A stretch of DNA of 56,271 nucleotides from Candidatus Omnitrophota bacterium. GTDB taxonomy: Bacteria > Omnitrophota > Gorgyraeia > 2-01-FULL-45-10. The stretch is taken from the NCBI GenBank assembly GCA_030695905.1, contig JAUYOL010000023.1, positions 1 to 56,271 of the forward strand. Direction: 5' to 3'. Of this stretch, positions 1 through 56,271 are shown in pieces. A program made the position numbers and the translations under genes. The notes below the pieces were generated by a model. The model did no database searches, was not told where the DNA came from, and saw nothing but the letters and a program-made list of their open reading frames with translations. How positions within the stretch are numbered: position 1 is the first letter of the stretch; every line of letters starts with the position of its first letter.

Positions 1-1
1 T

Positions 2-1426
2 AACCTCTCATTCGACGACGCCTTTAATATAATATTACTTAGCCAGGACCTTGCCGCGGACAGGAGAGGCGACATAATAAACGTAATGACATCTTTGGAG
101 TATGAGAAACTTTACGGCAAGAAATATACCGATAAGAGAAGGATTAAACGTCTAAAGCTAAATTACGCGAAGCCATCAGTCGTCTTTAACGCGTTGGGGC
201 AGTTAAAATCGGATGTGGGCAAGATAATAGTGGATGAGTCGAGCGGGACAGTTATACTTATAGATATACCTGAAAGATTAAAAGTGCTTGAAGAAGCCTT
301 TAACAGGCTCGATCAGCCTCTTGATACCGCCGTCTTTGACCTTAAATACGCGAAGCCGGCCGATATTAAGGCCCATCTATCAAGCGCCATTACGCCCGGG
401 TTAGGCGAGGTCTTTGTCGATGAAAAATCGGGAAAGATAGTGGTATCGGATATGCCGGACAAGATAGCGAAGATAAGAAACGTGATCAGGGCCTTCGATG
501 CGGCCCCGCTGCAGGTATTCATAGAAGCCGAGATAGTGCAGCTTGTGCTCAATGATCAGTTTCAGCGGGGCGTAGACTGGAAGAAGATATTTGGCGATGA
601 AGAATGGATAAAGTGGGCCAAGTTGACAGGGCTGACCCTGGTAGGGCTTTTCCCGGCCACGGGCACTTTTATAGACGGCGCTTTTCAGAAAGTTACAGTA
701 GGCACCCTTGATGCCAATAAGTATACGGGCGTTCTTAAATTTTTACAGACATACGGCAACACCAAGACATTATCCCGCCCGCGTCTTGCCGTAGTGGATA
801 ATCAGGAAGCGAAGATAATGGTAGGCAAAAGAGACGCGTATGTGAGCCAGACCTTAAGCCAGGCACAAACAACCACGGTAACCTCGGAAAGCGTACAGTT
901 CGTGGATGTAGGGGTAAAGTTAAATGTGGTACCCTCCATATCGAGCGATGGCTTCATAGTAATGAAGATAAAGCCGGAAGTCAGTACAGTGGAAAGTATC
1001 CTCACGACATACTTAAAGAGCCAGATACCCATCATCGCGACATCGGAGGCCGAAACGGTGGTAAAAGTAAAAGATGGCACCATGATAATGATAGCGGGGC
1101 TGATGAAAGAAGAGAACGTAGATGATATACAGGGCTGGCCTTATCTATCAAAGGTCAAAGTTCTGGACGCGGCTTTTGGTAATAGATCCACCCAGAGGAA
1201 GAATACCGAACTTATAATATTCATCACGCCTCATATAATAACGGGTGAAGCTCCCGTGGATGACCATACTATGGAGGATCTCTATCCGGCAGACGTTCTC
1301 CCCAGGCCGCTCAAAGAAGACCTTATAGATAAAAAAGTTGGAGAAATAGGAGCCAAAAAAGATAGACAGAATGCAAATAGCAAAAAAGAAGACATCGCTT
1401 CAAAGATGAAAGGGATAAAAAAATGA
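2..1426 (+). CDS. Secretin (PilQ/GspD family outer-membrane channel), 5'-truncated by the window edge
   Basis: The frame is open from nt 2 (NLSFDDAFNIILLSQDLAADRRGDIINV, N0-like), so the ATG at 86 is internal. Two secretin_N-like modules (LKLNYAKPSVV..., FDLKYAKPADI...) precede the secretin core (LSRPRLAVVDNQEAKIMVG, VGVKLNVVPSIS, ELIIFITPHII). Confidence 0.85.
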   Translation, partial: NLSFDDAFNIILLSQDLAADRRGDIINVMTSLEYEKLYGKKYTDKRRIKRLKLNYAKPSVVFNALGQLKSDVGKIIVDESSGTVILIDIPERLKVLEEAFNRLDQPLDTAVFDLKYAKPADIKAHLSSAITPGLGEVFVDEKSGKIVVSDMPDKIAKIRNVIRAFDAAPLQVFIEAEIVQLVLNDQFQRGVDWKKIFGDEEWIKWAKLTGLTLVGLFPATGTFIDGAFQKVTVGTLDANKYTGVLKFLQTYGNTKTLSRPRLAVVDNQEAKIMVGKRDAYVSQTLSQAQTTTVTSESVQFVDVGVKLNVVPSISSDGFIVMKIKPEVSTVESILTTYLKSQIPIIATSEAETVVKVKDGTMIMIAGLMKEENVDDIQGWPYLSKVKVLDAAFGNRSTQRKNTELIIFITPHIITGEAPVDDHTMEDLYPADVLPRPLKEDLIDKKVGEIGAKKDRQNANSKKEDIASKMKGIKK

Positions 1427-1830
1427 GAAATAAAGCATTTAGATTTATATGTTTTGTAATTTTTTTCTTTATGCTGGGGAGTGTAAATTTGTTCGCCGCC
1501 GATAAGGCATCGCTTGAAAAAGAGGTGGTAAAGCTGAAAGAGGAGAACGCGCTCTTAAGCTCTGAGCGGGCCGGCATGTACGAAGAATTAGGCATAGCGT
1601 ATACTAAAGCAGGCCTTCTGGATGAAGCGATAGACGCTTATAAGAAGTCGTTATTTTATAATCCCAATAATGCCCAAATACACTATTATTTGGGGCTTCT
1701 TTACCAAAAGACAAGAAAAGACGTGGAAAAGGCCGTCTCCCATTTTAAAAGATATCTTTACCTTAATCCTGACGCCAAGAATAAGGATGAGGTAAGGTAT
1801 TTGATAGAGATGGTGCAGAATAAAAGATAG
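1423..1830 (+). CDS. Secreted TPR-repeat protein (paralog 1)
   Basis: Signal peptide (FFFMLGSVNLFAADKA) and TPR motifs (LGIAYTKAGLLDEAIDAYKKSL, HYYLGLLYQK). The C-terminal motif SHFKRYLYLNPDAKNKDEV is shared with the next two ORFs. ATGA overlap with the secretin stop. Confidence 0.7.
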   Translation: MRNKAFRFICFVIFFFMLGSVNLFAADKASLEKEVVKLKEENALLSSERAGMYEELGIAYTKAGLLDEAIDAYKKSLFYNPNNAQIHYYLGLLYQKTRKDVEKAVSHFKRYLYLNPDAKNKDEVRYLIEMVQNKR

Positions 1831-1840
1831 AGGGGATAAG

Positions 1841-2449
1841 ATGCCAAAAAAGAAGATAAATAAAAAAGATCAGGCCGTTTTTTACCTTATTGCCGGAATA
1901 TCCGCGGCGCTTTCGATAATATTCTTTATCGGGCTTTCGGCTTTCTATGTGCAGAACATACGGCTCAAAAGTCATGAGGCCGCGCTGGAAAAGAACATAA
2001 TTTCATTAAATGAGAACCTGCAGCAATGTCTTTTATCCGAAAAAGGCAGGACTAAAGCCGAGAATGACGCCGCGTCCTATCTTAAATGGAGATATGTGCT
2101 TAAAGATCAGGTTGATCAGACGGCCCGCATGTTTAATGACAGGATAAATACTATGAAGGGCGCAAAGAAGGACAAGTCTCTTACGGCCCTGTTGTATTAT
2201 AATCTGGGGCTGGCCCATACTATAAACGCGGACTTCGCGCTTGCCCTGGATGCTTTCGAAGAGGCGATCAAGCTGGATCCGAGTTCCGGTTACAGTTATT
2301 ACAATCTTGGATTGCTCTATTCAGCCTACAAAGATGATCCTAAGAAGGCCCTCGAATGCTATAAAAAATATATGGAAATATCCCCTAAGGGGTTATACGC
2401 GCAGACTGTAAAGGAAAGAATAAAGACGCTTGAGAGGTCAATGCCATGA
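1841..2449 (+). CDS. Membrane-anchored TPR-repeat protein (paralog 2)
   Basis: N-terminal TM helix (FYLIAGISAALSIIFFIGLSAFYV), then TPR (YYNLGLAHT..., YYNLGLLYSAYKDDPKKALECYKKYMEISP). Confidence 0.7.
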   Translation: MPKKKINKKDQAVFYLIAGISAALSIIFFIGLSAFYVQNIRLKSHEAALEKNIISLNENLQQCLLSEKGRTKAENDAASYLKWRYVLKDQVDQTARMFNDRINTMKGAKKDKSLTALLYYNLGLAHTINADFALALDAFEEAIKLDPSSGYSYYNLGLLYSAYKDDPKKALECYKKYMEISPKGLYAQTVKERIKTLERSMP

Positions 2450-3156
2450 AAGATAAAACTTTTTTAATAGTAGCGGCCGGGATAATAATAGTTTTAAGTA
2501 TATTATGCGCTGTTTTTGTTCTTAATACCTATAATTTGAAAAATAAAGTTGCCCAGAGCAATAGTATTATAGGTAAGATAGAGTCCGAACTTGGCCGCGT
2601 GCGCGAGGAAAAAGAAGAGATAGCGCGCAAGAGCGAAAAACTCTCCTCCGATGCCGTTTCATACTTAGCGATAAATACAAAGCTGGCTGAAGAAAAAGAT
2701 CAGTTGAATAAGAAACTGGAGGGCGCGCAGAAAATTATAGAAGCAAAAGAGGCGGATCTGCAGAGGTCGCAACAAAGGCTCAAGGACATAGAGAAAGAAG
2801 CCGTTACGGCTAAAAAAGCCAAAGATGACAAGCTGGCAAGAGAGAAGAGGTCTTTAGAGAAGAAGATAATCGCTACATCGGCAGCCATAAAAAAAGAGAG
2901 AGCGCTTTATCATTACAACTTAGGCGTGGCGTACGCGCAAGCCAAGCTTTATGATGAAGCGATAGAGGAATATGAAAAGTCGTTGGAATTTGACAGTGAC
3001 AACGCGGACGCTCATTATAATTTAGGTATATTGTATGAGACGATTACCAGTGATGCCGAACGCGCGATGTCCCACTATAAAAAATATCTCGAAATTAATC
3101 CGCGGGCTGAAGATATTGATGAGGTAGCCGGCCGCATAAACAGGCTGAGTAAATGA
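2446..3156 (+). CDS. Membrane-anchored coiled-coil + TPR protein (paralog 3)
   Basis: TM helix, about 120 aa of charged coiled coil, then TPR (HYNLGVAYAQAKLYDEAIEEYEKSL, HYNLGILYE...SHYKKYLEINPRAEDIDEV). ATGA overlaps at both ends. Confidence 0.7.
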   Translation: MKDKTFLIVAAGIIIVLSILCAVFVLNTYNLKNKVAQSNSIIGKIESELGRVREEKEEIARKSEKLSSDAVSYLAINTKLAEEKDQLNKKLEGAQKIIEAKEADLQRSQQRLKDIEKEAVTAKKAKDDKLAREKRSLEKKIIATSAAIKKERALYHYNLGVAYAQAKLYDEAIEEYEKSLEFDSDNADAHYNLGILYETITSDAERAMSHYKKYLEINPRAEDIDEVAGRINRLSK

Positions 3157-3437
3157 GACATATTGTCACCGGGCTTGTTGCCCTTCTGATAATTTTGCTG
3201 ATATTTATAGATGCGTACATTTTTATAGATAGCCAGATGTTAAAGAAGGCTATAGAGGCCAAGTCAAAAGAGCTTATACATAAAGTAAACGAAGATCAGA
3301 AGTTGATTAAAGAACGGATAGAGCGAATACACAAAGAAGATATGGCAGTTTTTTTTGAGAGATATAAAGAATTGGAAAAGGAAAAAAATAGAAGACGGGA
3401 AATGGAGAAAATTTTAAGCGATAAAAAAGTTAAATAA
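3153..3437 (+). CDS. Small membrane-anchored coiled-coil protein
   Basis: 94 aa with one TM helix (VTGLVALLIILLIFIDAYIFI) and a Lys/Glu-rich helix. Translationally coupled (ATGA) to the upstream gene. No recognisable family. Confidence 0.5.
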   Translation: MRHIVTGLVALLIILLIFIDAYIFIDSQMLKKAIEAKSKELIHKVNEDQKLIKERIERIHKEDMAVFFERYKELEKEKNRRREMEKILSDKKVK

Positions 3438-3444
3438 AATAAAT

Positions 3445-3473
3445 TTGCCAAAACGAAAAACCGGTGGTATACT
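3445..3473 (+). promoter_or_regulatory. Sigma70-type promoter, TTGCCA-17 nt-(TGg)TATACT
   Basis: -35 TTGCCA at 3445-3450, 17-nt spacer, extended -10 TGgTATACT (TG 3465-3466, TATACT 3468-3473). The same TGGTATACT occurs at 30846-30854. Confidence 0.55.
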
Positions 3474-3504
3474 TATAGTAGAAGTAAGGAAAGTTAGTAA
3501 TTAG

Positions 3505-3575
3505 GAAAAGGCAAACCCGTAGTAATACGGTGACGCAAAGCAGTGCGTCCGCCAAGTGCGGAACGGCAGGCTGCC
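3505..3575 (+). promoter_or_regulatory. Candidate c-di-GMP-I (GEMM-I) riboswitch aptamer
   Basis: GGCAAACC (3510-3517), a hairpin with GNRA tetraloop CCGUA-GUAA-UACGG (3517-3530), GACGCAAAGC (3532-3541), then a long irregular hairpin 3540-3574. This matches the core of the V. cholerae Vc2 aptamer as I recall it (GGCAAACC-hairpin/GAAA-GGGACGCAAAGCC). I could not build the closing P1 helix by eye. Confidence 0.55.
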
Positions 3576-3594
3576 AAAATTGCAAATATTGTTT

Positions 3595-3623
3595 CCCAGG
3601 CAAGGCAGCCTGGGATTTTTTTT
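3595..3623 (+). terminator. Intrinsic terminator / riboswitch expression platform
   Basis: CCCAGGC (3595-3601) pairs with GCCTGGG (3608-3614) across a 6-nt loop, followed by T8 (3616-3623). GGCAGCCTG (3604-3612) is also exactly complementary to CAGGCTGCC (3567-3575) at the 3' edge of the aptamer. Confidence 0.75.
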
Positions 3624-3682
3624 CAAAATTTTGAAAAGTGCCACGCTGAAATGGTGTTTTAAATGACAAAAAGGAGATAGCA

Positions 3683-4651
3683 ATGCCCAGAGTGCCACGC
3701 ATATACATAGAAAACTCCATTTGCTACGTTACATCCCGGGGCGACCATGATGAGGTCATCTTTAGAGAGGGTGGTGACTATCAAATGTATCTGGAGTTAT
3801 TAAAAAAGGCTAAAGAGCAATACAGGTTCAAGTTATTCGCGTTTTGCCTCCTTCCAAACCACCTGCACCTGCTCATAGAGCCGGATGATGAGGGCGCCAT
3901 ATCCCAGGTTATGCATGGCCTTAATTCGAATTATACAAAATACTTCAATGGCAAATATTCAAAGAGCGGCCATCTGTTTCAGGAAAGATACAAGATGGCG
4001 CTTATTGAAAAATCCCCGAATCTGTTGAATGTTACCGCTTATATACATTTAAATCCTAAGGCCCTGGGCATAGCCGCTGAAATTAAGGATTACCCCTATT
4101 CGAGTTACCCCGCTTACCTGAACGCGAAGACGGCCATTATAAATATAGGAGGAGAGGTAAGAGAGATATCGGGGTATCTTAGCGGAAAAAAATATGAAGA
4201 TTTTATTTCCGGCATAGCGCTTGGCTTTTTGCAGGATCTCGGCAAAGAGCTGTCAAAAAGACCCATAATAGGATCCGATGAATTTGTGGAAAAGGTAAAG
4301 AATAAAATCGAGAGCGATAAATTAAGGGTCGCGGAAGGTTCGCTCTCCGGCTCCATGTTCGGTATTATGTCCGGCAGGAAATTTCTCGCGGCATCGGGTG
4401 TGGCAATTGTCCTGCTCGGGGCATTGACATTTTATCTTTATTCAAGGGCATCGGCATTCAAGGACAACCTTAAGAATAAGGAATCCGAATTCAGCGGCCG
4501 GTTATTAAAAGCTAAAGACGATCTTAAGAAAGATCTTGAAGGAAAATATCGCGCGGATATGGTCTCTTTTGAGGCGATGACAAAACGTCTTGAGATGGAG
4601 AAGCAAAAGGCCGGGGAGCTGGAAGAGCAGCTTAAATCCCAACAGCCTTAA
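3683..4651 (+). CDS. HUH/Y1 (IS200-like, REP-associated tyrosine transposase-like) domain protein with a C-terminal TM helix and coiled coil
   Basis: The first ~150 aa match the COG1943/Y1_Tnp pattern: YHVxxRG-like YVTSRGDH, HUH motif LLPNHLHLLIEP, GHLFQERYK, and catalytic Tyr context TAYIHLNP. A TM helix (AASGVAIVLLGALTFYLY) and a Lys/Glu coiled coil follow. RBS aaaGGAGa lies 6 nt upstream. Confidence 0.75.
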   Translation: MPRVPRIYIENSICYVTSRGDHDEVIFREGGDYQMYLELLKKAKEQYRFKLFAFCLLPNHLHLLIEPDDEGAISQVMHGLNSNYTKYFNGKYSKSGHLFQERYKMALIEKSPNLLNVTAYIHLNPKALGIAAEIKDYPYSSYPAYLNAKTAIINIGGEVREISGYLSGKKYEDFISGIALGFLQDLGKELSKRPIIGSDEFVEKVKNKIESDKLRVAEGSLSGSMFGIMSGRKFLAASGVAIVLLGALTFYLYSRASAFKDNLKNKESEFSGRLLKAKDDLKKDLEGKYRADMVSFEAMTKRLEMEKQKAGELEEQLKSQQP

Positions 4652-4666
4652 AAAATCAGAAAGAAG

Positions 4667-7600
4667 ATGATTACCATGAAGACAAATTTAATTGCAAAGA
4701 GGGCGTTTTCAGGTTTCGTGGTGACATGTTTTATGCTCTTCTCCTCCTTGTATATATGGGCCGCCTATTCCCAATGGACCGACTCGAACTGGGCCCCTAC
4801 AAGCACTTATGTATACAAAACCGCCGCTATAAATACGTCCGGTCCGGGACTTAAGATTGATCCCGAAGTCGTGCCTGTTACAGATAGTGCCGCGAGCGAT
4901 TTTTTAAAAGGTACGAAGGGTCCTAATGTAATGATAGCTGGAAGTCCCGATGCCAGCCTTGAACTTGCGCCCACAGTGGATCCTTTTCCCGCCACTCTCG
5001 GGCAATGGGGCGAGTTGCCGTCTATACCTGCCCCGGGCGTCTACACGCGTTATATGAGGATGGGCGATTATATATATTGCATATTTGCCTCTGGAGACGG
5101 CAGGCAATTCGGCAGGATAAAGATAAGTGATATGTCGGATCCCGCAAAATTTCCGAAATGGGAGTTTTTGGAGCCCCTGCCTGTGGGGGTATCGGCAGGC
5201 ACCGCCGTTACTAATGACGGTGAGTATATATATGTATTGCGCGGCAGCGGTTCAAAAGAGGTTTATTTCTACCTTCCTCCGGAAATTACCGACCCGGATC
5301 CAGGTGATACCAAATTTCCATTCCTCTCTCCCGGTCCGGGCGAGTGGAAGAAATTTGGTACCGATACAATTCGTCTTACACAGGCTGCCAATGTTGGAGC
5401 GGATATTGCGCATACAGGTAGTCCTCTGTCTACAAAAAACGGTTATCTATATGTATTGAGCGGGGGAGATTCAAGTATATACTCCCGGTATGACCCCAAC
5501 GGCATTCTTAGTAATCTATGGGGAGGCCGCGCCGGGCTGACCGGTATTTTGGTTAATAGCGGAGCAAGTTTGTCCGTCAAGCCAGGCGATAATTATATCT
5601 ATGCTTCGATACCGAATACGAATAACATTAGGAAATATACAATTACCGATAATGTCTGGGCAACGAATATGCCTCCATTGCCTGTGGATACCGCAGGCCA
5701 TTCGCCGAGTTTTACGAGAGGCGCCAGGATATATTATCCCGGCTCCGGCGAATATTTATATGCATGCGGCATTTCAGAGACTTATGTGGGCCCTTACTAC
5801 ACGACAAAAACAAACCGCGGATTTTATAGATTTGGCCCTATTACCGGGACGCCGGCCTGGACACGTCTGGATGACTTACCCGCCCAGCTTTCAGAATATG
5901 GTTTCGTGATATACGATCCTGATATTGGCACCGCGAGTGAAGGCACGCGGCTGCATCTCGTTTCAGGGAAAAATTATACACGTCCGTGGGAATACAGCGT
6001 TACAAATAGTAAATGGAATACCCTTTCACAGGCGCCTCTTAGGAAAAATGGCATGGCATTGATCTCTCCAGGCCCCGGCAGCGACTATCTCTATTATGTG
6101 CCGGCAGATACAACTAATAATTTTTTCCGCTACACGATCTCCCGTAATAGATGGGAAGAGTTGAAGTCTTTGCCGGATAATATCGGCTCTGCCGGAAACC
6201 GTATCACGTATCTCAACGGATATGTATATTGCTTGCAGGGAAATAACAATAGTGGTTTCTGGCGTTACGATGTCAGTCAAGCTCCTGGAGCTGATAGCTG
6301 GGACATATCCCTTCCTCCCTTTCCTCTTACAGCGGGCGGCGGATCCGGAATAGTCGGTGTCAGATCGGGGGGCAATGATTATATATACGCCTTGCGCGCA
6401 AGCGGTACCAATACTTTTTATAGGTATGGTGTTACCAGCCAGGCATGGGAACCAATGGCAAATGCGCTGAATGTGTTTAGTGGGAACGGTATGGTATATC
6501 CGGGTTATCAGGAATCAGATGGCTATACCTATATATATGCCTCGTCAGATGGTGGTAGCGGCAACTTCTATAGATATGGGCCTATAGAGGAGGACGTGGA
6601 TGGAAATGGGGATGGCGTTATAGGCCAATGGCAGGCGAGAGCGCCGACTCTGTTTGGGAATGGAGCCGGATTTATGGGTATAGGAGCCCACTTATATTAT
6701 GTAGGCGAAGGAAAGATACGCGCTTCTCTTAAAAGTGGTACCTCTCAAAATCTTGTCTATTACATCGATACAAATATCTGGGAACTTAAAGAGCCCCTTC
6801 CATTTTATGATGGTATCAGCGCGCTTACTTCAGATGAGACAAGCATCTATGCTCTTTATGGTTATAGCGATGGCGGGTTCGCCAGATTTGATCTGGCCGG
6901 CCAATCATGGAATGAACCTGTGGTAAGCAGACATGGCTCTATCGCAGGTAATGCCGTAAGTGATAAGGATAAGAATATATATTTCGCATATGGGTACACC
7001 TGGTATAACACAGGTATGGATGCCTGGCATATATGGGTCTATTCACCGTCTTTAAGGCGCTGGACAGGTCTGATGAGGTGTCCTTTCTGGATAGCCAAAG
7101 GCACAAAGGCTGCCTATCTACAGGGTAAGAACGCTCTATTTATTACAAAAGGATCCGGATCAACCAAGCTTTATAAATATGATGTATCCTCGGGTCAATG
7201 GAGCGACTGCAACCCCGGAGACAGATTTTATGCCAATACACAGGTATGCGCAGGATATACAGAGAACGGCACTATGGAGGCAGTATATGCCGTAGGAGGA
7301 CCGAGTGGCAATACCCTATATATGTATTCTCCGGATGCGGATAGCTGGACATCGCTTATTACAGGGTTGCAGGTTTCTACCAAGCAATCTAATGTTATGG
7401 CGTATGTAAACGGTAAGATTTATGTGATAGCATTGGGGACCGGGGATCTTTACGCTTTCGATGGAACCAGCTGGGAACCGAAGGGGAAAATAGGGGGCGC
7501 AAATCCGGTATCTACGGATGAAGGCTGCGCTTTATTCAATAAGTCCGGTTCTAATTACCTGTATTGCATACCGTCATCTCCATCCGATTTATTTTTAAGA

Positions 7601-10600
7601 TATGATACAACTGCGCAGACGTGGAGCCAGCTTAAGTCTCTCCCAGCTATACCATCGCCCCTACAGCAGTTTACCAGTATAGCGGCTACCAGCATAGTGG
7701 ATACAGGGGAAGATTGGTTATACGCGTATAACGCGACATGGGGTGAGAATTTTATACGTTATCACACCGTAAAAGATACATGGGACACATCGAAGTTTTT
7801 ACCGTCAGCCCCACGGTCCGGCAGCGCGATGTGCGGTTACAACGGTTATATTTATTATATTAGCGGAGATGCATCGGGTACTTTTTATCGTTATGATATA
7901 GCCGGTGATGCGTGGGATTCGTTATCTTCCTCCCCACAAATATTTTCAAATAGTGGAGTCAGCATGGCGGTATCAACTTATAGCGGCGAGCGCGCCATAT
8001 ATGTGACAGGCGGCGAAAATCAGACGGGATTTTATAGATATGACATCCCTGCCAATACATGGACGACGCTTAGCTCTCCAGGGACATTTGGCGCCGGCAA
8101 TGCCTTGACTGCGGTAGGGGGATATATTTATGCGCTCAAGGGTGGCGGCACGGTTTTGTGGAAATATAATATAGCAACTGGGACATGGGATGCAACAGCA
8201 TATACTGTGCCTTCAGTAGGATCGGGCGGCAGTATAGTTTATCCCGGTTCCGGCGATTGGGCATATATTTTATTGGGCAACAATACCCCTACCTTATACA
8301 AGTATCATTGTACAGCTGGAAATTCGGTTAAGATCAGGGACTGTCCTGTGAATGTCAGAGAAGCACAGTCTAAGATGGTCTACCCGGGATTTGGAAATTA
8401 TATGTATTATTTACAGGGAATTTCTTTTTCTACTACCGATGATTCATCCGTATTTTTAAGGTATTCCATGACTGCGGATTCATGGGAAGAGCTTATCCCT
8501 ACGTCTTTTACCAGTAAAACTCCTGCGGCATTGGCTTGCGCCGACGGGACAAATTTCTATATATTTCAGTCCCCATATAGCAGGTTGTCCAGCTACAAAG
8601 CCTTTTCAATAGGCGAATATGTATCCGATATGAAGGAGGTTGGTAACCATGATGGCTGGGGTAATGTAAGCTGGGACGCCAACGGTTTACAGATGATGGA
8701 TATAAGGGCCCGGTCGGGAAATGACGCCAATCTTAACGACGCCGTCGAGTGGCGTCTGGCGCCGTCCATCCAGAATCCCGTTGATTTGGATGCCTTAAGT
8801 TCCATGCGCGTTGCGGACAGGTATTTTCAATATAGGGTCGTTTTAGCTACCGACAAACTAAGCGAGACCCCGCAATTACAATCGATAAATTTCGATTATG
8901 AAAGATATGGCTACACCACGCAGGAGATTATCTCGCGCGTATTCGATTCCGGGCGTGCGAATAATCGTATTATGTCCATAAAGTGGAGTGAAACTCTTCC
9001 TGTAGGCACTGACATACGTTTCCAGATGAGGACGGCTTCTACCGCAGCCGGTTTAACGGATATTAATACACCTCCCTGGCTGGGGCCCGGCGGAACGCAA
9101 GTTTTTAATTATCCGTTTGACAGCGCGGTATCCTATGAAAAAGACGACCATATTAAGCTCGATGAAACAGCAGGTGTGGCCAGGCTCTATAAAGATCTCG
9201 AGGACCATCCTTATTCTCACGCGCTTACCCTTTATAATAAGACAGCAACCGATCTAACTAACCAGATAGTGTCTGTCCACATACCTTCTTCATATGAGCA
9301 TTTTTGGCAGCATATCCGCCCTGACGGCGCAGATGTAAGGTTTCACGATGGGGCCAGCAAGATAAGCTATTTAACAAGTTCATTTGATTTCGCGAACAAG
9401 GCCGCCTGGTTTAACATAAGGGCCACTGTGCCAGCCGGCGGTTCAAAGACGATATATATGGTTTATGGTAACGGCCAGCCTGTCTCGGAATCAGACGTTT
9501 CTTTAAGAGACTATAGTTCGTTTACTACTCACCCGACCCTTAGGGCGTGGTGGGATTTTGAAGATGACACCCACAATACGTATGCGGACGATACCGGTTC
9601 CGTGGACGGTGTCAACAATAAACTAAACTTTCAACCGGTTCCGCCGACAGTGTCCCCGGAACGGATATCAACAGGCATTTTCGGATCTAAAGCTGTGAGC
9701 CTGGACGGGGTGCGTGATTATATGGTGACAGATCTTAGTCCTAATTTTACGTATACAGGCGGGAGTAAAACATTATCTTTCTGGATAAGGCCTAAACCTG
9801 ATCCTGATGGCGGTAGGATCATATCGGTTGTAAATCCTTATAATATAATAATCATGTTCGAAAACCCGAATACAGGAAAGCTGAATATCCGTGTGGGTAA
9901 TGGGGATATTGACAATGTCTTTAGCAGAAGCACTTCGAAGGCCCTTCCGTTTGATAATGCCTGGCATCATGTGGCCCTTGTCTTAAGCCCTGACAAGACT
10001 GTAAAAGTCTATATGGACGGACAAGTAACGGATACATGGAGCCAAGCCGTAACTTCATGGAGCCAATTCCTTCCCCCCATTAATCCTAATTCTACCACTA
10101 AACTTACGGTGGGTAATGTGTATCCTCTTGATTACGGTGCTGGTTTCCCGCAGTATTATTACACCGGAGACATAGATTTTATTTCGGTGTTTGAAACAAA
10201 TTTTCAGGAAAAAGAGATAAAAGACTTGTATGTGGGAGCTGATACCAAGAACCGGTTCGGCTTGGTCGTAAAAGAAGAGTCCGTCAACCAACCGGTCCCA
10301 ACCGGTTATCCCGGGGCGGGAAATATCTTTTATTACAGGGTGCCTATAATACTGGACAATTCCGGCAAGCCAGCCAAGCCGGGTCTTAGCCTGATAGATA
10401 TAAATCTTGACGGTTGGTCTGAATACTGGACGCATACAAAAGGCACGAGAAAAGATATGATGGTTACAAATTCTGATGGTGTTACAGTTTTGGGCGCTAA
10501 TTGCGATCCCGAGAACTACAATTTCGAAGCAAAGACAGCGAAAGTTACAATAGAAATCCCGGCACTTGCTGCCGATGAAATAAAAACCATTTATTTCTAT

Positions 10601-13600
10601 TACGGTAATAGCGCTACCCTCACGACAACTATCAAAAACTATAGCATAGGCAGCCCCCGTAATTTTACGGGTAAGGTAATCCATCCATATACTGATGTCG
10701 CGGCAAATAATTTTGGGGCAGGTAATTACTACACGGACAACCCAGTGGTCCAGCCTATATACGGTGTCTTCTATGACAGTGATGACGACATTAACCTATT
10801 CAGCGAGGTCGCTAACAAGCCGGCCACTACAGACATAAGATACCAGATTTCACGGGATGGGTATAACTGGTATTGGTGGGATGGTTCGGCCTGGAGCAAA
10901 ACCGATATGGGCTATAGCCAGACAAATAACGCCGCCGAAATAAATTTACATCTGGCGCAGTTCCAGACAATGCAGGGCTTCTCTTCGGGCGAACTCTCCT
11001 ATCGCGCCTGGCTACATTCTGATGACGGGTCCTTCACGCCTTCTCTGGACAAGGTAGCGGTGGGTCTGGTAACAGGCGAAACATACTATACCGACGCGTC
11101 CGGCATGGAAAAGATAAACGATCTCCATTCAAAGTATGTAGGCGATGACCGGTATATGCAGTATAAGGCTATACTCTATTCGCAGGGCAAAACAACGCCC
11201 GTATTAAACAGTGTTACCATAGATTATATCGAACCGGTCATAGCGGTCACTTCTCCCGCTCTGAACGAAGAGTGGCCTATCGGCAGTTCGCAGACGATAA
11301 GATGGACAGCGCCGGGCCTGGAGGATACGACAGGCGGGGTAAAGATAGAGTATTGGTCTAATAAAATCAATAATTGGGAAACGATAGCCGCCGCTGCCGA
11401 GAATGACGGTGAATATTCATGGCCTGTCAGCGACGATCCTAACCTATCATCTTATGTCAGGGTAACATCCAACGATGTTGGGGCCATTAGCGGGACATCG
11501 GGGAAATTTATTATAAAAGGCTTGATTATGACATCTCCTGTTGGAGGCGAGATCTGGGAGGCGGGCACCACTACCCATAATATAACATGGGACTCTTTTG
11601 GCACCGGCGGGTTACCGGAAAATCCACTGCTCAGGATCTTATATTCTATTGATAGCGGAGCGACATATCCGCCGTCTAACCTTATCGCCAGCAACCAGGA
11701 AGATGATGGTGTTCTTGAGTGGGCCATTCCCCCGGCGCTGCAGTCCGATAATGTCCGGGTGCGCATTGTGCTCCAGCAGAACGAGCAGGTAATAACTGAA
11801 TCAAAAACGGACTTTGGGGTCGTGCCGCATCCTCAAATCACGATCGAAAGCCCTGCCGGCGGAGAAAAATGGATAGCGGGGTTAAGCTATGAAATAAATT
11901 GGAAGACGAATACCCAGCAATTCGCGCCAATATTCATATTGGAATATTCGGTTGACGGAGGCGTTACATGGCCTTACACGGTCGATCCGGTGGCAGGCGC
12001 GCAGTATCTCATCGCTGAAGTTAATTCAGGAGCCATGGCTACCCCGGCCAATCCCAATAATGATTTGATAGGAACCTATAACTGGTCGGTCCCTAATGAG
12101 GTATCTTCTAATGTAAAAGTGAGGGTCAGTGAGAAGACCGTCCCGGCCAATAGAGATACTAATATAAAAGTAATATCACCGCCATCCGAAAGTTTCGAGA
12201 TAGCGGAACCATCCATAACTGTTACGGCACCCAACGGAGGCGAGGTCTGGGTTGTTGGCGACTCAAAGATGATAGAATGGCAGAATCAGGGGATTGTCGG
12301 CACTTCGTTCAGCATAAAATGGTCGCGTGATGATTTTAATTCGGTTGAGAATTCGGGTGACGTGACACCTGATGTCCCAAGTGCCTCCGGAAGTTTCCTC
12401 TGGCCGATACCTTCCGAAGTTATTCCTGCGGGAGAGACAGAGGCAATGGTAAAGATAAGGATAGTCGATAATAGCAAAGATACCCGTTATGACGATTCCC
12501 AAGAGGCGTTCAAAATTCTGGCTAATCCTAAAATTAAAATACTTTGGCCAGATGGCGGCGAGGCGCTCACGGCGGGTGTTAGATATAATATTACCTGGGA
12601 AACAACCGGAAAACTGGCGGACGACGCAAAGTATGACCTATATTACTCTACAACAGAGGTTGTTAATTGGCAGCCTCTGCAAGGTGCTACCCAGGTTGGC
12701 GTAAATAAAACTACGCATATAGGGACATTCCAGGACTTTTTTCCGCTTACCGTAACAAATCATGGCAGGATAAGAGTGGAAAGCCATAATAAGGATGCGT
12801 CAGGCAATCCGTTATATGTAGCCGAATCCGAGAATGCTTTCACCGTTAGTGAGCCTGTGATTGAATTGACTTCGCCTGCTGGCGGAGAGAGCTGGTTCGC
12901 GACAGGTGCATATGATATAACATGGAATACCATAGGTGACATTAAGAATGACAGCGTAGTCATTGAATATGCGATAGATAACGGCGCCTGGCAGACTGTA
13001 TCGCCCGCTCCGGCGCCGGCCGAGATAGCGGCAAAATCTTATCAATGGCGTGTCCCCAATAATATCGGCTCTACCTTTAAGATACGCATAACCGATAACT
13101 ATTGGGTGGGACAAGGGTACAATGTCACCGATACATCTACCGGTAATGTAATATCCCCAACAATAATGATAACACAGCCTACCCCGGACTATTATTGGGT
13201 AATCGGAGTACAGGGTACGGTCTCCTGGACCACGACGGGCGGTGAGACAGGCGCTATAAAGAAATTAAGGGTCCGGTGCATAGCCGATGCCTCGCATACA
13301 TATATTATCGGAGAAGTTACAGATCCGGCTGTCATAGCATCCAATGCCGGCAGCCTTAACTGGACGGTCCCGGCGGATGCCCCTGATTCAAAAGGCGCGA
13401 ATAAAGCCATTATAGAGATATCCGATACGGATCCTGATGGAGTCGGTGTTATCAAGACGGGGGAATTTAATATTAAAGCCCCTTCTTTCCTGATAAATGA
13501 GCCTTCTTTGAGGCCTTCCTGGAAAGTCGGGACGCCGCACACTATAAGCTGGACTGACCTCGGCAGTATTCAGTATCCCGTGAAGGTATTTTGTCGTACC

Positions 13601-16600
13601 AGTGGAGGCGCTACGGTCTATCTGGGGCAGGTTGATAATCCGGGGGCAGCATATTCGTGGAATGTCTTTGATAATCCCGGTGGCACAAGCATCCCAATCG
13701 GAACATCGTATATAATCCTCGAAGATTCACATACGCCTCCTATTGTCACAAAATGGGATGACCCTATCCTAAGAGAAGGCCTGTTTTACGTTGAGGCGCC
13801 GAGGATAAATGTTTCCACGCCATCCGGCGTAAAATGGACGGAAACCGATACGCAAACCATATCCTGGGCGGCCGAAGGCAAGATGATGGGCAATATAAAA
13901 GTTGAATGGTCGAAGCCTGTCGGCGGAGTGGAGCAGATCCAGAGCCCTCCGATTGCCAGTGGACTTGCGGCGGATATCACAGAGGCGCAGTGGGTTAACA
14001 TTCCGCCCGAGGCGGTAGGCAGTCAGGTGCGATTAATAGTAACGGATGTGGATTCGCCGTGGGGAGTAAAAGGTTCATCCGCTCTTTTTACGGTATTCGC
14101 GATCCCTGAATTTACGTTTTTGAAGATTTGTGATCCCGCGACAGGGGAAGAAGTCGATAAGATGCGCATAGGTAACACGTATAAGATAAAATGGGACGAT
14201 AACAACGGCGCTTTCAGCAATAGCCTGGAACTCGATTACTTTACCCAGGCGGAAGGATGGCGCGACATTGCAGGCGCTTCTCCTATTCCAAACCAGAAGG
14301 AATTTTTATGGAAAGTCCCTGACATCGGCATTACGCCATGCGCGAACGCACAGGTGAAAATATCCGATACTACGCCATGGCAGTCGGGAAATCCCAACGT
14401 GACTACGCTTGAATCAACCGTGCTTCCGCTCGTCCGGCCCGTTTTTGAAAACGTAATAGTCGCTAAAAACGCCTCCTCTAATGTCCATGAACAGTATATC
14501 GCATATGGTGAGAGCCCTGTCATTAAGTGGCAATCCGATGGACATATAAACGAGAATGCCGTCCGTATCCGGCTTATTACCGAAACACAGGATATAACAA
14601 TCGGTTCGAACCTTGCCGATGCCGGTAGTCACGCCGGGTGGATAATGCCCGATATCCCGGTAAGCAGCCAGGCGAAGATTTTAGTAGAGGATGTTGTGGC
14701 GGATTATGGCGGCATAAAGGTCATCGATGAATCAGCAGTATTCAATATTATTACAAAGCCTGAACTTAGACTTCTTTCTCCTGATGGGGCCGAGGACTAC
14801 GTTATAGATAAGGACACTATCCCGATTACATGGGAATCAAAAGGATTGACCGTTGATAATGTGAAGATAGAGATGTCCGCGAATGATTTTGAAACCGCGT
14901 ATACTATCGTTGATTCGACTCCTAACGACGGGAGTTTCAACTGGTATATCATGAATGATCCCAATGTGCCCGCAGGCACCCATGTTAAGATAAGGGTCAG
15001 TATGGTCGGCAGGGAAGCGGGAGTTCGTGATGAGTCAAATAATTATTTTACAATCAGAAGCGGTTTTGACATAAGCTCGCCGTCAAAAGACATGGAAGAG
15101 GTATGGATGACGAACGAAGAAAAAGAGATACGCTGGCAGACAAGAGGGAGTATCCCCAAAGTCAGCGTCTTCTATAGTATAGACGGCGGCGCTAACTTTA
15201 TCCGTATAACCGGTCCTGAAGGCATAGACAATACAGGTGTCTTTCTCTGGAAAGTACCGAATGAGCGCACGGACCAGGAGCTCCCTGCAGATCCGTCCAA
15301 AAAAGTCATCATAAGGATCGGGGAATGGGTTGCCGCGGATCCGTATATTTCAGATTTGATCAAGAATGACTCGAATACTTTCGAGATATCGTGGTATACA
15401 ATAAAATTCTATATTATCGACAAGGATACGTATGATAACCTGAAGAGTCTGACCATAGAATGCAACGCGGATGCCGCGCAGAACTTCCCTGAATGGAAAG
15501 TCCTGGATTTCTCCGTAAATTCGCCCATATCGCACGAATTCCCTTACGGGACATTCTTGACAACATGGAATACCAAACCCACGGCCCAGGGCGTGCCGGA
15601 CTATTTTACAAGGACAGTTGAGGTAAAAGCGGATGCCGCTACCGCCGCGAAAGGTGTAATTGTGGATATGGAGAACAGGATTTCCGCCACGATAGAATGG
15701 CATGTCCTTCTCTCTACTTCCTACATGGCGGAAACGGATAAGATGGAGATGTCTACATGGCTCGAACGCAGAGGCCGCCTTGTGGAACCAAAATTCATAG
15801 ATACAAATGAAGATGGCGTGGCCGATACCATTGTAAAGGACGATTTTAAGGGGGTAACAATTTCTGTGTATGATTATGATACAGATACCCTGTTAAAACA
15901 ATTTACGGCTATCCTGCCCGACGACAGAGGTGTTTACAAATTTACGTGGGACAATACCGGTTTACAGGCGGGTAAGACATATTTTGTCAAGGCCGCTTTT
16001 ATCTATGGCGAGAATACATATACTTCAGGCTCATCGCTTGAAGTAACACAGGCAAAGAAACAACTGGAAGCGGCCCAACAGCTCGATACAATAGAGTCCC
16101 AGACAACAGTAATACAGGCGCAGACAACGGCCATACAGACCGCGGTAGAGCAGACGCTTCCGCAGAAGATCACCGAAGCGACGGGCGCTATAGAGAAGAA
16201 GGTAGACGCTACGAAGGAAGAGCTGAAGAAAGATACAGCCAGGATAATGACGGCCACGGAACAGACTATTCCCGCGCAGATCACGGAAAAAGTGGAGTCC
16301 GTTTTAAGGTCGGAGATCTTAAATAGGGAAAGCACGGTGCGCCTGGGTCAGAAACTCATGGTTCGATACCGGACTTATGCCGGGTTAGCTCCTGTAATGG
16401 ACGTGTATAATCCATATAATTTGCTTGTGATATCCCAGGCTCCGATGGTTGAAGTCGCGGGTTCGCCGGGTATCTATGAATATGAGATATTAATGGCGTA
16501 CGGTTGGAATGTGGGCGACTATACGATAGTATGTTCCGAGCCAACTAAGGGCACCATGGATGCCTTGCTTATATCCGTGATCAGGACAGACTTGGAAGAA

Positions 16601-17002
16601 GTCGCCAGCCAGGTAGCCACAATCATGGGAACGACCACAAGCCTGTCCAACCTTAAAGACGTGGCGGATACATTAAACAGTCAATTTAGTATCATAGAAT
16701 CGGCGCTCGGCAAAATAAGTACCGACCTGGTGGATAAGGTGAAAGAGGTCGCGTCCAGCGCCAATGACATCGAATCGGTATATAGCCAGCTTGTAAATAT
16801 AGGTAAAGAGCTTAAGACCCTCGGCGCCAACCAGGATGTGAATTTGAGTAAACTGCTCGAGGTCTCCAAAGAGAAGAGCCAGGATATCAAATATCTTAAG
16901 AATAAAACGCAGCAATTGAAAGCCGCCATGGAAATTAATACCAAGATGGTGGATAATATAGCTCATAAGCCCGTTACGCAGACATGGTTCGAATATAAAT
17001 AG
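4667..17002 (+). CDS. Giant (4111 aa) secreted/surface multi-domain protein, putative adhesin
   Basis: Uninterrupted 12,336-nt ORF with an N-terminal signal/anchor (FVVTCFMLFSSLYIWAAYSQ). Domain blocks are listed as separate features. The C-terminus has an Ala/Gln/Thr-rich coiled coil (QAKKQLEAAQQLDTIESQTTVIQAQTTAIQTAVEQ), one more beta-sandwich and a helical tail. No LPXTG, PEP-CTERM or T9SS-type C-terminal signal was recognised. Confidence 0.9.
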   Translation: MITMKTNLIAKRAFSGFVVTCFMLFSSLYIWAAYSQWTDSNWAPTSTYVYKTAAINTSGPGLKIDPEVVPVTDSAASDFLKGTKGPNVMIAGSPDASLELAPTVDPFPATLGQWGELPSIPAPGVYTRYMRMGDYIYCIFASGDGRQFGRIKISDMSDPAKFPKWEFLEPLPVGVSAGTAVTNDGEYIYVLRGSGSKEVYFYLPPEITDPDPGDTKFPFLSPGPGEWKKFGTDTIRLTQAANVGADIAHTGSPLSTKNGYLYVLSGGDSSIYSRYDPNGILSNLWGGRAGLTGILVNSGASLSVKPGDNYIYASIPNTNNIRKYTITDNVWATNMPPLPVDTAGHSPSFTRGARIYYPGSGEYLYACGISETYVGPYYTTKTNRGFYRFGPITGTPAWTRLDDLPAQLSEYGFVIYDPDIGTASEGTRLHLVSGKNYTRPWEYSVTNSKWNTLSQAPLRKNGMALISPGPGSDYLYYVPADTTNNFFRYTISRNRWEELKSLPDNIGSAGNRITYLNGYVYCLQGNNNSGFWRYDVSQAPGADSWDISLPPFPLTAGGGSGIVGVRSGGNDYIYALRASGTNTFYRYGVTSQAWEPMANALNVFSGNGMVYPGYQESDGYTYIYASSDGGSGNFYRYGPIEEDVDGNGDGVIGQWQARAPTLFGNGAGFMGIGAHLYYVGEGKIRASLKSGTSQNLVYYIDTNIWELKEPLPFYDGISALTSDETSIYALYGYSDGGFARFDLAGQSWNEPVVSRHGSIAGNAVSDKDKNIYFAYGYTWYNTGMDAWHIWVYSPSLRRWTGLMRCPFWIAKGTKAAYLQGKNALFITKGSGSTKLYKYDVSSGQWSDCNPGDRFYANTQVCAGYTENGTMEAVYAVGGPSGNTLYMYSPDADSWTSLITGLQVSTKQSNVMAYVNGKIYVIALGTGDLYAFDGTSWEPKGKIGGANPVSTDEGCALFNKSGSNYLYCIPSSPSDLFLRYDTTAQTWSQLKSLPAIPSPLQQFTSIAATSIVDTGEDWLYAYNATWGENFIRYHTVKDTWDTSKFLPSAPRSGSAMCGYNGYIYYISGDASGTFYRYDIAGDAWDSLSSSPQIFSNSGVSMAVSTYSGERAIYVTGGENQTGFYRYDIPANTWTTLSSPGTFGAGNALTAVGGYIYALKGGGTVLWKYNIATGTWDATAYTVPSVGSGGSIVYPGSGDWAYILLGNNTPTLYKYHCTAGNSVKIRDCPVNVREAQSKMVYPGFGNYMYYLQGISFSTTDDSSVFLRYSMTADSWEELIPTSFTSKTPAALACADGTNFYIFQSPYSRLSSYKAFSIGEYVSDMKEVGNHDGWGNVSWDANGLQMMDIRARSGNDANLNDAVEWRLAPSIQNPVDLDALSSMRVADRYFQYRVVLATDKLSETPQLQSINFDYERYGYTTQEIISRVFDSGRANNRIMSIKWSETLPVGTDIRFQMRTASTAAGLTDINTPPWLGPGGTQVFNYPFDSAVSYEKDDHIKLDETAGVARLYKDLEDHPYSHALTLYNKTATDLTNQIVSVHIPSSYEHFWQHIRPDGADVRFHDGASKISYLTSSFDFANKAAWFNIRATVPAGGSKTIYMVYGNGQPVSESDVSLRDYSSFTTHPTLRAWWDFEDDTHNTYADDTGSVDGVNNKLNFQPVPPTVSPERISTGIFGSKAVSLDGVRDYMVTDLSPNFTYTGGSKTLSFWIRPKPDPDGGRIISVVNPYNIIIMFENPNTGKLNIRVGNGDIDNVFSRSTSKALPFDNAWHHVALVLSPDKTVKVYMDGQVTDTWSQAVTSWSQFLPPINPNSTTKLTVGNVYPLDYGAGFPQYYYTGDIDFISVFETNFQEKEIKDLYVGADTKNRFGLVVKEESVNQPVPTGYPGAGNIFYYRVPIILDNSGKPAKPGLSLIDINLDGWSEYWTHTKGTRKDMMVTNSDGVTVLGANCDPENYNFEAKTAKVTIEIPALAADEIKTIYFYYGNSATLTTTIKNYSIGSPRNFTGKVIHPYTDVAANNFGAGNYYTDNPVVQPIYGVFYDSDDDINLFSEVANKPATTDIRYQISRDGYNWYWWDGSAWSKTDMGYSQTNNAAEINLHLAQFQTMQGFSSGELSYRAWLHSDDGSFTPSLDKVAVGLVTGETYYTDASGMEKINDLHSKYVGDDRYMQYKAILYSQGKTTPVLNSVTIDYIEPVIAVTSPALNEEWPIGSSQTIRWTAPGLEDTTGGVKIEYWSNKINNWETIAAAAENDGEYSWPVSDDPNLSSYVRVTSNDVGAISGTSGKFIIKGLIMTSPVGGEIWEAGTTTHNITWDSFGTGGLPENPLLRILYSIDSGATYPPSNLIASNQEDDGVLEWAIPPALQSDNVRVRIVLQQNEQVITESKTDFGVVPHPQITIESPAGGEKWIAGLSYEINWKTNTQQFAPIFILEYSVDGGVTWPYTVDPVAGAQYLIAEVNSGAMATPANPNNDLIGTYNWSVPNEVSSNVKVRVSEKTVPANRDTNIKVISPPSESFEIAEPSITVTAPNGGEVWVVGDSKMIEWQNQGIVGTSFSIKWSRDDFNSVENSGDVTPDVPSASGSFLWPIPSEVIPAGETEAMVKIRIVDNSKDTRYDDSQEAFKILANPKIKILWPDGGEALTAGVRYNITWETTGKLADDAKYDLYYSTTEVVNWQPLQGATQVGVNKTTHIGTFQDFFPLTVTNHGRIRVESHNKDASGNPLYVAESENAFTVSEPVIELTSPAGGESWFATGAYDITWNTIGDIKNDSVVIEYAIDNGAWQTVSPAPAPAEIAAKSYQWRVPNNIGSTFKIRITDNYWVGQGYNVTDTSTGNVISPTIMITQPTPDYYWVIGVQGTVSWTTTGGETGAIKKLRVRCIADASHTYIIGEVTDPAVIASNAGSLNWTVPADAPDSKGANKAIIEISDTDPDGVGVIKTGEFNIKAPSFLINEPSLRPSWKVGTPHTISWTDLGSIQYPVKVFCRTSGGATVYLGQVDNPGAAYSWNVFDNPGGTSIPIGTSYIILEDSHTPPIVTKWDDPILREGLFYVEAPRINVSTPSGVKWTETDTQTISWAAEGKMMGNIKVEWSKPVGGVEQIQSPPIASGLAADITEAQWVNIPPEAVGSQVRLIVTDVDSPWGVKGSSALFTVFAIPEFTFLKICDPATGEEVDKMRIGNTYKIKWDDNNGAFSNSLELDYFTQAEGWRDIAGASPIPNQKEFLWKVPDIGITPCANAQVKISDTTPWQSGNPNVTTLESTVLPLVRPVFENVIVAKNASSNVHEQYIAYGESPVIKWQSDGHINENAVRIRLITETQDITIGSNLADAGSHAGWIMPDIPVSSQAKILVEDVVADYGGIKVIDESAVFNIITKPELRLLSPDGAEDYVIDKDTIPITWESKGLTVDNVKIEMSANDFETAYTIVDSTPNDGSFNWYIMNDPNVPAGTHVKIRVSMVGREAGVRDESNNYFTIRSGFDISSPSKDMEEVWMTNEEKEIRWQTRGSIPKVSVFYSIDGGANFIRITGPEGIDNTGVFLWKVPNERTDQELPADPSKKVIIRIGEWVAADPYISDLIKNDSNTFEISWYTIKFYIIDKDTYDNLKSLTIECNADAAQNFPEWKVLDFSVNSPISHEFPYGTFLTTWNTKPTAQGVPDYFTRTVEVKADAATAAKGVIVDMENRISATIEWHVLLSTSYMAETDKMEMSTWLERRGRLVEPKFIDTNEDGVADTIVKDDFKGVTISVYDYDTDTLLKQFTAILPDDRGVYKFTWDNTGLQAGKTYFVKAAFIYGENTYTSGSSLEVTQAKKQLEAAQQLDTIESQTTVIQAQTTAIQTAVEQTLPQKITEATGAIEKKVDATKEELKKDTARIMTATEQTIPAQITEKVESVLRSEILNRESTVRLGQKLMVRYRTYAGLAPVMDVYNPYNLLVISQAPMVEVAGSPGIYEYEILMAYGWNVGDYTIVCSEPTKGTMDALLISVIRTDLEEVASQVATIMGTTTSLSNLKDVADTLNSQFSIIESALGKISTDLVDKVKEVASSANDIESVYSQLVNIGKELKTLGANQDVNLSKLLEVSKEKSQDIKYLKNKTQQLKAAMEINTKMVDNIAHKPVTQTWFEYK
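4990..8610 (+). other. Kelch-like beta-propeller blade region of the giant protein (about 24 blades)
   Basis: A 45-55-aa repeat recurs: xYIYxLxGxxxxxFYRYDxxxxxWxxL. Examples are GEYIYVLRGSGSKEVYFY, NDYIYALRASGTNTFYRYGVTSQAWEPM, NGYIYYISGDASGTFYRYDIAGDAWDSL and RAIYVTGGENQTGFYRYDIPANTWTTL. Confidence 0.7.
9210..10615 (+). other. DUF2341-like / LamG (concanavalin-like lectin) / DUF2341-like block of the giant protein
   Basis: DUF2341-like segments: HIRPDGADVRFHDG...WFNIRATVPAGGSKTIYMVYGNG and YYRVPIILDN...MMVTNSDG...IEIPALAADEIKTIYFYYGNS. The LamG-like core is LRAWWDFEDD...SKAVSLDGVRDYMV...KTLSFWIRP...WHHVALVLSPDKTVKVYMDGQ. Confidence 0.6.
11231..15385 (+). repeat. 13 tandem Ig-like beta-sandwich modules (protein-level repeat, 96-126 aa each) in the giant protein
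   Basis: Each unit follows I.V.SP.GGE.W..G....I.W...G......I.YS.D.G..W..I......G...W.VP........VRI. Unit starts are near 11231, 11519, 11833, 12212, 12530, 12857, 13160, 13484, 13801, 14108, 14438, 14762 and 15061. The nucleotide sequences are strongly diverged. Confidence 0.7.
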
Positions 17003-17008
17003 GAAAAA

Positions 17009-17063
17009 TATCTAACCAGGTTAGATACTCAGGTAACCTGCCATATCTAACCTGGTTAGATAT
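17009..17063. repeat. Nested palindrome: two perfect 9-10-bp-arm palindromes flanking a smaller one
   Basis: TATCTAACC-A-GGTTAGATA (17009-17027), CAGGT-A-ACCTG (17030-17040) and ATATCTAACC-T-GGTTAGATAT (17043-17063). The third element is the exact reverse complement of the first. The block sits between the giant-gene stop (17002) and the next ATG (17078). Confidence 0.9.
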
Positions 17064-17077
17064 TATAGGAGAGTGAT

Positions 17078-17872
17078 ATGAAGCGGATATTGTGCCTGGC
17101 GATTTTTTTATTGAGTCTATCTATTTTAGTTTCAAATTCCTGTGCGGGTATCGTCCTCAAAGTCATGGCGGCAAATCCTTCAAAAACAGAAAAACAGACG
17201 GTTACCGTAAAGGCGTATCTTCCAAAAGAAGTTAAGCCTGAAGATGTCGTTGACAAGGGGGACCTTGAAATAGCGTATGATAATCAGCAGGGCTCTTATT
17301 ATGTTTACGGCGAGTACCAGCTCGATCCGGGGCAGACGCTTGACCGGGATGTAGAGATGCACGATATCTGGCAGGTGCCGGCCCAGGAGATAGAGTCGAT
17401 AAGAAGCGAAGCCGACAAGACGTCTAAATTATTGGAGAATACGGATTTTCGCGACAGAATGGCTTTTTTAAAACAGAGCATAGAATCGAAACTAAAAGAG
17501 ATCGAGGACAGGCAGAGAGTTCCCGCCGCGAACCCCGAACGCCATATATCGAATTACAGGGACAATGTTAAGCTTATGGAGTCCGTTAAAGCGGACCTCG
17601 TTGTATTAAGAAGCCTGCTCGCGCAGGCCAAGGGCCTTCCCGCAACCGCTGTGTGGAGGCTCATTCTTATCATAATAATATTTCTGGGCATAATAGGCAC
17701 GGGCTCATACCTTATATGGCAAAGACAGATGAAGTTAGTGGATATCTCTACTCCGTCGGAAAAAAAGAAAGAGGATGAGGCGGAACCGAAAGATAAAAAG
17801 GCGGAAGCCGGTGACGATCAGCTGGAAGCGGCCGAGAATATAGAGAAATTGTTGCGCGGAGACAAAAAGTGA
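17078..17872 (+). CDS. Hypothetical bitopic protein (signal peptide, C-terminal TM helix, acidic/Lys tail)
   Basis: Signal peptide MKRILCLAIFLLSLSILVSNSCAG, C-terminal TM helix VWRLILIIIIFLGIIGTGSYLIW, then the KKKEDEAEPKDKKAE tail. RBS aGGAGAg upstream. No family recognised. Confidence 0.55.
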   Translation: MKRILCLAIFLLSLSILVSNSCAGIVLKVMAANPSKTEKQTVTVKAYLPKEVKPEDVVDKGDLEIAYDNQQGSYYVYGEYQLDPGQTLDRDVEMHDIWQVPAQEIESIRSEADKTSKLLENTDFRDRMAFLKQSIESKLKEIEDRQRVPAANPERHISNYRDNVKLMESVKADLVVLRSLLAQAKGLPATAVWRLILIIIIFLGIIGTGSYLIWQRQMKLVDISTPSEKKKEDEAEPKDKKAEAGDDQLEAAENIEKLLRGDKK

Positions 17873-18684
17873 GACAAATCGTCATTGCAAGGCCCCTTTG
17901 GTCGCTCGTAATGACGATTTTTATTTTATGTGGTTATGCCTGTGCGGAAAGTTTTGAGGGATCATTATGGGAAGTAAAAAAGAGCAACCATTTCGCGGTA
18001 TATTATAAAGATTCGGAATCCAACGATTATGTAAACGAGGTATTAAAATACGCGGAAAAATATTATGAGGATATGACGGAGCAGCTCGGATTCCGCCGAT
18101 TTGAATTCTGGACATGGGAAAAACAATGCAAAATATATATCTATCCGACAGCTAAGGAGTATCATGATTCTACCGGCCAGCCTGAATGGTCGGGAGCGGC
18201 CGCATATATAAAGGAAAGAGCGATAAAGACTTTTGTCCGCAGGGAGGAGTTTCTCGAGACCATATTGCCGCATGAAATGGCCCATCTGATATTCAGGGAA
18301 TTTATAGGATATAAGACGGATATACCTTTGTGGCTTGATGAAGGAATATCATCCCTTCAGGAAGAGAAGAACAGGAAGTCGCACCTTCTTATAGCGAAAG
18401 TTTTGGTTAAATCGCATGTATTCATACCTCTTCCAAAATTGACAAGGATAGTAAAAGAAGGGCTTGTAATGCCCGGTGTATTTTACGCGGAAGCGGCAAG
18501 CGTGATAGAGTTTCTTTTGGAAAAATACGGCAAGGAAAAATTTGTTGATTATTGCCGCGTGTTAAGAGATAATAAGAATTGGGAAGCGGCTCTCAAGACG
18601 GTGTATGGATTCAAAGACCTCTCCGAGATGAATGATGGATGGCTTAAATTCCTATCGGAGAAGAGGATAGATACCAATCAATAG
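17869..18684 (+). CDS. Zinc metallopeptidase, peptidase_MA-like (HExxH)
   Basis: The ILPHEMAHLIFREF...LWLDEGISSLQE motif (HExxH plus a downstream Glu), with an N-terminal hydrophobic signal/anchor. The GTG start overlaps the upstream stop (GTGA). An internal ATG 14 codons downstream is also possible. Confidence 0.65.
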   Translation: MRQIVIARPLWSLVMTIFILCGYACAESFEGSLWEVKKSNHFAVYYKDSESNDYVNEVLKYAEKYYEDMTEQLGFRRFEFWTWEKQCKIYIYPTAKEYHDSTGQPEWSGAAAYIKERAIKTFVRREEFLETILPHEMAHLIFREFIGYKTDIPLWLDEGISSLQEEKNRKSHLLIAKVLVKSHVFIPLPKLTRIVKEGLVMPGVFYAEAASVIEFLLEKYGKEKFVDYCRVLRDNKNWEAALKTVYGFKDLSEMNDGWLKFLSEKRIDTNQ

Positions 18685-18921
18685 ATGAAGGTGTATATAA
18701 ATACGGTTTTTGACGAGATATATTCCCGCGAAGCCAAAGAAGTTGTGCTGCCCGGCGACGAGGGCGAGCTTTCAATAATGGATTTTCACCAGCCAATAAT
18801 ATGCCGCCTTGTAAAAGGCAGCATAAAAGTATTTTCTCCCCAAAAAAAAGATATAATTCACATAGTAGACGGTGTAGCGCACATGGAAGGCAATGTCCTT
18901 AAAATAATGGCGGAGGTCTAA
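18685..18921 (+). CDS. atpC: F-type ATPase epsilon subunit, beta-sandwich domain only (78 aa)
   Basis: EVVLPGDEGELSIMDFHQPIICRLVKGSIKV...IVDGVAHMEGNVLKIMAEV aligns with the epsilon N-terminal domain (GSEGELGIxPGHAPL...). The C-terminal helical hairpin is absent. The start abuts the peptidase stop. Confidence 0.7.
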   Translation: MKVYINTVFDEIYSREAKEVVLPGDEGELSIMDFHQPIICRLVKGSIKVFSPQKKDIIHIVDGVAHMEGNVLKIMAEV

Positions 18922-18925
18922 CGGG

Positions 18926-19138
18926 ATGCTGCGCAATCTTACTATTATAATAATAATGTTCTTGAGCACCTTCGGGCCGGCGCTCGTCATAGGGCTCGTC
19001 GGCGCGGCCGCGGTTAAGGCGGTAGGTAGGAATCCATCGGCCTCGGCGCGTATATTATCCGCGATGATAATAGCGTTTCTCTTCGCTGAAGCCATAGCGG
19101 TGCTCGCGATACTTATGGTCTTCAATATATTTAAATAG
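18926..19138 (+). CDS. atpE: F-type ATPase subunit c
   Basis: 70-aa helical hairpin with the conserved polar loop GRNP and the helix-2 carboxylate in FLFAEAIAVLA. Helix 1 is Ala/Gly-rich (GLVGAAAVKAVG). Confidence 0.75.
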   Translation: MLRNLTIIIIMFLSTFGPALVIGLVGAAAVKAVGRNPSASARILSAMIIAFLFAEAIAVLAILMVFNIFK

Positions 19139-19152
19139 AAAGGCATATATAA

Positions 19153-19872
19153 ATGCTTTTACAGCTGGTAGCGTTACAAGTTATCACTTTTATCGCGATA
19201 GCCGTTCTTTTAAAGATATTATTTTCCCGCCATCTAAATTCCGCGCTCAAAAGGCTCAAAACACTTCAGGACGAGGCAATGCTGCGTGAAAACCAATTAA
19301 AAGAAGAACTCGACGGCGCCAAAAAAGACAGGCTTGAAGAGATAGAGAAAGGGAAAAAAGAAGCCAAAGCTCTTATAGACCAGGCGAAGAAGGAAGTTGA
19401 GGCAATCAGGACTGGGGCCGAGGATGACGCGAGGCAACAGGGTAAAAATATCTTCGCGCACGGTCAGGAAGAGCTTGAGAAGATAAAGGCAAAGATGGAG
19501 TCGGATATGGAGGGTAGATCATTGCAGCTGGCGGTAGATCTTATCTCTTACACCTTCAGCCATAAGGGCAAGGAAGATCTTCAGCGGCAATTCATAGCCG
19601 AGCTCATAGACGAGATAGCCGATCTGGAGAAGAACAAATTTTCTGTAAAGACAAACAAGGCGCATATATTAACGAGTTTTCCATTGACCGATAAAGAGAA
19701 GGAGAAGCTCAAGAAGGTCCTGTCCGAAAAGATGGGTTTAGCCGTTACAATAACAGAAAAGATAACACCGGAATTGATAACAGGTTTAATTATACAGCTC
19801 GATGCTTTGGAGATAGACGGCAGTTTGAAGAACAGGCTGCGCAAGGCGCTGCCGCTTTTAAAAAAGCAATAA
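19153..19872 (+). CDS. atpF: F-type ATPase subunit b fused to a delta (OSCP)-like C-terminal domain
   Basis: N-terminal TM helix plus a long charged helix typical of subunit b. The C-terminal ~90 aa (LTSFPLTDKEKEKLKKVLSEKMGLAVTITEKITPELITGLIIQLDALEIDGSLKNRL) resemble the delta C-terminal domain. No separate atpH is present. Confidence 0.6.
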   Translation: MLLQLVALQVITFIAIAVLLKILFSRHLNSALKRLKTLQDEAMLRENQLKEELDGAKKDRLEEIEKGKKEAKALIDQAKKEVEAIRTGAEDDARQQGKNIFAHGQEELEKIKAKMESDMEGRSLQLAVDLISYTFSHKGKEDLQRQFIAELIDEIADLEKNKFSVKTNKAHILTSFPLTDKEKEKLKKVLSEKMGLAVTITEKITPELITGLIIQLDALEIDGSLKNRLRKALPLLKKQ

Positions 19873-19874
19873 GC

Positions 19875-19894
19875 CTACACCGGGGGCGGTGTAG
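19875..19894 (+). repeat. Intercistronic GC-rich hairpin (copy 1 of a TACACCGGG...CGGTGTAGA motif)
   Basis: CTACACCG-GGGG-CGGTGTAG: 8-bp stem, 3 nt after the atpF stop and 13 nt before the atpA ATG. A near-identical hairpin lies at 43105-43121. Confidence 0.8.
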
Positions 19895-19906
19895 ATAAGG
19901 TTAAAT

Positions 19907-21400
19907 ATGCAAAAGAGTACAGTTATTTCGAGCCTCGATATACGCGAGGTAGGCGCTGTAAAAGAAGTAAAACAGGGCATAGTAAAAGTATCGGGACTTC
20001 CTTCCTGCATATTTGGCCAGCTGGTCGATTTTGGCCACGGCCAAAAGGGTATGGTGATGGGGTTCAATCAGTACGAAGTCCTTGTCATCGTGCTCGGCGA
20101 CGATTCCAGTATTAATACAGGTGATACCGTAACGAGCCGTTCTGAGTTATTGACGGTTCCCGTCGGGCCGGGGTTTGTCGGGCGTGTCGTGGACTGTCTT
20201 GCCAGGCCTATAGATGCCAGAGGCGACATAAAGGCGGCCGATAATTATCCGGTCTTCCGCGAGGCGCTCGGAGTTATGGAGCGCGAGCCGGTGACAGCGC
20301 CGCTAGAGACGGGAACAAAGATACTTGATATGGTGATCCCGATAGGCAAGGGCCAGAGAGAACTTGTAATCGGCGACCGGCAGACGGGGAAGACATCTAT
20401 CGCGCTCGACGCTATCCTGAATCAAAAAGGCAAAAATGTTATCTGCATATACTGCTATATAGGCGGCAGCCAGTCCGCGCTTAAAAAAACGATGAGCCTT
20501 TTAAATGAAAAAGCCGCGTCGCCATACACAATTGTTTTATGCGCTACCGCATCGAGTACGCCTGCCGAACAATACCTTGCGCCATATGTAGCCGCGTGTC
20601 TGGGCGAATATTTCATGTTCAATGGCCAGGATGTCCTGCTCATCTTCGATGATCTTACAAAACACGCGTGGGCATACAGGCAATTATCGCTTTTGTTGGA
20701 ACGGCCGCCGGGCAGAGAAGCTTACCCGGGCGATATATTTTATATCCATTCGCAGTTGATGGAACGCGCCGGTAAATTAAAGGCAGGCCTTGGCGGCGGA
20801 ACGATGACATTTTTACCTATAGCATCCACGCTGCAGGGCGATATCACAGGTTATATACAGTCGAACCTGGTTTCAATGACCGACGGGCAGATATATTTAA
20901 GTTCCGCCTTATTCTATGAAGGGTTTAAGCCGGCGATAGATCTTGGCTTGTCCGTTTCGCGTATAGGAAGCAAAGTTCAGTCTCCCGCTATACGTAATGT
21001 AAGCGGAGGCTTAAGGCTCCAATATGCGCAGTACCGAGAACTCCAGAGACTTACAAGGCTAAGGACGAAATTGTCCAAAGAGGCCATGGATCAGATAAGG
21101 CGGGGCGAGACCTTAAGAGAGCTTCTTATACAGGAGAACGGCAAGCCCGTGAGCATGGCCGAAGAGATAGTGATATTCTACGCGTTCAAAAAACGCATTC
21201 TGGAAATCCTGAAGCCGGATGTGCTGAAAAATTTTAAAAGAGAATTCTTCAAGTATCTTTGCAACGTAGAACCGATGCTGGTCGACAAAATAGAAAAAGA
21301 GCAGACGCTTACCGACGATATAACGACGTCGCTGGACCGTAATATAGTGAACTATTTCCAGGATACGAACCATTTGACAAAAGCTCATGGTTCGTCCTGA
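19907..21400 (+). CDS. atpA: F-type ATPase alpha subunit
   Basis: Walker A GDRQTGKTS, then LAPYVAACLGEYF, DDLTKHAWAYRQLSLLLERPPGREAYPGDIFYIHSQLMERA and ITDGQIYL-like SMTDGQIYLSS. Confidence 0.9.
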   Translation: MQKSTVISSLDIREVGAVKEVKQGIVKVSGLPSCIFGQLVDFGHGQKGMVMGFNQYEVLVIVLGDDSSINTGDTVTSRSELLTVPVGPGFVGRVVDCLARPIDARGDIKAADNYPVFREALGVMEREPVTAPLETGTKILDMVIPIGKGQRELVIGDRQTGKTSIALDAILNQKGKNVICIYCYIGGSQSALKKTMSLLNEKAASPYTIVLCATASSTPAEQYLAPYVAACLGEYFMFNGQDVLLIFDDLTKHAWAYRQLSLLLERPPGREAYPGDIFYIHSQLMERAGKLKAGLGGGTMTFLPIASTLQGDITGYIQSNLVSMTDGQIYLSSALFYEGFKPAIDLGLSVSRIGSKVQSPAIRNVSGGLRLQYAQYRELQRLTRLRTKLSKEAMDQIRRGETLRELLIQENGKPVSMAEEIVIFYAFKKRILEILKPDVLKNFKREFFKYLCNVEPMLVDKIEKEQTLTDDITTSLDRNIVNYFQDTNHLTKAHGSS

Positions 21401-21427
21401 GCGAAGTCGAAGGACCAAGAAAGGCGC

Positions 21428-23688
<2,261 letters not shown>

Positions 23689-25359
23689 ATGAAGATAGGC
23701 GATATACTTGTTCAGAAAGGTTTAATAACGCAGGCCGAGCTTGATAAGGCGCTTAAGGCCAGCCAGAAGTCCGGGGATATATTAGGCAAGACCCTGGTGC
23801 GTCTTGGCCTGATAACCGAAGAGAAGCTGCTCGAAATATTAGCCGAACAGCTCTGCCTCCCGTATTATCCCAACCTTAAAGATATTTCCATATCCCCCGA
23901 CCTGATTCAGCGGGTGCCGGCCAAATTTGTCCTTCACTATAAATTTATGCCGCTGATGATAAAGGGAAATCAGCTTACTATAGCGGTATCCGATCCTCTG
24001 GCGGTATGGCTGATAGAGGATCTAAAGCTTCATCTCGGGTATGATGTCGAAAGAGTTCTCGCGCCGGAAGAAGAGATTATGAATTCTATAAGACTGTACT
24101 ACGGGATCGGCGCGGAGACGGTCGAAGAGATAATGACTCAGGACACGGTAACAGTTGAGGAAAAGAAGGCGTCCAGGGAAGAGGTGGAGGATCTTGAGAG
24201 GACCGCCCAGGACGCATCCGTCATAAAACTTGTTAATCAGATATTATCCGAAGCTGTCGGGGCGAGGGCAACCGACATACATATAGAAGCGTACCGCGAC
24301 AGGATCCGCGTGAGGCAGCGTATAGACGGCATCCTGTATGATATGCGAGTGCCGGAACAGATAAAATATCTTCACGCGGCGATAGTTTCGCGCATAAAGA
24401 TATTGTCAAACCTGAATGTGGTCGAGCGCCGCCTGCCGCAGGATGGCCGCGCGATAATAAAGGTCCGCGATAAACAGGTCGACTTGAGAATTTCGATAAT
24501 ACCGTCGCTTTACGGGGAAAATGTAGTAATAAGGATACTTCCGGTGCACCTATTGTTTAATTTAGACGATCTTGGCCTGTTCCCCGAAGAGAGAAAGGCT
24601 ATAGAAGCGCTGATGGAGAAGCCGCACGGCATAATACTATTGACCGGCCCTACCGGCAGTGGAAAAACTACAACTCTTTATACATGCCTTACAAAATTAA
24701 ATACCGACGAGGTTAAGATAATAACTATAGAGGATCCTGTAGAATACGAGCTTCCCGGCGTTACGCAGATACAGGTCAGGCCGGAGATAGGGCTGACATT
24801 CGCGAACGCTCTTCGCAGCATATTAAGGCATGACCCTGATGTAATGATGGTAGGAGAAATAAGAGACCTTGAAACGGCCGAACTTGCCATCAGGACAGCC
24901 CTTACGGGACATCTGATATTTTCCACTCTGCATACAAATGATTCCGCCAGCGGCGCGACAAGACTTATGGATATAGGTATAGAGCCGTACCTGGTAGCGT
25001 CGAGCGTGAACGCGTTTATATCGCAAAGGCTCGTCAGGGTGATATGCCCGGACTGCAAGGAAGAGATGAAGAATAAAGAAACGCTGCCTTCTTTCCTTAA
25101 AAATGTAAAAGTTTATCATGGCAAAGGGTGTGAGTCATGTAAATTTATAGGTTATAAAGGCCGTACCGCGATATATGAAATATTACTCGTTACCGAAGAG
25201 ATTCAGGATCTTATACTACAGCGCGCGTCGTCCGCCCAGATAGCGAAAAAGGCGAAGGATCTGGGTTTTAAGACACTGCGCGATTCCGGCATAGTGAAGA
25301 TAAAGATGGGTGTTACCACGCCGGAAGAGGTTTTGCGCGCCACGGAATTGGAAGATTAA
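23689..25359 (+). CDS. gspE: GspE/PilB/MshE-family secretion/pilus assembly ATPase with an MshEN-like N-terminal domain
   Basis: N-terminus KIGDILVQKGLITQAELDKAL...ILGKTLVRLGLITEEKLLEILAEQ, Walker A GPTGSGKTTT, and the tetracysteine CPDC...CESC. The ATG directly follows the atpD stop codon (23686-23688). Confidence 0.9.
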   Translation: MKIGDILVQKGLITQAELDKALKASQKSGDILGKTLVRLGLITEEKLLEILAEQLCLPYYPNLKDISISPDLIQRVPAKFVLHYKFMPLMIKGNQLTIAVSDPLAVWLIEDLKLHLGYDVERVLAPEEEIMNSIRLYYGIGAETVEEIMTQDTVTVEEKKASREEVEDLERTAQDASVIKLVNQILSEAVGARATDIHIEAYRDRIRVRQRIDGILYDMRVPEQIKYLHAAIVSRIKILSNLNVVERRLPQDGRAIIKVRDKQVDLRISIIPSLYGENVVIRILPVHLLFNLDDLGLFPEERKAIEALMEKPHGIILLTGPTGSGKTTTLYTCLTKLNTDEVKIITIEDPVEYELPGVTQIQVRPEIGLTFANALRSILRHDPDVMMVGEIRDLETAELAIRTALTGHLIFSTLHTNDSASGATRLMDIGIEPYLVASSVNAFISQRLVRVICPDCKEEMKNKETLPSFLKNVKVYHGKGCESCKFIGYKGRTAIYEILLVTEEIQDLILQRASSAQIAKKAKDLGFKTLRDSGIVKIKMGVTTPEEVLRATELED

Positions 25360-25365
25360 TATTAA

Positions 25366-26592
25366 ATGCCGAAATTTTTGTATAAAGCAAAACACGGCCT
25401 TGACGAGACGTTCGAAGGTGAGATAGAAGCGTCAAATCAGGACGAAGCCCTCAAGAGGCTCATGGCCAGGGGACTCTTCCCCGTAAGCATAACGGAATCC
25501 GCCCCTAAAGAAAAAAAGCAGACAAAAAAATTTCAATTAAAACTGGGCGGCAGTAGAATAGGCGCCGGCGAGATATTGGTCTTTACCAGAAAGCTCGCTA
25601 CCCTTACAAGGGCAAAGGTAGAGTTGTTACCAAGCCTTAAGATCCTGTATGAACAGACCGAAAACGAAAAATTTAAATCCATAATACTGGAACTCTATAA
25701 TGGCACAAAGGAAGGCACTCATTTTTCCGAAAGCCTTGCCCGCTATCCCGAAATTTTCCCGTCCCTGTATATAAATATAATCAGGGCCGGCGAGGCAAGC
25801 GGTCATCTTGATGCGGGCCTCGATCAGATAAGCGAATTTATGAGCCGCGAAGAGAGCTTGAAGTCAAAAGTGCTTACGGCCCTCGCGTATCCGGCGCTTC
25901 TGCTTATAGTGGGCCTTACCAGTATATTTGTGCTAATAAATTTTGTTATTCCCAAACTTAAACCTATATTTGAAAATGTCGGCGCGAAAGAACTTCCGGC
26001 GATAACAAAGATAATACTTAATATAAGCGTTATATCCAATAAGATATGGTGGGTGGTGCTTTTAGCGATCGCCGCCACAGTGATATTTATATATTATCAG
26101 AAGGGCGCGCCTTATTTTAAGAACATAACAAGAAAGATAAAGTCGCACCTTCCCGTTATAAAAAATCTAAGCAAGAATCAGGAGCTGGCGCATCTGTCGC
26201 GTTCTCTGGGACTTTTGTTGAAAAGCGGCGTGCCCGCGTTAAGGTCGTTGGAAATAATAACTCCCGGTATAGAGAATGATGCCTTAAAAGAAGAGATAAG
26301 ATCGGTTTGCCGCGATGTCGCTTCGGGACAATCGATAGCGCAAAGCATGGGGGCCTCTACGAACTTGCCGTCGTTTTTTGTAAAGATGATAGCCGTAGGC
26401 GAGGAATCCGGCAGGCTTTCGGAAGTATTAGATGAATTGTCGAGGTCATATACACAGCAGATAGAAGCCGATATAGCCATAATCTCCTCTCTTATAGAGC
26501 CCGTTTTAATATTAGCCCTTGGAATTATTTTAGGCACTATAGTGCTTTCTATACTTTTGCCCACGTTCCAGGTAACCCAGATAGTGCATTAA
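25366..26592 (+). CDS. gspF: GspF/PilC-family inner-membrane platform protein
   Basis: Two T2SSF-type repeats (FTRKLATLTRAKVELLPSL...; LAHLSRSLGLLLKSGVPALRSLEI) and three TM segments. Confidence 0.88.
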   Translation: MPKFLYKAKHGLDETFEGEIEASNQDEALKRLMARGLFPVSITESAPKEKKQTKKFQLKLGGSRIGAGEILVFTRKLATLTRAKVELLPSLKILYEQTENEKFKSIILELYNGTKEGTHFSESLARYPEIFPSLYINIIRAGEASGHLDAGLDQISEFMSREESLKSKVLTALAYPALLLIVGLTSIFVLINFVIPKLKPIFENVGAKELPAITKIILNISVISNKIWWVVLLAIAATVIFIYYQKGAPYFKNITRKIKSHLPVIKNLSKNQELAHLSRSLGLLLKSGVPALRSLEIITPGIENDALKEEIRSVCRDVASGQSIAQSMGASTNLPSFFVKMIAVGEESGRLSEVLDELSRSYTQQIEADIAIISSLIEPVLILALGIILGTIVLSILLPTFQVTQIVH

Positions 26593-26594
26593 TT

Positions 26595-28025
26595 ATGAGA
26601 ACCCCCACAGCGCTTGAGATAGGCGACAGATATATTAAACTTGTGATAGCCAGGACGGCCGAGCGGGAAGTCCCCCTGGACTGTTTTGTGAAATCGTCGC
26701 AGGGCCTCAAGGATGAAGAGATCACCAAGATTATCAAGGAGATGTTGAGCAAAGCGGGCCGTAAGATAAATTCGGTCGTTGTTAATCTGCCCAGAAACCT
26801 TGTTACCATGAGAAACCTGCACCTGCCTAGCCAGGACCCTGATGAGATCTCCCAGATGATAGACCTGCATGTGGGAAGGATAGTGCCCTATAAAAAGGAG
26901 GAGATAGTATTTGACCATCTGTCTCTCCGGACGGACTCTTTAGGCTATACCGCGCAGATGCTCGCGATAGTCCATAAGGATGTATTGAAGAGGTACCAGA
27001 GGATATTGGACGCGGCGGGTATAGAGATGGAGAACGTCTTTTTAAGTTCTTACGGTGTATGGCAGTGGGCTTCCAATAAGTTTAAATCCCAAATAAGCGC
27101 GAATGATCTGTACCTTCTTCTCGATATAGATTCCGCTTATACGGATTTTATAATTTTTGACAGGGAAAACATACTTTTTAGCCGAACGCTTGCGTTTGAA
27201 GTAAAGGATGTCATTGCCAACAGCGAATTGAACAAATTTATAGGCGAGATAAAGCAGTCTCTCTTGATATTCCATAAGAACGAATCCATAAATAAAAAAC
27301 CCTCCGCTATATTTATTTCGGGCATCTCGGAAGGAAATATAGCAGACGCCATAAAGAAAGAATTCGATGTCTCGGTGAGCGCTATTCCGAATCCTATATC
27401 GGACTCAGGAAAGTTAAAAAGGCTTGAAATACCGCCGGATCTTTCGCTTACGGCTGTCGCGAATTTTGCCGTTGAGGATAAGGGTAAGCGGCTCTCCTTT
27501 GCCCTGCCTGAAATGATAGTTAAAAAGTCGCTTAAAGAGAAGACGAAAGACCTTACCATGCTGGGCATTACGTTATTCTATATATTTACGATAATAATGG
27601 CTTTTATCTGGGCAGGCCAGTATAACCGTCAGTTCTATCTTAAGCGGCTGGTCCAGCGGAATAAGCTTATAGAGCTTGATATAGGCAACCTCGTGGACCA
27701 GTACAAGAAGATAGGTTTTGTGAAAAATTTTATATACCAACGCAATATTCCCCTCTTACTGCTTAATGAAATAGAGAAGTTGGTGCCCTCGGAAATAATA
27801 ATAAATTATATCTCTATAGAGCAGGGTAATTCCATTACGCTTAGAGGTCAGGGCGTTAAGCTTTCCGATGTATTTAAATTTGTGACCACGCTTGAAAACT
27901 CAAAATATTTTCAGGATGTAGCCACCAAATATACCAGGACCAAAAAAGTCAAGGACCGCGAACTGACAGATTTTGAAATAACCTTTATCGTTTCGCTTTC
28001 GAAGAAACAGACGGCGGTGGGATGA
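26595..28025 (+). CDS. PilM-PilN fusion (GspL-like) assembly protein
   Basis: An N-terminal actin-like PilM fold (LEIGDRYIKLVIA...), a TM helix (MLGITLFYIFTIIMAFIWAG), then a PilN-like periplasmic domain (LLNEIEKLVPSEIIINYISIEQGNSITLRGQG). Confidence 0.7.
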   Translation: MRTPTALEIGDRYIKLVIARTAEREVPLDCFVKSSQGLKDEEITKIIKEMLSKAGRKINSVVVNLPRNLVTMRNLHLPSQDPDEISQMIDLHVGRIVPYKKEEIVFDHLSLRTDSLGYTAQMLAIVHKDVLKRYQRILDAAGIEMENVFLSSYGVWQWASNKFKSQISANDLYLLLDIDSAYTDFIIFDRENILFSRTLAFEVKDVIANSELNKFIGEIKQSLLIFHKNESINKKPSAIFISGISEGNIADAIKKEFDVSVSAIPNPISDSGKLKRLEIPPDLSLTAVANFAVEDKGKRLSFALPEMIVKKSLKEKTKDLTMLGITLFYIFTIIMAFIWAGQYNRQFYLKRLVQRNKLIELDIGNLVDQYKKIGFVKNFIYQRNIPLLLLNEIEKLVPSEIIINYISIEQGNSITLRGQGVKLSDVFKFVTTLENSKYFQDVATKYTRTKKVKDRELTDFEITFIVSLSKKQTAVG

Positions 28026-28555
28026 AGATAGGTAAAAGAGAAAAGACGCTTATATATGTTATAGGGGCCCTTATCTTCTTCTTTTTGATAGAGCGCTTCC
28101 TGTTTTCAGGGTTACGCGGTAAGGCCAATTCAACAGTTCAACAGATAAAAATTGAGGAGGCGAGGCTGAAATCCGGGCTCGATATCCAGAAAAGAAAAGA
28201 CAAGATAGCGGCTGAATGCAAGGAGATGAAGCCCTATATCGAGAAGGTCGCGGGCATATCGGAGCAGGAGATATTCGCTAAATTCTTAAAAGAAGTGGAA
28301 AAGACCGCTCAAGACGCGGGTGTGTCCACAATTAATCTTTCACCGCACAGCGAGGTAGAGGACACAAGCGATTATAAAAAATATGATGCCGAGTTTCGCG
28401 CCGAAGGGAGCCTATCCCAAATATTCAACTTTATTAACAAGATCCAGAATAACACCCTCCTTATAAAACTCGATAAGATGAGTATGTCCTCCAAGGATGA
28501 GCAGGCTCTTCTTATAAAGATAGAGGCCATTATAAGCCTGGTTGTCCCCAAATGA
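28022..28555 (+). CDS. PilO/GspM-like assembly protein
   Basis: 177 aa with an N-terminal TM helix (LIYVIGALIFFFLIERFLF), a coiled coil, then a ferredoxin-like C-terminal part. Its position after PilM-N fits, and it has an ATGA overlap. Confidence 0.6.
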   Translation: MKIGKREKTLIYVIGALIFFFLIERFLFSGLRGKANSTVQQIKIEEARLKSGLDIQKRKDKIAAECKEMKPYIEKVAGISEQEIFAKFLKEVEKTAQDAGVSTINLSPHSEVEDTSDYKKYDAEFRAEGSLSQIFNFINKIQNNTLLIKLDKMSMSSKDEQALLIKIEAIISLVVPK

Positions 28556-28556
28556 A

Positions 28557-28602
28557 CCCCGCACATTCTTCAATGTGCGGGCTAGTAGGAGAATGTGCGG
28601 GG
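28557..28602 (+). promoter_or_regulatory. Hairpin with a duplicated 3' arm spanning the pseudopilin RBS/start (possible translational coupling switch)
   Basis: CCCCGCACATT (28557-28567) can pair with AATGTGCGGG (28572-28581; 10 bp, 4-nt loop) or with AATGTGCGGGG (28592-28602; 11 bp). The second pairing encloses the SD AGGAG (28587-28591) and covers the candidate starts ATG 28593 and GTG 28602. Confidence 0.5.
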
Positions 28603-28994
28603 TGAAGAACAGAGCGTTTTCGCTGATAGAACTCATGGTAGCGGTGTCGGTGCTGGCAATCGGCATCATTATGATAGCACGCTCTTTCCTCTCGGCGTCC
28701 AGCGCCATAAATAACGGTGAGCACAGGATACTTGCTTTGAATCTTCTCGGAGAAAAGATGAGCGGTATTGAAGAGCAGGCGCTTAAAGGAATAGATAAGC
28801 TCGATGATATCAACGAGAATATCACCATCAATTTTAAGGCGTTTACCGTCAGGTCTGATATAAGCCTGATAAAGATAGACGAAGACAGCAAGGAGAATAT
28901 CAATAGTATAGTATTGAGCGCGCAGTGGCTGGAGGGCACAAAGTCCTACGATGAGGTCGTCGCGACGTATATCGATTTTGGCAGGAAAGAATAA
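28602..28994 (+). CDS. Minor pseudopilin (GspI-like) with a prepilin N-terminal motif
   Basis: (V)KNRAFSLIELMVAVSVLAIGIIM. GTG 28602 lies 10 nt after SD AGGAG, and ATG 28593 is an alternative. The TTG at 28542 in the ORF track would overlap pilO and add a non-pilin leader. Confidence 0.7.
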   Translation: MKNRAFSLIELMVAVSVLAIGIIMIARSFLSASSAINNGEHRILALNLLGEKMSGIEEQALKGIDKLDDINENITINFKAFTVRSDISLIKIDEDSKENINSIVLSAQWLEGTKSYDEVVATYIDFGRKE

Positions 28995-28995
28995 T

Positions 28996-29550
28996 ATGCA
29001 TAACAAACGAGCATTCACCCTCATAGAGACGCTTCTTGCGATGACGATATTTGCTTTTATAGGGCTGGGCATAGCGATGAGCTTTTTTTCAGGCATCAAG
29101 CTATGGGATCGCGCCACGACCTCCGGACTTTGGATAAATGATATGGTATTGAACTTCGAAACCGTTTCCAAAGAACTGCGTCAGAGCCTCGATGTGCCCG
29201 CTATAGGCTTCGAAGGCGATATAAAAAGTTTTTCTTTTCCGGGATTATCGGGAAACAAAATTGTGAAGGTCTCCTACTCTTTTGACGCGGCCGCGAAAGC
29301 TATCAAAAGAAGCGAGACGATGATAAAAGATATTATCGAGGAAAAAATGAAGGTCGAATCCGTAGAAAAAAACGCTTTTCCTTTGGATGAATTTTCGGCC
29401 CAGTATTTAAAGATGGACAAGGATTCTAAAAGCCTTGAGTGGAAAGATGAGTGGAAGAAAGAAGACGGCATATTTATCGCGGTAAGGTTTAAAGGCAAAT
29501 CGCATAATGAAGAATTTCAAAAGACAATATTCATACCTATCGCGCAATAA
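28996..29550 (+). CDS. Minor pseudopilin (GspJ-like)
   Basis: MHNKRAFTLIETLLAMTIFAFIGLGIAM. ATG 28996 comes 1 nt after the upstream stop and is preceded by aGGAAAg. The longer ORF-track start (28951) was rejected. Confidence 0.7.
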   Translation: MHNKRAFTLIETLLAMTIFAFIGLGIAMSFFSGIKLWDRATTSGLWINDMVLNFETVSKELRQSLDVPAIGFEGDIKSFSFPGLSGNKIVKVSYSFDAAAKAIKRSETMIKDIIEEKMKVESVEKNAFPLDEFSAQYLKMDKDSKSLEWKDEWKKEDGIFIAVRFKGKSHNEEFQKTIFIPIAQ

Positions 29551-30364
29551 AGGCAGTATCCTTGTGGTGTCTGTCTGGGTACTGGTCGCGTTCTCTATCT
29601 TAAGCGTCGGCCTATACGGCATAGTCTCATCGCGCTTAAAGGTTGCCCAGGTTCTTGAGGGCAGGGTGACGGGCCAATACCTGGCCAAAGCCGCGTGTGT
29701 CTGGTTCAAGGCCAAGCAAGCGTCGGGAAAGGAGCCTCTCGACACCATATCGAAATTACAGGAAAAGCAGGTCCATGAATTTGGCAGGTGGAAATTTACC
29801 TATACGCTGACCGACGAAGAGAGCAATATAAATATAAATACAGCTTCTATGGATGTGATTTCAAGGCTCCCGGGTTTTGATAAGGAATTAGCGGAAGAAG
29901 TGTATGAATCGAAACTTAAGCCATTCAATGTTAAAGAGGGATTGCTTTTGATAGAAGGCGTAAGCGAGGAAGCTTTCAACAGCTGTAAAGATATCATAAC
30001 GGTTTATGGCTCCGGCGGCGTCAATATAAATACCGCTGATACGCAAGTATTACAAGTTTTGGGGTTAGATACGAGCCTGATAGATTTGATAAAAAGTTTC
30101 AGGGCGGGACCCGACGGTAAAGAAGGCACGGCAGATGACGGTATATTCGCAAGTACAACCGAAATAATCAATAATCTGCGCTCTTATTCATCATTATTCG
30201 AGGCCCAGGAGGCGAAGCTTGTCCAGCTGATAAGCCAGAACGCGCTTGTCACATCATCCCAGGCTTTTACATTGAATATTGAAACTACTATTCTCGAAAA
30301 GGCAATGATGAGGTATAATATTGTTGTGGATAAAGATAAGATTAAACGCTGGGAGGAACTTTAA
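29507..30364 (+). CDS. GspK-like minor pseudopilin
   Basis: N-terminus RNKGSILVVSVWVLVAFSIL and two helix-hairpin-helix-like motifs (NINTASMDVISRLPGF, VNINTADTQVLQVLGL) typical of GspK. Overlaps the upstream gene by 44 nt. Confidence 0.65.
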   Translation: MKNFKRQYSYLSRNKGSILVVSVWVLVAFSILSVGLYGIVSSRLKVAQVLEGRVTGQYLAKAACVWFKAKQASGKEPLDTISKLQEKQVHEFGRWKFTYTLTDEESNININTASMDVISRLPGFDKELAEEVYESKLKPFNVKEGLLLIEGVSEEAFNSCKDIITVYGSGGVNINTADTQVLQVLGLDTSLIDLIKSFRAGPDGKEGTADDGIFASTTEIINNLRSYSSLFEAQEAKLVQLISQNALVTSSQAFTLNIETTILEKAMMRYNIVVDKDKIKRWEEL

Positions 30365-30365
30365 T

Positions 30366-30773
30366 ATGCTTAAAAAAGGTTTTACGCTCATTGAGCTTAT
30401 GCTCGTTGTTATAATAATAGGCATTCTCGTTGCTATGATAGTTCCTCGTATGGCCGGCAGATCCGAACAGGCCCGCATCGCCGTTGCGCAGGCCGATGTT
30501 GACCTGAATATCGCGACAGCGTTGAAACTTTATGAGATCGATAATGGCGCGTTCCCTACGACTGATGAAGGGCTGCAGGCATTGCTTTCAGCGCCTCCTT
30601 CGGCTAAGAATTGGAAAGGGCCTTATCTGGATAAGAAGCCGTTGGACCCATGGAATAATCCATATCAATATAAAAGCCCCGGCACGCATAGGACTCACGA
30701 TTACGATCTGTGGTCAAATGGCAAAAGCGGGGTTGAAGGCGCGGACGTTATTGGCAATTGGCAGAAGCAATAA
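30366..30773 (+). CDS. gspG: Major pseudopilin GspG
   Basis: MLKKGFTLIELMLVVIIIGILVAMIVPRM...ALKLYEIDNGAFPTTDEGLQALL...WKGPYL...DPWNNPYQYKSPG...YDLWSNGKSG. ATG 30366 comes 1 nt after the upstream stop. Confidence 0.9.
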   Translation: MLKKGFTLIELMLVVIIIGILVAMIVPRMAGRSEQARIAVAQADVDLNIATALKLYEIDNGAFPTTDEGLQALLSAPPSAKNWKGPYLDKKPLDPWNNPYQYKSPGTHRTHDYDLWSNGKSGVEGADVIGNWQKQ

Positions 30774-30806
30774 ACCGTCTTACCCACCCGGTGGGTAAAT
30801 ACGGTT
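30773..30806 (+). terminator. Stem-loop after gspG (possible operon end; no T-tract)
   Basis: AACCGT-c-TTACCCACC-c-GGTGGGTAA-a-t-ACGGTT composite inverted repeat starting at the last base of the stop codon. It is not followed by a U-run, so it may instead be a stabiliser or processing site. Confidence 0.35.
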
Positions 30807-30825
30807 AGCACATAAAAAAGTAAGC

Positions 30826-30854
30826 TATCCAACATCATGATTATGTGGTATACT
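30826..30854 (+). promoter_or_regulatory. Putative promoter with extended -10 (TATCCA-17-TGgTATACT)
   Basis: The -10 block TGGTATACT (30846-30854) is identical to the one at 3465-3473. The -35 is weak. Confidence 0.4.
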
Positions 30855-30940
30855 TTATAGTGAAGAATAGAAGAGGTGCATTTTTTTGTTACACTTTATA
30901 AAAAAATTTATAAAGTTATGTAGTATTAGAGGTGAGTTTC

Positions 30941-33838
30941 ATGTTAGACGCTAGATCTAATACGCCAGGCTTGGTGTTGTTGGGCTTAAGGAAGATGAGA
31001 AACAGACTATCTTTCTTGAAGCCCTTTTTTATTTTATTCACCGCCCTTGTCTTTATAGTTAATTCAGTAGGGGGCGATTTACTGTTAGGTAAATCTTGGG
31101 CTGCCGAAAGCATAGCAGGGCTTACTAGCGTCGGCCCTGAAAATGCGGGCGGCCCAGCGCCTCTGAAAGAGCTTAGCGCCGGCACGTTTACAATACCACA
31201 GGAACTCGGCTACATCCAGGAAGCCGTGAATATGCCCAACTCTTCCAAAACAGTAATACATATACAGGACGCGCATTGTAATTACGCGGCGCAGAAGTCT
31301 ATAGCAGGAATATTGGATTACCTGACTAAGGAATACGGCGTAAACGCTGTGAATTGCGAAGGCGGCTCCGAAGGCTACGACCTGTCCGTATTTACGGACA
31401 TACCGGAAAAAGATATACGCGAAAAGACATCAGATTATTTTGTGAAGGAAGGTGTTGTGAGCGCGGCCGAGTTTTTCGCGGTCAACAATCCTCAAAATGT
31501 AGATCTTTGGGGAGTGGAAGACGCGGGCCTTTATATGAAAAATTTAAAAGTTTACAGGGAATCTCTTACTTACAAAAGCGAGGCAGGCAGGTATATAAAA
31601 TCCATAGCGTATATACTTGATAACCTTAAAAGGCATATCTATTCGCCGCAGCTGCTGGATTTTGATAATAATTATATGAAATACAAAGACGGCAAGATTG
31701 GATTTAAAGATTACATAAAATGCCTCATAGCGGCAGCTGGGGAAAGCATGATCAATATAAAATCTTTTCCTAATATATATCTTTTAAACCAGACTCTTGA
31801 GGAAGAGGATAAGATAAATTTTAAACGCGCCAACAACGAAAAAGATGAGGTGGTCGATAAATTAAAGAAGGTCCTGTCTAAAAATGAAATTGAGGAACTA
31901 TTGGCAAAGGTCGGACAGATGAAGATAGAGCGCATATCTCAAGCAGACTTTTACGCTTATCTTGCAAGAAAGGCCAAATCTATAAAGTTGGAGCTGAAAA
32001 ATTACCCGGAACTGGAAAAATATATAATATACATTTCAATATACAGCGCTATAGACAGGACGAAAGTCGCTAAAGAGATGGATGCGCTGGAAGACAAGAT
32101 ACAGGAATCTTTGTATGAAAATGATACGCAAAGAGAGCTCGGTATTTTATCCAAAAATATTATACTGGAAAAGAATATGTTCAATATTTCGTTTACTCGG
32201 GAAGATTATGCCTATTATCAGGAGCATCGCGCCAGTTTCAGCGTGGAGAACTTCACGCGCTTTATCGACGCGAAAGCGCCTCTTTACAAGATACAGGCTA
32301 AGCTCGATAGCGGCATAGGCAGGCTGGATGTGTACCGCGAAAAGATGGAAGCGTTTTATGAGTGCTCCCTGGAAAGGGATAAAGCTTTTGTTAAAAATAT
32401 AAAATTCACCGACCATGCCAGGCCGAATTCCATAATAATTACCGGAGGTTTTCATGCCCAGAACTTACGGGAATTGTTCGGAAAAGAAAACGTCTCCTAT
32501 ATTTCCGTAATGCCTAAGTTTACCAACCCTGCGGGTTATGAAAGCCCGTACTTAAGTAGATTGGCCGGACAAAGGACAGCGTTGGAAAATGTTATCGATA
32601 CCGCGATCCCGGCAGTATTGAATTTACAGGTGGTAAATTTCCTGAATACAGTACTTGCCGTCAGGGTTGAAGGTCCGGCTAACCTGGCGAAATTCAGGCT
32701 CGCGGTTGCTATTATCTCAATGATAATGAGAGGGCAGGATTTTACCCTGATAATAGACAAGAAAGTTCCTATAAAGGGAATGGAGGATGGCGAAGACAAG
32801 GTAATTACCTTCACGGAAGCGGAGCTTGCCAAAGGCGTCAGCCCCACCATAAAATACGCTCGTGATGCGGGCGCTGATGTTATCGCGCGGGCCAACGCCA
32901 TATTAACGGAGGTCAGCCGAGACGCTTTCATATTTAATTTGATTTCACCTCAAGGCCAGGTAAAGGCCGAAGAAGCTATGCCTGTGACGCCGACTGTTCA
33001 GGCGCCTTCCGCAACTATAGGCGGGATACCCGTAGTTGGACCATTCGCCGAAATTGTCGGAGGTCAGCCACGGCTGATACTTCCCGCTGAACAGGCTACA
33101 GCCGTCGCAAAACCGATTGGTCAACCAATATACGAAGCTGCCGTAGAGCCGGCTGTAGGAGTGGCAAGCTCTCTTAAGGATACGGCCACTCGCATAATAA
33201 GCCTTGTTGCGTCTGATGGAGATGAGGCTTTAGTGGGAAGATTCGGTCAGATAGCGCGAAACCTTGTTGGGCCCGATATTCATTTGAGTAGCTATGTGGA
33301 TAACGCAGACAAGGGTGTTTGGATGCCGAAATTAAGAGAATTATTGGAAATAGAGTTAAAGAACTTTGTTGAAAATGATCTGCTGAAGCGCGCCCCGCTT
33401 ATGGAGATAAGAATAAGAGAGGGCAAGGACACGCGTGAGGACGTGGAGCAAATGATAGGAGATGTCCTGACAAAATTAGGGTATCAGGAAAGAATGAAAG
33501 ATATAAGAGATAGAATAAAATTAGTGCAGGTCCAAATTGAACAGGGTAAGCAGACCAACCCCGCAATAGAATTTTTTGCCGATATGGGAATGCTCGAATG
33601 CGCCAGGTATGTCAATGGAGATTATGGGGATGAAAAGACGCCCCCAGAGGATTTAAAAAATAGCTTCATCGCGCTTCTTAAGTTGTCGATAAAAAATGGA
33701 ACAGATTTTGACGACAAAAATATAGATGAAATATTGGGCATGATATTTGCCGGGCATTTGCTGGAAATAAAACCCGCGGACTTTAAATCATTCGATGAAT
33801 GGCACAAAGCGAACCGTCAGCTCATGCAATCCGTATAA
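30941..33838 (+). CDS. Large (965 aa) membrane-anchored protein of unknown function; possible ChaN/TIKI/TraB-superfamily-like core
   Basis: ATG 30941 lies 6 nt after GAGGTG; the GTG 30932 in the track is less likely. It has a TM helix (FFILFTALVFIVNSV). The motifs VIHIQDAHCNYAAQKSIAGILDYL...NCEGG and, about 400 aa later, IIITGGFHAQNL resemble the split GE-H-N...E / G-H signature of ChaN/TIKI-like folds, which is a weak call. The C-terminal ~350 aa is unassignable. Confidence 0.6.
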   Translation: MLDARSNTPGLVLLGLRKMRNRLSFLKPFFILFTALVFIVNSVGGDLLLGKSWAAESIAGLTSVGPENAGGPAPLKELSAGTFTIPQELGYIQEAVNMPNSSKTVIHIQDAHCNYAAQKSIAGILDYLTKEYGVNAVNCEGGSEGYDLSVFTDIPEKDIREKTSDYFVKEGVVSAAEFFAVNNPQNVDLWGVEDAGLYMKNLKVYRESLTYKSEAGRYIKSIAYILDNLKRHIYSPQLLDFDNNYMKYKDGKIGFKDYIKCLIAAAGESMINIKSFPNIYLLNQTLEEEDKINFKRANNEKDEVVDKLKKVLSKNEIEELLAKVGQMKIERISQADFYAYLARKAKSIKLELKNYPELEKYIIYISIYSAIDRTKVAKEMDALEDKIQESLYENDTQRELGILSKNIILEKNMFNISFTREDYAYYQEHRASFSVENFTRFIDAKAPLYKIQAKLDSGIGRLDVYREKMEAFYECSLERDKAFVKNIKFTDHARPNSIIITGGFHAQNLRELFGKENVSYISVMPKFTNPAGYESPYLSRLAGQRTALENVIDTAIPAVLNLQVVNFLNTVLAVRVEGPANLAKFRLAVAIISMIMRGQDFTLIIDKKVPIKGMEDGEDKVITFTEAELAKGVSPTIKYARDAGADVIARANAILTEVSRDAFIFNLISPQGQVKAEEAMPVTPTVQAPSATIGGIPVVGPFAEIVGGQPRLILPAEQATAVAKPIGQPIYEAAVEPAVGVASSLKDTATRIISLVASDGDEALVGRFGQIARNLVGPDIHLSSYVDNADKGVWMPKLRELLEIELKNFVENDLLKRAPLMEIRIREGKDTREDVEQMIGDVLTKLGYQERMKDIRDRIKLVQVQIEQGKQTNPAIEFFADMGMLECARYVNGDYGDEKTPPEDLKNSFIALLKLSIKNGTDFDDKNIDEILGMIFAGHLLEIKPADFKSFDEWHKANRQLMQSV

Positions 33839-33840
33839 CT

Positions 33841-33924
33841 GGAGACGCTTTCCAAGTTAATCGGGAAGCTGCCCCTCATGGGGGACAGCTTCCCGATGCG
33901 ATCGGAAGACGTCTCCATTTTTTT
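33841..33924 (+). terminator. Intrinsic terminator (compound hairpin + T-run)
   Basis: Outer stem GGAGACG (33841-33847) / CGTCTCC (33910-33916). Inner stem ATCGGGAAGCTGCCCC-tcat-GGGGaCAGCTTCCCGAT (33860-33897). Then aTTTTTTT (33917-33924). Confidence 0.8.
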
Positions 33925-33925
33925 C

Positions 33926-33953
33926 TTGACAAATGAGACTAATATGGTATCAT
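33926..33953 (+). promoter_or_regulatory. Sigma70 promoter TTGACA-16-TGgTATCAT for the Rrf2-led cluster
   Basis: TTGACA at 33926-33931 and extended -10 TGgTATCAT at 33945-33953. An imperfect palindrome ATGAgACTAaTaTgGTaTCAT (33933-33953) overlaps the spacer and -10. Confidence 0.6.
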
Positions 33954-33982
33954 TTACGCATGGATAGAAAAGAGCCTATTAT

Positions 33983-34387
33983 ATGAAATTGATATCGAGA
34001 AATACGGACTACGCTGTCAGGGCAATATGCCATATGGCGCAGGAGAAGAATGCGATAGTGTCGGTGACCGAGTTGGTCAGGACATTAAAGATACCGCACC
34101 CATTCTTAAGGAAGATATTACAGACGCTTAATAAGAAAGGCATTCTCGAATCTCATAAAGGCGCGGGCGGCGGGTTTATATTGTCGAAAGATCCAAAGAA
34201 ATTATATTTGACAGATATTATGGAGGCTTTCCAGGGTCCGTTCAAGCTGAACGAATGTTTTTTCAAAAAAGAGTTATGCCCAAATAGAAGGGCCTGCTTT
34301 CTTAAGCACAAGATAGATACTATAGAAGATCATATGTTTTCGGAATTAAAGACCATAACAATAGCGTCAATAATGGAGGGGCAATAA
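33983..34387 (+). CDS. Rrf2-family transcriptional regulator (three C-terminal Cys, likely Fe-S sensing)
   Basis: MKLISRNTDYAVRAICHMA...VTELVRTLKIPHPFLRKILQTLNKKGILESHKGAGGGFIL, with Cys residues in NECFFKKELCPNRRAC. Confidence 0.88.
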   Translation: MKLISRNTDYAVRAICHMAQEKNAIVSVTELVRTLKIPHPFLRKILQTLNKKGILESHKGAGGGFILSKDPKKLYLTDIMEAFQGPFKLNECFFKKELCPNRRACFLKHKIDTIEDHMFSELKTITIASIMEGQ

Positions 34388-34390
34388 ACA

Positions 34391-35227
34391 ATGGCAAAGA
34401 GAAAGATAATAAAGATCGATGAAGAAAAATGCAACGGCTGCGGGTTGTGTATTCCGAACTGCCCTGAAGGAGCGCTGCAGATAATAGACGGTAAGGCGCG
34501 GCTGATAAGTGATCTATTTTGTGACGGACTGGGTGCCTGCATCGGCCATTGCCCGCAGGGCGCTATTAATATAGAGGAAAGAGAGGCCCAGAAGTATGAT
34601 GAAAAGAGGGTAATGGAGAATATCGTAAAGCAGGGTAAAAATACAATAATAGCGCACTTAAGCCATCTTAAGGAGCACAACGAATTCGGTTATTTGAAAG
34701 AGGCTATGGATTTTCTTGTGGCAAAGGGCATAAAAATGAGGCCAGGTGATCTTATGAATACAATTCATCCTTCCAGGGGCGGGTGTCCCGGATCGAAAGT
34801 TATTGATTCAAGAAGGAAGGAAGCTTCAAAAAAAGATAAAGCGGCTGTCCAAAAAAATCAGTCGCAACTGGAGACATGGCCGGTGCAATTAAAGTTAGTG
34901 CCGGCTTTTGCGCCATTTTTAAACGGAGCCGATATCCTTATAGCGGCAGATTGCGTGGGATTCGCCTATCCCGATTTTCATGAAGACTTATTGAAGGGCA
35001 GGATTTTGCTCGTTGGGTGTCCGAAATTGGATGATGTCGTATATTATAAGGAGAAGATAACCCAAATAATAAGCAATAATGACATAAAGTCCATAACATA
35101 CGCGCACATGGAAGTTCCGTGTTGTTTCGGACTTCTCCCGGCAATAAAAGACGCGATAGCCGAGTCCGGTAAAAAGGTGCCGTTTGAAGACGTTACAATA
35201 AGTATAAAAGGTGAGAGGTTAAAATGA
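34391..35227 (+). CDS. 2x[4Fe-4S] ferredoxin-domain protein with a Cys-containing C-terminal domain
   Basis: CNGCGLCIPNCP and CDGLGACIGHCP motifs. The C-terminal domain is ...ADCVGFAYPDF...LVGCPKLDD...MEVPCCFGL. Confidence 0.7.
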   Translation: MAKRKIIKIDEEKCNGCGLCIPNCPEGALQIIDGKARLISDLFCDGLGACIGHCPQGAINIEEREAQKYDEKRVMENIVKQGKNTIIAHLSHLKEHNEFGYLKEAMDFLVAKGIKMRPGDLMNTIHPSRGGCPGSKVIDSRRKEASKKDKAAVQKNQSQLETWPVQLKLVPAFAPFLNGADILIAADCVGFAYPDFHEDLLKGRILLVGCPKLDDVVYYKEKITQIISNNDIKSITYAHMEVPCCFGLLPAIKDAIAESGKKVPFEDVTISIKGERLK

Positions 35228-35472
35228 TCTTTCAGTGTCCCGGTTCAGGCAGGTTTAAGCAGCCTTATCCGGAAGCGATAAGATGCAGCGCATGCGGCCA
35301 AGAGGCCGAGATCTGGAGCGATGAGATAAAGACCACCTGCTTTAGCTGCGGGGCTATTATCTCTAAAAATATAGAGCAGGGCTGTTTTATGTGGTGTAAA
35401 TACGCCAAGGAATGTATTGGCAAGGATGTTTATAATAAGTATACAAGTGATAAAAAAGAAAGGGAGGGGTAA
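35224..35472 (+). CDS. Small Cys-rich (zinc-ribbon-like) protein
   Basis: 82 aa with CPGSG...CSACG...CFSCG...CFMWCKYAKEC. ATGA overlap with the upstream gene. Confidence 0.5.
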   Translation: MIFQCPGSGRFKQPYPEAIRCSACGQEAEIWSDEIKTTCFSCGAIISKNIEQGCFMWCKYAKECIGKDVYNKYTSDKKEREG

Positions 35473-35473
35473 G

Positions 35474-36763
35474 ATGTTTTGTTATCAGTGTGAACAAGCA
35501 GCTGGCGGTACAGGATGCACTAAGATAGGGGTTTGCGGAAAGAATGAGGATATACAGAGCCTTCAGGATACGCTTCTGTATGGGTTAAAAGGGATAGCGG
35601 CTTACGCGTACCATGCCAGAGAGCTGGACGCGCGCAATGAAGATGTCGACGCGTTTATGCACGAAGCGCTTTTTAAGACGATTACAAACGTGAGTTTCGA
35701 TCTTAATCAGCACCTGGCGATGGTATTGAAGTGCGGCCAGATGAATTTGAAGATAATGGAAGTTCTCGACAAAGCGCATACAGATAGATTTGGCAACCCT
35801 ACTCCTACCGAAGTCGATACTGGTACAAGAGCCGGCCACGGCATACTTGTTACAGGACATGATCTTCTTATGCTGTCCGACCTTCTTGAGCAGACGGAAG
35901 GTACCGGCATAAATATTTATACCCACGGAGAGATGCTTCCCGCGCACGGTTATCCCGAGTTAAAGAAATTTAAGCATCTTGCGGGAAACTATGGCGGCGC
36001 GTGGCAGGATCAGAGGAAGGAATTTGCCGCCTTTTCAGGCCCTGTAATAGTAAATACCAATTGCGTAATGATACCCCCGCCTAATTCATATCTTGACAGG
36101 CTCTTTACCGTAGGGATACCGGGAGTGCCGGGCGCCAAGCATATAGAGGGTCATGATTTCTCCGTCGTAATAAAAAAGGCAAAAGAGCTTCCGGTGCTTG
36201 CGGCAGCGCCGGGCAAGAAGATATTGACCGGATTCCACTATACGGCTATTCTTGGCCTTGCCGATAAGATTGTGGGGTTGGTAAAGTCGGGTAAGATAAA
36301 GAGGTTCTTCTTAATAGGCGGATGCGACGGAGCGAAGCCGGGAAGAAATTATTACACAGAATTTGCCGAAAGGGTCCCGATGGATTGTGTAATACTTACA
36401 GTTGCCTGCGGCAAGTACCGTTTCAATAAATTAGATTTCGGCAATATCGAGGGAGTGCCAAGGCTTATAGATTTAGGTCAGTGCAATGATGCATATTCAG
36501 GTGTTCAGGTAGCGCTGGCGCTTGCGAAAGTCTTTAATTGCGACGTGAATGACCTGCCGTTATCTTTTGTTCTTTCGTGGTTTGAGCAGAAAGCGGTGGC
36601 AATTCTCTTAACGCTTTTATCTTTAGGGATAAAAGGCATCAGGATAGGCCCTACGCCCCCGGCCTTTATAACGCCCAATGTATTCAAGGTGCTGCAGGAG
36701 AAGTTTGACCTTAAATTGATCAAGACGCCGGAAGAAGATCTGAAAGAAATACTGAAGAAGTAA
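35474..36763 (+). CDS. hcp: Hybrid-cluster protein / hydroxylamine reductase, short (429 aa) form
   Basis: MFCYQCEQAAGGTGCTKIGVCGK (C-x2-C-x8-C-x5-C). ATG 35474 follows SD GGGAGGGG. The ORF-track start 35417 overlaps the previous gene and was rejected. The length fits the shortened class of Hcp. Confidence 0.88.
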   Translation: MFCYQCEQAAGGTGCTKIGVCGKNEDIQSLQDTLLYGLKGIAAYAYHARELDARNEDVDAFMHEALFKTITNVSFDLNQHLAMVLKCGQMNLKIMEVLDKAHTDRFGNPTPTEVDTGTRAGHGILVTGHDLLMLSDLLEQTEGTGINIYTHGEMLPAHGYPELKKFKHLAGNYGGAWQDQRKEFAAFSGPVIVNTNCVMIPPPNSYLDRLFTVGIPGVPGAKHIEGHDFSVVIKKAKELPVLAAAPGKKILTGFHYTAILGLADKIVGLVKSGKIKRFFLIGGCDGAKPGRNYYTEFAERVPMDCVILTVACGKYRFNKLDFGNIEGVPRLIDLGQCNDAYSGVQVALALAKVFNCDVNDLPLSFVLSWFEQKAVAILLTLLSLGIKGIRIGPTPPAFITPNVFKVLQEKFDLKLIKTPEEDLKEILKK

Positions 36764-36824
36764 TATTCTTTATTAAAAGTTAGTTATGTGTTAGAATGAT
36801 AGACTCAATATAAGGAGAAATGTA

Positions 36825-37046
36825 ATGAAAGACAAAGTGGAAGCTGCACTAAAGAAGATACGTCCGATGCTTCAGGCAGACGGTGGCGATATAGAACTTG
36901 TCGATGTCACAAAAGACGGAGTTGTCAAAGTAAAACTTACCGGCGCATGCGGCTGTTGTCCGATGAGCCAGATGACTCTGAAGAACGCCGTAGAGCAGAG
37001 ACTGAAAAAAGAAGTGCCCGGTATAAAAGAAGTGGTCGCGGCATAA
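36825..37046 (+). CDS. NifU C-terminal-like (Nfu) Fe-S cluster carrier domain protein
   Basis: IRPMLQADGGDIELVDVTKDGVVKVKLTGACGCCPMSQMTLKNAVEQRL. Confidence 0.85.
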   Translation: MKDKVEAALKKIRPMLQADGGDIELVDVTKDGVVKVKLTGACGCCPMSQMTLKNAVEQRLKKEVPGIKEVVAA

Positions 37047-37067
37047 CCAAAAAGCTGGGTGTAACTA

Positions 37068-37916
37068 ATGGTTAGGCAAATACGTTTTAAAGGCAGTCCG
37101 CTTACACTTGTTGGAAGGCCCGCCAAGGCCGGTGTCTTGGCTCCGGATTTCAGGGTTATATCGCAGGACCTCAAAGAAATTTCTCTCGCCGCTTTTAGTG
37201 GCAAGATAAAGATTCTGACGTCGTTCCCATCGCTCGATACTCCGGTTTGCGATCTTCAGGTGAAAGAATTTAATAAAAAGGCGGCGGGCCTCTCCGGGGA
37301 TGTTGCTATCGTCGGGATAAGCAAAGACCTGCCTTTTGCCCAGGCAAGATTCTGCCAGGATAACGAGATTAAAAACATTTCTGTCCTATCCGATTATAGA
37401 TTTTCCTCATTTGGTATAAATTACGGATTGCTGATAAAAGAGTTAAATTTATTGGCGCGGTCTGTGATAATAGTCGATAAAAAAGACGCCATAAGATACG
37501 TTCAGGTGGTGGATGAATTGACCACGCCGCCTGATTATAACGATGTTCTTAATAATCTTAAGGATGTTCTGAAGAGTCCGGAAAGCTTGGCAAAAGATGA
37601 GCTCCCTTCCCATTGCAAACCCTGTGAAGGCGGTATTCCCAGCCTGCCAAAAGAGGTTATCGATAAGCTTCTTGCCCAATCCAGGGGATGGCAACTGGTT
37701 GAAGACAAGAAGATATCCAAAGAGTTCAAGTTCAAAGATTTCGTGGAAGCGAAATATTTTCTCGATCTTGTATCCGTCATTGCCGAAGATCAGGGCCACC
37801 ATCCAACGATGACCATAGTGTATAATAAAGTGAGGATAGCGCTTACGACCCACTCGGCGGGCGGCTTGACAGAAAATGATTTTATAATGGCAAAAATTAT
37901 CGATGAAATAGGTTAA
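37068..37916 (+). CDS. tpx: Thiol peroxidase (Tpx) fused to a pterin-4a-carbinolamine dehydratase (PCD/DCoH)-like domain
   Basis: The N-terminal ~165 aa is Tpx (APDFRVISQDL...LTSFPSLDTPVCDLQVKEFN...ARFC). The C-terminal ~105 aa is PCD-like (CKPCEGGIPSL...WQLVEDKKISKEFKFKDFVEA...EDQGHHPTMTIVYNKVRIALTTHSAGGLTENDFIMAKIID). Confidence 0.8.
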   Translation: MVRQIRFKGSPLTLVGRPAKAGVLAPDFRVISQDLKEISLAAFSGKIKILTSFPSLDTPVCDLQVKEFNKKAAGLSGDVAIVGISKDLPFAQARFCQDNEIKNISVLSDYRFSSFGINYGLLIKELNLLARSVIIVDKKDAIRYVQVVDELTTPPDYNDVLNNLKDVLKSPESLAKDELPSHCKPCEGGIPSLPKEVIDKLLAQSRGWQLVEDKKISKEFKFKDFVEAKYFLDLVSVIAEDQGHHPTMTIVYNKVRIALTTHSAGGLTENDFIMAKIIDEIG

Positions 37917-37932
37917 AAAGGGGGTGAGTGGG

Positions 37933-37974
37933 ATGAGTTGCGGAAAATGCGGAAAGAAGAAGCCTAAGAAGTAA
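37933..37974 (+). CDS. Possible 13-codon micro-ORF ([13 protein letters not shown])
   Basis: A strong SD (aaGGGGGTGAg) sits 5-6 nt upstream of the ATG. The peptide has a CxxC pair and a poly-Lys tail. It is too short for the ORF track and the call rests only on RBS context. Confidence 0.3.
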
Positions 37975-37997
37975 TTTATAGAATAAGGAGGAATGCA

Positions 37998-38156
37998 ATG
38001 GACAAATACAGATGTACCGTATGCGGTTATATCTATGATCCCGCGATAGGGGATCCCGACAATGGTGTTAAGGCCGGAACCCCTTTTTCGGCACTGCCGG
38101 ATAACTGGGTATGTCCCGAATGCGGTGCTGGAAAAAGTGAGTTTGAGAAAGTATAG
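37998..38156 (+). CDS. Rubredoxin (52 aa), absent from the ORF track
   Basis: Hand translation gives [52 protein letters not shown], with both CxxCG knuckles and the conserved W. SD AAGGAGG lies upstream. Confidence 0.9.
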
Positions 38157-38185
38157 TCTTTAAAAAACTAAGGAGGAAGATAAAA

Positions 38186-38371
38186 GTGAAGGCAAGAGTA
38201 GATGCTGATATTTGCATAGGCTGTGGGTTGTGTGTGTCGACATGTCCGGAAGTTTTCGAGATGCAGGGCGACAAAGCGGTTGTAATAGGTTCTGTAGTCC
38301 CAAAAAATGTGGAAGACACTTGCAGGAAAGCTACTGATGAGTGTCCCGTAACCGCGATATTTATCGACTAA
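38186..38371 (+). CDS. Small single-cluster [4Fe-4S]/[3Fe-4S] ferredoxin
   Basis: GTG start after AAGGAGGAAG. Motifs CIGCGLCVSTCP ... DECPVTAI. Confidence 0.85.
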   Translation: MKARVDADICIGCGLCVSTCPEVFEMQGDKAVVIGSVVPKNVEDTCRKATDECPVTAIFID

Positions 38372-40044
38372 TGGAAAACTTTTCCATTCTTGTCGCAGGA
38401 ACGGCCGGATTCGGTATCGATAAGTCGGGCTCTATCATATCCTATATGATAAACAGGCTCGGTTACAGCGTTTATATTTATCGCGACTATCCGTCAGTGA
38501 TAAGAGGTGGTCACACATTCTCCATCGTTCGTGCCTCGTCCGAGAGGATATGGGCGCACGAGAACGGCATAGATTATCTCCTTGCCCTTAATCAGGACGC
38601 CGTCAGTTTTCATACCTCGAAATTGAAGGCAAATTCCATAATAATATATGACGCCGATACTGTAAAGTGCGACGGGCTCATCTGCCCCGTAAAAAACGCC
38701 ATAGGTTTGCCGGTAGGCAAGATATTGAAGGAAGAGGGAGCGTCTGAGATAATGCGCAATACCTGCGCCATCGGTGGTTTTGCCAAGGCCATCGGCATAG
38801 AGTGGAATGTCGTTGAACAGGTCCTGAAAAAAGAGATTACCAAGGATATAGAAATAAACTTAAAAGTTGCCCGCCGCGGTTACGATAGCGTAAACGCTTT
38901 AGCTTCGATAAAACCTCTGGATAGAAAGCCTCTGCCATTGGTAACGGGCAACGAGGCAGTAGGCTTAGGATTGATAAAGGGCGGACTGAAGACATATATA
39001 GCTTATCCGATGACGCCTTCGTCTCCAATACTTCATTTTCTGGCAAATACCGCAAATGAGTTCAATCTTAAAGTGCTGCACCCGGAAAGCGAAATAGCGG
39101 TGATATTGATGGCGCTCGGTTTTTCCTACTGCGCGGAATCTGTTGCTGTTGGCACATCAGGCGGCGGATTTTGTCTTATGACGGAGGGCTTGAGTTTTTC
39201 GGGAATGGCTGAATTGCCTGTCGTAATTGTTATGGGGCAAAGGCCCGGCCCGAGCACAGGACTTCCGACCTATTCATCACAGACAGAACTTCATTTTGCT
39301 CTTCACGCCGGCCAGGGAGAGTTTGTCCGGTTTATTGTCGCGCCCGGCGACGCGGAAGAAGCGTATTTCTGGTCCGCGGTAAGCATGGATATGTCCAGAA
39401 GATTTCAAATACCCTCTATAATACTTACGGATAAGACCATGGGAGAAGGGGTATATAATATCGATGTGGATTCCGTAGACAAGCTTGATATTGGCTCCTC
39501 GGAATTGTGGGAAGGCAAGCCGCCTTACAAAAGATACCAGATTACCGATACGGGCGTGTCGCCGCTCGCGATAGTGCCGGATAAAGACGCTGTGATAAAG
39601 GTAAATAGTTATGAACATGATGAATATGGGCTGACTACCGAAGATCCGGAAATTACGACAAGGATGCAGGATAAGAGATTATTGAAAATAAAATTTTTAC
39701 TGGAAGAAGTTCAGCGGCATGAGACGATTAAAACATACGGCAACCAAAATTCATCTACGGTGGTATTATGCTGGGGTTCGAATAAAGGAGTGTGTATAGA
39801 GGCCGCGCAAAGATTGAATTTAAAGGTCGTGCAGCCGGTCGTGCTGTCGCCCTTCCCTATAGAAGTATTCAAAAAGGCCATAGAAGGCGCTAAGAAGATA
39901 ATTCTCGTGGAAAATAGCGCTACAGGGCAGTTAAGGACGTTCTTGAACCGTTATGGCATAAATATAGATGCCCAGATACTAAAGTATGACGGCAGGCCAT
40001 TCTCGGTCGATGAGCTGGAAGGTAAGTTAAAGAAGACATTATGA
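38371..40044 (+). CDS. 2-oxoacid:ferredoxin oxidoreductase, gamma-alpha fusion subunit
   Basis: Start at MENFSILVAGTAGFGIDKSG (TAATG overlap with the fdx stop). An N-terminal POR-gamma-type domain is followed by an alpha domain (LVTGNEAVGLGLIKGGLKTYIAYPMTPSS). Substrate specificity cannot be read from the sequence. Confidence 0.85.
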   Translation: MENFSILVAGTAGFGIDKSGSIISYMINRLGYSVYIYRDYPSVIRGGHTFSIVRASSERIWAHENGIDYLLALNQDAVSFHTSKLKANSIIIYDADTVKCDGLICPVKNAIGLPVGKILKEEGASEIMRNTCAIGGFAKAIGIEWNVVEQVLKKEITKDIEINLKVARRGYDSVNALASIKPLDRKPLPLVTGNEAVGLGLIKGGLKTYIAYPMTPSSPILHFLANTANEFNLKVLHPESEIAVILMALGFSYCAESVAVGTSGGGFCLMTEGLSFSGMAELPVVIVMGQRPGPSTGLPTYSSQTELHFALHAGQGEFVRFIVAPGDAEEAYFWSAVSMDMSRRFQIPSIILTDKTMGEGVYNIDVDSVDKLDIGSSELWEGKPPYKRYQITDTGVSPLAIVPDKDAVIKVNSYEHDEYGLTTEDPEITTRMQDKRLLKIKFLLEEVQRHETIKTYGNQNSSTVVLCWGSNKGVCIEAAQRLNLKVVQPVVLSPFPIEVFKKAIEGAKKIILVENSATGQLRTFLNRYGINIDAQILKYDGRPFSVDELEGKLKKTL

Positions 40045-40886
40045 TAAATTTAGGTACCCAGGCTCCAAATACATGGTGCATAGGCTGCGGCAATTTCGCG
40101 ATACTCGGCGCTATAAAGACCGTTTTACAGTCTTTGTCCGAAGAAGGATTGGGTTTGGAAAATGTGGTATTGGTATCAGGCATAGGCTGCCACGCGAAGA
40201 TAGTCGATTATATAAATACCAACAGTTTTTATTCCATACATGGCAGGGTCGCTCCGGCGGCCGAGGGCATAAAGCTCGCCAGGCCAGGCCTCAAAGTCAT
40301 AGGATTCGCCGGTGACGGCGATACTTACGGCGAAGGCATAGAGCATCTGATATTTGCCGCGAAGAGAAATATAGATATAACGATGATAATACATAATAAC
40401 CGCGTTTATGGCCTTACGACCGGCCAGTATACACCGACTTCACCTTTAGGATTTAAGGGCAGGTCCACCCCGTTTGGCACTAAGGAGATGCCCATAAATC
40501 CTTTAGAGGTAATGCTCTCAAGCGGCGCGACGTATTTGGCGCGCGGCACCTCGCACGGTATAGAATTATTGAAAAAAATATTCAAGGAAGCGATACTGCA
40601 CAAAGGGTTTTCTCTTGTCGATGTCCTGCAGGTATGCGTCACATACAGCAACCTTTATGAATACTATGAAAAAAGAGTTTATGAACTTAAGGATCACGAT
40701 TCTTCAAATTATCAGGATTCGCTTATAAAGATACGCGAATGGGATTATAATAATGACGGCAAGATCCCCCTTGGTATCATATACAAGAAAGAGAAGCCGA
40801 CATTCGATGAGCAGTTTGGTATAGAAACTAAGACATTCGATAGATGTGCTAAGATAAAAGAATATCTAAAAAATAATTGCATATAA
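40041..40886 (+). CDS. 2-oxoacid:ferredoxin oxidoreductase, beta (TPP-binding) subunit
   Basis: WCIGCGNFAILGA..., GIGCHAK..., GFAGDGDTYGEGIEHLIFAAKRNIDITMIIHNNRVYGLTTGQ. ATGA overlap. Confidence 0.88.
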   Translation: MINLGTQAPNTWCIGCGNFAILGAIKTVLQSLSEEGLGLENVVLVSGIGCHAKIVDYINTNSFYSIHGRVAPAAEGIKLARPGLKVIGFAGDGDTYGEGIEHLIFAAKRNIDITMIIHNNRVYGLTTGQYTPTSPLGFKGRSTPFGTKEMPINPLEVMLSSGATYLARGTSHGIELLKKIFKEAILHKGFSLVDVLQVCVTYSNLYEYYEKRVYELKDHDSSNYQDSLIKIREWDYNNDGKIPLGIIYKKEKPTFDEQFGIETKTFDRCAKIKEYLKNNCI

Positions 40887-40887
40887 T

Positions 40888-41412
40888 ATGGATCCCAACG
40901 CGTTACATAGTATAAGTTATGGCATGTTCGTAGTATCGTCCCATAAGGATAAGGCGCTTAATGGGCAGATAGCCAATACCGTATTCCAGATAACGAGCGT
41001 GCCCGTAACGATAGCTATAAGCATAAATAAGAAAAATCTTACTTATGAGCATATAGAGGCCAGTAAACATTTTGCGGTCTCTATGCTGGAAGAAGATACG
41101 CCGCTTGCCTTTATAGGAAAGTTCGGTTTCAAATCCGGGAGGCAGGAGGATAAATTTAAGGATACGAGCTTTAAATTGCTCGAATCAGGCTGTCCCGTGG
41201 TCACAGATTATTCCGTTGCCTATCTGGAAGCGGATGTTATAAATCATTTTGATTGCGGCACTCATGGGCTTTTTTTGGGATGCGTAAAAGAATCGGCGAT
41301 ATTAAAACAGGGTAAAGTCATGACATACGACTACTACCACAATGTCAAAAAAGGAACTACTCCGTCTAAGGCACCGACGTTCATAAGAGGAGAATCGAGA
41401 GAGGTTAAATAG
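40888..41412 (+). CDS. Flavin reductase-like (FMN-binding split-barrel) protein
   Basis: YGMFVVSSHKDKALNGQIANTVFQITSVPVTIAISINKKNLTYEHIEASKHFAVSML, a Flavin_Reduct-type pattern. Confidence 0.7.
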   Translation: MDPNALHSISYGMFVVSSHKDKALNGQIANTVFQITSVPVTIAISINKKNLTYEHIEASKHFAVSMLEEDTPLAFIGKFGFKSGRQEDKFKDTSFKLLESGCPVVTDYSVAYLEADVINHFDCGTHGLFLGCVKESAILKQGKVMTYDYYHNVKKGTTPSKAPTFIRGESREVK

Positions 41413-42596
41413 TGAAGCCATTAGAAATTAAAAAAGGGATTTACTGGGTCGGCGTGGTCGATTGGAACGTAAAGACGTTTCACGGCCATACCTATAATAC
41501 CCAAAGAGGCACTACATATAATTCATATCTTATAGTAGACGACAAAATAGCCCTTATCGATACTGTCTACGGGCCATTTGCCGGTGAATTGATAGAAAAG
41601 ATACGCGCTATTGTACCGCCTGAAAAGATAGATTACGTGATAGCGAATCACGTTGAGACGGACCATTCGGGCGCTATGCCGGCACTTATGAAACTGTGTC
41701 CTAAGGCAAAAGTATTCGGCACCGCAAAATGTAAAGAAGGCCTCTACAGATATTATTATGAGAACTGGGATTTTCAGATTGTAAAGACGGCAGACAAACT
41801 CTCTTTGGGCAAGCGGACCCTTCAGTTTATAGAAGCGCCGATGATCCACTGGCCCGACAGCATGTTCACATATTGTCCCGAAGAGAAACTCCTGATGCCA
41901 AACGACGCTTTTGGGCAGCATTACGCGACCAGCGAAAGATTTGACGATGAAGTCGATCAGGCCGAGCTTATGGATGAAGCGACAAAATATTACGGGAATA
42001 TTCTGTGGCCGCTAAGCTCCCTTGTATCGAAGAAGATAGAAGAAGTAGAGAAGATGAACATCCCTATCACTATGATAGCGCCGAGCCACGGTATAATATG
42101 GCGCAAGGATCCGGCGAAGATTATCAACGCGTATGTATCATGGGCAAGGAACGATACGAAGAAGAAGGTGGTTGTAGTTTATGAGACTATGTGGGGCGCT
42201 ACAGAAAAGATGGCTCGCAAAATTATTGAAGGGATATCAGATGCGGGAGTATCGGTGAAACTCGCTGACGTTACATCGTCGGATAGGACCGAAGTTATAG
42301 GCCAGATGCTTGACGCTAAAGGGTATCTATTCGGCTCATCGACTCACGATAACGACATGCTCCCATCGATAGCGGGGTTCCTGGAGCTTATAAAAGGCCT
42401 GAAACCGAAAGGCAGGGTTGCGGGGCTGTTTGGTTCGTATGGTTGGGCAGGTGGCGCTATAGCGTCGATGGAAAAGAGCGTGAAGGAGTTGGGAATAGAT
42501 GTGGTGATGCCGCCGATCTCTTTTAAGTATATGCCTGATGAAAATGATCTGAAAAAGTGTTATGATTATGGTAAAGAGTTTGCGGGTAAACTGTAA
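41412..42596 (+). CDS. Flavodiiron protein (FprA / rubredoxin:oxygen or NO reductase type)
   Basis: Metallo-beta-lactamase-like N-terminal domain with ANHVETDHSGA plus a C-terminal flavodoxin domain (VVVVYETMWGATEKMA). The GTG start overlaps the upstream stop by 1 nt. Confidence 0.85.
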   Translation: MKPLEIKKGIYWVGVVDWNVKTFHGHTYNTQRGTTYNSYLIVDDKIALIDTVYGPFAGELIEKIRAIVPPEKIDYVIANHVETDHSGAMPALMKLCPKAKVFGTAKCKEGLYRYYYENWDFQIVKTADKLSLGKRTLQFIEAPMIHWPDSMFTYCPEEKLLMPNDAFGQHYATSERFDDEVDQAELMDEATKYYGNILWPLSSLVSKKIEEVEKMNIPITMIAPSHGIIWRKDPAKIINAYVSWARNDTKKKVVVVYETMWGATEKMARKIIEGISDAGVSVKLADVTSSDRTEVIGQMLDAKGYLFGSSTHDNDMLPSIAGFLELIKGLKPKGRVAGLFGSYGWAGGAIASMEKSVKELGIDVVMPPISFKYMPDENDLKKCYDYGKEFAGKL

Positions 42597-42620
42597 AAAA
42601 TAGAAAGGGAGGGTAGTAAA

Positions 42621-43097
42621 ATGGGTAAAGAAGGAACGAAGATAGCGGGGGTTAACGTTAAGGAGTTGATCAATGATTTAAACAGAGCTTATGCCGATGA
42701 ATGGCTGGCTCATTATTCGTATCTGTATATGGCGAGAACATGCACAGGCATGGCGTATGAGGATATGAGTGAATTTATGGAGGAGATAGCGAAAGACGAA
42801 GCGGAGCATGCGGGAGAACTAGCCAATAGAATTCAGGAGCTCGGCGGATTGCCGTTGGCCAACTTCTCGGATATCGAAAAGCATGGCAACGCGCCTTATC
42901 CGAAGCCGCCCAAGAGCACATCAGATTATAAAGGTATGATAAAAGTTGTCACAGACGCGGAAGCCGGCGCGATAGACGTTTATCAGAAGATAGCTGAAAA
43001 GACAAAAGGCAAAGACCACGTTACTTATCAGCTGGTCTGCCACATTCTCGCGGAAGAAGTCGGTCACGAAGAAAAATTCGAGGATCTGCTCGGATAG
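42621..43097 (+). CDS. Ferritin-like di-iron protein (Dps-like/bacterioferritin-like)
   Basis: Two ExxH motifs (KDEAEHAGE; AEEVGHEEKF) in a four-helix-bundle-sized protein, with SD GGGAGGG upstream. Confidence 0.7.
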   Translation: MGKEGTKIAGVNVKELINDLNRAYADEWLAHYSYLYMARTCTGMAYEDMSEFMEEIAKDEAEHAGELANRIQELGGLPLANFSDIEKHGNAPYPKPPKSTSDYKGMIKVVTDAEAGAIDVYQKIAEKTKGKDHVTYQLVCHILAEEVGHEEKFEDLLG

Positions 43098-43104
43098 ATA
43101 TATT

Positions 43105-43121
43105 TACACCGGGCCGGTGTA
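43105..43121 (+). repeat. Intercistronic GC-rich hairpin (copy 2 of the TACACCGGG...CGGTGTAGA motif)
   Basis: TACACCGG-g-CCGGTGTA, 8 nt after the stop at 43097 and 18 nt before the ATG at 43139. Compare 19875-19894. Confidence 0.75.
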
Positions 43122-43138
43122 GACAAGAGAGGTGATTT

Positions 43139-43534
43139 ATGGCAGAGTTGAAAGAGTTGTTTCAGGCCGCGGACTGGAAGAAGGAGAAACACGTCCCGGT
43201 TATCGACGCGCCCGATAAGTGCAAAAAGGGCGAATGGGTAAAAGCATCTTTAGCCGTAGGTAAGGAAATAGCGCATCCTAATACCACCGAACATCATATA
43301 AGGTGGATAGCCTTATTCTTTTTACCCGACGGTGAGAAGTTCCCGTATCAGATAGGTAGGTTTGAATTTGACGCGCACGGCGAATCCGCGGCCGGACCCA
43401 ATATGAGCACCGTCTATACCCACCCGGAGGGTATTGCGGTATTCAAGACCGATAAGCCGGGCATGATCCTCGTGTCATCTTATTGCAACATACACGGCCT
43501 GTGGCAGAGTTCGAAGAAATTGGAAGTTGCTTGA
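43139..43534 (+). CDS. Superoxide reductase (1Fe-SOR / neelaredoxin type)
   Basis: KEKHVPVIDAP, HPNTTEHHIRWIALFF and YCNIHGLWQS cover the His4/Cys iron ligand context. No desulforedoxin N-terminal domain. Confidence 0.88.
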   Translation: MAELKELFQAADWKKEKHVPVIDAPDKCKKGEWVKASLAVGKEIAHPNTTEHHIRWIALFFLPDGEKFPYQIGRFEFDAHGESAAGPNMSTVYTHPEGIAVFKTDKPGMILVSSYCNIHGLWQSSKKLEVA

Positions 43535-43549
43535 AATCAGGAGGAGCTC

Positions 43550-43786
43550 GTGGCAAAAAAAGTGAAAGTTTATTCTACGCCCACATGCCCGTATTGCGTA
43601 AGGGTAAAGCAGTTTTTAAAAGAGAGCGCTGTCAGTTTTGAGGATATAGATGTTTCCAGGGACCAGGACGCGGCACAGGAGATGATAAAGATGTCCGGCC
43701 AAATGGGTGTTCCCGTGGTAGACATCGATGGAGAGCTTATCGTCGGATTTGACAGGGAAAAAATAAAGAAGAGCCTGGGCCTTTAA
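43550..43786 (+). CDS. Glutaredoxin-like small redox protein (CPYC)
   Basis: GTG start after AGGAGGAG. VKVYSTPTCPYCVRVKQFL...GVPVVDIDGELIVGFD. Confidence 0.85.
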   Translation: MAKKVKVYSTPTCPYCVRVKQFLKESAVSFEDIDVSRDQDAAQEMIKMSGQMGVPVVDIDGELIVGFDREKIKKSLGL

Positions 43787-43824
43787 ATTTGTCGCATATT
43801 TCTTGACCCTTGCCCCCTAATATT

Positions 43825-44727
43825 ATGTATGATCTCATTATAATCGGCGCAGGGCCGGCCGGTATTACAGCCGCTATCTACGCCATCCGCAAAAGAATAA
43901 GCCTGCTTGTAATAAGTAAGGATATCGGCGGGCAGGCTGCCTGGTCGGGCGACATAGAAAACTACACAGGCTACCAGTTTGTCACGGGGCCCGAGCTTAC
44001 CTTAAAATTCGAAGAGCATATGCGCAAGTATAACATCCCAATGAAAGAGACAGAGGATGTTGTCGACGTTAGGAAGTCAGACGATAAGATTGTTGTAAAG
44101 ACCGACAAGGGTACATATGAGTCAAAGGCCGTCATAATCGCTTCCGGCAAGAGATCGAGAGAGCTGAATATCCCGGGCGAGAAGGAATTTAAGAACAGGG
44201 GCCTTACCTACTGCGCGACATGCGACGGCCCGTTATTTGCCGGTAAAGATGTCGCCGTCATAGGCGGAGGAAATTCCGCGCTGGACGCGGCTTTGCAGTT
44301 GATAAAGATCGCGCGCCGTGTTTATCTTATAAATATAGTTGCCCGTCTTACGGGCGACCCTGTAATGATAGAAAAAGTCCAGGAATCAAAAGTTGTATCT
44401 ATCATGAATAGCACTAAAGTTTTAGGTGTAACAGGCGCCAAGATGGTTACGGGTATAAAGGTAGAGAGTGAAGGCAAGGCGCGGGAGCTGCCGGTCGAAG
44501 GAGTTTTTGTGGAGATAGGCCTTATACCGAATTCGCATTTCGCTCCTGACATAGCTAAAAATTCATTGGGCGAAATAAGGGTGGACTCTTTTAATCATAC
44601 AAATGTTCCGGGAATATTCGCGGCGGGAGATGTGACCGATGTTCCGGAAAAGCAGATAATAATCGCGGCAGGCGAAGGCTCTAAAGCGTCGCTGGGAGTT
44701 TTTCGTTACCTTAACCAGCGTAAATAA
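43825..44727 (+). CDS. Thioredoxin-reductase-like flavoprotein (CATC redox site, no HRR NADPH motif)
   Basis: MYDLIIIGAGPAGITAAIYA, CATCDGPLF and VAVIGGGNSALDAA. The position of the canonical HRRDxFRA reads INIVARLTGD. Start taken at ATG 43825 rather than TTG 43810. Confidence 0.8.
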   Translation: MYDLIIIGAGPAGITAAIYAIRKRISLLVISKDIGGQAAWSGDIENYTGYQFVTGPELTLKFEEHMRKYNIPMKETEDVVDVRKSDDKIVVKTDKGTYESKAVIIASGKRSRELNIPGEKEFKNRGLTYCATCDGPLFAGKDVAVIGGGNSALDAALQLIKIARRVYLINIVARLTGDPVMIEKVQESKVVSIMNSTKVLGVTGAKMVTGIKVESEGKARELPVEGVFVEIGLIPNSHFAPDIAKNSLGEIRVDSFNHTNVPGIFAAGDVTDVPEKQIIIAAGEGSKASLGVFRYLNQRK

Positions 44728-44753
44728 ATTTTAAGCCGCAGAATATAAGAACG

Positions 44754-45374
44754 ATGTCAAGGTATAAAAGATTAACTGAGGAATATAGAAACAAAAAAAC
44801 GGCCATCAAGGAACGTTTAGAAGAATTTAAGAATATAGGTAAAAAGAAAAAAGATGAAATATTTTCCGAGCTTTGTTTTTGTCTTCTCACTCCGCAGTCA
44901 AATGCCCGCCACTGCGATAAGGCTATACAGGAACTAAAAGAAAGAGGCCTTCTTCTTAAAGGTAATGCCGCGTCTATACGTAATATACTTAAAGGGAAAG
45001 CCAGGTTCCATAATAAGAAAGCCGAATATATAGTCGGCGCGAGGGCGTGTTTCGATAAAAGTATTTTTGAATGCGGCAACGCTATAAAGATACGGGATCT
45101 TCTTGTAAGCCAAATAAAAGGCCTGGGGTATAAGGAAGCCAGCCATTTCCTGCGCAATATTGGCATGGGGCAGGACATAGCTATCCTAGACAGGCACATA
45201 TTAAAAAATTTAAAGCGATACGGCGCTATAGATAATATTCCAGCCTCTCTTACCCCGAGGCTATACCTTAATATAGAAGAGCGCGCGAAAGCGTTCGCGA
45301 AACGTATAAAGATACCGCTTGCCGAACTCGATCTTTTGTTCTGGCAAAAAGAAACAGGCCAGATATTTAAATAG
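44754..45374 (+). CDS. ogg: 8-oxoguanine DNA glycosylase/AP lyase, Ogg2 (archaeal-type HhH-GPD)
   Basis: ELCFCLLTPQSNA..., FHNKKAEYIV..., IKGLGYKEASHFLRNIGMGQDIAILDRHILKNL. Confidence 0.8.
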   Translation: MSRYKRLTEEYRNKKTAIKERLEEFKNIGKKKKDEIFSELCFCLLTPQSNARHCDKAIQELKERGLLLKGNAASIRNILKGKARFHNKKAEYIVGARACFDKSIFECGNAIKIRDLLVSQIKGLGYKEASHFLRNIGMGQDIAILDRHILKNLKRYGAIDNIPASLTPRLYLNIEERAKAFAKRIKIPLAELDLLFWQKETGQIFK

Positions 45375-45386
45375 GCCAGATATTCC

Positions 45387-45416
45387 TTGACAATAAAATG
45401 AACAAAGGTTTATAAT
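45387..45416 (+). promoter_or_regulatory. Sigma70 promoter TTGACA-18-TATAAT
   Basis: TTGACA at 45387-45392 and TATAAT at 45411-45416, upstream of the lipoprotein gene at 45450. Confidence 0.6.
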
Positions 45417-45449
45417 TCAAAAAGAAAATATATCTGGAAGGAGGTATAG

Positions 45450-45905
45450 ATGAAAAAAGGTTTAATGGTGGTTTTTGTAGCGGGCCTTATAATACTGCCT
45501 CTCGCTGTTTTTGGCTGTAAAGGCAAAGTGCAGACAGAGGGTGATATGGTGAAGACAGAGCCCACCGAAGCGGTGGTAATGACAGAAGAGGTTGTTGTGT
45601 CGCAAACTCCCGTGACTGAGCCGGCACCGGCGCAGATGGTAAGTCAGGAGACGATACCTCCTACTGCGGCGGTTCCTCCATCCCAAGAGATGGGCCAGGC
45701 GGCGGCAACAGATAAGATAGAGCACAACAAGCAGATACAGACGGCTTTGCAGGCAGCCGGGTTGTATGCAGGCAATATCGATGGTAAGATCGGTCCGAAG
45801 ACAAAGAGGGCGATAGTAGAATTCCAGAAGGCCAGGGGCTTAAAGGCCGACGGTAAAGTTGGCCCGAAGACGTGGGCGGAGCTTGAGAAGTATTTAAAGC
45901 AGTAG
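45450..45905 (+). CDS. Lipoprotein with a C-terminal peptidoglycan-binding (PG_binding_1) domain
   Basis: Lipobox-like LAVFGC, a Pro/Thr/Val-rich linker, then IQTALQAAGLYAGNIDGKIGPKTKRAIVEFQKARGLKADGKVGPKTWAEL. Confidence 0.8.
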   Translation: MKKGLMVVFVAGLIILPLAVFGCKGKVQTEGDMVKTEPTEAVVMTEEVVVSQTPVTEPAPAQMVSQETIPPTAAVPPSQEMGQAAATDKIEHNKQIQTALQAAGLYAGNIDGKIGPKTKRAIVEFQKARGLKADGKVGPKTWAELEKYLKQ

Positions 45906-45922
45906 AGGGAGAATGGATTTCT

Positions 45923-46282
45923 ATGAAGTTTTTTAAAATAACGGCTTTGATCATTTTAGTTGCCCTTGTCGCGGGTTCTGTCGCAGGATGCGGAGTATCG
46001 AAGAATAAGTATGAGGCGCTCCTGAACGAAAAAATCGCGCTTGAGGAAAAATTGAATATACTTACCAAGTCCAGAGACGGCTTAAGGTCGGAGTATGAGA
46101 ATTTACTGAAGGAAAAGATGGATTTGGCGGCTGGGCTGGAGACGGCCGCGAATGAAAAGAGCGCGTTGAAGAGCGAATATGATAAGCTGCTTGACGAAAA
46201 AGTCGCGTTAAAAGCTTCTTATGATAAGATGGCGGCCCAGGCAGCGAAAGATTTCCAGGTAAAGTCCGCGCCAAAAAAATAG
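45923..46282 (+). CDS. Coiled-coil lipoprotein
   Basis: Lipobox SVAGC, then heptad-like repeats (YEALLNEKIALEEKL, SEYENLLKEKMDL, SEYDKLLDEKVAL). Confidence 0.6.
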   Translation: MKFFKITALIILVALVAGSVAGCGVSKNKYEALLNEKIALEEKLNILTKSRDGLRSEYENLLKEKMDLAAGLETAANEKSALKSEYDKLLDEKVALKASYDKMAAQAAKDFQVKSAPKK

Positions 46283-46304
46283 ATTATTTGTAAGCGTTAT
46301 TTTA

Positions 46305-46343
46305 CTGCGGCGGTGTAACTAACACCGCCGCAGTTTGTTTTTT
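46305..46343 (+). terminator. Intrinsic terminator
   Basis: 12-bp stem CTGCGGCGGTGT / ACACCGCCGCAG with a 5-nt loop, followed by TTTGTTTTTT. Confidence 0.88.
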
Positions 46344-46359
46344 ATGGTAGAATAACAGT

Positions 46360-47121
46360 ATGTTAAACGGCAAGAAAATAGTCGTAGTAATGCCGGCGTA
46401 TAACGCGGCAAAGACTTTGGAAAAGACGTACCATGAGATACCGAGGGGCGTGGTCGATGATATTATTCTTACCGACGATCACTCAAACGATAACACCGTA
46501 AGCATCGCAAAAACACTTGGTTTGAGAACTATCGTTCACGACAGGAATTTAGGCTATGGCGGCAATCAGAAGACATGTTATCGGGAAGCGCTTAAATTAG
46601 GGGCGGACATAGTAGTAATGCTTCACCCTGACTACCAGTACCCTGCCAGACTCATAACACAGATGGCGGGACTGATATCAGAAGGCATGTTCGATGTAGT
46701 GCTGGGCTCGCGTGTACTTGGCAGTAAGGCCGTGAAAAGCGGTATGCCGGTATATAAATACGCGGCCAATAGGGTGCTCACTTTTCTGGAAAATAATATT
46801 GTAGGCGAAAGATTATCGGAATACCATACAGGATACAGGGCATTTTCGAAGGAGGTGCTTTTAAATATCCCTATACTGGAAAATTCAGATGATTTTGTAT
46901 TCGATAGCCAGATAATATTACAAACGCTTTATTTCGGGTATAGGATAGGAGAGATAGCGTGTCCGGCGCAATATACCAAAGAGTCATCATCTATAAATTT
47001 TTTTCGCAGTGTTAAGTACGGCATAGGTGTATTAAGAGGAGCCTTGCAATATAAGCTTCAGAAAAAGTCTCTGAGTTCATTTCCTATATTCGATATTAGA
47101 GGCGCTAAAATAGTTGCTTAA
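46360..47121 (+). CDS. Family 2 glycosyltransferase
   Basis: KIVVVMPAYNAAKTLEKT...DDIILTDDHSNDNT...LGYGGNQKT...MLHPDYQY (GT-A fold DxD context). Confidence 0.8.
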   Translation: MLNGKKIVVVMPAYNAAKTLEKTYHEIPRGVVDDIILTDDHSNDNTVSIAKTLGLRTIVHDRNLGYGGNQKTCYREALKLGADIVVMLHPDYQYPARLITQMAGLISEGMFDVVLGSRVLGSKAVKSGMPVYKYAANRVLTFLENNIVGERLSEYHTGYRAFSKEVLLNIPILENSDDFVFDSQIILQTLYFGYRIGEIACPAQYTKESSSINFFRSVKYGIGVLRGALQYKLQKKSLSSFPIFDIRGAKIVA

Positions 47122-47181
47122 AGATATTGACTTTTATGTGGCCGGTATGATAACATTTAAAATTACTTAAGGAGGTGTGGG

Positions 47182-47628
47182 ATGAGAAAGTATTTGGTAT
47201 ATGCAGTACTGATATCCGCAATCATGACATTTGCCGCGGCGGGGCCGGTCTTCGCTCAGAGTGAAGATACCCAGGCTGCCGCAAAGGAAGAAGTAGCACA
47301 GACGAGCGCTGCCGCGACACCCGCAAAAGAAGAGGCACCAAAATTAAGCGAACTTTCCATATACGGCGAGGTACAGACGGTTAATGTACAGGCCCTCTCC
47401 ATGATGGTGCAGTATTACGACTACGATAACGACGAAGAAAAATCCACAGAGATCACTCTTGACGGATCCTCAAAACTGGAAAATGCCAAGACCATAGCGG
47501 ATATAAAGAAGGGCGATTGGGTAGACGTCACCTATATAGTAAGCGCCGGTAAGAATATCGCGAAAGTCATAAGCGTGGAAAAAGAAGAGCCCATTCAGGA
47601 TGAAAACGCTCCGGAAGTCGAAGATTAA
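47182..47628 (+). CDS. Secreted hypothetical protein
   Basis: Signal peptide (VLISAIMTFAAAGPVFAQ), an Ala/Glu-rich linker and a small beta-rich domain. SD AAGGAGGTG upstream. Confidence 0.5.
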   Translation: MRKYLVYAVLISAIMTFAAAGPVFAQSEDTQAAAKEEVAQTSAAATPAKEEAPKLSELSIYGEVQTVNVQALSMMVQYYDYDNDEEKSTEITLDGSSKLENAKTIADIKKGDWVDVTYIVSAGKNIAKVISVEKEEPIQDENAPEVED

Positions 47629-47645
47629 CAGGGAGGTTTTTTCTT

Positions 47646-48470
47646 ATGGCAAAAAGCTCCGCTCCGCACATCAGGGAGAGAAAGCAGTTCAGGTTTCCTT
47701 CAGGTTACGGCGATAATAAAATCGTAGTGCTTGTAAGAGACCCATGGTGGATATTCGCCTATTGGGAGATTCAACGCGGCAAAGAAGATGCCATCATAAA
47801 AAGGATAAAGTCCGAAGACGACGAAGTCTTAAAATCCATCCTACGTGTCTACGATGTTACCGATATAAGCTTCACAGGCTCTAATGCCCACTCCTATTTC
47901 GATATTGACCTAAAAGGACTTGCCAATACCTGGTATATAAATGTAGGCTCACCGGACAGGTCATGGCTGGTGGATATAGGCATAATAACTAAAAAAGGTA
48001 AATTTTATCTATTAGCAAGGTCCAATACCGTCAGAACGCCGCGTTATGGTATGTCGGATAAGCTGGATGCCGAATGGATGATGCCCGAAGATGAATACTG
48101 GAAGATGTTCGGCCTGTCGGGCGGTTTTGGTATAGGCAAAGGCTCTCTTGAAGTCCGGGAAATGTTCAATAAAAAATTGGAAGAGCAGATAAGTAGCGCG
48201 CAGATCTCCAGCGGCGCCTCGTTTTACAGGAAGCCCGAGGGTAGAAAATTCTGGCTCGTTGTAAATACGGAGCTTATCGTATATGGAGCCACAGAACCGG
48301 ACGCAAAAGTCACCATCCAGGGCAAACCCATAGATTTAAGGCCGGATGGCAGCTTCACTTTAAGATCCGCACTGCCCGATGGCAAACAGGTTATACCCGT
48401 TGAGGCGACATCCTGCGACGGAATAGACAAGCGCAAAATTACACCTGTCGTCACAAGGAAGACGGAATAA
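47646..48470 (+). CDS. DUF4912-like protein (commonly found next to GH57 genes)
   Basis: GYGDNKIVVLVRDPWWIFAYWEI signature, located directly upstream of two GH57 genes. Confidence 0.6.
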   Translation: MAKSSAPHIRERKQFRFPSGYGDNKIVVLVRDPWWIFAYWEIQRGKEDAIIKRIKSEDDEVLKSILRVYDVTDISFTGSNAHSYFDIDLKGLANTWYINVGSPDRSWLVDIGIITKKGKFYLLARSNTVRTPRYGMSDKLDAEWMMPEDEYWKMFGLSGGFGIGKGSLEVREMFNKKLEEQISSAQISSGASFYRKPEGRKFWLVVNTELIVYGATEPDAKVTIQGKPIDLRPDGSFTLRSALPDGKQVIPVEATSCDGIDKRKITPVVTRKTE

Positions 48471-48476
48471 CCCATT

Positions 48477-50066
48477 ATGCCCAAAGGATATTTAGCGATA
48501 GTTCTTCACGCGCACCTTCCTTTCATCCGCCATCCGGAACATGAAGACTTTCTCGAAGAAGACTGGTTTTTTGAAGCCATCACAGAAACGTATATCCCGC
48601 TGATAAAAGTATTCGACGATCTTATAAGAGATAAGGTCGATTTCAGGATTACCGTATCGGTCTCTCCTACTCTCATGTCCATGTTTATGGACGAACACCT
48701 TCAGAATAAGTATGTAAGACATTTAAATAAGCTGATAGAATTGTCCTGGAAAGAGATAGAGAGGACAAAATGGGATGACCGGTTCAATAAACTTGCCCAT
48801 ATGTATCACAATTCTTTTCTCGATGCGCGGCGCATATTCGTAGATGAGTATAAGAAAGACCTAAACAACGCTTTTAGGCGTTTTCAGGATTTGGGAAGGC
48901 TGGAAGTTATCACCTGCGGTGCCACTCATGGGTATTTTCCTCTGATGGAGGTGGAAAGAAAAGCCTCTGTCAGGGCGCAGGTCAAGGTCGCGGCGGATCT
49001 TTATCAAAAGGTTTATGGAAAAAAGCCCCTTGGAATATGGCTTCCGGAATGCGGGTATAATCCGGGCGATGAGGAGATCTTAAAAGAGCAGGGCATAAGA
49101 TACTTCTTCGTTGATACGCACGGTGTTTTATTCGGTAACCCCCGGCCAAGATTTGGAGTATTTAATCCTTATCTATGTAAAAATGGCGTCGCTGTTTTAG
49201 GGCGCGACATGGAGTCGTCCAAAGCCGTGTGGAGCGCGGTAGAGGGTTACCCGGGAGATTGTAACTACAGGGAATTCTACAGAGATATAGGTTTTGATCT
49301 GGACTACGAATATATAAAGCCCTATATAAATCCTGACGGAGTCAGAATAAATACCGGTATAAAATATTACAGAATAACAGGGACGTCAAACGCAAAAGAG
49401 CCGTATTCGCCGGAAATTGCCCGCGAGACGGCCGCAAGCCATGCCGGAAATTTTATGTTCAACAGGGAAAAGCAGGTTGAATATTTGCAGGGCCAGATGG
49501 GCGACAGGCTCCCGCTTCTCGTCTCTCCATATGACGCCGAGCTTTATGGTCACTGGTGGTATGAAGGCCCTATGTGGCTCGATTTTCTTATCCGCAAGAT
49601 GCATTATGACCAGAAAAATATAGCTTTAGCCACGCCCGGCGATTATCTTAAGATGCACAAGAAATTTCAGGTGCTTGCGCCCGCGTTTTCCAGCTGGGGC
49701 TGGAAGGGTTATTCCGAGATGTGGCTGGAGGGTTCCAATGACTGGGTATACAGGCATGTCCACAAAATGGCCGAACGTATGGTAGAAGTCGCGAATACTT
49801 ACAAAAACGCGAAGGGCTTGGTGCGCAGAGCCTTAAACCAGATGGCCAGGGAGCTGTTGCTGGCGCAATCAAGCGACTGGGCGTTTATCATGAAGACGGG
49901 TTCTCACGTACCTTACGCGGTCGAACGCTTAAGGGAGCATGCCGAGCATTTTAATGAGCTATATGAAGAGGTAAAAGAAAATTCTGTCGATGAAACATAT
50001 ATAAAAGAGTGCGAATATAAATATAATATCTTTCCGGATATAGATTATTCCGTCTATGCCACCTGA
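48477..50066 (+). CDS. GH57-family 1,4-alpha-glucan branching enzyme-like protein
   Basis: GYLAIVLHAHLPFIRHPEHEDFLEEDWFFEAITETYIPLI, ...ATHGYFPL..., and a C-terminal helical domain (SDWAFIMKTG). Confidence 0.8.
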   Translation: MPKGYLAIVLHAHLPFIRHPEHEDFLEEDWFFEAITETYIPLIKVFDDLIRDKVDFRITVSVSPTLMSMFMDEHLQNKYVRHLNKLIELSWKEIERTKWDDRFNKLAHMYHNSFLDARRIFVDEYKKDLNNAFRRFQDLGRLEVITCGATHGYFPLMEVERKASVRAQVKVAADLYQKVYGKKPLGIWLPECGYNPGDEEILKEQGIRYFFVDTHGVLFGNPRPRFGVFNPYLCKNGVAVLGRDMESSKAVWSAVEGYPGDCNYREFYRDIGFDLDYEYIKPYINPDGVRINTGIKYYRITGTSNAKEPYSPEIARETAASHAGNFMFNREKQVEYLQGQMGDRLPLLVSPYDAELYGHWWYEGPMWLDFLIRKMHYDQKNIALATPGDYLKMHKKFQVLAPAFSSWGWKGYSEMWLEGSNDWVYRHVHKMAERMVEVANTYKNAKGLVRRALNQMARELLLAQSSDWAFIMKTGSHVPYAVERLREHAEHFNELYEEVKENSVDETYIKECEYKYNIFPDIDYSVYAT

Positions 50067-51729
50067 TGTAAAACCCGCTAAAAAATTATCGATCGCTTTT
50101 CTGTGGCACATGCATCAGCCCTGTTACAAAGACACCATAACAGGCAGATACTACATGCCATGGGCAAGGTTTCATGCCATCAAAGATTATTTTCCGATGG
50201 CCGCGCTATTGGAAGATTTCGATAATATAAGAATGACATTCAACCTTGTTCCGTCCCTTTTGGAGCAGATACATGATTATGCCCACAATGATGCTACCGA
50301 CGCGCTTTTGGACCTTACGAGAAAGAAGGCGTCCTCACTTACCGAGGATGATAAGCTGGATATACTGGAAAATTTCTTCAGGGTAAATTTTAAGAATTTC
50401 ATAGAGCCGAATGAACGCTACTCGGAGCTTCTTATGAAGAAGGGCCTTGCGAATGTTTCTGACCGCGCGATGAAAAAGATAGCGGCTAAGTTCTCCGCGC
50501 AGGATTTTCTGGACCTGCAGGTATTTTTTAATATGGCGTGGTTTCACTCTATAAGTATAGATAAAGATAAAAATTTAAAAGACCTGTCTAAAAAATGCGG
50601 TGCTTATACCGAAGACGACAAGGCCTACGTGATATTAAAACAAAAAGAGATCATAGGCAATATCATACCCCTATACAAAAAACTTCAGGATGCCGGCAGG
50701 ATAGAAATATCGGCAACCCCGTTTTACCATCCTATCACGCCTCTTATATGTGATACATCGATAGCCAAAATTTCAATGCCGGGCGCCCCGCTTCCTAAAA
50801 ATAGATTTCAGCATCCGGAAGACGCCGCATGGCATATAAAAGAAGCGATAAGCTATCATGCCGATATATTCGGAACCCCGCCGCGCGGTATGTGGCCCTC
50901 AGAAGGGAGCGTATCGGATGAGGCTCTCGGGATAATGGCGGCAAACGGTATAAAATGGGCGGCAACCGATGAAGACATTTTGTTCAGAAGCATAGCGATG
51001 TCGGATAAGAAGCAAAAAGCTCACCACCACGCGGACCGCCGCATAATATACCAGCCGTATAAATTCAGCAAGGGATCAAAGTCGTTGTCGGTAGTTTTTA
51101 GAGACAAGAATCTCTCCGATATCATAAGTTTTAATTATAACGCGTGGGACCAATCGGAGGCGGCGGCCGATCTCATCGGGCACTTTAAAAATATTTCCGC
51201 GTCACTGGCCAATGAAACTCAAAGAAGAATGGTAGTGATAGCTATGGATGGAGAGAACGCATGGGAATATTTCCATGATAACGGAAGAGAGTTCTTCCAA
51301 GCGCTATACTCCAGCCTTGATAATGACAAAGACCTGGAGGCCACTACAATAAGCGGCCACCTTGGAATAGAGCCGCCTGACAAGTCGCTCGATACAATAT
51401 TCCCAGCGTCATGGATAAATCATAATTTCAGAATATGGATAGGCGAAGAACAGGACAATCTGTCTTGGGACTATCTTTCGGCTGTGAGAAAAGATCTTGT
51501 TAAATTCACCAAACAGATGAAAAAAAATCCCGGTAATGAAGATGCCCTTGAAAAAGCGTGGAGGGAATTTTATATAGCGGAAGGCAGTGATTGGAACTGG
51601 TGGTATGGCGGCAGGGCGCACTCGGGATCCGATAATCCATTTGATAAATTGTACCGGACGCATCTTAAGAATATATATAAGTTTCTCAAAAAGCCCGTGC
51701 CGGACTTTTTAAAGATTTCTATTGCATAA
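50056..51729 (+). CDS. GH57-family glycoside hydrolase (amylase / glucanotransferase type)
   Basis: LSIAFLWHMHQPCYKD...PWARFHAIKDYFPMA, ...ISATPFYHPI..., MWPSEGSVSDE. Overlaps the upstream gene by 11 nt. Confidence 0.8.
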   Translation: MPPDVKPAKKLSIAFLWHMHQPCYKDTITGRYYMPWARFHAIKDYFPMAALLEDFDNIRMTFNLVPSLLEQIHDYAHNDATDALLDLTRKKASSLTEDDKLDILENFFRVNFKNFIEPNERYSELLMKKGLANVSDRAMKKIAAKFSAQDFLDLQVFFNMAWFHSISIDKDKNLKDLSKKCGAYTEDDKAYVILKQKEIIGNIIPLYKKLQDAGRIEISATPFYHPITPLICDTSIAKISMPGAPLPKNRFQHPEDAAWHIKEAISYHADIFGTPPRGMWPSEGSVSDEALGIMAANGIKWAATDEDILFRSIAMSDKKQKAHHHADRRIIYQPYKFSKGSKSLSVVFRDKNLSDIISFNYNAWDQSEAAADLIGHFKNISASLANETQRRMVVIAMDGENAWEYFHDNGREFFQALYSSLDNDKDLEATTISGHLGIEPPDKSLDTIFPASWINHNFRIWIGEEQDNLSWDYLSAVRKDLVKFTKQMKKNPGNEDALEKAWREFYIAEGSDWNWWYGGRAHSGSDNPFDKLYRTHLKNIYKFLKKPVPDFLKISIA

Positions 51730-51782
51730 AACACCAAAAAGGGTATAATAATATTTCCTGAAAAACGAAGGGGGGGAAAGTT

Positions 51783-51971
51783 ATGGCAAGAACATCGACC
51801 ATAAAACTTGGCAGATCTTCTAACCCATCTATGTCGACTGAAGATTTGAACAAGTTGGTAGCTAAAAAAGCTTATGAGCTTTACGAAAAGAGGGGCCGCA
51901 AGTCCGGTCATTCAATGGATGACTGGTTAGAAGCGGAGAGGATCGTAAAGGGGAAGTGCGGTTGTAAGTAA
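51783..51971 (+). CDS. DUF2934-like small protein
   Basis: VAKKAYELYEKRGRKSGHSMDDWLEAERIV matches the characteristic AYxxWExRGxxxGxxxxDWxxAE motif. Confidence 0.6.
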   Translation: MARTSTIKLGRSSNPSMSTEDLNKLVAKKAYELYEKRGRKSGHSMDDWLEAERIVKGKCGCK

Positions 51972-52000
51972 AAGGTTTCTTAAGCGATCTTAAAAGTTTA

Positions 52001-52032
52001 AAGGCAGGGTGGTATACCCTGCCTTTTTTATT
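52001..52032 (+). terminator. Intrinsic terminator
   Basis: AAGGCAGGGT-ggtat-ACCCTGCCTT followed by TTTTATT. Confidence 0.85.
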
Positions 52033-52071
52033 GTTTTAAGTCTGTCACTCGTGGTATAATCACAAATAATT

Positions 52072-52662
52072 ATGAAAATATTTCTGCTTTCATTTATACC
52101 TATATTTGTAGCGATGGATGCTATAGGTATCCTTCCAATGTTCATCGGCTTTACCGAACATCTCAAGAAAAAAGAAAAACAGAGAATAATAAACCAGTCG
52201 ATAATAACAGCCTTTCTTATAGGAATAGTATTTCTCTTCCTTGGCAAGTGGATATTCGGCATATTGGGCGTTCAGGTATCTGATTTTAAGATAGCGGGCG
52301 GCGCGGTGCTTCTGGCAATCTCTCTGAAGGATATCTTGCAGTACGAAAAAAATCGCAAGCTTTCCAGTGAAACGATGGGAGCGATGCCTATCGGCACTCC
52401 GCTGGTCGTCGGCCCGGCAGTCCTTACGACAATAATAATACTTTTGGATACCTACGGTCCATATATGACAGTGTTGTCTTTTATTACCAACCTGGCAATA
52501 ACCTGGATAACGTTTTATTACGCGGGCGCGATATCAAACTTTCTCGGTAAAGCGGGATCGAAAGCAGTTTCAAAGATAGCCGCTTTGCTGCTTGCCGCAA
52601 TAGCCATAATGATGATGCGTAAAGGGCTCGTCGATACCATAGCAGCGTCACTTTCCAAATAA
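52072..52662 (+). CDS. MarC-family (UPF0056) integral membrane protein
   Basis: FLLSFIPIFVAMDAIGILPMFIGFT... with six predicted TM segments and IAGGAVLLAISL. Confidence 0.75.
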   Translation: MKIFLLSFIPIFVAMDAIGILPMFIGFTEHLKKKEKQRIINQSIITAFLIGIVFLFLGKWIFGILGVQVSDFKIAGGAVLLAISLKDILQYEKNRKLSSETMGAMPIGTPLVVGPAVLTTIIILLDTYGPYMTVLSFITNLAITWITFYYAGAISNFLGKAGSKAVSKIAALLLAAIAIMMMRKGLVDTIAASLSK

Positions 52663-52691
52663 ATGTCCGACAAAATGTATTGAATCAACCG

Positions 52692-52720
52692 TTGACAAAC
52701 TGACTTTTGTTAGGTATATT
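52692..52720 (+). promoter_or_regulatory. Sigma70 promoter TTGACA-17-TATATT
   Basis: TTGACA at 52692-52697 and TATATT at 52715-52720, 19 nt upstream of the ATG at 52739. Confidence 0.55.
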
Positions 52721-52738
52721 TGATTATATAATATAATT

Positions 52739-54856
52739 ATGAGCAATCATCGTATACTAATATCGAATATAGGGATAGCATCTCTTTTTATTGCGTTTGT
52801 GTCTCTTTCGCATGCCCAGCCGCCCGCGACGCCGGACGCGTCCAGGGCGACGAGGGAGTCTGATCGCTTCGGCCGTGACACAGAGAAGCGTGTAGAAAGA
52901 GAGTTAAGAAGGATCCCACAAAAACCCACCACCCCCGCCGTAGAAGAAGAAAAACCAAAAGCAGGCGAACAGAAGTTTTTTGTGAAGAAGGTAAACCTTG
53001 CTGGCTGCGAAACTTTTCTGCCTGAAGATTTTGCTTTTCTTTTGGAAAAATATGAGAATAGGGATGAGACTCTCACCGACTTAAATAATCTCGCCAGGGA
53101 AATAGCCGCTGAATATCTGAAAAAAGGCATAATAGCCGCGGTATTTCTGCCGCCTCAGGAAGTAAAAGATAATACGATCACGATGCAGGTTGTGGAGTCC
53201 AGAATGGGCGAGCTTGAAATTCAAAAGTCGCCGCATTTCAGAAAGAAGATGCTTAGATATTACTGGAGCGTCAAAGAAGGCGAGATACTCCGCTACGACA
53301 GGATATCGAAGAGCCTTCAGATGATGAATAAGAATCCCGATCGGGAGGTGAGGGCGTCTTTACACGCTGGAGCCAAGCCCGGAACCACCAATGTTATATT
53401 GACCTCAAAGACGCGTTTTCCGATACATGGCCAATACACTTTCGATAGAGAAGGTATAATGACAACCGGCCGTGAAAGGAATGGTTTTGGTATACGAAAC
53501 AATAATATGCTTGGTTATGACGACACCCTTATTACGGGGTTATCATACGGGAAAAACTTTATCGGCGAATACATCTATCATAGCATACCCATCAGCGGTA
53601 ACGGCGCGTCATTACTCTACGGTTACAGTTACAGCAAGTCCACCCCCAAGAAGGATTTTGATGTTTATTCGCTGAAGTCTGAAGCGAATAATACCACGGT
53701 CTCGATACGTCAGGACATATATAAAAAAGATGAGTACCTCGGAGAGGTCTCCATAGGTTTTGACGCGAAGGATAAAGTCACTTGGTATTCGAGCGGTACG
53801 GGCACTTTAAACAGAGACAGAATAAGGCCCATTAACTTGGCCGGGAATTTTGTGATACGCGGTACAAATAGCGTAACTTATATATCGCCCGAGATAGACC
53901 AGGGCCTGAATGTTTTTGGAGCGAGTAAAAAGAATAACCCTCTTGCCTCAAGAGCCGGCGCTACGCCAACCTACACAAAGTTTTTATTCACCGCCCAGAA
54001 CAGGACCAGCCTGCCCTTTAAGCTTCAACAGAGTTTGAGGTTCAGGACGCAGCTTGCGTCGGAAAAATTATTTTCGCAGGAGCAATATGGTATCGGCGGC
54101 ATAGATACAGTGAGAGGCTATCCGCCAAGCGACTATCTGGCTGACAAGATGATACTCGTAAACGCCGAGATGATCAGCCCTCTATTTTTTCTTCCAAAGG
54201 GCTGGAAGCTTCCTTACGCGGAAAAACCTTTAGTGGACCAGCTAACCGGCCTGATATTTCTTGACTATGGTTATGGAGAACACAAAGGCGACCCTAAGCC
54301 GCGCAGGCTTTCATCTGTCGGAGCGGGCCTTAGGATGAATTTTTATAATCAGGTATCATTGAGATTGGAATGGGGTATTCCCTTTAAGCTATTCGGACAG
54401 CCTGCCTTAACAGAGGGAAGCACAAAAGGCCGTTTTCATATATCGTTGAATATAGAAGACAAGCTGCCCAGCGAGATAGAGCGTATTATGAATGAGATGA
54501 GAGAAGAGAAGAAGCAGAAAGAGCTGCGCTCGATTATTAATGAGGCGCTTTCGATGCCCGATAGTCCGCTTAAGGAAAAGCTGTTTTACTGTCTTTCGAT
54601 GGGAGACGATTTGTATAAGCAGGGAAAGTTGAAAGAATCAAAGAAGATGTACGCTATGGTTATAAATATCGGCAGGGCCGTGCATACGCAAGCCCAGGAA
54701 TATATGAGCCAACGCGTTGCGCTGGAGGCTGAACTTAATAAGAAGAACGATGAAGCGCTTGCCCTGTATAAACAGGGAAAGCTTGAAGAGGCTAAAAAGA
54801 TATGGCGGGACGTTGAAAGCCAGGCACAGGTCCGTCCGCTTGAATTTGAATTTTAA
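52739..54856 (+). CDS. ShlB/FhaC/HecB-type two-partner-secretion transporter (TpsB, Omp85 superfamily) with a C-terminal helical extension/insertion
   Basis: POTRA region (FFVKKVNLAGCETFLPEDF...ITMQVVESRMGELEI) and barrel motif GGIDTVRGYPPSDY. After about aa 560 (nt ~54416) comes a ~145-aa Lys/Glu helical region with two YKQGKL-E-KK motifs. The protein then ends in ...RPLEFEF. Confidence 0.8.
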   Translation: MSNHRILISNIGIASLFIAFVSLSHAQPPATPDASRATRESDRFGRDTEKRVERELRRIPQKPTTPAVEEEKPKAGEQKFFVKKVNLAGCETFLPEDFAFLLEKYENRDETLTDLNNLAREIAAEYLKKGIIAAVFLPPQEVKDNTITMQVVESRMGELEIQKSPHFRKKMLRYYWSVKEGEILRYDRISKSLQMMNKNPDREVRASLHAGAKPGTTNVILTSKTRFPIHGQYTFDREGIMTTGRERNGFGIRNNNMLGYDDTLITGLSYGKNFIGEYIYHSIPISGNGASLLYGYSYSKSTPKKDFDVYSLKSEANNTTVSIRQDIYKKDEYLGEVSIGFDAKDKVTWYSSGTGTLNRDRIRPINLAGNFVIRGTNSVTYISPEIDQGLNVFGASKKNNPLASRAGATPTYTKFLFTAQNRTSLPFKLQQSLRFRTQLASEKLFSQEQYGIGGIDTVRGYPPSDYLADKMILVNAEMISPLFFLPKGWKLPYAEKPLVDQLTGLIFLDYGYGEHKGDPKPRRLSSVGAGLRMNFYNQVSLRLEWGIPFKLFGQPALTEGSTKGRFHISLNIEDKLPSEIERIMNEMREEKKQKELRSIINEALSMPDSPLKEKLFYCLSMGDDLYKQGKLKESKKMYAMVINIGRAVHTQAQEYMSQRVALEAELNKKNDEALALYKQGKLEEAKKIWRDVESQAQVRPLEFEF

Positions 54857-54919
54857 TCATTGCAATTTTTTGTGAGTGTTGTAAACTATACTTATATATA
54901 AGAGAAAGGGATTTTTAAT

Positions 54920-55726
54920 ATGCGCATACGTAAGTATTATATTTTACTAGCGATGTTGTTCCTATATTCAGTCCCGTTTGTATTTGCCGATGAAGATGTA
55001 TCCAAAGAAGAGATAGCCCAGCCCTCCATACAAGATGAAACCACCAAGGACAAGGCAGTAGTTACTTCAGAGGCTATAGAGAAAGCGGCCCCGTCCTACA
55101 GTATGCGGTTAAAAGATATTATACAGCAGGCACAGGAGGGTATTAAAAGGATAGATAAGGAGCTGGCGGAAGAAGAGATCAGGGTTCGCAATCAGGAACG
55201 CGAGGCAAAGGTAAAGGAATTTTTTGATAAGGGTAATGCCCTGCATAAAGAAGGTGACTTAAAAGGCGCGAAAGAAGCATGGCAGAACGCGCTTAATATA
55301 ACTAAAGATCCGGAGATGCGCAGTTATATCGACCAGGCCGATAAAAAAGCCCGTCAAGAAGATCAGGCCAAACGCCAAGCAAAAGAAAAAGCACGCCAGG
55401 AAGAGCTAAGCAAAAAAGAAGCCGAGCGTAAAGCAAAGCTCGAAGCCGAAAGAAAAGCCGAAGAACAGCAGGATCGCCTCGAAGCTGAAAAAAGAGAACA
55501 AGCCCGTTTACAGCGCGAAGCACAGCGCCAAGCTGATGAAAAGGCAAGAGAGCAAGCCAGACTCGAGCGTGAAGCTCAAAGAAAACAAGAAGCCGAACAG
55601 CGTGAGCGCAAACGAGCGGAAGAAAAGGCCAAAAAAGAATCCGAGCGCCAGGCAAGGATAGAGGCCGACAAGAAGGTAAGAGAAGAGGCCAAGGCAAAAG
55701 AAGAAGCCAAGCAAGAATCCAAGTAA
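54920..55726 (+). CDS. Secreted protein with one TPR-like hairpin and a long Lys/Glu/Arg/Ala/Gln low-complexity helix (TolA-like composition)
   Basis: Signal peptide (ILLAMLFLYSVPFVFA), FFDKGNALHKEGDLKGAKEAWQNALNI, then ~130 aa of EAERKAKLEAERKAEEQQDRLEAEKREQARLQREAQRQ... Confidence 0.6.
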   Translation: MRIRKYYILLAMLFLYSVPFVFADEDVSKEEIAQPSIQDETTKDKAVVTSEAIEKAAPSYSMRLKDIIQQAQEGIKRIDKELAEEEIRVRNQEREAKVKEFFDKGNALHKEGDLKGAKEAWQNALNITKDPEMRSYIDQADKKARQEDQAKRQAKEKARQEELSKKEAERKAKLEAERKAEEQQDRLEAEKREQARLQREAQRQADEKAREQARLEREAQRKQEAEQRERKRAEEKAKKESERQARIEADKKVREEAKAKEEAKQESK

Positions 55727-55773
55727 CACTTTTAACCAGTGCCCTTATTTACCTTTTTAGCCCCCTTATGCTT

Positions 55774-56271
55774 TTACCGCCCTATATATACCCTCTCTCC
55801 ATCAACCATTACTCTTAGACCAGTAGCTGATGCGGGAGACATAATCTTCTGTAATGCCGTTACATAGGCACCTATTCTCGTCTGGACACTTTCCATCCTT
55901 GCCTCATTAACACTTAACGTAGAATAAGCCTCTGTAATGGAGTCACTTATCACGACATTGCTCTCATTGGTGGCGTGGCTCACATTGCTCTGGGTAGGCG
56001 TAGGTGTAGGGTTAGGTGCAGGCGCAGCCGTGATATTAGCTGTAGTAGTGGGCTGCGTAAGCGAGTAATTGGCTGAACTGCCTCCACTAATCGTAAGGCC
56101 TGATATAGTGACCAGTTTATCAGTGCCAACATCTTTACTTGCAAATGCGCCTGTAGCGGCTGTAGTATCAAGGGTAACTGTATCACCGGCTACTACACCG
56201 CTTAAGGCTGCCAGTGTCGTATTAAGGGTAGCGGCTGTTGTGCCGTCGTATGTCTTATTGTTAGCGGTAAT
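55774..56271 (-). CDS. 3' end of a large exoprotein with an MBG/YDG-type repeat (FHA-like adhesin), truncated by the window edge
   Basis: My reverse-strand translation is open from 56271: ITANNKTYDGTTAATLNTTLAALSGVVAGDTVTLDTTAATGAFASKDVGTDKLVTISGLTISGGSSANYSLTQPTTTANITAAPAPNPTPTPTQSNV SHATNES...VDGERVYIGR*. The K-YDGT...FASKDVG...GL.LSG..A.NY.L pattern is typical of MBG-domain repeats. The ORF-track entry 55774..55983 is only its tail. Confidence 0.7.
   Translation of the reverse strand: MTANNKTYDGTTAATLNTTLAALSGVVAGDTVTLDTTAATGAFASKDVGTDKLVTISGLTISGGSSANYSLTQPTTTANITAAPAPNPTPTPTQSNVSHATNESNVVISDSITEAYSTLSVNEARMESVQTRIGAYVTALQKIMSPASATGLRVMVDGERVYIGR

Follow-up and report, generated by a model that had tools for sequence, protein, structure and literature searches.

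A conserved gene block of Omnitrophota that joins a T2SS-like machine, a giant surface protein, a c-di-GMP riboswitch and an F-type ATPase without subunit a

An association of F-type ATPase genes with pilus genes in Omnitrophota has been published: according to Seymour et al. (2023), T4P genes are located no more than 10 kb from the α subunit gene on 57 of 66 contigs, and the α subunits are set apart from those of "respiratory" F-ATPases and cluster with the type 2/3 ATPases of Mycoplasma. T2SS-like loci adjoin Omnitrophota giant genes (West-Roberts et al., 2023), and a 2026 preprint reported incomplete F1Fo in complete Omnitrophota genomes. An earlier, sequence-only reading of the locus analysed here knew of no described system of this composition; the publications on the ATPase/pilus pairing and on T2SS-like loci next to giants take away part of that claim, while several other parts of the block appear to be undescribed.

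The window, i.e. the whole stretch of 56,271 nucleotides that was analysed, contains at positions 1–30773 a gene block of about 31 kb which is conserved in the little-known phylum Omnitrophota, and in which a c-di-GMP RNA switch and an F-type ATPase, with no subunit a in the block, accompany a secretion machine and a giant surface protein. All parts named by the sequence-only reading are present at or near the positions it gave; its count of about 30 genes was too high, the block comprising 23 tightly packed genes, all on the + strand. The packing it described was confirmed, with junctions of 0–34 nt or 4-nt overlaps (0 nt at the peptidase/ε and β/GspE junctions), whereas the shared direction is no property of the block, every gene of the 56-kb window being on the + strand with positive GC skew throughout. 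Shared direction and tight packing are both found genome-wide here, which counts against reading the block as one unit. The three interruptions noted previously hold a promoter, an aptamer and a terminator (3438–3682), two palindromes (17003–17077), and a hairpin with a second promoter (30774–30940). No comparable + strand terminator was found between 3.7 and 30.8 kb. The downstream boundary (30779..30855, + strand) consists of the hairpin (30779–30799) and a promoter whose –10 region, TGGTATACTT, repeats that at 3465; on the + strand, this exact string occurs only at 3465 and 30846, one copy at either end of the block. The gene after the block (~30942–33838) is not syntenic in relatives.

Conservation of the block was assessed in 41 γ-anchored, GTDB species-level Omnitrophota loci with γ identities down to 32%. 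The order giant–p264–peptidase–ATPase–GspE…GspG was kept across these loci, so the parts are not freely separated, and the proposal that they form one unit gained support. Among the ATPase genes, c and b-δ were each present in 29/31 and ε in 28/29 loci; GspE followed β in 31/31, and GspF was present in 27/28, the GspK-like protein in 21/21 and GspG in 19/21. The gene of p264 was found in 20/22 loci, the giant C-terminus in 18/19, and the peptidase in 17/22, counting those relatives for which the sequence was long enough. Equivalent neighbours recurred when the search was seeded with p264 in place of the divergent γ, loci anchored on the N-terminus of the giant showed a matching upstream order (secretin–TPR–riboswitch–RAYT–giant), and the gene order matched in contigs from Logan, ENA, JGI and NCBI. 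One MAG, Makaraimicrobium thalassicum B134_G9, contains two divergent ATPase+GspE loci, suggesting that the pair was duplicated together, unless this reflects a binning error. The complete genome CP070797.1 contains a T2SS-like set with only a truncated α (residues 259–488), γ and β, and without c, b-δ, ε, giant or p264 genes nearby, indicating that the T2SS part can do without the full ATPase.

The block begins with a secretin gene of the GspD/PilQ family (1..1426, called at 86–1426; Pfam Secretin, E 6e-44, plus Secretin_N), the best NCBIfam match of which is GspD, under its cutoff. The reading frame is open from base 2 and hence cut by the window edge; orthologues comprise 575–656 aa and are preceded by genes for MerR, an ExeA-like AAA ATPase, and a GspC-like protein. 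Three TPR protein genes (1423–1830, 1841–2449, and 2446–3156; Pfam TPR families), which keep their place after the secretin gene in relatives, each code for an N-terminal signal or TM segment. The N-termini examined are hydrophobic and contain no lipobox Cys, so that the comparison with TPR lipoproteins acting as pilotins is no more than an analogy. The product of the next gene (3153..3437), 94 aa long, has a TM helix and a coiled coil but no Pfam match; a gene for a protein of 95–106 aa occupies the equivalent position in relatives. The protein matches residues 239–321 of the product of 3683..4651 (BLASTP E 2e-5), and is paralogous to the C-terminal module of that product, a membrane-anchored RAYT-like (HUH/Y1) protein of 322 aa (Pfam Y1_Tnp, 4e-15; NCBIfam REP_Tyr_transpos, 70 bits at a cutoff of 80). 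In the RAYT-like protein, HUH is largely conserved, Tyr120 is invariant, and a TM helix (~234–252) precedes a conserved C-terminal coiled coil; its AF2 model (pLDDT 84) best matches PDB entry 4er8_A (E 4e-9). The upstream order in relatives is MerR, ExeA-like ATPase, GspC-like protein, secretin, TPR proteins, small protein, riboswitch, RAYT-like protein, and giant.

Between the genes of the small and the RAYT-like protein, all on the + strand, a sigma-70-type promoter motif TTGCCA-17-(TG)TATACT (3445..3473) is followed by a c-di-GMP-I (GEMM-I) riboswitch aptamer (3500..3579; Rfam RF01051, 54.7 bits versus a gathering score of 35) and an intrinsic terminator with an 8-bp stem and T8 (3594..3623), the putative expression platform, which is the best-scoring + strand terminator-like site in 1–36 kb. 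The layout TTGxxx-(16–17)-TATACT also occurs 5' of the aptamer in three relatives (L007, L008, L009). Of 29 informative metagenome loci, 25 yielded a homologous aptamer at the equivalent position in a covariance-model screen; when 14 loci were re-tested, every one scored above the Rfam gathering score. In essentially all relatives a terminator comes next, 5–27 nt past the aptamer. Complementarity between the 3' strand of the aptamer and the loop and 3' arm of the terminator is significant in about half of the loci; by this folding argument, which is weak in about half of them, c-di-GMP probably terminates transcription (OFF switch). In many relatives, a REC-GGDEF cyclase gene is located inside the locus. 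The block thus has three separate c-di-GMP links, namely the riboswitch, a motif of GspE (see below), and the REC-GGDEF protein of relatives, so that the case for c-di-GMP control is stronger than the sequence-only reading had held.

The giant gene (4667..17002) codes for a secreted protein of 4111 aa (Pfam Kelch, DUF2341, Kre9_KNH Ig-like; Laminin_G_3 from the stored annotation of the same contig), composed of an N-terminal Kelch-like β-propeller, DUF2341/LamG, Ig-like repeats, a conserved C-terminal domain, and a coiled coil. As previously proposed, an N-terminal signal-like segment is its only hydrophobic helix. The C-terminus, ending in ...KPVTQTWFEYK, is conserved among relatives, and orthologues of 4250–4610 aa occur at the equivalent position. 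Between the giant and p264 genes, two 19-bp palindromes TATCTAACC(A/T)GGTTAGATA are placed 35 bp apart (17009..17062, no strand assigned); they are found nowhere else in the window, and the number expected by chance is 0. The closest relatives lack the palindromes and have a gap of ~20 nt, and the pair is a lineage-specific insert rather than a core part. p264 (17078..17872, 264 aa, no Pfam match) comprises a signal peptide, a β-sandwich (24–95), three helices, a conserved TM helix (189–220) with invariant residues, and an acidic/basic tail; no structural relatives of its AF2 model (pLDDT 79) were found in the PDB. Among the top 120 of its 255 homologues, all source-named ones are labelled Omnitrophota/Omnitrophica. 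Because giant and p264 form a single ORF in three deep-branching loci (L044, L045, L046), joined in frame exactly at the mature N-terminus of p264, p264 is assigned as the split-off membrane anchor of the giant; the two read as halves of one ancestral polypeptide anchored by its C-terminal TM helix, and the natural fusion is direct evidence that at least these two parts work together. The following gene (17869..18684) codes for an MA-family zinc metallopeptidase with a HEMAH motif and an N-terminal signal or anchor (Pfam Peptidase_MA_2, 6.5e-19).

The start codon of the F-ATPase ε gene (18685..18921; Pfam ATP-synt_DE_N, 2.5e-15) abuts the peptidase stop codon. The 78-aa product (orthologues, 74–100 aa) comprises only the N-terminal β-sandwich, without the C-terminal domain, which is inhibitory in canonical enzymes. 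Subunit c (18926..19138, 70 aa; Pfam ATP-synt_C) contains the ion-binding Glu, which within F(A/S)E(A/G)IA is invariant in 34 loci, and is followed by a b-δ fusion (19153..19872, 239 aa; Pfam ATP-synt_B + OSCP), i.e., a stator stalk with an N-terminal TM helix. F1 α (19907..21400, Pfam) matches canonical bacterial F1 α sequences of the PDB at E values of ~1e-130 to 1e-142. F1 γ (21428..22300; Pfam ATP-synt, 1e-36) is divergent, its 58 homologues being, where a source is named, nearly all labelled Omnitrophota/Omnitrophica, with one labelled Candidatus Aerophobetes. F1 β (22297..23688) has an intact catalytic site (GGAGLGKS P-loop, GER, DNVFRF, DDLTDPA); it scores 488 bits to 9nvl_D, an engineered F1 β with ancestral core domains, and ~455–465 bits to natural bacterial F1 β, but only 351 bits to Mycoplasma G1-ATPase β, and thus is nearer to canonical F1. 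No AtpB-like (subunit a) sequence was found in the block or in the ~130 related loci searched, nor was any unassigned gap in related loci able to hold one.

Directly abutting the β stop codon, the gene of a GspE/PilB-type assembly ATPase (23689..25359; Pfam T2SSE, 1.5e-129) codes for an N-terminal MshEN region. Two 24-residue MshEN motifs are visible in its N-terminus, and residues 2–54 match NCBIfam NF053729 (c-di-GMP_motif) with 62.4 bits at a curated cutoff of 38; the N-terminus is predicted to bind c-di-GMP. The adjacent genes code for a GspF/PilC platform protein (25366..26592; Pfam T2SSF, 2.4e-56; best NCBIfam match GspF), a PilM-PilN fusion with GspL-like architecture (26595–28025; Pfam PilM_2, PilN), and a PilO/GspM-like protein (28022–28555; Pfam PilO and T2SSM_b, both weak). 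Two minor pseudopilins (28593–28994 and 28996–29550; Pfam N_methyl) and a GspK-like HhH protein (29507–30364; Pfam HHH_3) gave weak NCBIfam matches (GspJ, PilV, GspK); start codons in 28593..30364 are from gene calls on an identical Logan contig. The major pseudopilin GspG (30366..30773; NCBIfam TIGR01710, 138.7 bits at a cutoff of 88.85; Pfam T2SSG, 1.4e-30) completes the set.

We consider it fairly probable that the block is a single Omnitrophota-specific envelope-machine locus. Judged from adjacency and conservation, the giant β-propeller/LamG/Ig protein would be exported by Sec, held at the inner membrane by p264, and pushed through the secretin by the T2SS-like machine, composed of the GspE motor, a GspF/L/M-like platform, a pseudopilus of GspG tipped by a GspK-like protein, and the secretin assisted by the TPR proteins, to be displayed as a means of attaching to host or prey cells; the MA peptidase may process or release it. 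c-di-GMP, which in many relatives would be made by the REC-GGDEF enzyme encoded within the locus, might couple supply, via the riboswitch (probably OFF), and export, via GspE binding. The F-type complex without subunit a, probably not the ATP synthase of the cell, would most likely be an ATP-driven rotary motor, whose b-δ stator and c-ring probably interact with some component of the machine in place of subunit a. That the giant is the substrate of the T2SS-like machine, and that the ATPase contacts this machine, we infer from the same conserved neighbourhood. At 440 kDa, the giant is large for a T2SS substrate, and the ordinary-looking α/β and the Glu of c would also fit a proton-coupled enzyme with subunit a encoded elsewhere; both observations count against this explanation.

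The latter observation leads to a rather unlikely alternative, namely that the genes code for an ordinary F1Fo ATP synthase/ATPase whose subunit a is encoded at another site, and which is placed between the peptidase and GspE genes through inherited gene order, without mechanical or functional coupling to secretion. It would account for the fact that α and β possess all catalytic motifs and match F1 of canonical bacterial type (E ~1e-130 to 1e-145), for the greater distance of β from Mycoplasma G1-ATPase, and for the invariant Glu of c, a sign of ion coupling and thereby of a partner in the stator; the window, moreover, is one co-oriented gene array. It is at odds with the adjacency of ATPase and GspE in 31/31 species loci, down to 32% γ identity and with abutting stop and start codons, with the absence of subunit a from all of the ~130 loci, with the shortened ε, with the possible joint duplication in B134_G9 (or binning error), and with the position of α apart from the "respiratory" clade in Seymour et al. 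(2023).

Extending the reading of Seymour et al. (2023), who report that α clusters with the Mycoplasma enzymes, the block might by analogy specify a surface motility or attachment engine like that of Mycoplasma mobile, with an F1-like motor, the giant and its p264 anchor as a "leg", and pilus-like genes which only build or anchor the structure; this we regard as improbable. A giant surface protein (4.1–4.6 kaa) with a TM anchor always adjoins the ATPase, and the truncated ε fits a hydrolysis-only enzyme. Giant and p264 would presumably correspond to the M. mobile legs Gli349/Gli521; however, no Gli-like domains were found. Moreover, the locus retains c and b-δ, which Mycoplasma ATPase clusters do not have, and its β is more similar to canonical F1. 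Secretins are outer-membrane channels, so the cell apparently has two membranes, the outer one of which a leg would need to cross. That independent operons (outer-membrane set, riboswitch-controlled adhesin, ATPase, pilus) were merely juxtaposed by streamlining and strand bias is very improbable: the single strand of all 56 kb, the interruptions at 3438–3682 and 17003–17077, and the T2SS part of CP070797.1 without giant or most of the ATPase would fit, but an order conserved in dozens of species with several anchors, the giant–p264 fusion in some lineages, the lack of detectable + strand terminators within the block, the shortness of the second interruption in close relatives (~20 nt), and the three c-di-GMP links do not.

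In the literature, we found no description of the riboswitch of the block, the giant with its p264 anchor, the peptidase, the REC-GGDEF insert that is frequent in relatives, or the fact that subunit a is consistently missing although the neighbouring c subunit has an invariant Glu. Taken together with the mechanism outlined for a single envelope machine, and with the same moderate confidence, we regard the block as a larger version of the locus that Seymour et al. (2023) reported as "symbiotic F-type ATPase / type-4a-pilus".

The block at 1–30773 comprises 23 genes (Pfam and NCBIfam), and the parts that the sequence-only reading had named in it were confirmed with Pfam, NCBIfam and Rfam. All of them are on the + strand. 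A secretin ORF that is open at the left window edge (Pfam Secretin and Secretin_N) is accompanied by three genes for TPR proteins (Pfam) and a gene for a 94-aa protein with a TM helix and a coiled coil (3153–3437), which lies upstream of a c-di-GMP riboswitch. The riboswitch is followed by the gene of a RAYT-like Y1/HUH protein (3683–4651; Pfam) and by a 12-kb gene (4667–17002) for a giant protein of 4111 aa, which contains Kelch, DUF2341, LamG and Ig-like domains and whose sole hydrophobic segment is N-terminal. Further downstream, genes code for p264, a protein of 264 aa (17078–17872), a Peptidase_MA_2 protein with a HEMAH motif (17869–18684; Pfam), an F-type ATPase in the order ε-c-bδ-α-γ-β (18685–23688; Pfam), with an ε subunit of 78 aa that consists of the N-terminal domain only and a δ subunit fused to b, and a T2SS-like set (23689–30773; Pfam and NCBIfam) of GspE, GspF, a PilM-PilN fusion, a PilO-like protein, two pseudopilins, a GspK-like HhH protein and GspG. 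The junctions of the block are overlaps or gaps of 0–34 nt; the stop codon of the peptidase gene abuts the ε start, and the β stop and the GspE start abut at 23688/23689. Since the gene-like ORFs are on the + strand over the full 56 kb, with a positive GC skew everywhere, the co-directionality of the block is weak evidence when taken alone. On the + strand, the –10 string TGGTATACTT is confined to positions 3465 and 30846, the two ends of the block, and no + strand terminator comparable to that of the riboswitch was found between these two sites.

Beyond the block, the window contains a TpsB-like gene as well as redox/oxidative-stress and glycogen genes. At 30942–33838, an ORF (about 965 aa) has its own promoter, has no Pfam match and is not syntenic; relatives have an IMPDH or HMGL-like gene after GspG. 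The co-oriented run at 33983–45374 consists of genes for anaerobe redox and oxidative-stress functions, encoding an Rrf2 regulator, a 4Fe-4S protein, a hybrid-cluster protein, a peroxiredoxin fused to pterin-4a-carbinolamine dehydratase, a 2-oxoacid:ferredoxin oxidoreductase, a flavin reductase, a flavodiiron protein, a ferritin/rubrerythrin-like protein, a superoxide reductase, a thioredoxin-reductase-like protein and Ogg. A TpsB/ShlB-type two-partner-secretion transporter is encoded at 52739–54856; an adjacent TpsA partner is not obvious, and the 268-aa ORF right after the gene has no Pfam match.

The sequence-only reading had interpreted the block as a single integrated surface system and had proposed a synteny search, which we performed from several anchors; the same neighbours were found in the same order almost everywhere. 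A γ-anchored scan of a single genome per GTDB species yielded 41 loci, onto which the window proteins were mapped by tblastn. Among the loci with enough sequence, β was followed by GspE in 31/31, and GspF was present in 27/28, the GspK-like protein in 21/21 and GspG in 19/21. The ATPase subunits c and b-δ (29/31 each) and ε (28/29) were similarly frequent, as were p264 (20/22), the peptidase (17/22) and the C-terminus of the giant protein (18/19). Independent contigs from Logan, ENA, JGI and NCBI showed a matching order, as did contigs anchored on p264. The RAYT-like protein and the N-terminus of the giant protein, used as anchors, recovered the order MerR, ExeA-like AAA ATPase, GspC-like protein, secretin, TPR proteins, small protein, riboswitch, RAYT-like protein and giant protein. 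About 48 metagenome loci caught by the N-terminal propeller of the giant protein encode Kelch-propeller proteins of 23–29% identity without the neighbours; they were treated as non-orthologous and not as counter-examples.

Conservation fails chiefly in one complete genome, CP070797.1, where the T2SS-like set occurs with a truncated α, γ and β only, and where the giant protein, p264, c, b-δ and ε are not encoded near this set. In this genome (loci L004/L025, 9229–9933), α is represented by its C-terminal half only (residues 259–488), with the gene of a PAS protein ahead of it. Intact γ, β and T2SS-like genes are present, β being separated from GspE by a response regulator gene. Its ATPase is possibly decaying. 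Two divergent ATPase and GspE loci, L018 and L045, occur in one MAG, Candidatus Makaraimicrobium thalassicum B134_G9, with γ subunits of 47% and 36% identity to that of the window; GspF is apparently missing from L018. Their co-occurrence suggests co-duplication, or else a binning artefact or mixed bin. Source-named γ homologues are nearly all from Candidatus Omnitrophota/Omnitrophica, with one from Candidatus Aerophobetes, and the source-named p264 homologues among the matches listed carry Candidatus Omnitrophota/Omnitrophica labels. Omnitrophota MAG titles predominate among the 41 genome loci; the titles of several others read ‘uncultured Planctomycetia/Planctomycetales’ or ‘PVC group’.

A physical link between two of the parts is provided by gene fusion. 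In three loci of deep-branching BS750m MAGs and Makaraimicrobium (L044, 43–5910; L045, 85–2694; L046, 10–5625), the giant protein and p264 form a single ORF, which indicates that p264 is the C-terminal module of the giant protein. The join is located exactly at the mature N-terminus of p264 (…QTWYEYR|SVVLK…NPS), which in the lineage of the window has its own signal peptide. Together with the conserved gene order, this fusion supports the reading of the block as one system. The predicted structure of p264 (AF2 pLDDT 79) comprises a β-sandwich, a bundle of three helices and a single TM helix that contains invariant residues; a structure search found no PDB match below E 0.03, and the full-length giant protein, searched by sequence against the PDB, retrieved weak Kelch matches only. 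The gap between the two genes contains two perfect 19-bp palindromes, TATCTAACC(A/T)GGTTAGATA, at 17009–17027 and 17044–17062, 35 bp apart, which are unique within the window. In the closest relatives this gap is about 20 nt long, and other relatives have hairpins in it that are unrelated to the palindromes. A role as conserved operator was rejected as a core feature, the palindromes being missing from close relatives, and a role as REP elements of the RAYT-like protein was likewise rejected as core, since they form a single occurrence in the window and are absent in close relatives.

In the RAYT-like protein, the HUH motif is largely conserved and the Tyr is invariant; a TM helix and a conserved coiled coil are also present. 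Its fold matches 4er8_A (E 4e-9; target-normalised TM-score 0.71), and it scored 70 bits with the curated model NF047646, under the cutoff of 80. No flanking REP arrays were seen at its gene; the sole palindromes, at 17009–17062, are 12 kb off, occur once and are not conserved. More than 4800 homologues of the family were detected, and the source-named ones in the best 120 are all from Omnitrophota/Omnitrophica. The 94-aa protein encoded at 3153–3437 is paralogous to the C-terminal module, TM helix and coiled coil, of the RAYT-like protein (E 2e-5), and several relatives have a short RAYT-like-similar fragment directly upstream of the riboswitch. The RAYT-like and giant genes are separated by three extra genes, including one for a radical SAM protein, in one related locus (L008, 7933–9935), and lie about 2–3 kb apart in L056–L064.

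The c-di-GMP-I aptamer (RF01051) is located at 3500–3579 and scored 54.7 bits in Rfam, at a gathering score of 35. A promoter (TTGCCA-17-TATACT, 3445–3473) lies 5′ of it, and a terminator (3594–3615, with T8 to 3623) begins 14 nt past it, which is the top-scoring + strand terminator-like site in the first 36 kb. The aptamer core GGCAAAC...GACGCAAAG is canonical; the aptamers of some relatives scored higher with the GGC-variant model. The 3′ strand of the aptamer, CAGGCUGCC, is complementary to the loop and 3′ arm of the terminator, and aptamer and terminator do not overlap. To judge from this layout, the element would be a ligand-induced terminator, that is, an OFF switch, an assignment which we put at probable and no higher because the complementarity was significant in about half of the 20 relatives with a script-detected terminator. 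The terminator behind the aptamer is conserved in relatives. The riboswitch was present in 25 of the 29 metagenome loci having enough upstream sequence, and all of the 14 homologous aptamers that were re-tested exceeded the Rfam gathering score (48.9–65 bits). As the RNAalifold-based structure of our covariance model R1 differs from the true GEMM-I fold, R1 was used as a sequence screen only and its hits were re-checked with Rfam. Among the relatives with upstream sequence, the closest one, L007, has its aptamer split just after GACGC by a GC-rich hairpin about 55 nt long (9765–9904, corresponding to L054 8756–8895; 31 bits in Rfam); this insertion may be tolerated, or the switch may be dead. 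A direct repeat, GTGCCACGC, is found in the leader past the terminator (3638–3646) and in codons 4–6 of the RAYT-like gene (3692–3700). L007 has both copies or near copies, and L008 and L009 have that of the leader. The repeat may be a site for protein binding or be left over from a 5′ duplication. A full-text search combining riboswitch, Omnitrophota and c-di-GMP found nothing beyond the ComFB paper and its preprint, which do not concern this locus.

A second candidate contact with c-di-GMP is in GspE, residues 2–54 of which match the MshE-type c-di-GMP motif NF053729 of NCBIfam (62.4 bits; cutoff 38). At the first position of the tandem 24-residue MshEN motifs, one motif has Lys and the other Ile instead of Arg. 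A gene for a REC-GGDEF diguanylate cyclase (about 291 aa, GGEEF) located between peptidase/p264 and ε is absent in the window, though present in many relatives (L019, L024, L028, L030, L031, L033, L034, L038, L041 and L132); in L131, stand-alone REC genes flank ε.

In the T2SS-like set, GspG passed TIGR01710 as an equivalog (138.7 bits; cutoff 88.85), and most other components scored below the equivalog cutoffs. The best NCBIfam model for the secretin was GspD, at 196 bits and a cutoff of 351; GspE and GspF matched Pfam T2SSE (1.5e-129) and T2SSF (2.4e-56), respectively, and GspE and PilB models were indistinguishable for the former (579 vs 586 bits, each under its cutoff). The PilM-PilN fusion is GspL-like in layout, the matches to PilO/T2SSM_b, GspJ and GspK are weak, and a GspC-like gene was recognised by a faint match only, in relatives, upstream of the region covered by the window. 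Neither a PilA-type major pilin nor PilT was found in the window, where the major pilin is of the GspG type and a single T2SSE-family ATPase is encoded. On account of the GspG score, the GspK-like protein, the GspL-like PilM-PilN fusion and the lack of PilT, we read the machine as T2SS-like rather than as T4aP. A prepilin peptidase GspO (Peptidase_A24) was not detected by Pfam in the 45 window ORFs of at least 80 aa and may be encoded elsewhere in the genome; in CP070797.1, a Peptidase_A24 gene lies 8 kb upstream.

Subunits α and β of the ATPase are nearest, by similarity, to canonical bacterial F1 (E about 1e-130 to 1e-145), and the P-loop, catalytic Glu and Walker B motifs of β are intact. 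Among the small proteins of the locus, the c subunit is the most conserved, with a Glu that is invariant in 34 loci, and ε lacks the C-terminal helices. Because α and β look canonical and the c Glu is conserved, the main rival to a dedicated function, namely an ordinary F1Fo complex with its subunit a encoded elsewhere, is kept alive, albeit as an unlikely explanation. Pfam ATP-synt_A had no match among the 45 window ORFs of at least 80 aa, and an insensitive tblastn search with E. coli AtpB as query found no match in the window and about 130 related loci; ‘a-less’ is therefore a description of the locus, not of the genome. The ATPase does not fit the description of Mycoplasma type 2/3 ATPases as α/β-like paralogues that lack Fo and differ from housekeeping F1, as c and b-δ are present and β is nearer to canonical F1 (455–488 bits to canonical-type F1 β vs 351 to the Mycoplasma G1-ATPase β, 9io5_A). 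A subunit a hidden in the gaps of related loci was dismissed, these gaps holding REC-GGDEF, REC or nucleotidyltransferase-like genes or no ORFs, and p264 is not a divergent subunit a, given its signal peptide, β-sandwich, three helices and one TM helix.

We prefer a dedicated machine, the proposed working of which is as follows. The propeller/LamG/Ig protein would be translocated by Sec and stay tethered to the inner membrane through p264; a GspG pseudopilus would then drive it out via the secretin, so that it could be displayed for attachment, and the MA peptidase might trim or free it. Binding of c-di-GMP could couple supply, through the riboswitch (probably OFF), with export, through GspE. 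The a-less F-type complex would probably act as an ATP-driven rotor engaging some partner of the machine. The more specific proposal, that it is a rotary motor whose c-ring and b-δ stator dock, in place of subunit a, on a different membrane component encoded in the locus, is held tentatively and is rather doubtful; candidate docking partners would be the strongly conserved TM helix of p264 or the GspF/L/M platform.

The pairing of ATPase and pilus genes is not new. ‘Symbiotic’ F-type ATPase genes by type-4a-pilus clusters were described for every Omnitrophota class by Seymour et al. 2023 (Nat Microbiol; PMC10066038), in passages that place the two gene sets within 10 kb on 57 of 66 contigs, liken the ATPases to Mycoplasma types 2/3, report co-location and an α phylogeny that puts these subunits outside the respiratory clade, with Mycoplasma types 2/3, and name the machine T4aP. 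The locus in the window is one such locus, from the same phylum, with F-type α, β and γ genes and GspE/PilB, GspF/PilC and PilM within 10 kb. The keyword-found passages of PMC10066038 make no mention of a missing subunit a beside c, b-δ and ε, a Kelch/LamG protein of about 4 kaa with a p264 anchor, an MA peptidase, a riboswitch or a REC-GGDEF insert. T2SS-like loci beside Omnitrophota giant genes are described by West-Roberts et al. 2023, and an incomplete F1Fo in complete Omnitrophota genomes by a 2026 preprint; in the passages and supplements covered by keyword search, the riboswitch, the protein of about 4 kaa with its anchor, the peptidase and the missing subunit a are not mentioned. The earlier claim that no described system has this composition has to be narrowed: this kind of locus has already been published, while several of its features appear to be undescribed.

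What had been published as a co-location of F-type ATPase and pilus genes becomes a defined parts list of 23 genes and a riboswitch, with testable links: the c-di-GMP riboswitch, the putative c-di-GMP-binding GspE and the in-locus cyclase of relatives; the membrane anchor of the giant protein, encoded here by a gene of its own and in other lineages fused to the protein as a domain; and an F-type ATPase with a c subunit and its essential Glu, yet never with subunit a beside it. Omnitrophota are ultra-small, uncultured and probably predatory or parasitic bacteria, and few large gene blocks linked to this lifestyle are as conserved as the present one. Should the rotor dock on another membrane component as tentatively proposed, the block would be an envelope nanomachine of a new class, whose F-type rotor drives the export, tensioning or movement of a giant surface protein under c-di-GMP control. 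If the ATPase is the motor of the machine rather than an ATP synthase, it would be the second independent case, after Mycoplasma gliding, of an F1 rotor put to use outside energy conversion, and the first to keep the c subunit.

With type II secretion systems the locus shares the secretin, GspE, GspF and GspG, and it has candidate counterparts of further components in the GspK-like, GspL-like PilM-PilN and GspM/PilO-like proteins and, in relatives, in the GspC-like and ExeA-like genes upstream; it differs in being split by the giant-protein module and a six-gene F-type ATPase, in the predicted c-di-GMP-binding MshEN motif of GspE and in the absence of a prepilin peptidase gene from the window. 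Like the GEMM-I riboswitches Vc2 and C. difficile Cd1, for which control of surface and adhesion genes is the typical setting, the aptamer scores above the Rfam gathering threshold, shows the canonical GACGCAAAG core and has an intrinsic terminator downstream, whereas the first gene controlled here is that of a membrane-anchored RAYT-like protein, followed by the 12-kb adhesin-like gene. The RAYT-like protein has the HUH motif, conserved Tyr and fold of RAYT/TnpA_REP (PDB 4er8), but carries an extra 170 aa with the TM helix and conserved coiled coil and has a fixed place behind the riboswitch. Compared with bacterial F1Fo ATP synthases, α, β, γ, ε, c and b-δ are recognisable and the β motifs and c Glu intact, whereas subunit a is missing from this and the related loci, ε lacks its C-terminal domain, and the genes, in the order ε-c-bδ-α-γ-β, are packed gapless against those of the peptidase and GspE. 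With the Mycoplasma type 2/3 F1-like ATPases (the M. mobile gliding motor, G1-ATPase), the complex shares an F1-derived ATPase outside the context of ATP synthase and the adjacency to genes of very large surface proteins; to our knowledge, c and b are absent from the Mycoplasma clusters, whereas here c and b-δ are present and β is closer to canonical F1.

Follow-up and report, generated by a model that had tools for sequence, protein, structure and literature searches.

Positions 3445-3682 of the window, by which the whole analysed stretch of 56,271 nucleotides from a Candidatus Omnitrophota bacterium is meant, probably constitute the leader of an operon, in which a class-I c-di-GMP riboswitch of OFF design acts on transcription termination. 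The RNA itself is not new, since it belongs to a known family and any Rfam-based annotation would find the copy in the window, the riboswitch class having been known since 2008. What is noteworthy is the conserved pairing of this riboswitch, across at least 32 Omnitrophota species, with a phylum-specific membrane-anchored HUH protein and giant secretion-associated proteins. The papers searched on the giant genes of Omnitrophota make no mention of a riboswitch or of c-di-GMP, and the association of the riboswitch with giant genes is also absent from the literature searched on Omnitrophota or Omnitrophica in combination with riboswitch or c-di-GMP. The elements of the leader follow one another in the order promoter (3445-3473), aptamer, terminator (3594-3623), ribosome-binding site and ATG at 3683 (Table 1). 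Because promoter-like and terminator-like sites taken alone are no commoner than in shuffled sequence, it is the aptamer match, together with conservation, that carries the case.

Table 1. Coordinates, strand and characteristics of the elements of the leader and of the two genes that follow it
Feature	Position	Strand	Remarks
Sigma-70-type promoter	3445..3473	+	Predicted start site near 3480
Candidate P1 5' strand GUAAUU	3497..3502	+	Would pair with AAUUGC 3578-3583 (6 bp); constrained minimum-free-energy fold; tentative
c-di-GMP-I (GEMM-I) aptamer	3500..3578	+	Full-length RF01051 match
First aptamer hairpin	3516..3531	+	Five Watson-Crick pairs 3517-3521/3526-3530; GUAA (GNRA) tetraloop 3522-3525
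Second aptamer hairpin	3539..3572	+	Rfam alignment; long irregular hairpin of the earlier note
Putative switching strand, CAGGCUGCC 3567-3575 and UUGC 3580-3583	3567..3583	+	Aptamer strand, or anti-terminator with 3600-3612
Intrinsic terminator	3594..3623	+	Stem UCCCAGGC/GCCUGGGA 3594-3601/3608-3615; 6-nt loop; U8 3616-3623
Conserved post-terminator motif AGTGCCACGC	3637..3646	+	Comparison of leaders
RAYT-like HUH (Y1_Tnp) gene, 322 aa	3683..4651	+	First gene predicted to be regulated; ribosome-binding site AAGGAG 3672-3677
Giant gene, 4111 aa	4667..17002	+	Second gene predicted to be regulated; N-terminal signal/anchor; Kelch, DUF2341 and Kre9_KNH Ig-like domains

An earlier note, made from the letters of the sequence, had proposed a riboswitch of this class and had named the Rfam model RF01051 as the means of checking it, with the c-di-GMP-II model RF01786 as a control. 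Scanning of the whole window with Rfam 15 at the gathering threshold, and of the region 3300-4800 permissively (E <= 10), revealed a match of RF01051 to 3500-3578 on the + strand with 54.7 bits (gathering score 35, E 5.4e-8) over model positions 1-87 of 87, which is the sole above-threshold match in the 56-kb window. As for the control, c-di-GMP-II was matched neither in 3300-4800, even at E <= 10, nor anywhere in the window at the gathering threshold. As regards other Rfam families, just weak terminator-driven matches to NsiR1 and anti-hemB, far below their thresholds, are obtained at E <= 10. Our own covariance model R1 scores the window aptamer at 80 bits, and the RNA at 3500-3578 almost certainly belongs to the class-I c-di-GMP aptamer family.

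Each of the aptamer elements that had been read by eye in the earlier note was recovered base by base, comprising the pieces GGCAAACC (3510-3517), U3531 and GACGCAAAGC (3532-3541) as well as the two hairpins. The first hairpin, CCGUA-GUAA-UACGG (3517-3530), is enclosed by the pairs G3511-C3536 and C3512-G3535. Its GUAA tetraloop is present and, according to the alignment, the window lacks the CUAA positions of the 11-nt receptor that the Rfam consensus has, a combination which we take to resemble the receptor-less 'type 2' GEMM arrangement. The closing helix P1 is less well defined. Besides the tentative six-base-pair helix of the constrained fold, G3505-C3575 is a further possible P1 pair; alignment to the P1 of RF03167 gives mismatches in the window, and a search for P1 by fixed-column covariation found no convincing helix, with support for the column pair 6-209 only (82% paired). 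P1 of the window aptamer appears weak, which counts against the proposed switch.

Positions that determine ligand specificity were mapped by setting the RF01051, RF03167 and RF03168 consensus sequences side by side and checked against the numbering of Vc2, in which the ligand is contacted by G20, A47 and C92 (PMC4744006, PMC6140456). The variant consensus sequences differ in that RF03167 has GCGAAG for GCAAAG, while RF03168 has U before the GC pair and UGUC for UGCC. By alignment, the putative contacts in the window are G3510 (G20), A3537 (A47) and C3574 (C92), all of them canonical, and among the 34 homologous leaders position 20 is G in 33, A47 is A in 34 of 34 with the whole AAA run invariant, and C92 is C in every leader (34/34). 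All of these bases being canonical, the conclusion of the earlier note that G and not the cGAMP-marking A occupies position 20 stands; as judged from the variant models and Vc2 numbering, its assignments shift slightly, the contact G being G3510, which opens the GGC (G3511 forms a pair with C3536), and A47 being the first A of the run rather than the middle one. At the aligned positions stand C3534, which belongs to GACGC, and G3565, a bulged base that precedes GCAG, and both are conserved in the alignments; by sequence position we take them to correspond to C44 and G83, which presumably form the inter-helix pair. An interhelical pair of this sort is universally conserved (PMC4744006).

A GEMM-I relative with a ligand other than c-di-GMP (3'3'-cGAMP, for instance, or that of a variant class) would accord with the best E-value within the clan in the permissive search, which comes from the GGC model RF03167, with the assignment of some homologous leaders to RF03167 or RF03168, and with the A at position 20 in one homologue (L028, the sole such leader), as A at this position is the cGAMP-type signature (PMC6140456). 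However, RF03167 reaches 49.9 bits in the window as compared to its gathering score of 59 and the window reads GCAAAG and not GCGAAG, and both the UAU variant (RF03168) and the cGAMP type are set aside by the canonical bases at 20, 47 and 92, which in the leaders are canonical as well with the one exception at position 20. Sensing of another ligand is on these grounds quite improbable, and the ligand of the window aptamer, as judged from its bases, is very probably c-di-GMP.

Thousands of full-length homologues of the 322-aa HUH protein exist, and those that carry a name belong to Candidatus Omnitrophota. Using an alignment of HUH homologues, GTDB species representatives were scanned, which yielded 58 loci, and leaders were found in them by a regular expression and then by a covariance model built from 11 leaders. 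As a result, 34 strong aptamer matches (38-93 bits) were obtained in 32 loci of other Omnitrophota species, nearly always 50-430 nt 5' of the HUH orthologue. Where a long-form orthologue and usable upstream sequence are both available (35 loci), the riboswitch lies directly upstream in 29 and nearby in 3, and Rfam independently matches all 11 of the 11 homologous loci tested. The recurring unit, seen in 34 places, consists of a TTGnnA-16/17-TGnTATACT promoter, the aptamer and an intrinsic terminator, each conserved in position, and it is almost always located just 5' of a RAYT-like HUH orthologue and a giant Kelch/DUF2341 gene. Run on 11 homologous leaders, RNAalifold arrives unguided at the two-hairpin fold, with double changes in 13 of 22 pairs. 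In a 36-row alignment, which was fitted to the model and hence leans somewhat towards structure, pairing extends to 94% of cells and double changes occur in 18 of 22 pairs, with none of 500 shuffles as high and with 30-43% paired in slid-register controls. Compensatory changes in the two hairpins, which had been put forward in the earlier note as something to look for, are abundant: all six pairs of the first hairpin helix show double compensatory changes with 99.5% of cells paired, and in the second hairpin 11 of 14 pairs are changed on both sides with 91% of cells paired.

The near-consensus promoter had been described correctly, as a base-by-base reading confirms the -35 element TTGCCA (3445-3450), the 17-nt spacer and the extended -10 element TGgTATACT (3465-3473), with the -35 starting 8 nt past the last base of the stop codon of the upstream ORF (3153-3437). 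A promoter scan assigns to it hexamer matches of 10/12 along with the extended -10 TG. Taken alone, promoter-like sites show no excess (3 found versus 4.0 expected in shuffled sequence). That the riboswitch has its own promoter is supported by conservation of position, since TTGnnA-16/17-(TGn)TATACT is found 27-59 nt 5' of the aptamer core in approximately 28 of the 34 homologous leaders. On the + strand between 3000 and 5000, scanning predicted no other promoter or terminator, and the promoter scan likewise found no additional sigma-70 promoter in the stretch from the terminator to the ATG. The 96-aa minus-strand ORF at 3430-3720, running across the riboswitch, is regarded as spurious, as the region changes by compensatory RNA substitutions and the lengths of indels within it are not multiples of three. 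Simple-sequence repeats are present in three homologous leaders and there are none in the leader of the window.

The intrinsic terminator was also found where it had been placed, with an 8-bp stem (3594-3615) containing six G-C pairs, T8 at 3616-3623 and a hairpin energy of -15.5 to -16.3 kcal/mol. By itself such a site is unexceptional (2 terminator-like sites found versus 2.3 expected in shuffled sequence). A comparable free-standing terminator is present in all 34 homologous leaders, 12-37 nt past the aptamer in 33 of them, and overlaps the aptamer in none of the 34. The segment CAGGCTGCC (3567-3575) is the exact reverse complement, over 9 nt, of GGCAGCCTG (3604-3612), so that the mutual exclusion of this pairing and the terminator, as deduced in the earlier note, holds. 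The predicted anti-terminator helix of 9 bp has -17.1 kcal/mol alone and is extended by 3580-3583/3600-3603 in the constrained fold, and the duplex of the aptamer strand with the terminator gives z = -4.1 versus shuffles. Over the 34 leaders the duplex of the aptamer 3' strand with the terminator has a mean of -16.1 kcal/mol and a mean z = -2.9, with p <= 0.05 in 25 leaders; the lack of significant complementarity in the other 9 of 34 counts against the model. The consensus of the aptamer 3' strand, GGCAGnCUGCC, is complementary to the terminator. Moreover, pairing of cognate strands gives -14.44 as compared to -12.79 +/- 0.37 when leaders are permuted, with 0 of 5000 permutations as low (p < 0.0002), and compensatory changes such as CUACC/GGUAG, AUCGCC/GGCGGU and GGCAAG/CUUGCC are visible upon reading the strands.

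According to the proposed mechanism, transcription would begin near 3480 from the promoter at 3445-3473 and the aptamer (approximately 3497-3583) would fold during synthesis. With c-di-GMP bound, presumably through G3510, A3537 and C3574, the strand 3567-3583 would be kept in the aptamer, and while it is held there the terminator hairpin 3594-3615 with U8 would form and transcription would stop near 3620. At low c-di-GMP, 3567-3575 (with 3580-3583) would instead pair with 3604-3612 (with 3600-3603), and this anti-terminator would remove most of the 3' arm of the terminator, leading to read-through into the HUH and 4111-aa genes. In constrained folds the aptamer together with the terminator has -36.9 to -39.8 kcal/mol and the anti-terminator -37.8 kcal/mol, which is near equal before any ligand contribution. 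The unconstrained minimum-free-energy fold (-42.6 kcal/mol) holds the terminator along with a non-aptamer hairpin (3532-3537/3544-3549). Because this fold already contains the terminator, read-through in the unbound state must be kinetic and co-transcriptional. For the same reason a derivation of polarity from thermodynamics was abandoned, as read-through without ligand is not predicted by it.

The switch is nevertheless likely to be genetically OFF at high c-di-GMP, as far as polarity in vivo can be inferred from the layout of the RNA. Such a polarity had been tentatively suggested in the earlier note, and it is strengthened by the separation of the terminator from the aptamer and by a pairing that is conserved and co-varies across leaders. 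Class-I c-di-GMP riboswitches of C. difficile are established as transcriptional OFF switches (PMC11477304), and Bc2, located before cap in B. thuringiensis, is a class-I ON switch at an adhesin gene (PMC4933901). If the same aptamer had ON polarity, c-di-GMP would prevent termination and hence induce the HUH and giant genes. This would fit the usual rule that c-di-GMP promotes adhesion, the resemblance of the downstream 4111-aa protein to a surface/adhesion protein, the existence of class-I ON switches before adhesin genes (Bc2/cap, PMC4933901) and the default predicted fold, in which the terminator is formed as in a repress-then-de-repress design. Indeed, a giant adhesin-like protein is more usually expected to be ON with c-di-GMP, as in Bc2/cap (PMC4933901), and this counts against OFF. 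However, the terminator stem 3594-3615 and the aptamer have no nucleotide in common, and without such an overlap a bound aptamer cannot block the terminator directly; furthermore, apart from 3567-3575, which would be sequestered in the bound aptamer, the terminator 3' arm has no strong alternative partner, and conserved, co-varying complementarity across leaders is the signature of an OFF design. ON polarity is consequently considered unlikely.

Downstream of the terminator lies a further conserved sequence, AGTGCCACGC (Table 1), a second exact copy of which is found at 3691-3700, in the opening part of the HUH gene. A related motif, GTGCC[A/T]GGCAC or GTGCCACGCA, occurs 22-24 nt past the first T of the terminator T-run in 22 of the 34 leaders, and in other lineages the motif is the palindrome AAAGTGCCAGGCACTTT. 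Several leaders carry an identical copy just 5' of the -35, such that the cassette of promoter, riboswitch and terminator is bracketed by direct repeats. Apart from these places, the window and the homologous loci showed no copy of the motif. Its role may be that of an operator or of an mRNA hairpin, or the motif may serve as a hairpin targeted by the neighbouring HUH protein, and in its palindromic form it might be REP-like. Reading GTGCC.GGCAC as a sigma-54 promoter was rejected by inspection, as its GG-to-GC spacing is 8 nt and 10 are required.

This motif also enters into a different account of the leader, by which it would mainly yield a terminated RNA of about 140 nt, either trans-acting or the product of a constitutive attenuator, with control exerted via AGTGCCACGC or the palindromic sites and a DNA-binding protein. 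Such an account is in line with a terminator that is predicted to form by default and with a conserved motif strongly positioned past the terminator and, in some lineages, also before the promoter. It is at odds with the invariance of the binding-site bases and with an anti-terminator complementarity that co-evolves with the terminator, features that together imply selection for ligand-dependent switching. An account of this kind has only a slight chance of being right, and the OFF riboswitch is retained as the preferred explanation, although the motif could work in concert with the riboswitch.

The gene context given in the earlier note is borne out, and the genes that follow encode a Y1_Tnp/HUH protein and then a 4111-aa protein with an N-terminal hydrophobic signal/anchor sequence. 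The HUH protein matches Pfam PF01797 (E 4.2e-15) and the structure of TnpArep (PDB 4er8, E 9e-5), and reaches 70 bits with NCBIfam REP_Tyr_transpos (NF047646), below the cutoff of 80. Its HUH motif and the catalytic tyrosine Y120 are conserved, and it has a predicted transmembrane helix (approximately residues 234-252), present in 28 of 28 HUH homologues examined, and a coiled-coil tail. It resembles E. coli TnpArep only weakly and carries the transmembrane helix and coiled coil as extras. The gap between the HUH gene and the giant gene is 15 nt, with no terminator or promoter predicted in it, and co-transcription of the two genes is presumed. Related loci have the riboswitch first, then the HUH gene, between zero and three small ORFs and finally a giant ORF running off the fetched DNA, and homologous giant ORFs come after the riboswitch in most of them. 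At three loci (L015, L020 and L030) the riboswitch is not before the HUH gene and is instead directly before a large Kelch/Kre9_KNH ORF, or before a small ORF and an open-ended large ORF (L020, not domain-scanned). Since the riboswitch precedes large ORFs even away from the HUH gene, the giant gene appears to be the common target.

Upstream neighbours in the window encode a secretin and TPR proteins, and downstream ones include ATP synthase genes, a GspE-like ATPase with an MshEN domain, GspF, PilM/N and pseudopilins, a neighbourhood that fits the secretion-system context of Omnitrophota giant genes (bioRxiv 10.1101/2023.11.21.568195). Domain searches found no GGDEF, EAL or PilZ gene in the window, which counts against the proposal, the nearest being the MshEN domain on the secretion ATPase.

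Among characterized systems, the class-I switches of C. difficile are the closest functional parallels, whereas function here is predicted. The Cd1 riboswitch of the flgB operon and the PPEP-1/zmpI leader belong to the same family RF01051, with the same inferred OFF logic and a terminator past the aptamer (PMC11477304), but they occur in Bacillota and govern flagella or a protease, in contrast to the RAYT-like membrane protein and giant Kelch/DUF2341 protein of Omnitrophota. With V. cholerae Vc2 the two-hairpin fold, G20/A47/C92 and C44-G83 are shared by alignment (PMC4744006, PMC6140456); Vc2 differs in its GAAA loop, as compared to GUAA in the window, where CUAA of the receptor is missing relative to the Rfam consensus, P1 is weak and the expression platform is a terminator. 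B. thuringiensis Bc2 is likewise a class-I riboswitch with a terminator platform directly before a large surface/adhesion gene, cap (PMC4933901), but it is an ON switch, whereas OFF is the polarity suggested by the architecture in the window. Geobacter GEMM-Ib (3'3'-cGAMP), RF03167 (GGC) and RF03168 (UAU) are of the same clan CL00126 and the same fold, and the window differs from them in having G and not A or U at 20, A and not G at 47, and C and not U at 92.

Recent work links the giant secretion-associated proteins of Omnitrophota to a predatory or host-dependent lifestyle. A broader and tentative proposal, to which somewhat less than an even chance is given, is that one Omnitrophota-wide cassette, made up of promoter, c-di-GMP OFF riboswitch, terminator and bracketing GTGC-N3-GCAC motif, may govern giant secretion-system-associated surface proteins, for which a part in attaching to prey or hosts, or in attacking them, has been suggested. 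In this proposal a RAYT-like HUH protein, domesticated and anchored in the membrane, would be expressed along with them, and the hairpin-forming motif may be what it recognises. If true, low c-di-GMP would be the trigger for deploying the giant proteins, and the cassette would provide the first concrete handle on the regulation of Omnitrophota giant genes. Physiologically, OFF polarity, if it holds, ties the production of giant proteins to low c-di-GMP, and this is open to in vitro work with synthetic RNA despite the organisms being uncultured, as well as to a check in existing metatranscriptomes.

The HUH gene that accompanies the c-di-GMP-I riboswitch does not encode an ordinary IS200 transposase. 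Its product belongs to a full-length family that is conserved across Omnitrophota. It keeps the HUH motif and Tyr120. A transmembrane helix is predicted at about residues 234-252, with a coiled-coil tail C-terminal to it, and the helix recurs in 28 of 28 homologues. Its score against the NCBIfam RAYT model, 70 bits, lies under the cutoff of 80, and the match to PDB 4er8 is weak. The protein looks like a domesticated, membrane-anchored relative of RAYT proteins.

The position of the riboswitch relative to this gene varies among the homologous Omnitrophota loci (designated by L numbers). In three species it lies 3' of the HUH gene, being placed immediately 5' of a giant Kelch or Kre9_KNH ORF in L030 and L015, while in L020 it is followed by a small ORF and then by a large ORF. 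L018 carries the unit of riboswitch and HUH gene twice in tandem. Three other relatives contain simple-sequence repeats, (AGAC)21, (AGAC)7 and (AATGACA)5, which could cause phase variation of their riboswitch/HUH operon; the corresponding stretch of the window, from the terminator to the HUH gene, has none.

Coordinates of features in the window and in homologous loci
Feature	Location	Remark
Simple-sequence repeats	L021 5802-5885; L016 3664-3691; L014 5952-5986	between riboswitch terminator and HUH gene
Riboswitch 3' of HUH gene	L030 7543-7638; L020 9544-9638; L015 4790-4891	three species
Tandem riboswitches	L018 3510-3603; 5776-5870
Post-terminator motif	window 3637-3646; 3691-3700; leaders of L010, L014, L019, L023, L024	conserved
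A/T palindrome	window 3620-3637	immediately 3' of terminator stem
HUH gene	window 3683-4651
Variant leader	L028 4199-4279
ATP synthase genes	window 19153-23688
GspE/PilB-type ATPase	window 23689-25359	MshEN domain
96-aa ORF	window 3430-3720	- strand

A motif that reads AGTGCCACGC in the window and GTGCC[A/T]GGCAC, often AAAGTGCCAGGCACTTT, in relatives is found 22-24 nt 3' of the first T of the terminator T-run in 22 of the 34 leaders. In several loci a second copy, identical over 12-17 nt, lies just 5' of the -35 element, and hence the promoter, riboswitch and terminator there form a cassette flanked by direct repeats. The window's second copy falls within codons 3-6 of the HUH gene. The A/T palindrome of the window, TTTTCAAAATTTTGAAAA, is perfect.

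Within the aptamer, GACGCA (3532-3537) is complementary to UGCGUC (3544-3549), and the resulting hairpin would compete with the aptamer junction. Since the minimum-free-energy fold computed without constraints contains this hairpin, it may represent a trap of the unbound state; the complementarity is kept in leaders with GACGCA and absent in those with GGCGCA. In the variant leader of L028, A replaces G at the ligand-contact position G20 (UAGCAAAC) with retention of C92, a combination that marks GEMM-Ib aptamers which sense cGAMP or are bispecific. Rfam places this aptamer marginally in the UAU variant (66.1 bits vs a threshold of 65.9), despite its site bases being A, A and C.

MshEN domains bind c-di-GMP in MshE-type ATPases, and the GspE/PilB-type secretion ATPase of this gene neighbourhood carries one. 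If this domain binds the ligand, c-di-GMP may also act on the locus at the protein level, as a second input; the window showed no gene of the GGDEF, EAL or PilZ type. The giant-gene cluster and the T2SS/T4P-like genes share one strand with a set of F-type ATP synthase genes embedded between them, which encode, in this order, a b/delta fusion and the alpha, gamma and beta subunits. The 96-aa ORF that spans the whole riboswitch is almost certainly spurious.

Follow-up and report, generated by a model that had tools for sequence, protein, structure and literature searches.

Omnitrophota are ultra-small, uncultivated bacteria that are thought to be predators or parasites of other microbes. Loci of the kind discussed here have been described in the same phylum. 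Seymour et al. 2023 (PMC10066038) report Omnitrophota pilus/secretion genes lying no more than 10 kb from a non-respiratory F-type ATPase, and propose such loci as attachment devices; by their account, the Velamenicoccus archaeovorus LiM culture has one. The same paper proposes large Omnitrophota ORFs with Laminin_G_3 as adhesins, and places the ATPase alpha subunit with the type-2/3 ATPases of the Mycoplasma mobile kind (PMC10066038).

Here, we describe a locus in which genes of these kinds surround a 12.3-kb gene. We refer to its product, P0001, as the "giant", to the 264-aa protein encoded immediately downstream as the "anchor", and to the whole stretch of DNA that was analysed (56,271 nucleotides) as the "window". 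Our preferred reading, to which we give a probability of roughly 0.6, is that P0001 forms the variable part of a two-component envelope fibre, the part that points outward, and that the fibre is tethered to the membrane via the anchor. The locus links three elements that earlier work had reported apart or had not reported: a large surface protein, a non-respiratory F-type ATPase and a pilus/secretion system. What joins them physically is concrete, a conserved tail and a membrane anchor that some species carry as one fused protein and others as two.

Gene organization of the locus

The genes and regulatory elements flanking the giant gene are as follows.

2..1426, + strand: secretin gene, truncated by the contig start, heading the cluster (Pfam Secretin, E 6e-44; Secretin_N)
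1423..3156, + strand: three TPR proteins (1423-1830, 1841-2449 and 2446-3156; Pfam TPR families), conserved in L001-L004
3445..3625, + strand: leader with a promoter-like site (3445-3473), a c-di-GMP-I aptamer (3500-3578), and a terminator hairpin plus T-run (3594-3625)
3683..4651, + strand: Y1/HUH (IS200-like) domain protein with a TM helix and a coiled coil (Pfam Y1_Tnp, E 4e-15)
4667..17002, + strand: giant ORF P0001, 4111 aa, ATG start (ORF listing, translation)
17869..18684, + strand: secreted Peptidase_MA_2 with an HEMAH motif (Pfam, E 6.5e-19)
18685..23688, + strand: F-type ATPase genes epsilon, c, b/delta fusion, alpha, gamma and beta, in identical order in L001-L006
23689..30364, + strand: GspE (MshEN domain), GspF, PilM-PilN fusion, PilO-like protein, pseudopilin and HHH_3 protein (Pfam)

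The secretin, TPR, riboswitch, Y1-like, giant, anchor, ATPase and GspE/F elements are conserved across loci L001-L006. The secretin is found at the equivalent position in L001-L004, and the Peptidase_MA_2 neighbour is also present in L002, L004 and L005. The riboswitch matches Rfam RF01051 at 54.7 bits (gathering score, 35), with the same c-di-GMP-I class at the matching place in L001, L002 and L004. The Y1-like protein matches TnpA-REP in the PDB (4er8, E 9e-5). Its gene stops 15 nt short of the giant gene and is a conserved companion upstream of it (L001-L004 and L006), although the L001 copy no longer has the HUH and Tyr motifs.

The T4P/T2SS genes and the F-type ATPase lie within 10 kb of one another, with the ATPase (18685-23688) directly preceding GspE (23689), a co-location that is scored irrespective of the alpha-subunit clade. 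No subunit-a gene is found among the ATPase genes 18685-23688. At 60 of the best 94 places where an anchor occurs in sampled genomes, a b/delta gene lies 484-3489 nt downstream of the anchor. The usual arrangement is thus an anchor gene followed, after 0.5-3.5 kb, by an F-type ATPase operon devoid of subunit a. The genome encodes Omp85/BamA and five secretins, i.e., it is that of a diderm. This genomic context (riboswitch, secretin, F-type ATPase and pilus-like genes) was left unused by the first-pass annotation.

The giant gene is real

An uninterrupted frame covering ~22% of the window had been claimed, and the region is indeed one 4111-aa ORF: the translation of 4667-17002 contains no internal stop, and the ORF takes up 12,336 of the 56,271 bases (21.9%). 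An alternative start is equally possible, namely the ATG at 4676, which is the first codon of the database copy P0002 (4108 aa). The Logan-assembled protein P0003 (4213 aa) aligns to 100% of the giant at 46% identity, and ~10 more proteins, of 4044-5121 aa, have the identical Pfam set. Chance origin of such a stop-free frame in 46% G+C DNA is impossible; given this length, the independent, collinear P0003 and the ~10 similar proteins, the 12.3-kb gene is real. That the ORF is an assembly chimera or a functionless pseudogene has next to no probability. Such an origin would have to produce full-length collinearity with an independently assembled protein and an architecture common to ~10 others. 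Moreover, the frame has no stops, no nucleotide repeat within it exceeds 31 nt and could mislead an assembler, and G+C is uniform along the gene (0.46-0.48).

Nearly the whole domain layout read from the letters in the first-pass annotation was recovered with tools. The description of the protein as a "mosaic" is apt, since the head differs among relatives and the tail is constant. Pfam searches with 500-aa tiles, a check that the first-pass annotation had suggested, place Kelch, DUF2341 and Laminin_G_3 above their cut-offs. An NCBIfam scan of the giant gave no meaningful match.

Signal peptide and head

The N-terminal part of the giant is built as follows.

4667..4765, + strand: N-terminal Sec-type signal peptide, aa 1-33 (...LYIWA/AYSQ; hydropathy scan, inspection by eye)
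5039..8626, + strand: Kelch-like blade region, aa 125-1320, ~24 blades (Pfam, PDB, self-HMM)
8639..8911, + strand: first RY.QY[RK] module, motif RYFQYRVVLATDKLSETPQLQSINFDY (motif scan)
9323..9499, + strand: DUF2341 domain 1, aa 1553-1611 (PF10102, genome search)
9725..10210, + strand: Laminin_G_3 (concanavalin-A-like lectin fold), aa 1687-1848 (PF13385)
10511..10624, + strand: DUF2341 domain 2, aa 1949-1986, a partial match (second stretch of PF10102)
10964..11242, + strand: second RY.QY[RK] module, RYMQYKAILYSQGKTTPVLNSVTIDY (motif scan)

The N-terminal signal claimed earlier agrees with a hydropathy scan, in which aa 13-31 form the sole hydrophobic segment of the giant. A-x-A-type sites stand at the equivalent position in orthologues, and the signal peptide is predicted to be cleaved. 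A prepilin-like N-terminus was ruled out, since the G/F...E motif is absent.

We take repeated blades of 44-56 aa above Pfam gathering thresholds as Kelch-like, and the giant contains them: Kelch_6 (cut-off, 25.3) reaches 43.4 bits over the full-length giant and 53.5 bits over a single tile, Kelch_4 scores 28.8 bits (cut-off, 21.6) and Kelch_1 26.2 bits (cut-off, 20.1). The blade region also matches KLHL20/KLHL7 in the PDB (E ~3e-5). With an HMM built from the giant itself, 19 blades are solid and 1 is marginal; four gaps of blade size, blade-like by eye, bring the count to the ~24 originally proposed. From counting alone, ~24 blades would fit 4 x 6 propellers.

The proposed DUF2341-LamG-DUF2341 order was recovered with Pfam, PF10102 matching twice (two stretches; whole-protein score, 45.5 bits; cut-off, 23.4) and Laminin_G_3 once (PF13385; E 4.4e-16, 59.8 bits; cut-off, 27.6). 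Two W/YRV-type modules had also been proposed; a motif scan finds RY.QY[RK] exactly twice, which agrees with their number. The first of these regions is kept in all orthologues, at 31-47% identity. It has no Pfam or PDB match, and a PDB sequence search with aa 1301-2200 gave no match.

LamG and Kelch folds are present in the giant, and no match to a known adhesive-domain family was found. These folds by themselves are no proof of adhesion. The probable ligands of the head (DUF2341-LamG-DUF2341 plus ~24 Kelch blades) are carbohydrates or proteins of other cells, and this fast-evolving head is likely to decide which partners the cell can attach to.

Beta-propellers beside a pilus-like cluster with minor pseudopilins also bring to mind a PilY1-like tip adhesin riding the pilus/pseudopilus of the neighbouring genes, the more so as large DUF2341 proteins at archaeal type IV pilus loci have been likened to PilY1 (PMC4858521). 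We consider this highly improbable. The propellers of the giant are N-terminal, far from its conserved end; a prepilin-type N-terminus is absent; and a conserved TM-anchored partner that is fused in relatives (see below) is ill-suited to the tip of an extending filament.

Stalk and conserved C-terminal module

The remainder of the giant consists of a repeat array and a C-terminal module.

11243..15376, + strand: 13 tandem Ig-like (Kre9_KNH-type) modules, aa 2193-3570, period ~105 aa (self-HMM, PF10342)
15392..16042, + strand: two beta-sandwiches, aa 3576-3668 and 3678-3792 (AlphaFold2, pLDDT 80-90)
16052..16258, + strand: long Ala/Gln/Thr-rich helix, aa 3796-3864, 69 residues (AlphaFold2, modest confidence)
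16334..16582, + strand: third beta-sandwich, aa 3890-3972 (AlphaFold2, pLDDT ~80)
16589..16960, + strand: helical tail, aa 3975-4098 (AlphaFold2), 87% identical to close relatives L021 and L013
16967..16999, + strand: terminal strand motif KPVTQTWFEYK-COOH, a proposed docking strand, near-invariant in orthologues

The count of Ig-like modules given by the first-pass annotation is exact: the self-HMM finds 13 copies in the stalk, at aa 2197-3556 (E 3e-19 to 3e-27), and PF10342 scores 46 bits on the giant (cut-off, 24.6). The array was also thought to be old and diverged. Indeed, the modules are only 13-34% identical to one another in amino acid sequence (mean, 23%), and 13 copies are also present in 9 of 11 orthologues. 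A recent repeat expansion or assembly artefact is ruled out by the mean nucleotide identity between modules, which is only 39%.

An AlphaFold2 model of aa 3557-4111 recovers the elements that had been listed beyond the stalk, i.e., two more beta-sandwiches, a coiled coil, another Ig-like domain and a helical tail. The long helix corresponds to residues 240-308 of this model, and the third beta-sandwich carries a conserved block, GIYEY...GDYTIVCSE. Folded alone, the helical tail has a pLDDT of ~40; the equivalent helices in a natural fusion (see below) have values of 65-77.

The last ~555 aa are the best-conserved part of the family; 10 orthologues are 30-67% identical to the giant there. In a comparison with the close relative L021/G301, the values are 38-40% in the head and stalk and then rise to 46%, 50%, 67% and, in the tail, 87%. 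The conserved C-terminal module, of ~525 aa, ends in a family-wide motif, KPVTQTW[FY]E[YF][KR]. A profile search for this tail module gave matches in 89 of the 301 genomes sampled from the phylum.

Known sorting and surface anchors (LPXTG, T9SS CTD, PEP-CTERM and the T1SS retention module) gave no Pfam or NCBIfam match at E <= 1. The earlier remark that no C-terminal sorting signal was recognised therefore stands with respect to known signals; the terminal ...TQTWFEYK that it quoted is the conserved tail, which is fused to the anchor in relatives. Because of this in-frame fusion to the downstream anchor, the question of how the giant is retained is probably no longer open.

A Foldseek search with the tail module returned only generic Ig/macroglobulin-like arrays, among them the archaeal/bacterial S-layer Ig-like arrays 7ptp, 7ptu and 4uic. 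These matches allow the giant to be read as a structural coat or S-layer-like protein that covers the cell, rather than a specific adhesin. A profile search finds one giant copy per genome in sampled genomes of the phylum, which would suit a coat, and a Velamenicoccus giant protein has been proposed to form a "coat" (PMC10066038). However, the fold matches are generic, with TM-scores of ~0.15, the neighbouring genes evolve far more slowly than the head, the lectin-type head domains suit ligand binding better, and the c-di-GMP riboswitch suggests conditional rather than constitutive expression. We regard a coat as very unlikely.

The anchor and its split and fused forms

Two features follow the giant gene directly.

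17003..17077, + strand: intergenic spacer with two ~20-nt palindromes and an AGGAG ribosome-binding site
17078..17872, + strand: anchor protein, 264 aa, with a signal peptide, a beta-sandwich, helices, a C-terminal TM helix and a charged tail

The spacer between the giant stop and the anchor start is 75 nt long, and a terminator scan of 17003-17077 was negative. The anchor has no Pfam match. It is 44-60% identical in L001-L004 and 81% identical in L021/G301, and its TM helix carries the conserved pattern W..F.G......Y..WQ.Q. The possibility that it is a lipoprotein was ruled out, since the Cys is not conserved in orthologues. The anchor family comprises 927 representative clusters and is found in 149 of 301 sampled genomes of the phylum. 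With the tail module, two unannotated protein modules are thus defined, present in a third to a half of the sampled genomes. P0001 combines both family features, i.e., the conserved C-terminal module and an anchor immediately downstream.

Of the best 94 anchor places in the 301 genomes, 51 carry the anchor as an ORF of its own and 40 as part of a fusion. The anchor matches the final ~250 aa of the fused giants P0009, P0019, P0022, P0023 and P0027 (E 1e-33 to 1e-41), collinear with the tail. At the junction, the fused sequence ...PVTQTWYEY-GS-VVLKAIVI-NPSK equals the split ...PVTQTWFEYK (stop) plus A/GIVLKVMAA-NPSK. Because the anchor is fused in frame to the tail of the giant in many relatives, the giant and the anchor are, on the evidence of their sequences, the split form of a C-terminally membrane-anchored fibre.

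In a structural model of a fusion, a single chain from another organism that we read as secondary structure, the tail-equivalent strand leads through a 3-residue turn into the first sandwich strand of the anchor, the sandwich having a pLDDT of 80-93. Gene fusion, conservation and this single-chain model together suggest that the tail docks onto the anchor. The tail and anchor strands are both nearly invariant, leaving little variation for a covariation test. A Foldseek search with the fusion of tail and anchor found nothing at E < 0.1; therefore, no known fold family can be assigned to the anchor.

The same locus could instead release the giant as a T2SS-like cargo, with the tail as a secretion/targeting signal and the bitopic protein as a transient docking factor or chaperone, so that the giant would be free or loosely surface-bound. 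The giant gene lies between the secretin and the GspE/GspF/pseudopilin genes, its product has a Sec signal peptide, as T2SS substrates do, and the neighbouring secreted Peptidase_MA_2 could cut it free. Moreover, Omnitrophota giant genes adjoining T2SS-like loci have been reported (10.1101/2023.11.21.568195). Nevertheless, we judge release to be unlikely: at 40 of the best 94 anchor places, one reading frame covers both the giant and the anchor, including the TM helix, meaning that the fused relatives are integral membrane proteins unless cleaved. Linear C-terminal signals are also not known from T2SS substrates, which we count against release.

Proposed mechanism

Starting from the observed gene, its domains, the conservation of its tail, the split/fused relation and the synteny, the tethered fibre can be pictured as follows. 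The giant, the Y1-like membrane protein and the anchor would be made together behind the c-di-GMP-I riboswitch. Sec would export the giant via its cleavable N-terminal signal peptide. The helical tail and the last beta-strand, VTQTWFEY, would then dock on the 264-aa bitopic anchor, retaining the giant at the cytoplasmic membrane; the partner of the tail strand in the hairpin of fused relatives would correspond to the N-terminal strand of the mature anchor, GIVLKVMAA. The three beta-sandwiches, the long helix and the 13-module stalk would hold the head away from the cell. Passage through the outer membrane would most plausibly use the secretin from the giant's own cluster, a route that we infer. 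A counterpoint to the tether is that a folded propeller head would have to get past the outer membrane with the tail left at the cytoplasmic membrane. P0001 most likely functions as a fibrillar adhesin that is tethered to the inner membrane and controlled by the riboswitch, and whose lectin-like head evolves fast. The tail-anchor pair offers a testable answer to how a giant protein is retained in a diderm envelope.

A bolder extension, which we consider unlikely, would make the giant and the anchor the "leg" or grappling fibre of one envelope machine. Within the membrane, the TM helix of the anchor would couple to the c-ring or stator of the F-type ATPase whose genes, lacking subunit a, follow downstream. 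A ~100-nm fibre would pass across the outer membrane, held by strand complementation, and ATP hydrolysis would act with the secretin and a GspE/pseudopilus piston to move it, extend it or put it under tension. If so, the locus would encode a diderm counterpart of the ATPase-plus-giant-leg gliding apparatus of Mycoplasma mobile.

Comparison with known systems

The "symbiotic" F-type ATPase/type-4a pilus loci of Seymour et al. (PMC10066038) are from the same phylum and likewise combine pilus/secretion genes with an F-type ATPase. Their "giant ORFs" exceed 20 kb, whereas the gene described here is 12.3 kb. In the searched text of that paper, no giant gene is presented as a constant component of the locus, and there is no description of the tail module, the riboswitch or the split/fused anchor.

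The Archaeovorin- and Dockerin-type giants (West-Roberts et al. 2023, 10.1101/2023.11.21.568195) are also from this phylum, adjoin T2SS-like genes and lie near c-di-GMP-related genes; the c-di-GMP link is pilZ beside those giants, and the riboswitch and MshEN at P0001. The published giants combine numerous TM regions with SecA-DEAD domains and many enzyme domains. P0001 was ruled out as a member of this type, since it has a single hydrophobic segment (aa 13-31), and Pfam searches of the whole protein and of 500-aa tiles found no SecA-DEAD-like, HEAT, dockerin or enzyme domains. A T1SS giant RTX adhesin (LapA, SiiE, MpIBP) was likewise ruled out, given the signal peptide and the T2SS/T4P-type neighbours; RTX/HemolysinCabind had no Pfam match in the giant.

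The large archaeal DUF2341 proteins of type IV filament loci are proposed adhesins (Makarova et al. 2016, PMC4858521). PilY1 and these archaeal proteins are placed at the pilus tip, whereas the conserved end of P0001 is tied to a membrane anchor. In the gliding machinery of Mycoplasma mobile (PMC8406192, PMC11864180), an F1-like ATPase works with Gli349 and Gli521, surface proteins of >3000 aa that bind host glycans. The likeness lies in an ATP-synthase-derived motor plus a giant surface protein; we claim no sequence relation between P0001 and the Gli proteins, and the coupling is hypothetical. Unlike M. mobile, the Omnitrophota operon keeps the c, epsilon and b/delta genes and a secretin/pilus system.

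Fibrillar adhesins (Monzon, Lafita & Bateman; PMC8286594, PMC9210967) share with P0001 the logic of head, stalk and anchor, with a putative binding region at the far end, a tandem Ig-like stalk and fast evolution; the stalk of P0001 has 13 Ig-like modules and 3 beta-sandwiches. Fibrillar adhesins use LPXTG, T9SS or T1SS-retention anchors; in contrast, P0001, from a diderm organism, appears to rely on a bitopic anchor that its C-terminal strand would contact and that is separate in some genomes and fused in others.

Integrity and domain composition of the giant protein

The window is the whole of contig C38 in a 1.82-Mb host genome (43 contigs, 97.5% complete). A single ORF, 4667..17002 on the + strand, encodes the giant protein of 4111 aa; its translation is stop-free and the ORF occupies 21.9% of the window, matching the uninterrupted frame of about 22% described in the first-pass annotation. 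The database copy, P0002 (4108 aa), starts at an alternative in-frame ATG at 4676, a 3-residue difference that is immaterial. G+C is uniform across the ORF (0.46-0.48). This is a real gene: P0003 (4213 aa), from a separate assembly, matches the giant over 100% of its length with 46% identity, and ~10 further proteins of 4044-5121 aa have the same Pfam set. Since P0003 is collinear, the Pfam set recurs, and the ORF contains no direct repeats >31 nt (and no tandem repeats of note), the frame is neither a chance ORF nor an obvious assembly chimera. Given such collinear orthologues, an assembly artefact is extremely improbable.

The first-pass annotation had proposed a mosaic of Kelch-like blades, DUF2341-like and LamG domains, and Ig-like modules. 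Pfam searches, run on the full-length protein and on 500-aa tiles, gave the following matches, all exceeding curated cut-offs, and the proposed domain list is essentially correct.

Pfam matches in the giant protein
aa ~250-1180: Kelch_6, Kelch_4, Kelch_1
aa 1553-1611: DUF2341; a second, partial match at aa 1949-1986
aa 1687-1848: Laminin_G_3
aa ~2190-3450: Kre9_KNH Ig-like, repeated

The head thus has propeller-type and lectin-type domains. An HMM built from the giant's own sequence finds 19 solid blades and 1 marginal blade in aa 125-1284, and four leftover blade-sized gaps are blade-like by eye (e.g., GKIYVIALGTGDLYAFDGTSWEPKG), giving a total of ~24, as originally counted. A W/YRV-type motif had been noticed in two modules; a motif scan of the giant finds exactly two copies of RY.QY[RK] (aa 1385 and aa 2162), with neither a Pfam nor a PDB match around them. 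The stalk consists of exactly 13 tandem Ig-like modules (aa 2197-3556, Ig-module HMM), the number first reported. Because these share on average only 23% amino-acid and 39% nucleotide identity, the array is old, in line with the divergence seen in the DNA at first reading. Thirteen copies are kept in 9/11 orthologues with a separately encoded anchor (the P0003-P0012 set), despite overall identity of just 35-46%, which points to a constraint on stalk length and to a possible role of the stalk as a length ruler. From generic domain sizes, we roughly estimate that the giant would extend ~100 nm, a length comparable to the radius of the cells, which are very small.

Tail module and anchor protein

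The C-terminal 555 aa are the most conserved part of the giant family (30-67% identity, 10 orthologues), with a near-invariant terminus, ...YLKNKTQELKAAMEIN.KM.DN.A.KPVTQTW[FY]E[YF][KR]. AlphaFold2 modelling of aa 3557-4111 from an 11-sequence alignment predicts the elements below, which correspond to the C-terminal beta-sandwiches, coiled coil, further Ig-like domain and helical tail expected from the sequence. Foldseek searches with this model returned only generic Ig/macroglobulin-like arrays.

Predicted structure of the tail module
aa 3576-3668 and 3678-3792: two beta-sandwiches, pLDDT 80-90
aa 3796-3864: 69-residue helix, modest pLDDT
aa 3890-3972: third beta-sandwich, pLDDT ~80
aa 3975-4098: helical tail, pLDDT ~40
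final 13 residues: unstructured

Pfam and NCBIfam show no known anchor or sorting signal in the giant, as had been noted for its C-terminus. The next gene begins 75 nt downstream:

17078-17872, + strand: anchor, 264 aa

In the anchor, a signal peptide and a beta domain are followed by helices, the C-terminal TM helix (VWRLILIIIIFLGIIGTGSYLIWQRQ) and a charged tail. It matches no Pfam family, and Foldseek found no solved relative. It lies downstream of every orthologue examined, with 44-60% identity. A terminator scan of the spacer found none between the two genes. The spacer (17003-17077) contains two ~20-nt palindromes, ATATCTAACCAGGTTAGATA and ATATCTAACCTGGTTAGATAT, just 5' of the anchor's AGGAG ribosome-binding site; these might act as an operator or as an RNA element setting the giant:anchor ratio.

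The anchor is homologous to the last ~250 aa of five longer Omnitrophota proteins, P0009, P0019, P0022, P0023 and P0027 (E 1e-33 to 1e-41), where it directly follows a region homologous to the giant's tail. In these fused relatives the join reads ...DNVANEPVTQTWYEY-GS-VVLKAIVI-NPSK; in the split form, ...DNIAHKPVTQTWFEYK runs into a stop, after which come a signal peptide (C-terminal end ...SCA) and GIVLKVMAA-NPSK. As aligned, the two joins correspond exactly, residue by residue, and removal of the anchor's signal peptide would expose precisely the strand found next after the tail strand in fused proteins. P0027 is a natural fusion, and an AlphaFold2 model of its C-terminal 430 aa (pLDDT 70, pTM 0.54) places the tail-equivalent beta-strand, a 3-residue turn and the initial strand of a confidently predicted beta-sandwich (pLDDT 80-93) in succession, followed by three helices and the TM helix. 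The tail helices have pLDDT 65-77 in this model, versus ~40 in the split protein. From the hairpin geometry, we infer that the tail strand pairs with the anchor's first strand.

We read the giant and anchor as a split version of a C-terminally anchored fibre, in which the giant's last strand and helical tail would dock onto the anchor in trans. That the giant is instead released as T2SS cargo is unlikely, and that it rides a pilus as a PilY1-like tip adhesin is more doubtful still, even though DUF2341 proteins of archaeal pilus loci have been interpreted as such adhesins (PMC4858521); the strongest argument against both is the existence of in-frame fusions of giants to a TM anchor.

Separately, proteins of ~440-650 aa carry the anchor beta-domain in two or three tandem copies (e.g., G031:C2:26930-28039, P0049, P0054), often adjoining ATPase genes in genomes without a stand-alone anchor.

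Export and locus organization

The giant's sole hydrophobic segment is at aa 13-31, with no additional TM segments in a hydropathy scan; orthologues share this layout, with A-x-A-type sites (...PAYA/ANE, ...NAQA/ADE). The signal/anchor proposed at the N-terminus is thus best described as signal peptide-like, presumably a Sec signal peptide, and a prepilin leader was rejected on the same reading. The giant would be exported by Sec and its signal peptide cleaved. Because the genome encodes Omp85/BamA and five secretins, the host is diderm; a surface role therefore requires outer-membrane crossing, and the fibre may pass through the secretin of the same cluster. Five secretin genes (contigs C7, C36, C38 and two on C11) are unusually many for a 1.8-Mb genome.

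Six loci around orthologues (L001-L006) share a conserved gene order: (MerR, AAA ATPase, T2SS-C-like), secretin, TPR genes, small ORF, riboswitch, Y1-like gene, giant, anchor, (Peptidase_MA_2, GGDEF or Fic), ATPase epsilon, c, b/delta, alpha, gamma, beta, GspE-MshEN, GspF, PilMN, PilO. The c-di-GMP-I riboswitch (3500-3578; 54.7 bits), with a promoter-like site 5' and a terminator 3', recurs in L001, L002 and L004; c-di-GMP may control expression. Other c-di-GMP signals cluster nearby: an MshEN domain on GspE (23689-23880), a GGDEF response regulator after the anchor in L003 (24149-25030), and, in L005 (13802-16426), an additional MshEN protein together with a GspE that carries a fused PilZ domain.

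A Y1/HUH-like membrane protein (3683-4651; L001 8993-9916) always precedes the giant. Both its HUH motif (PNHLHLL) and the AYIHLNP Tyr are gone in L001 (SSQLNLL, ACMHS) and partly gone in L006, which makes catalysis an unlikely conserved role; its C-terminal coiled coil (YRADMVSYQAM.KRLEIEKKKVKELE) is better kept than the active site. A secreted Peptidase_MA_2 (HEMAH motif; 17869-18684), also present in L002, L004 and L005, overlaps the anchor stop codon and could process giant or anchor. The ATPase c subunit (18926-19138) retains its conserved carboxylate (LFAEAIAV), in an operon without a subunit-a gene. A 968-aa ORF 3' of the pilus genes (30932-33838) matches no Pfam family at E <= 0.01.

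Distribution and evolution

Across 301 genomes from 206 genera of the phylum, the tail-module profile matches 89 genomes (60 genera), always within large open frames, the longest of 12,861 aa, and the anchor profile matches 149 (102 genera). Of the best 94 anchor places, 51 hold a stand-alone ORF and 40 share the reading frame of a giant; 60 of these 94 have the ATPase b/delta gene on the same strand, 484-3489 nt downstream (median 717 nt). Among 1.84 billion representative proteins, the anchor family forms 927 clusters at E <= 0.001, comprising stand-alone proteins, fused ends of giants, and two- or three-copy proteins. Named records are nearly all 'Candidatus Omnitrophota' MAGs; the few labelled Planctomycetes or otherwise we take to be loosely labelled.

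Identity to a close relative (L021/G301) by region
head and most of stalk: 38-40%
last three Ig modules: 46%
tail-module sandwiches: 50%
helix and third sandwich: 67%
helical tail: 87%
anchor: 81%
Peptidase_MA_2: 74%
ATPase epsilon: 71%
ATPase c: 93%
ATPase b/delta: 66%

This gradient is consistent with a C-terminus that lies close to the cell and is constrained by interactions, and with a distal N-terminal head that evolves fast and may bind a ligand. A coat or S-layer protein is improbable: neither the divergence of the head nor the riboswitch suits a coat made constitutively. Since fused-type relatives have 35-53 Ig-like modules and no Kelch blades, the chassis (Ig array, tail module, anchor) is shared and the heads are exchangeable, and in this sense the earlier term "mosaic" is apt.

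The same-genus genome G262 has a fused-type giant (C47:3880-7556, a 2440-aa frame) with a weak tail-profile match (E 5e-31), and the best full-length match to the locus in the species set comes from another family ('Candidatus Undivivens industriae', G113:C24 / L018, E 7e-237). This pattern suggests either that the locus has been exchanged within the phylum or that it turns over very fast.

Comparison with known systems

A non-respiratory F-type ATPase adjoining type-4a pilus genes is a locus type described by Seymour et al. (PMC10066038). The literature texts searched make no mention of the giant as a fixed locus member, the tail/anchor device or the riboswitch. Published Omnitrophota giants are rich in TM regions and carry SecA-DEAD domains (10.1101/2023.11.21.568195); the giant described here has one hydrophobic segment and, in the Pfam scans, no SecA domain, and so lacks the defining features of Archaeovorin-type giants. 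The pairing of a giant with an ATP-synthase-derived motor recalls, by analogy only, the gliding machinery of Mycoplasma mobile (PMC8406192, PMC11864180). In design the giant resembles fibrillar adhesins (PMC8286594, PMC9210967), in that it would work as head, stalk and anchor; unlike them, it has no anchor or sorting signal recognised by Pfam or NCBIfam, and a partner protein would take that place.
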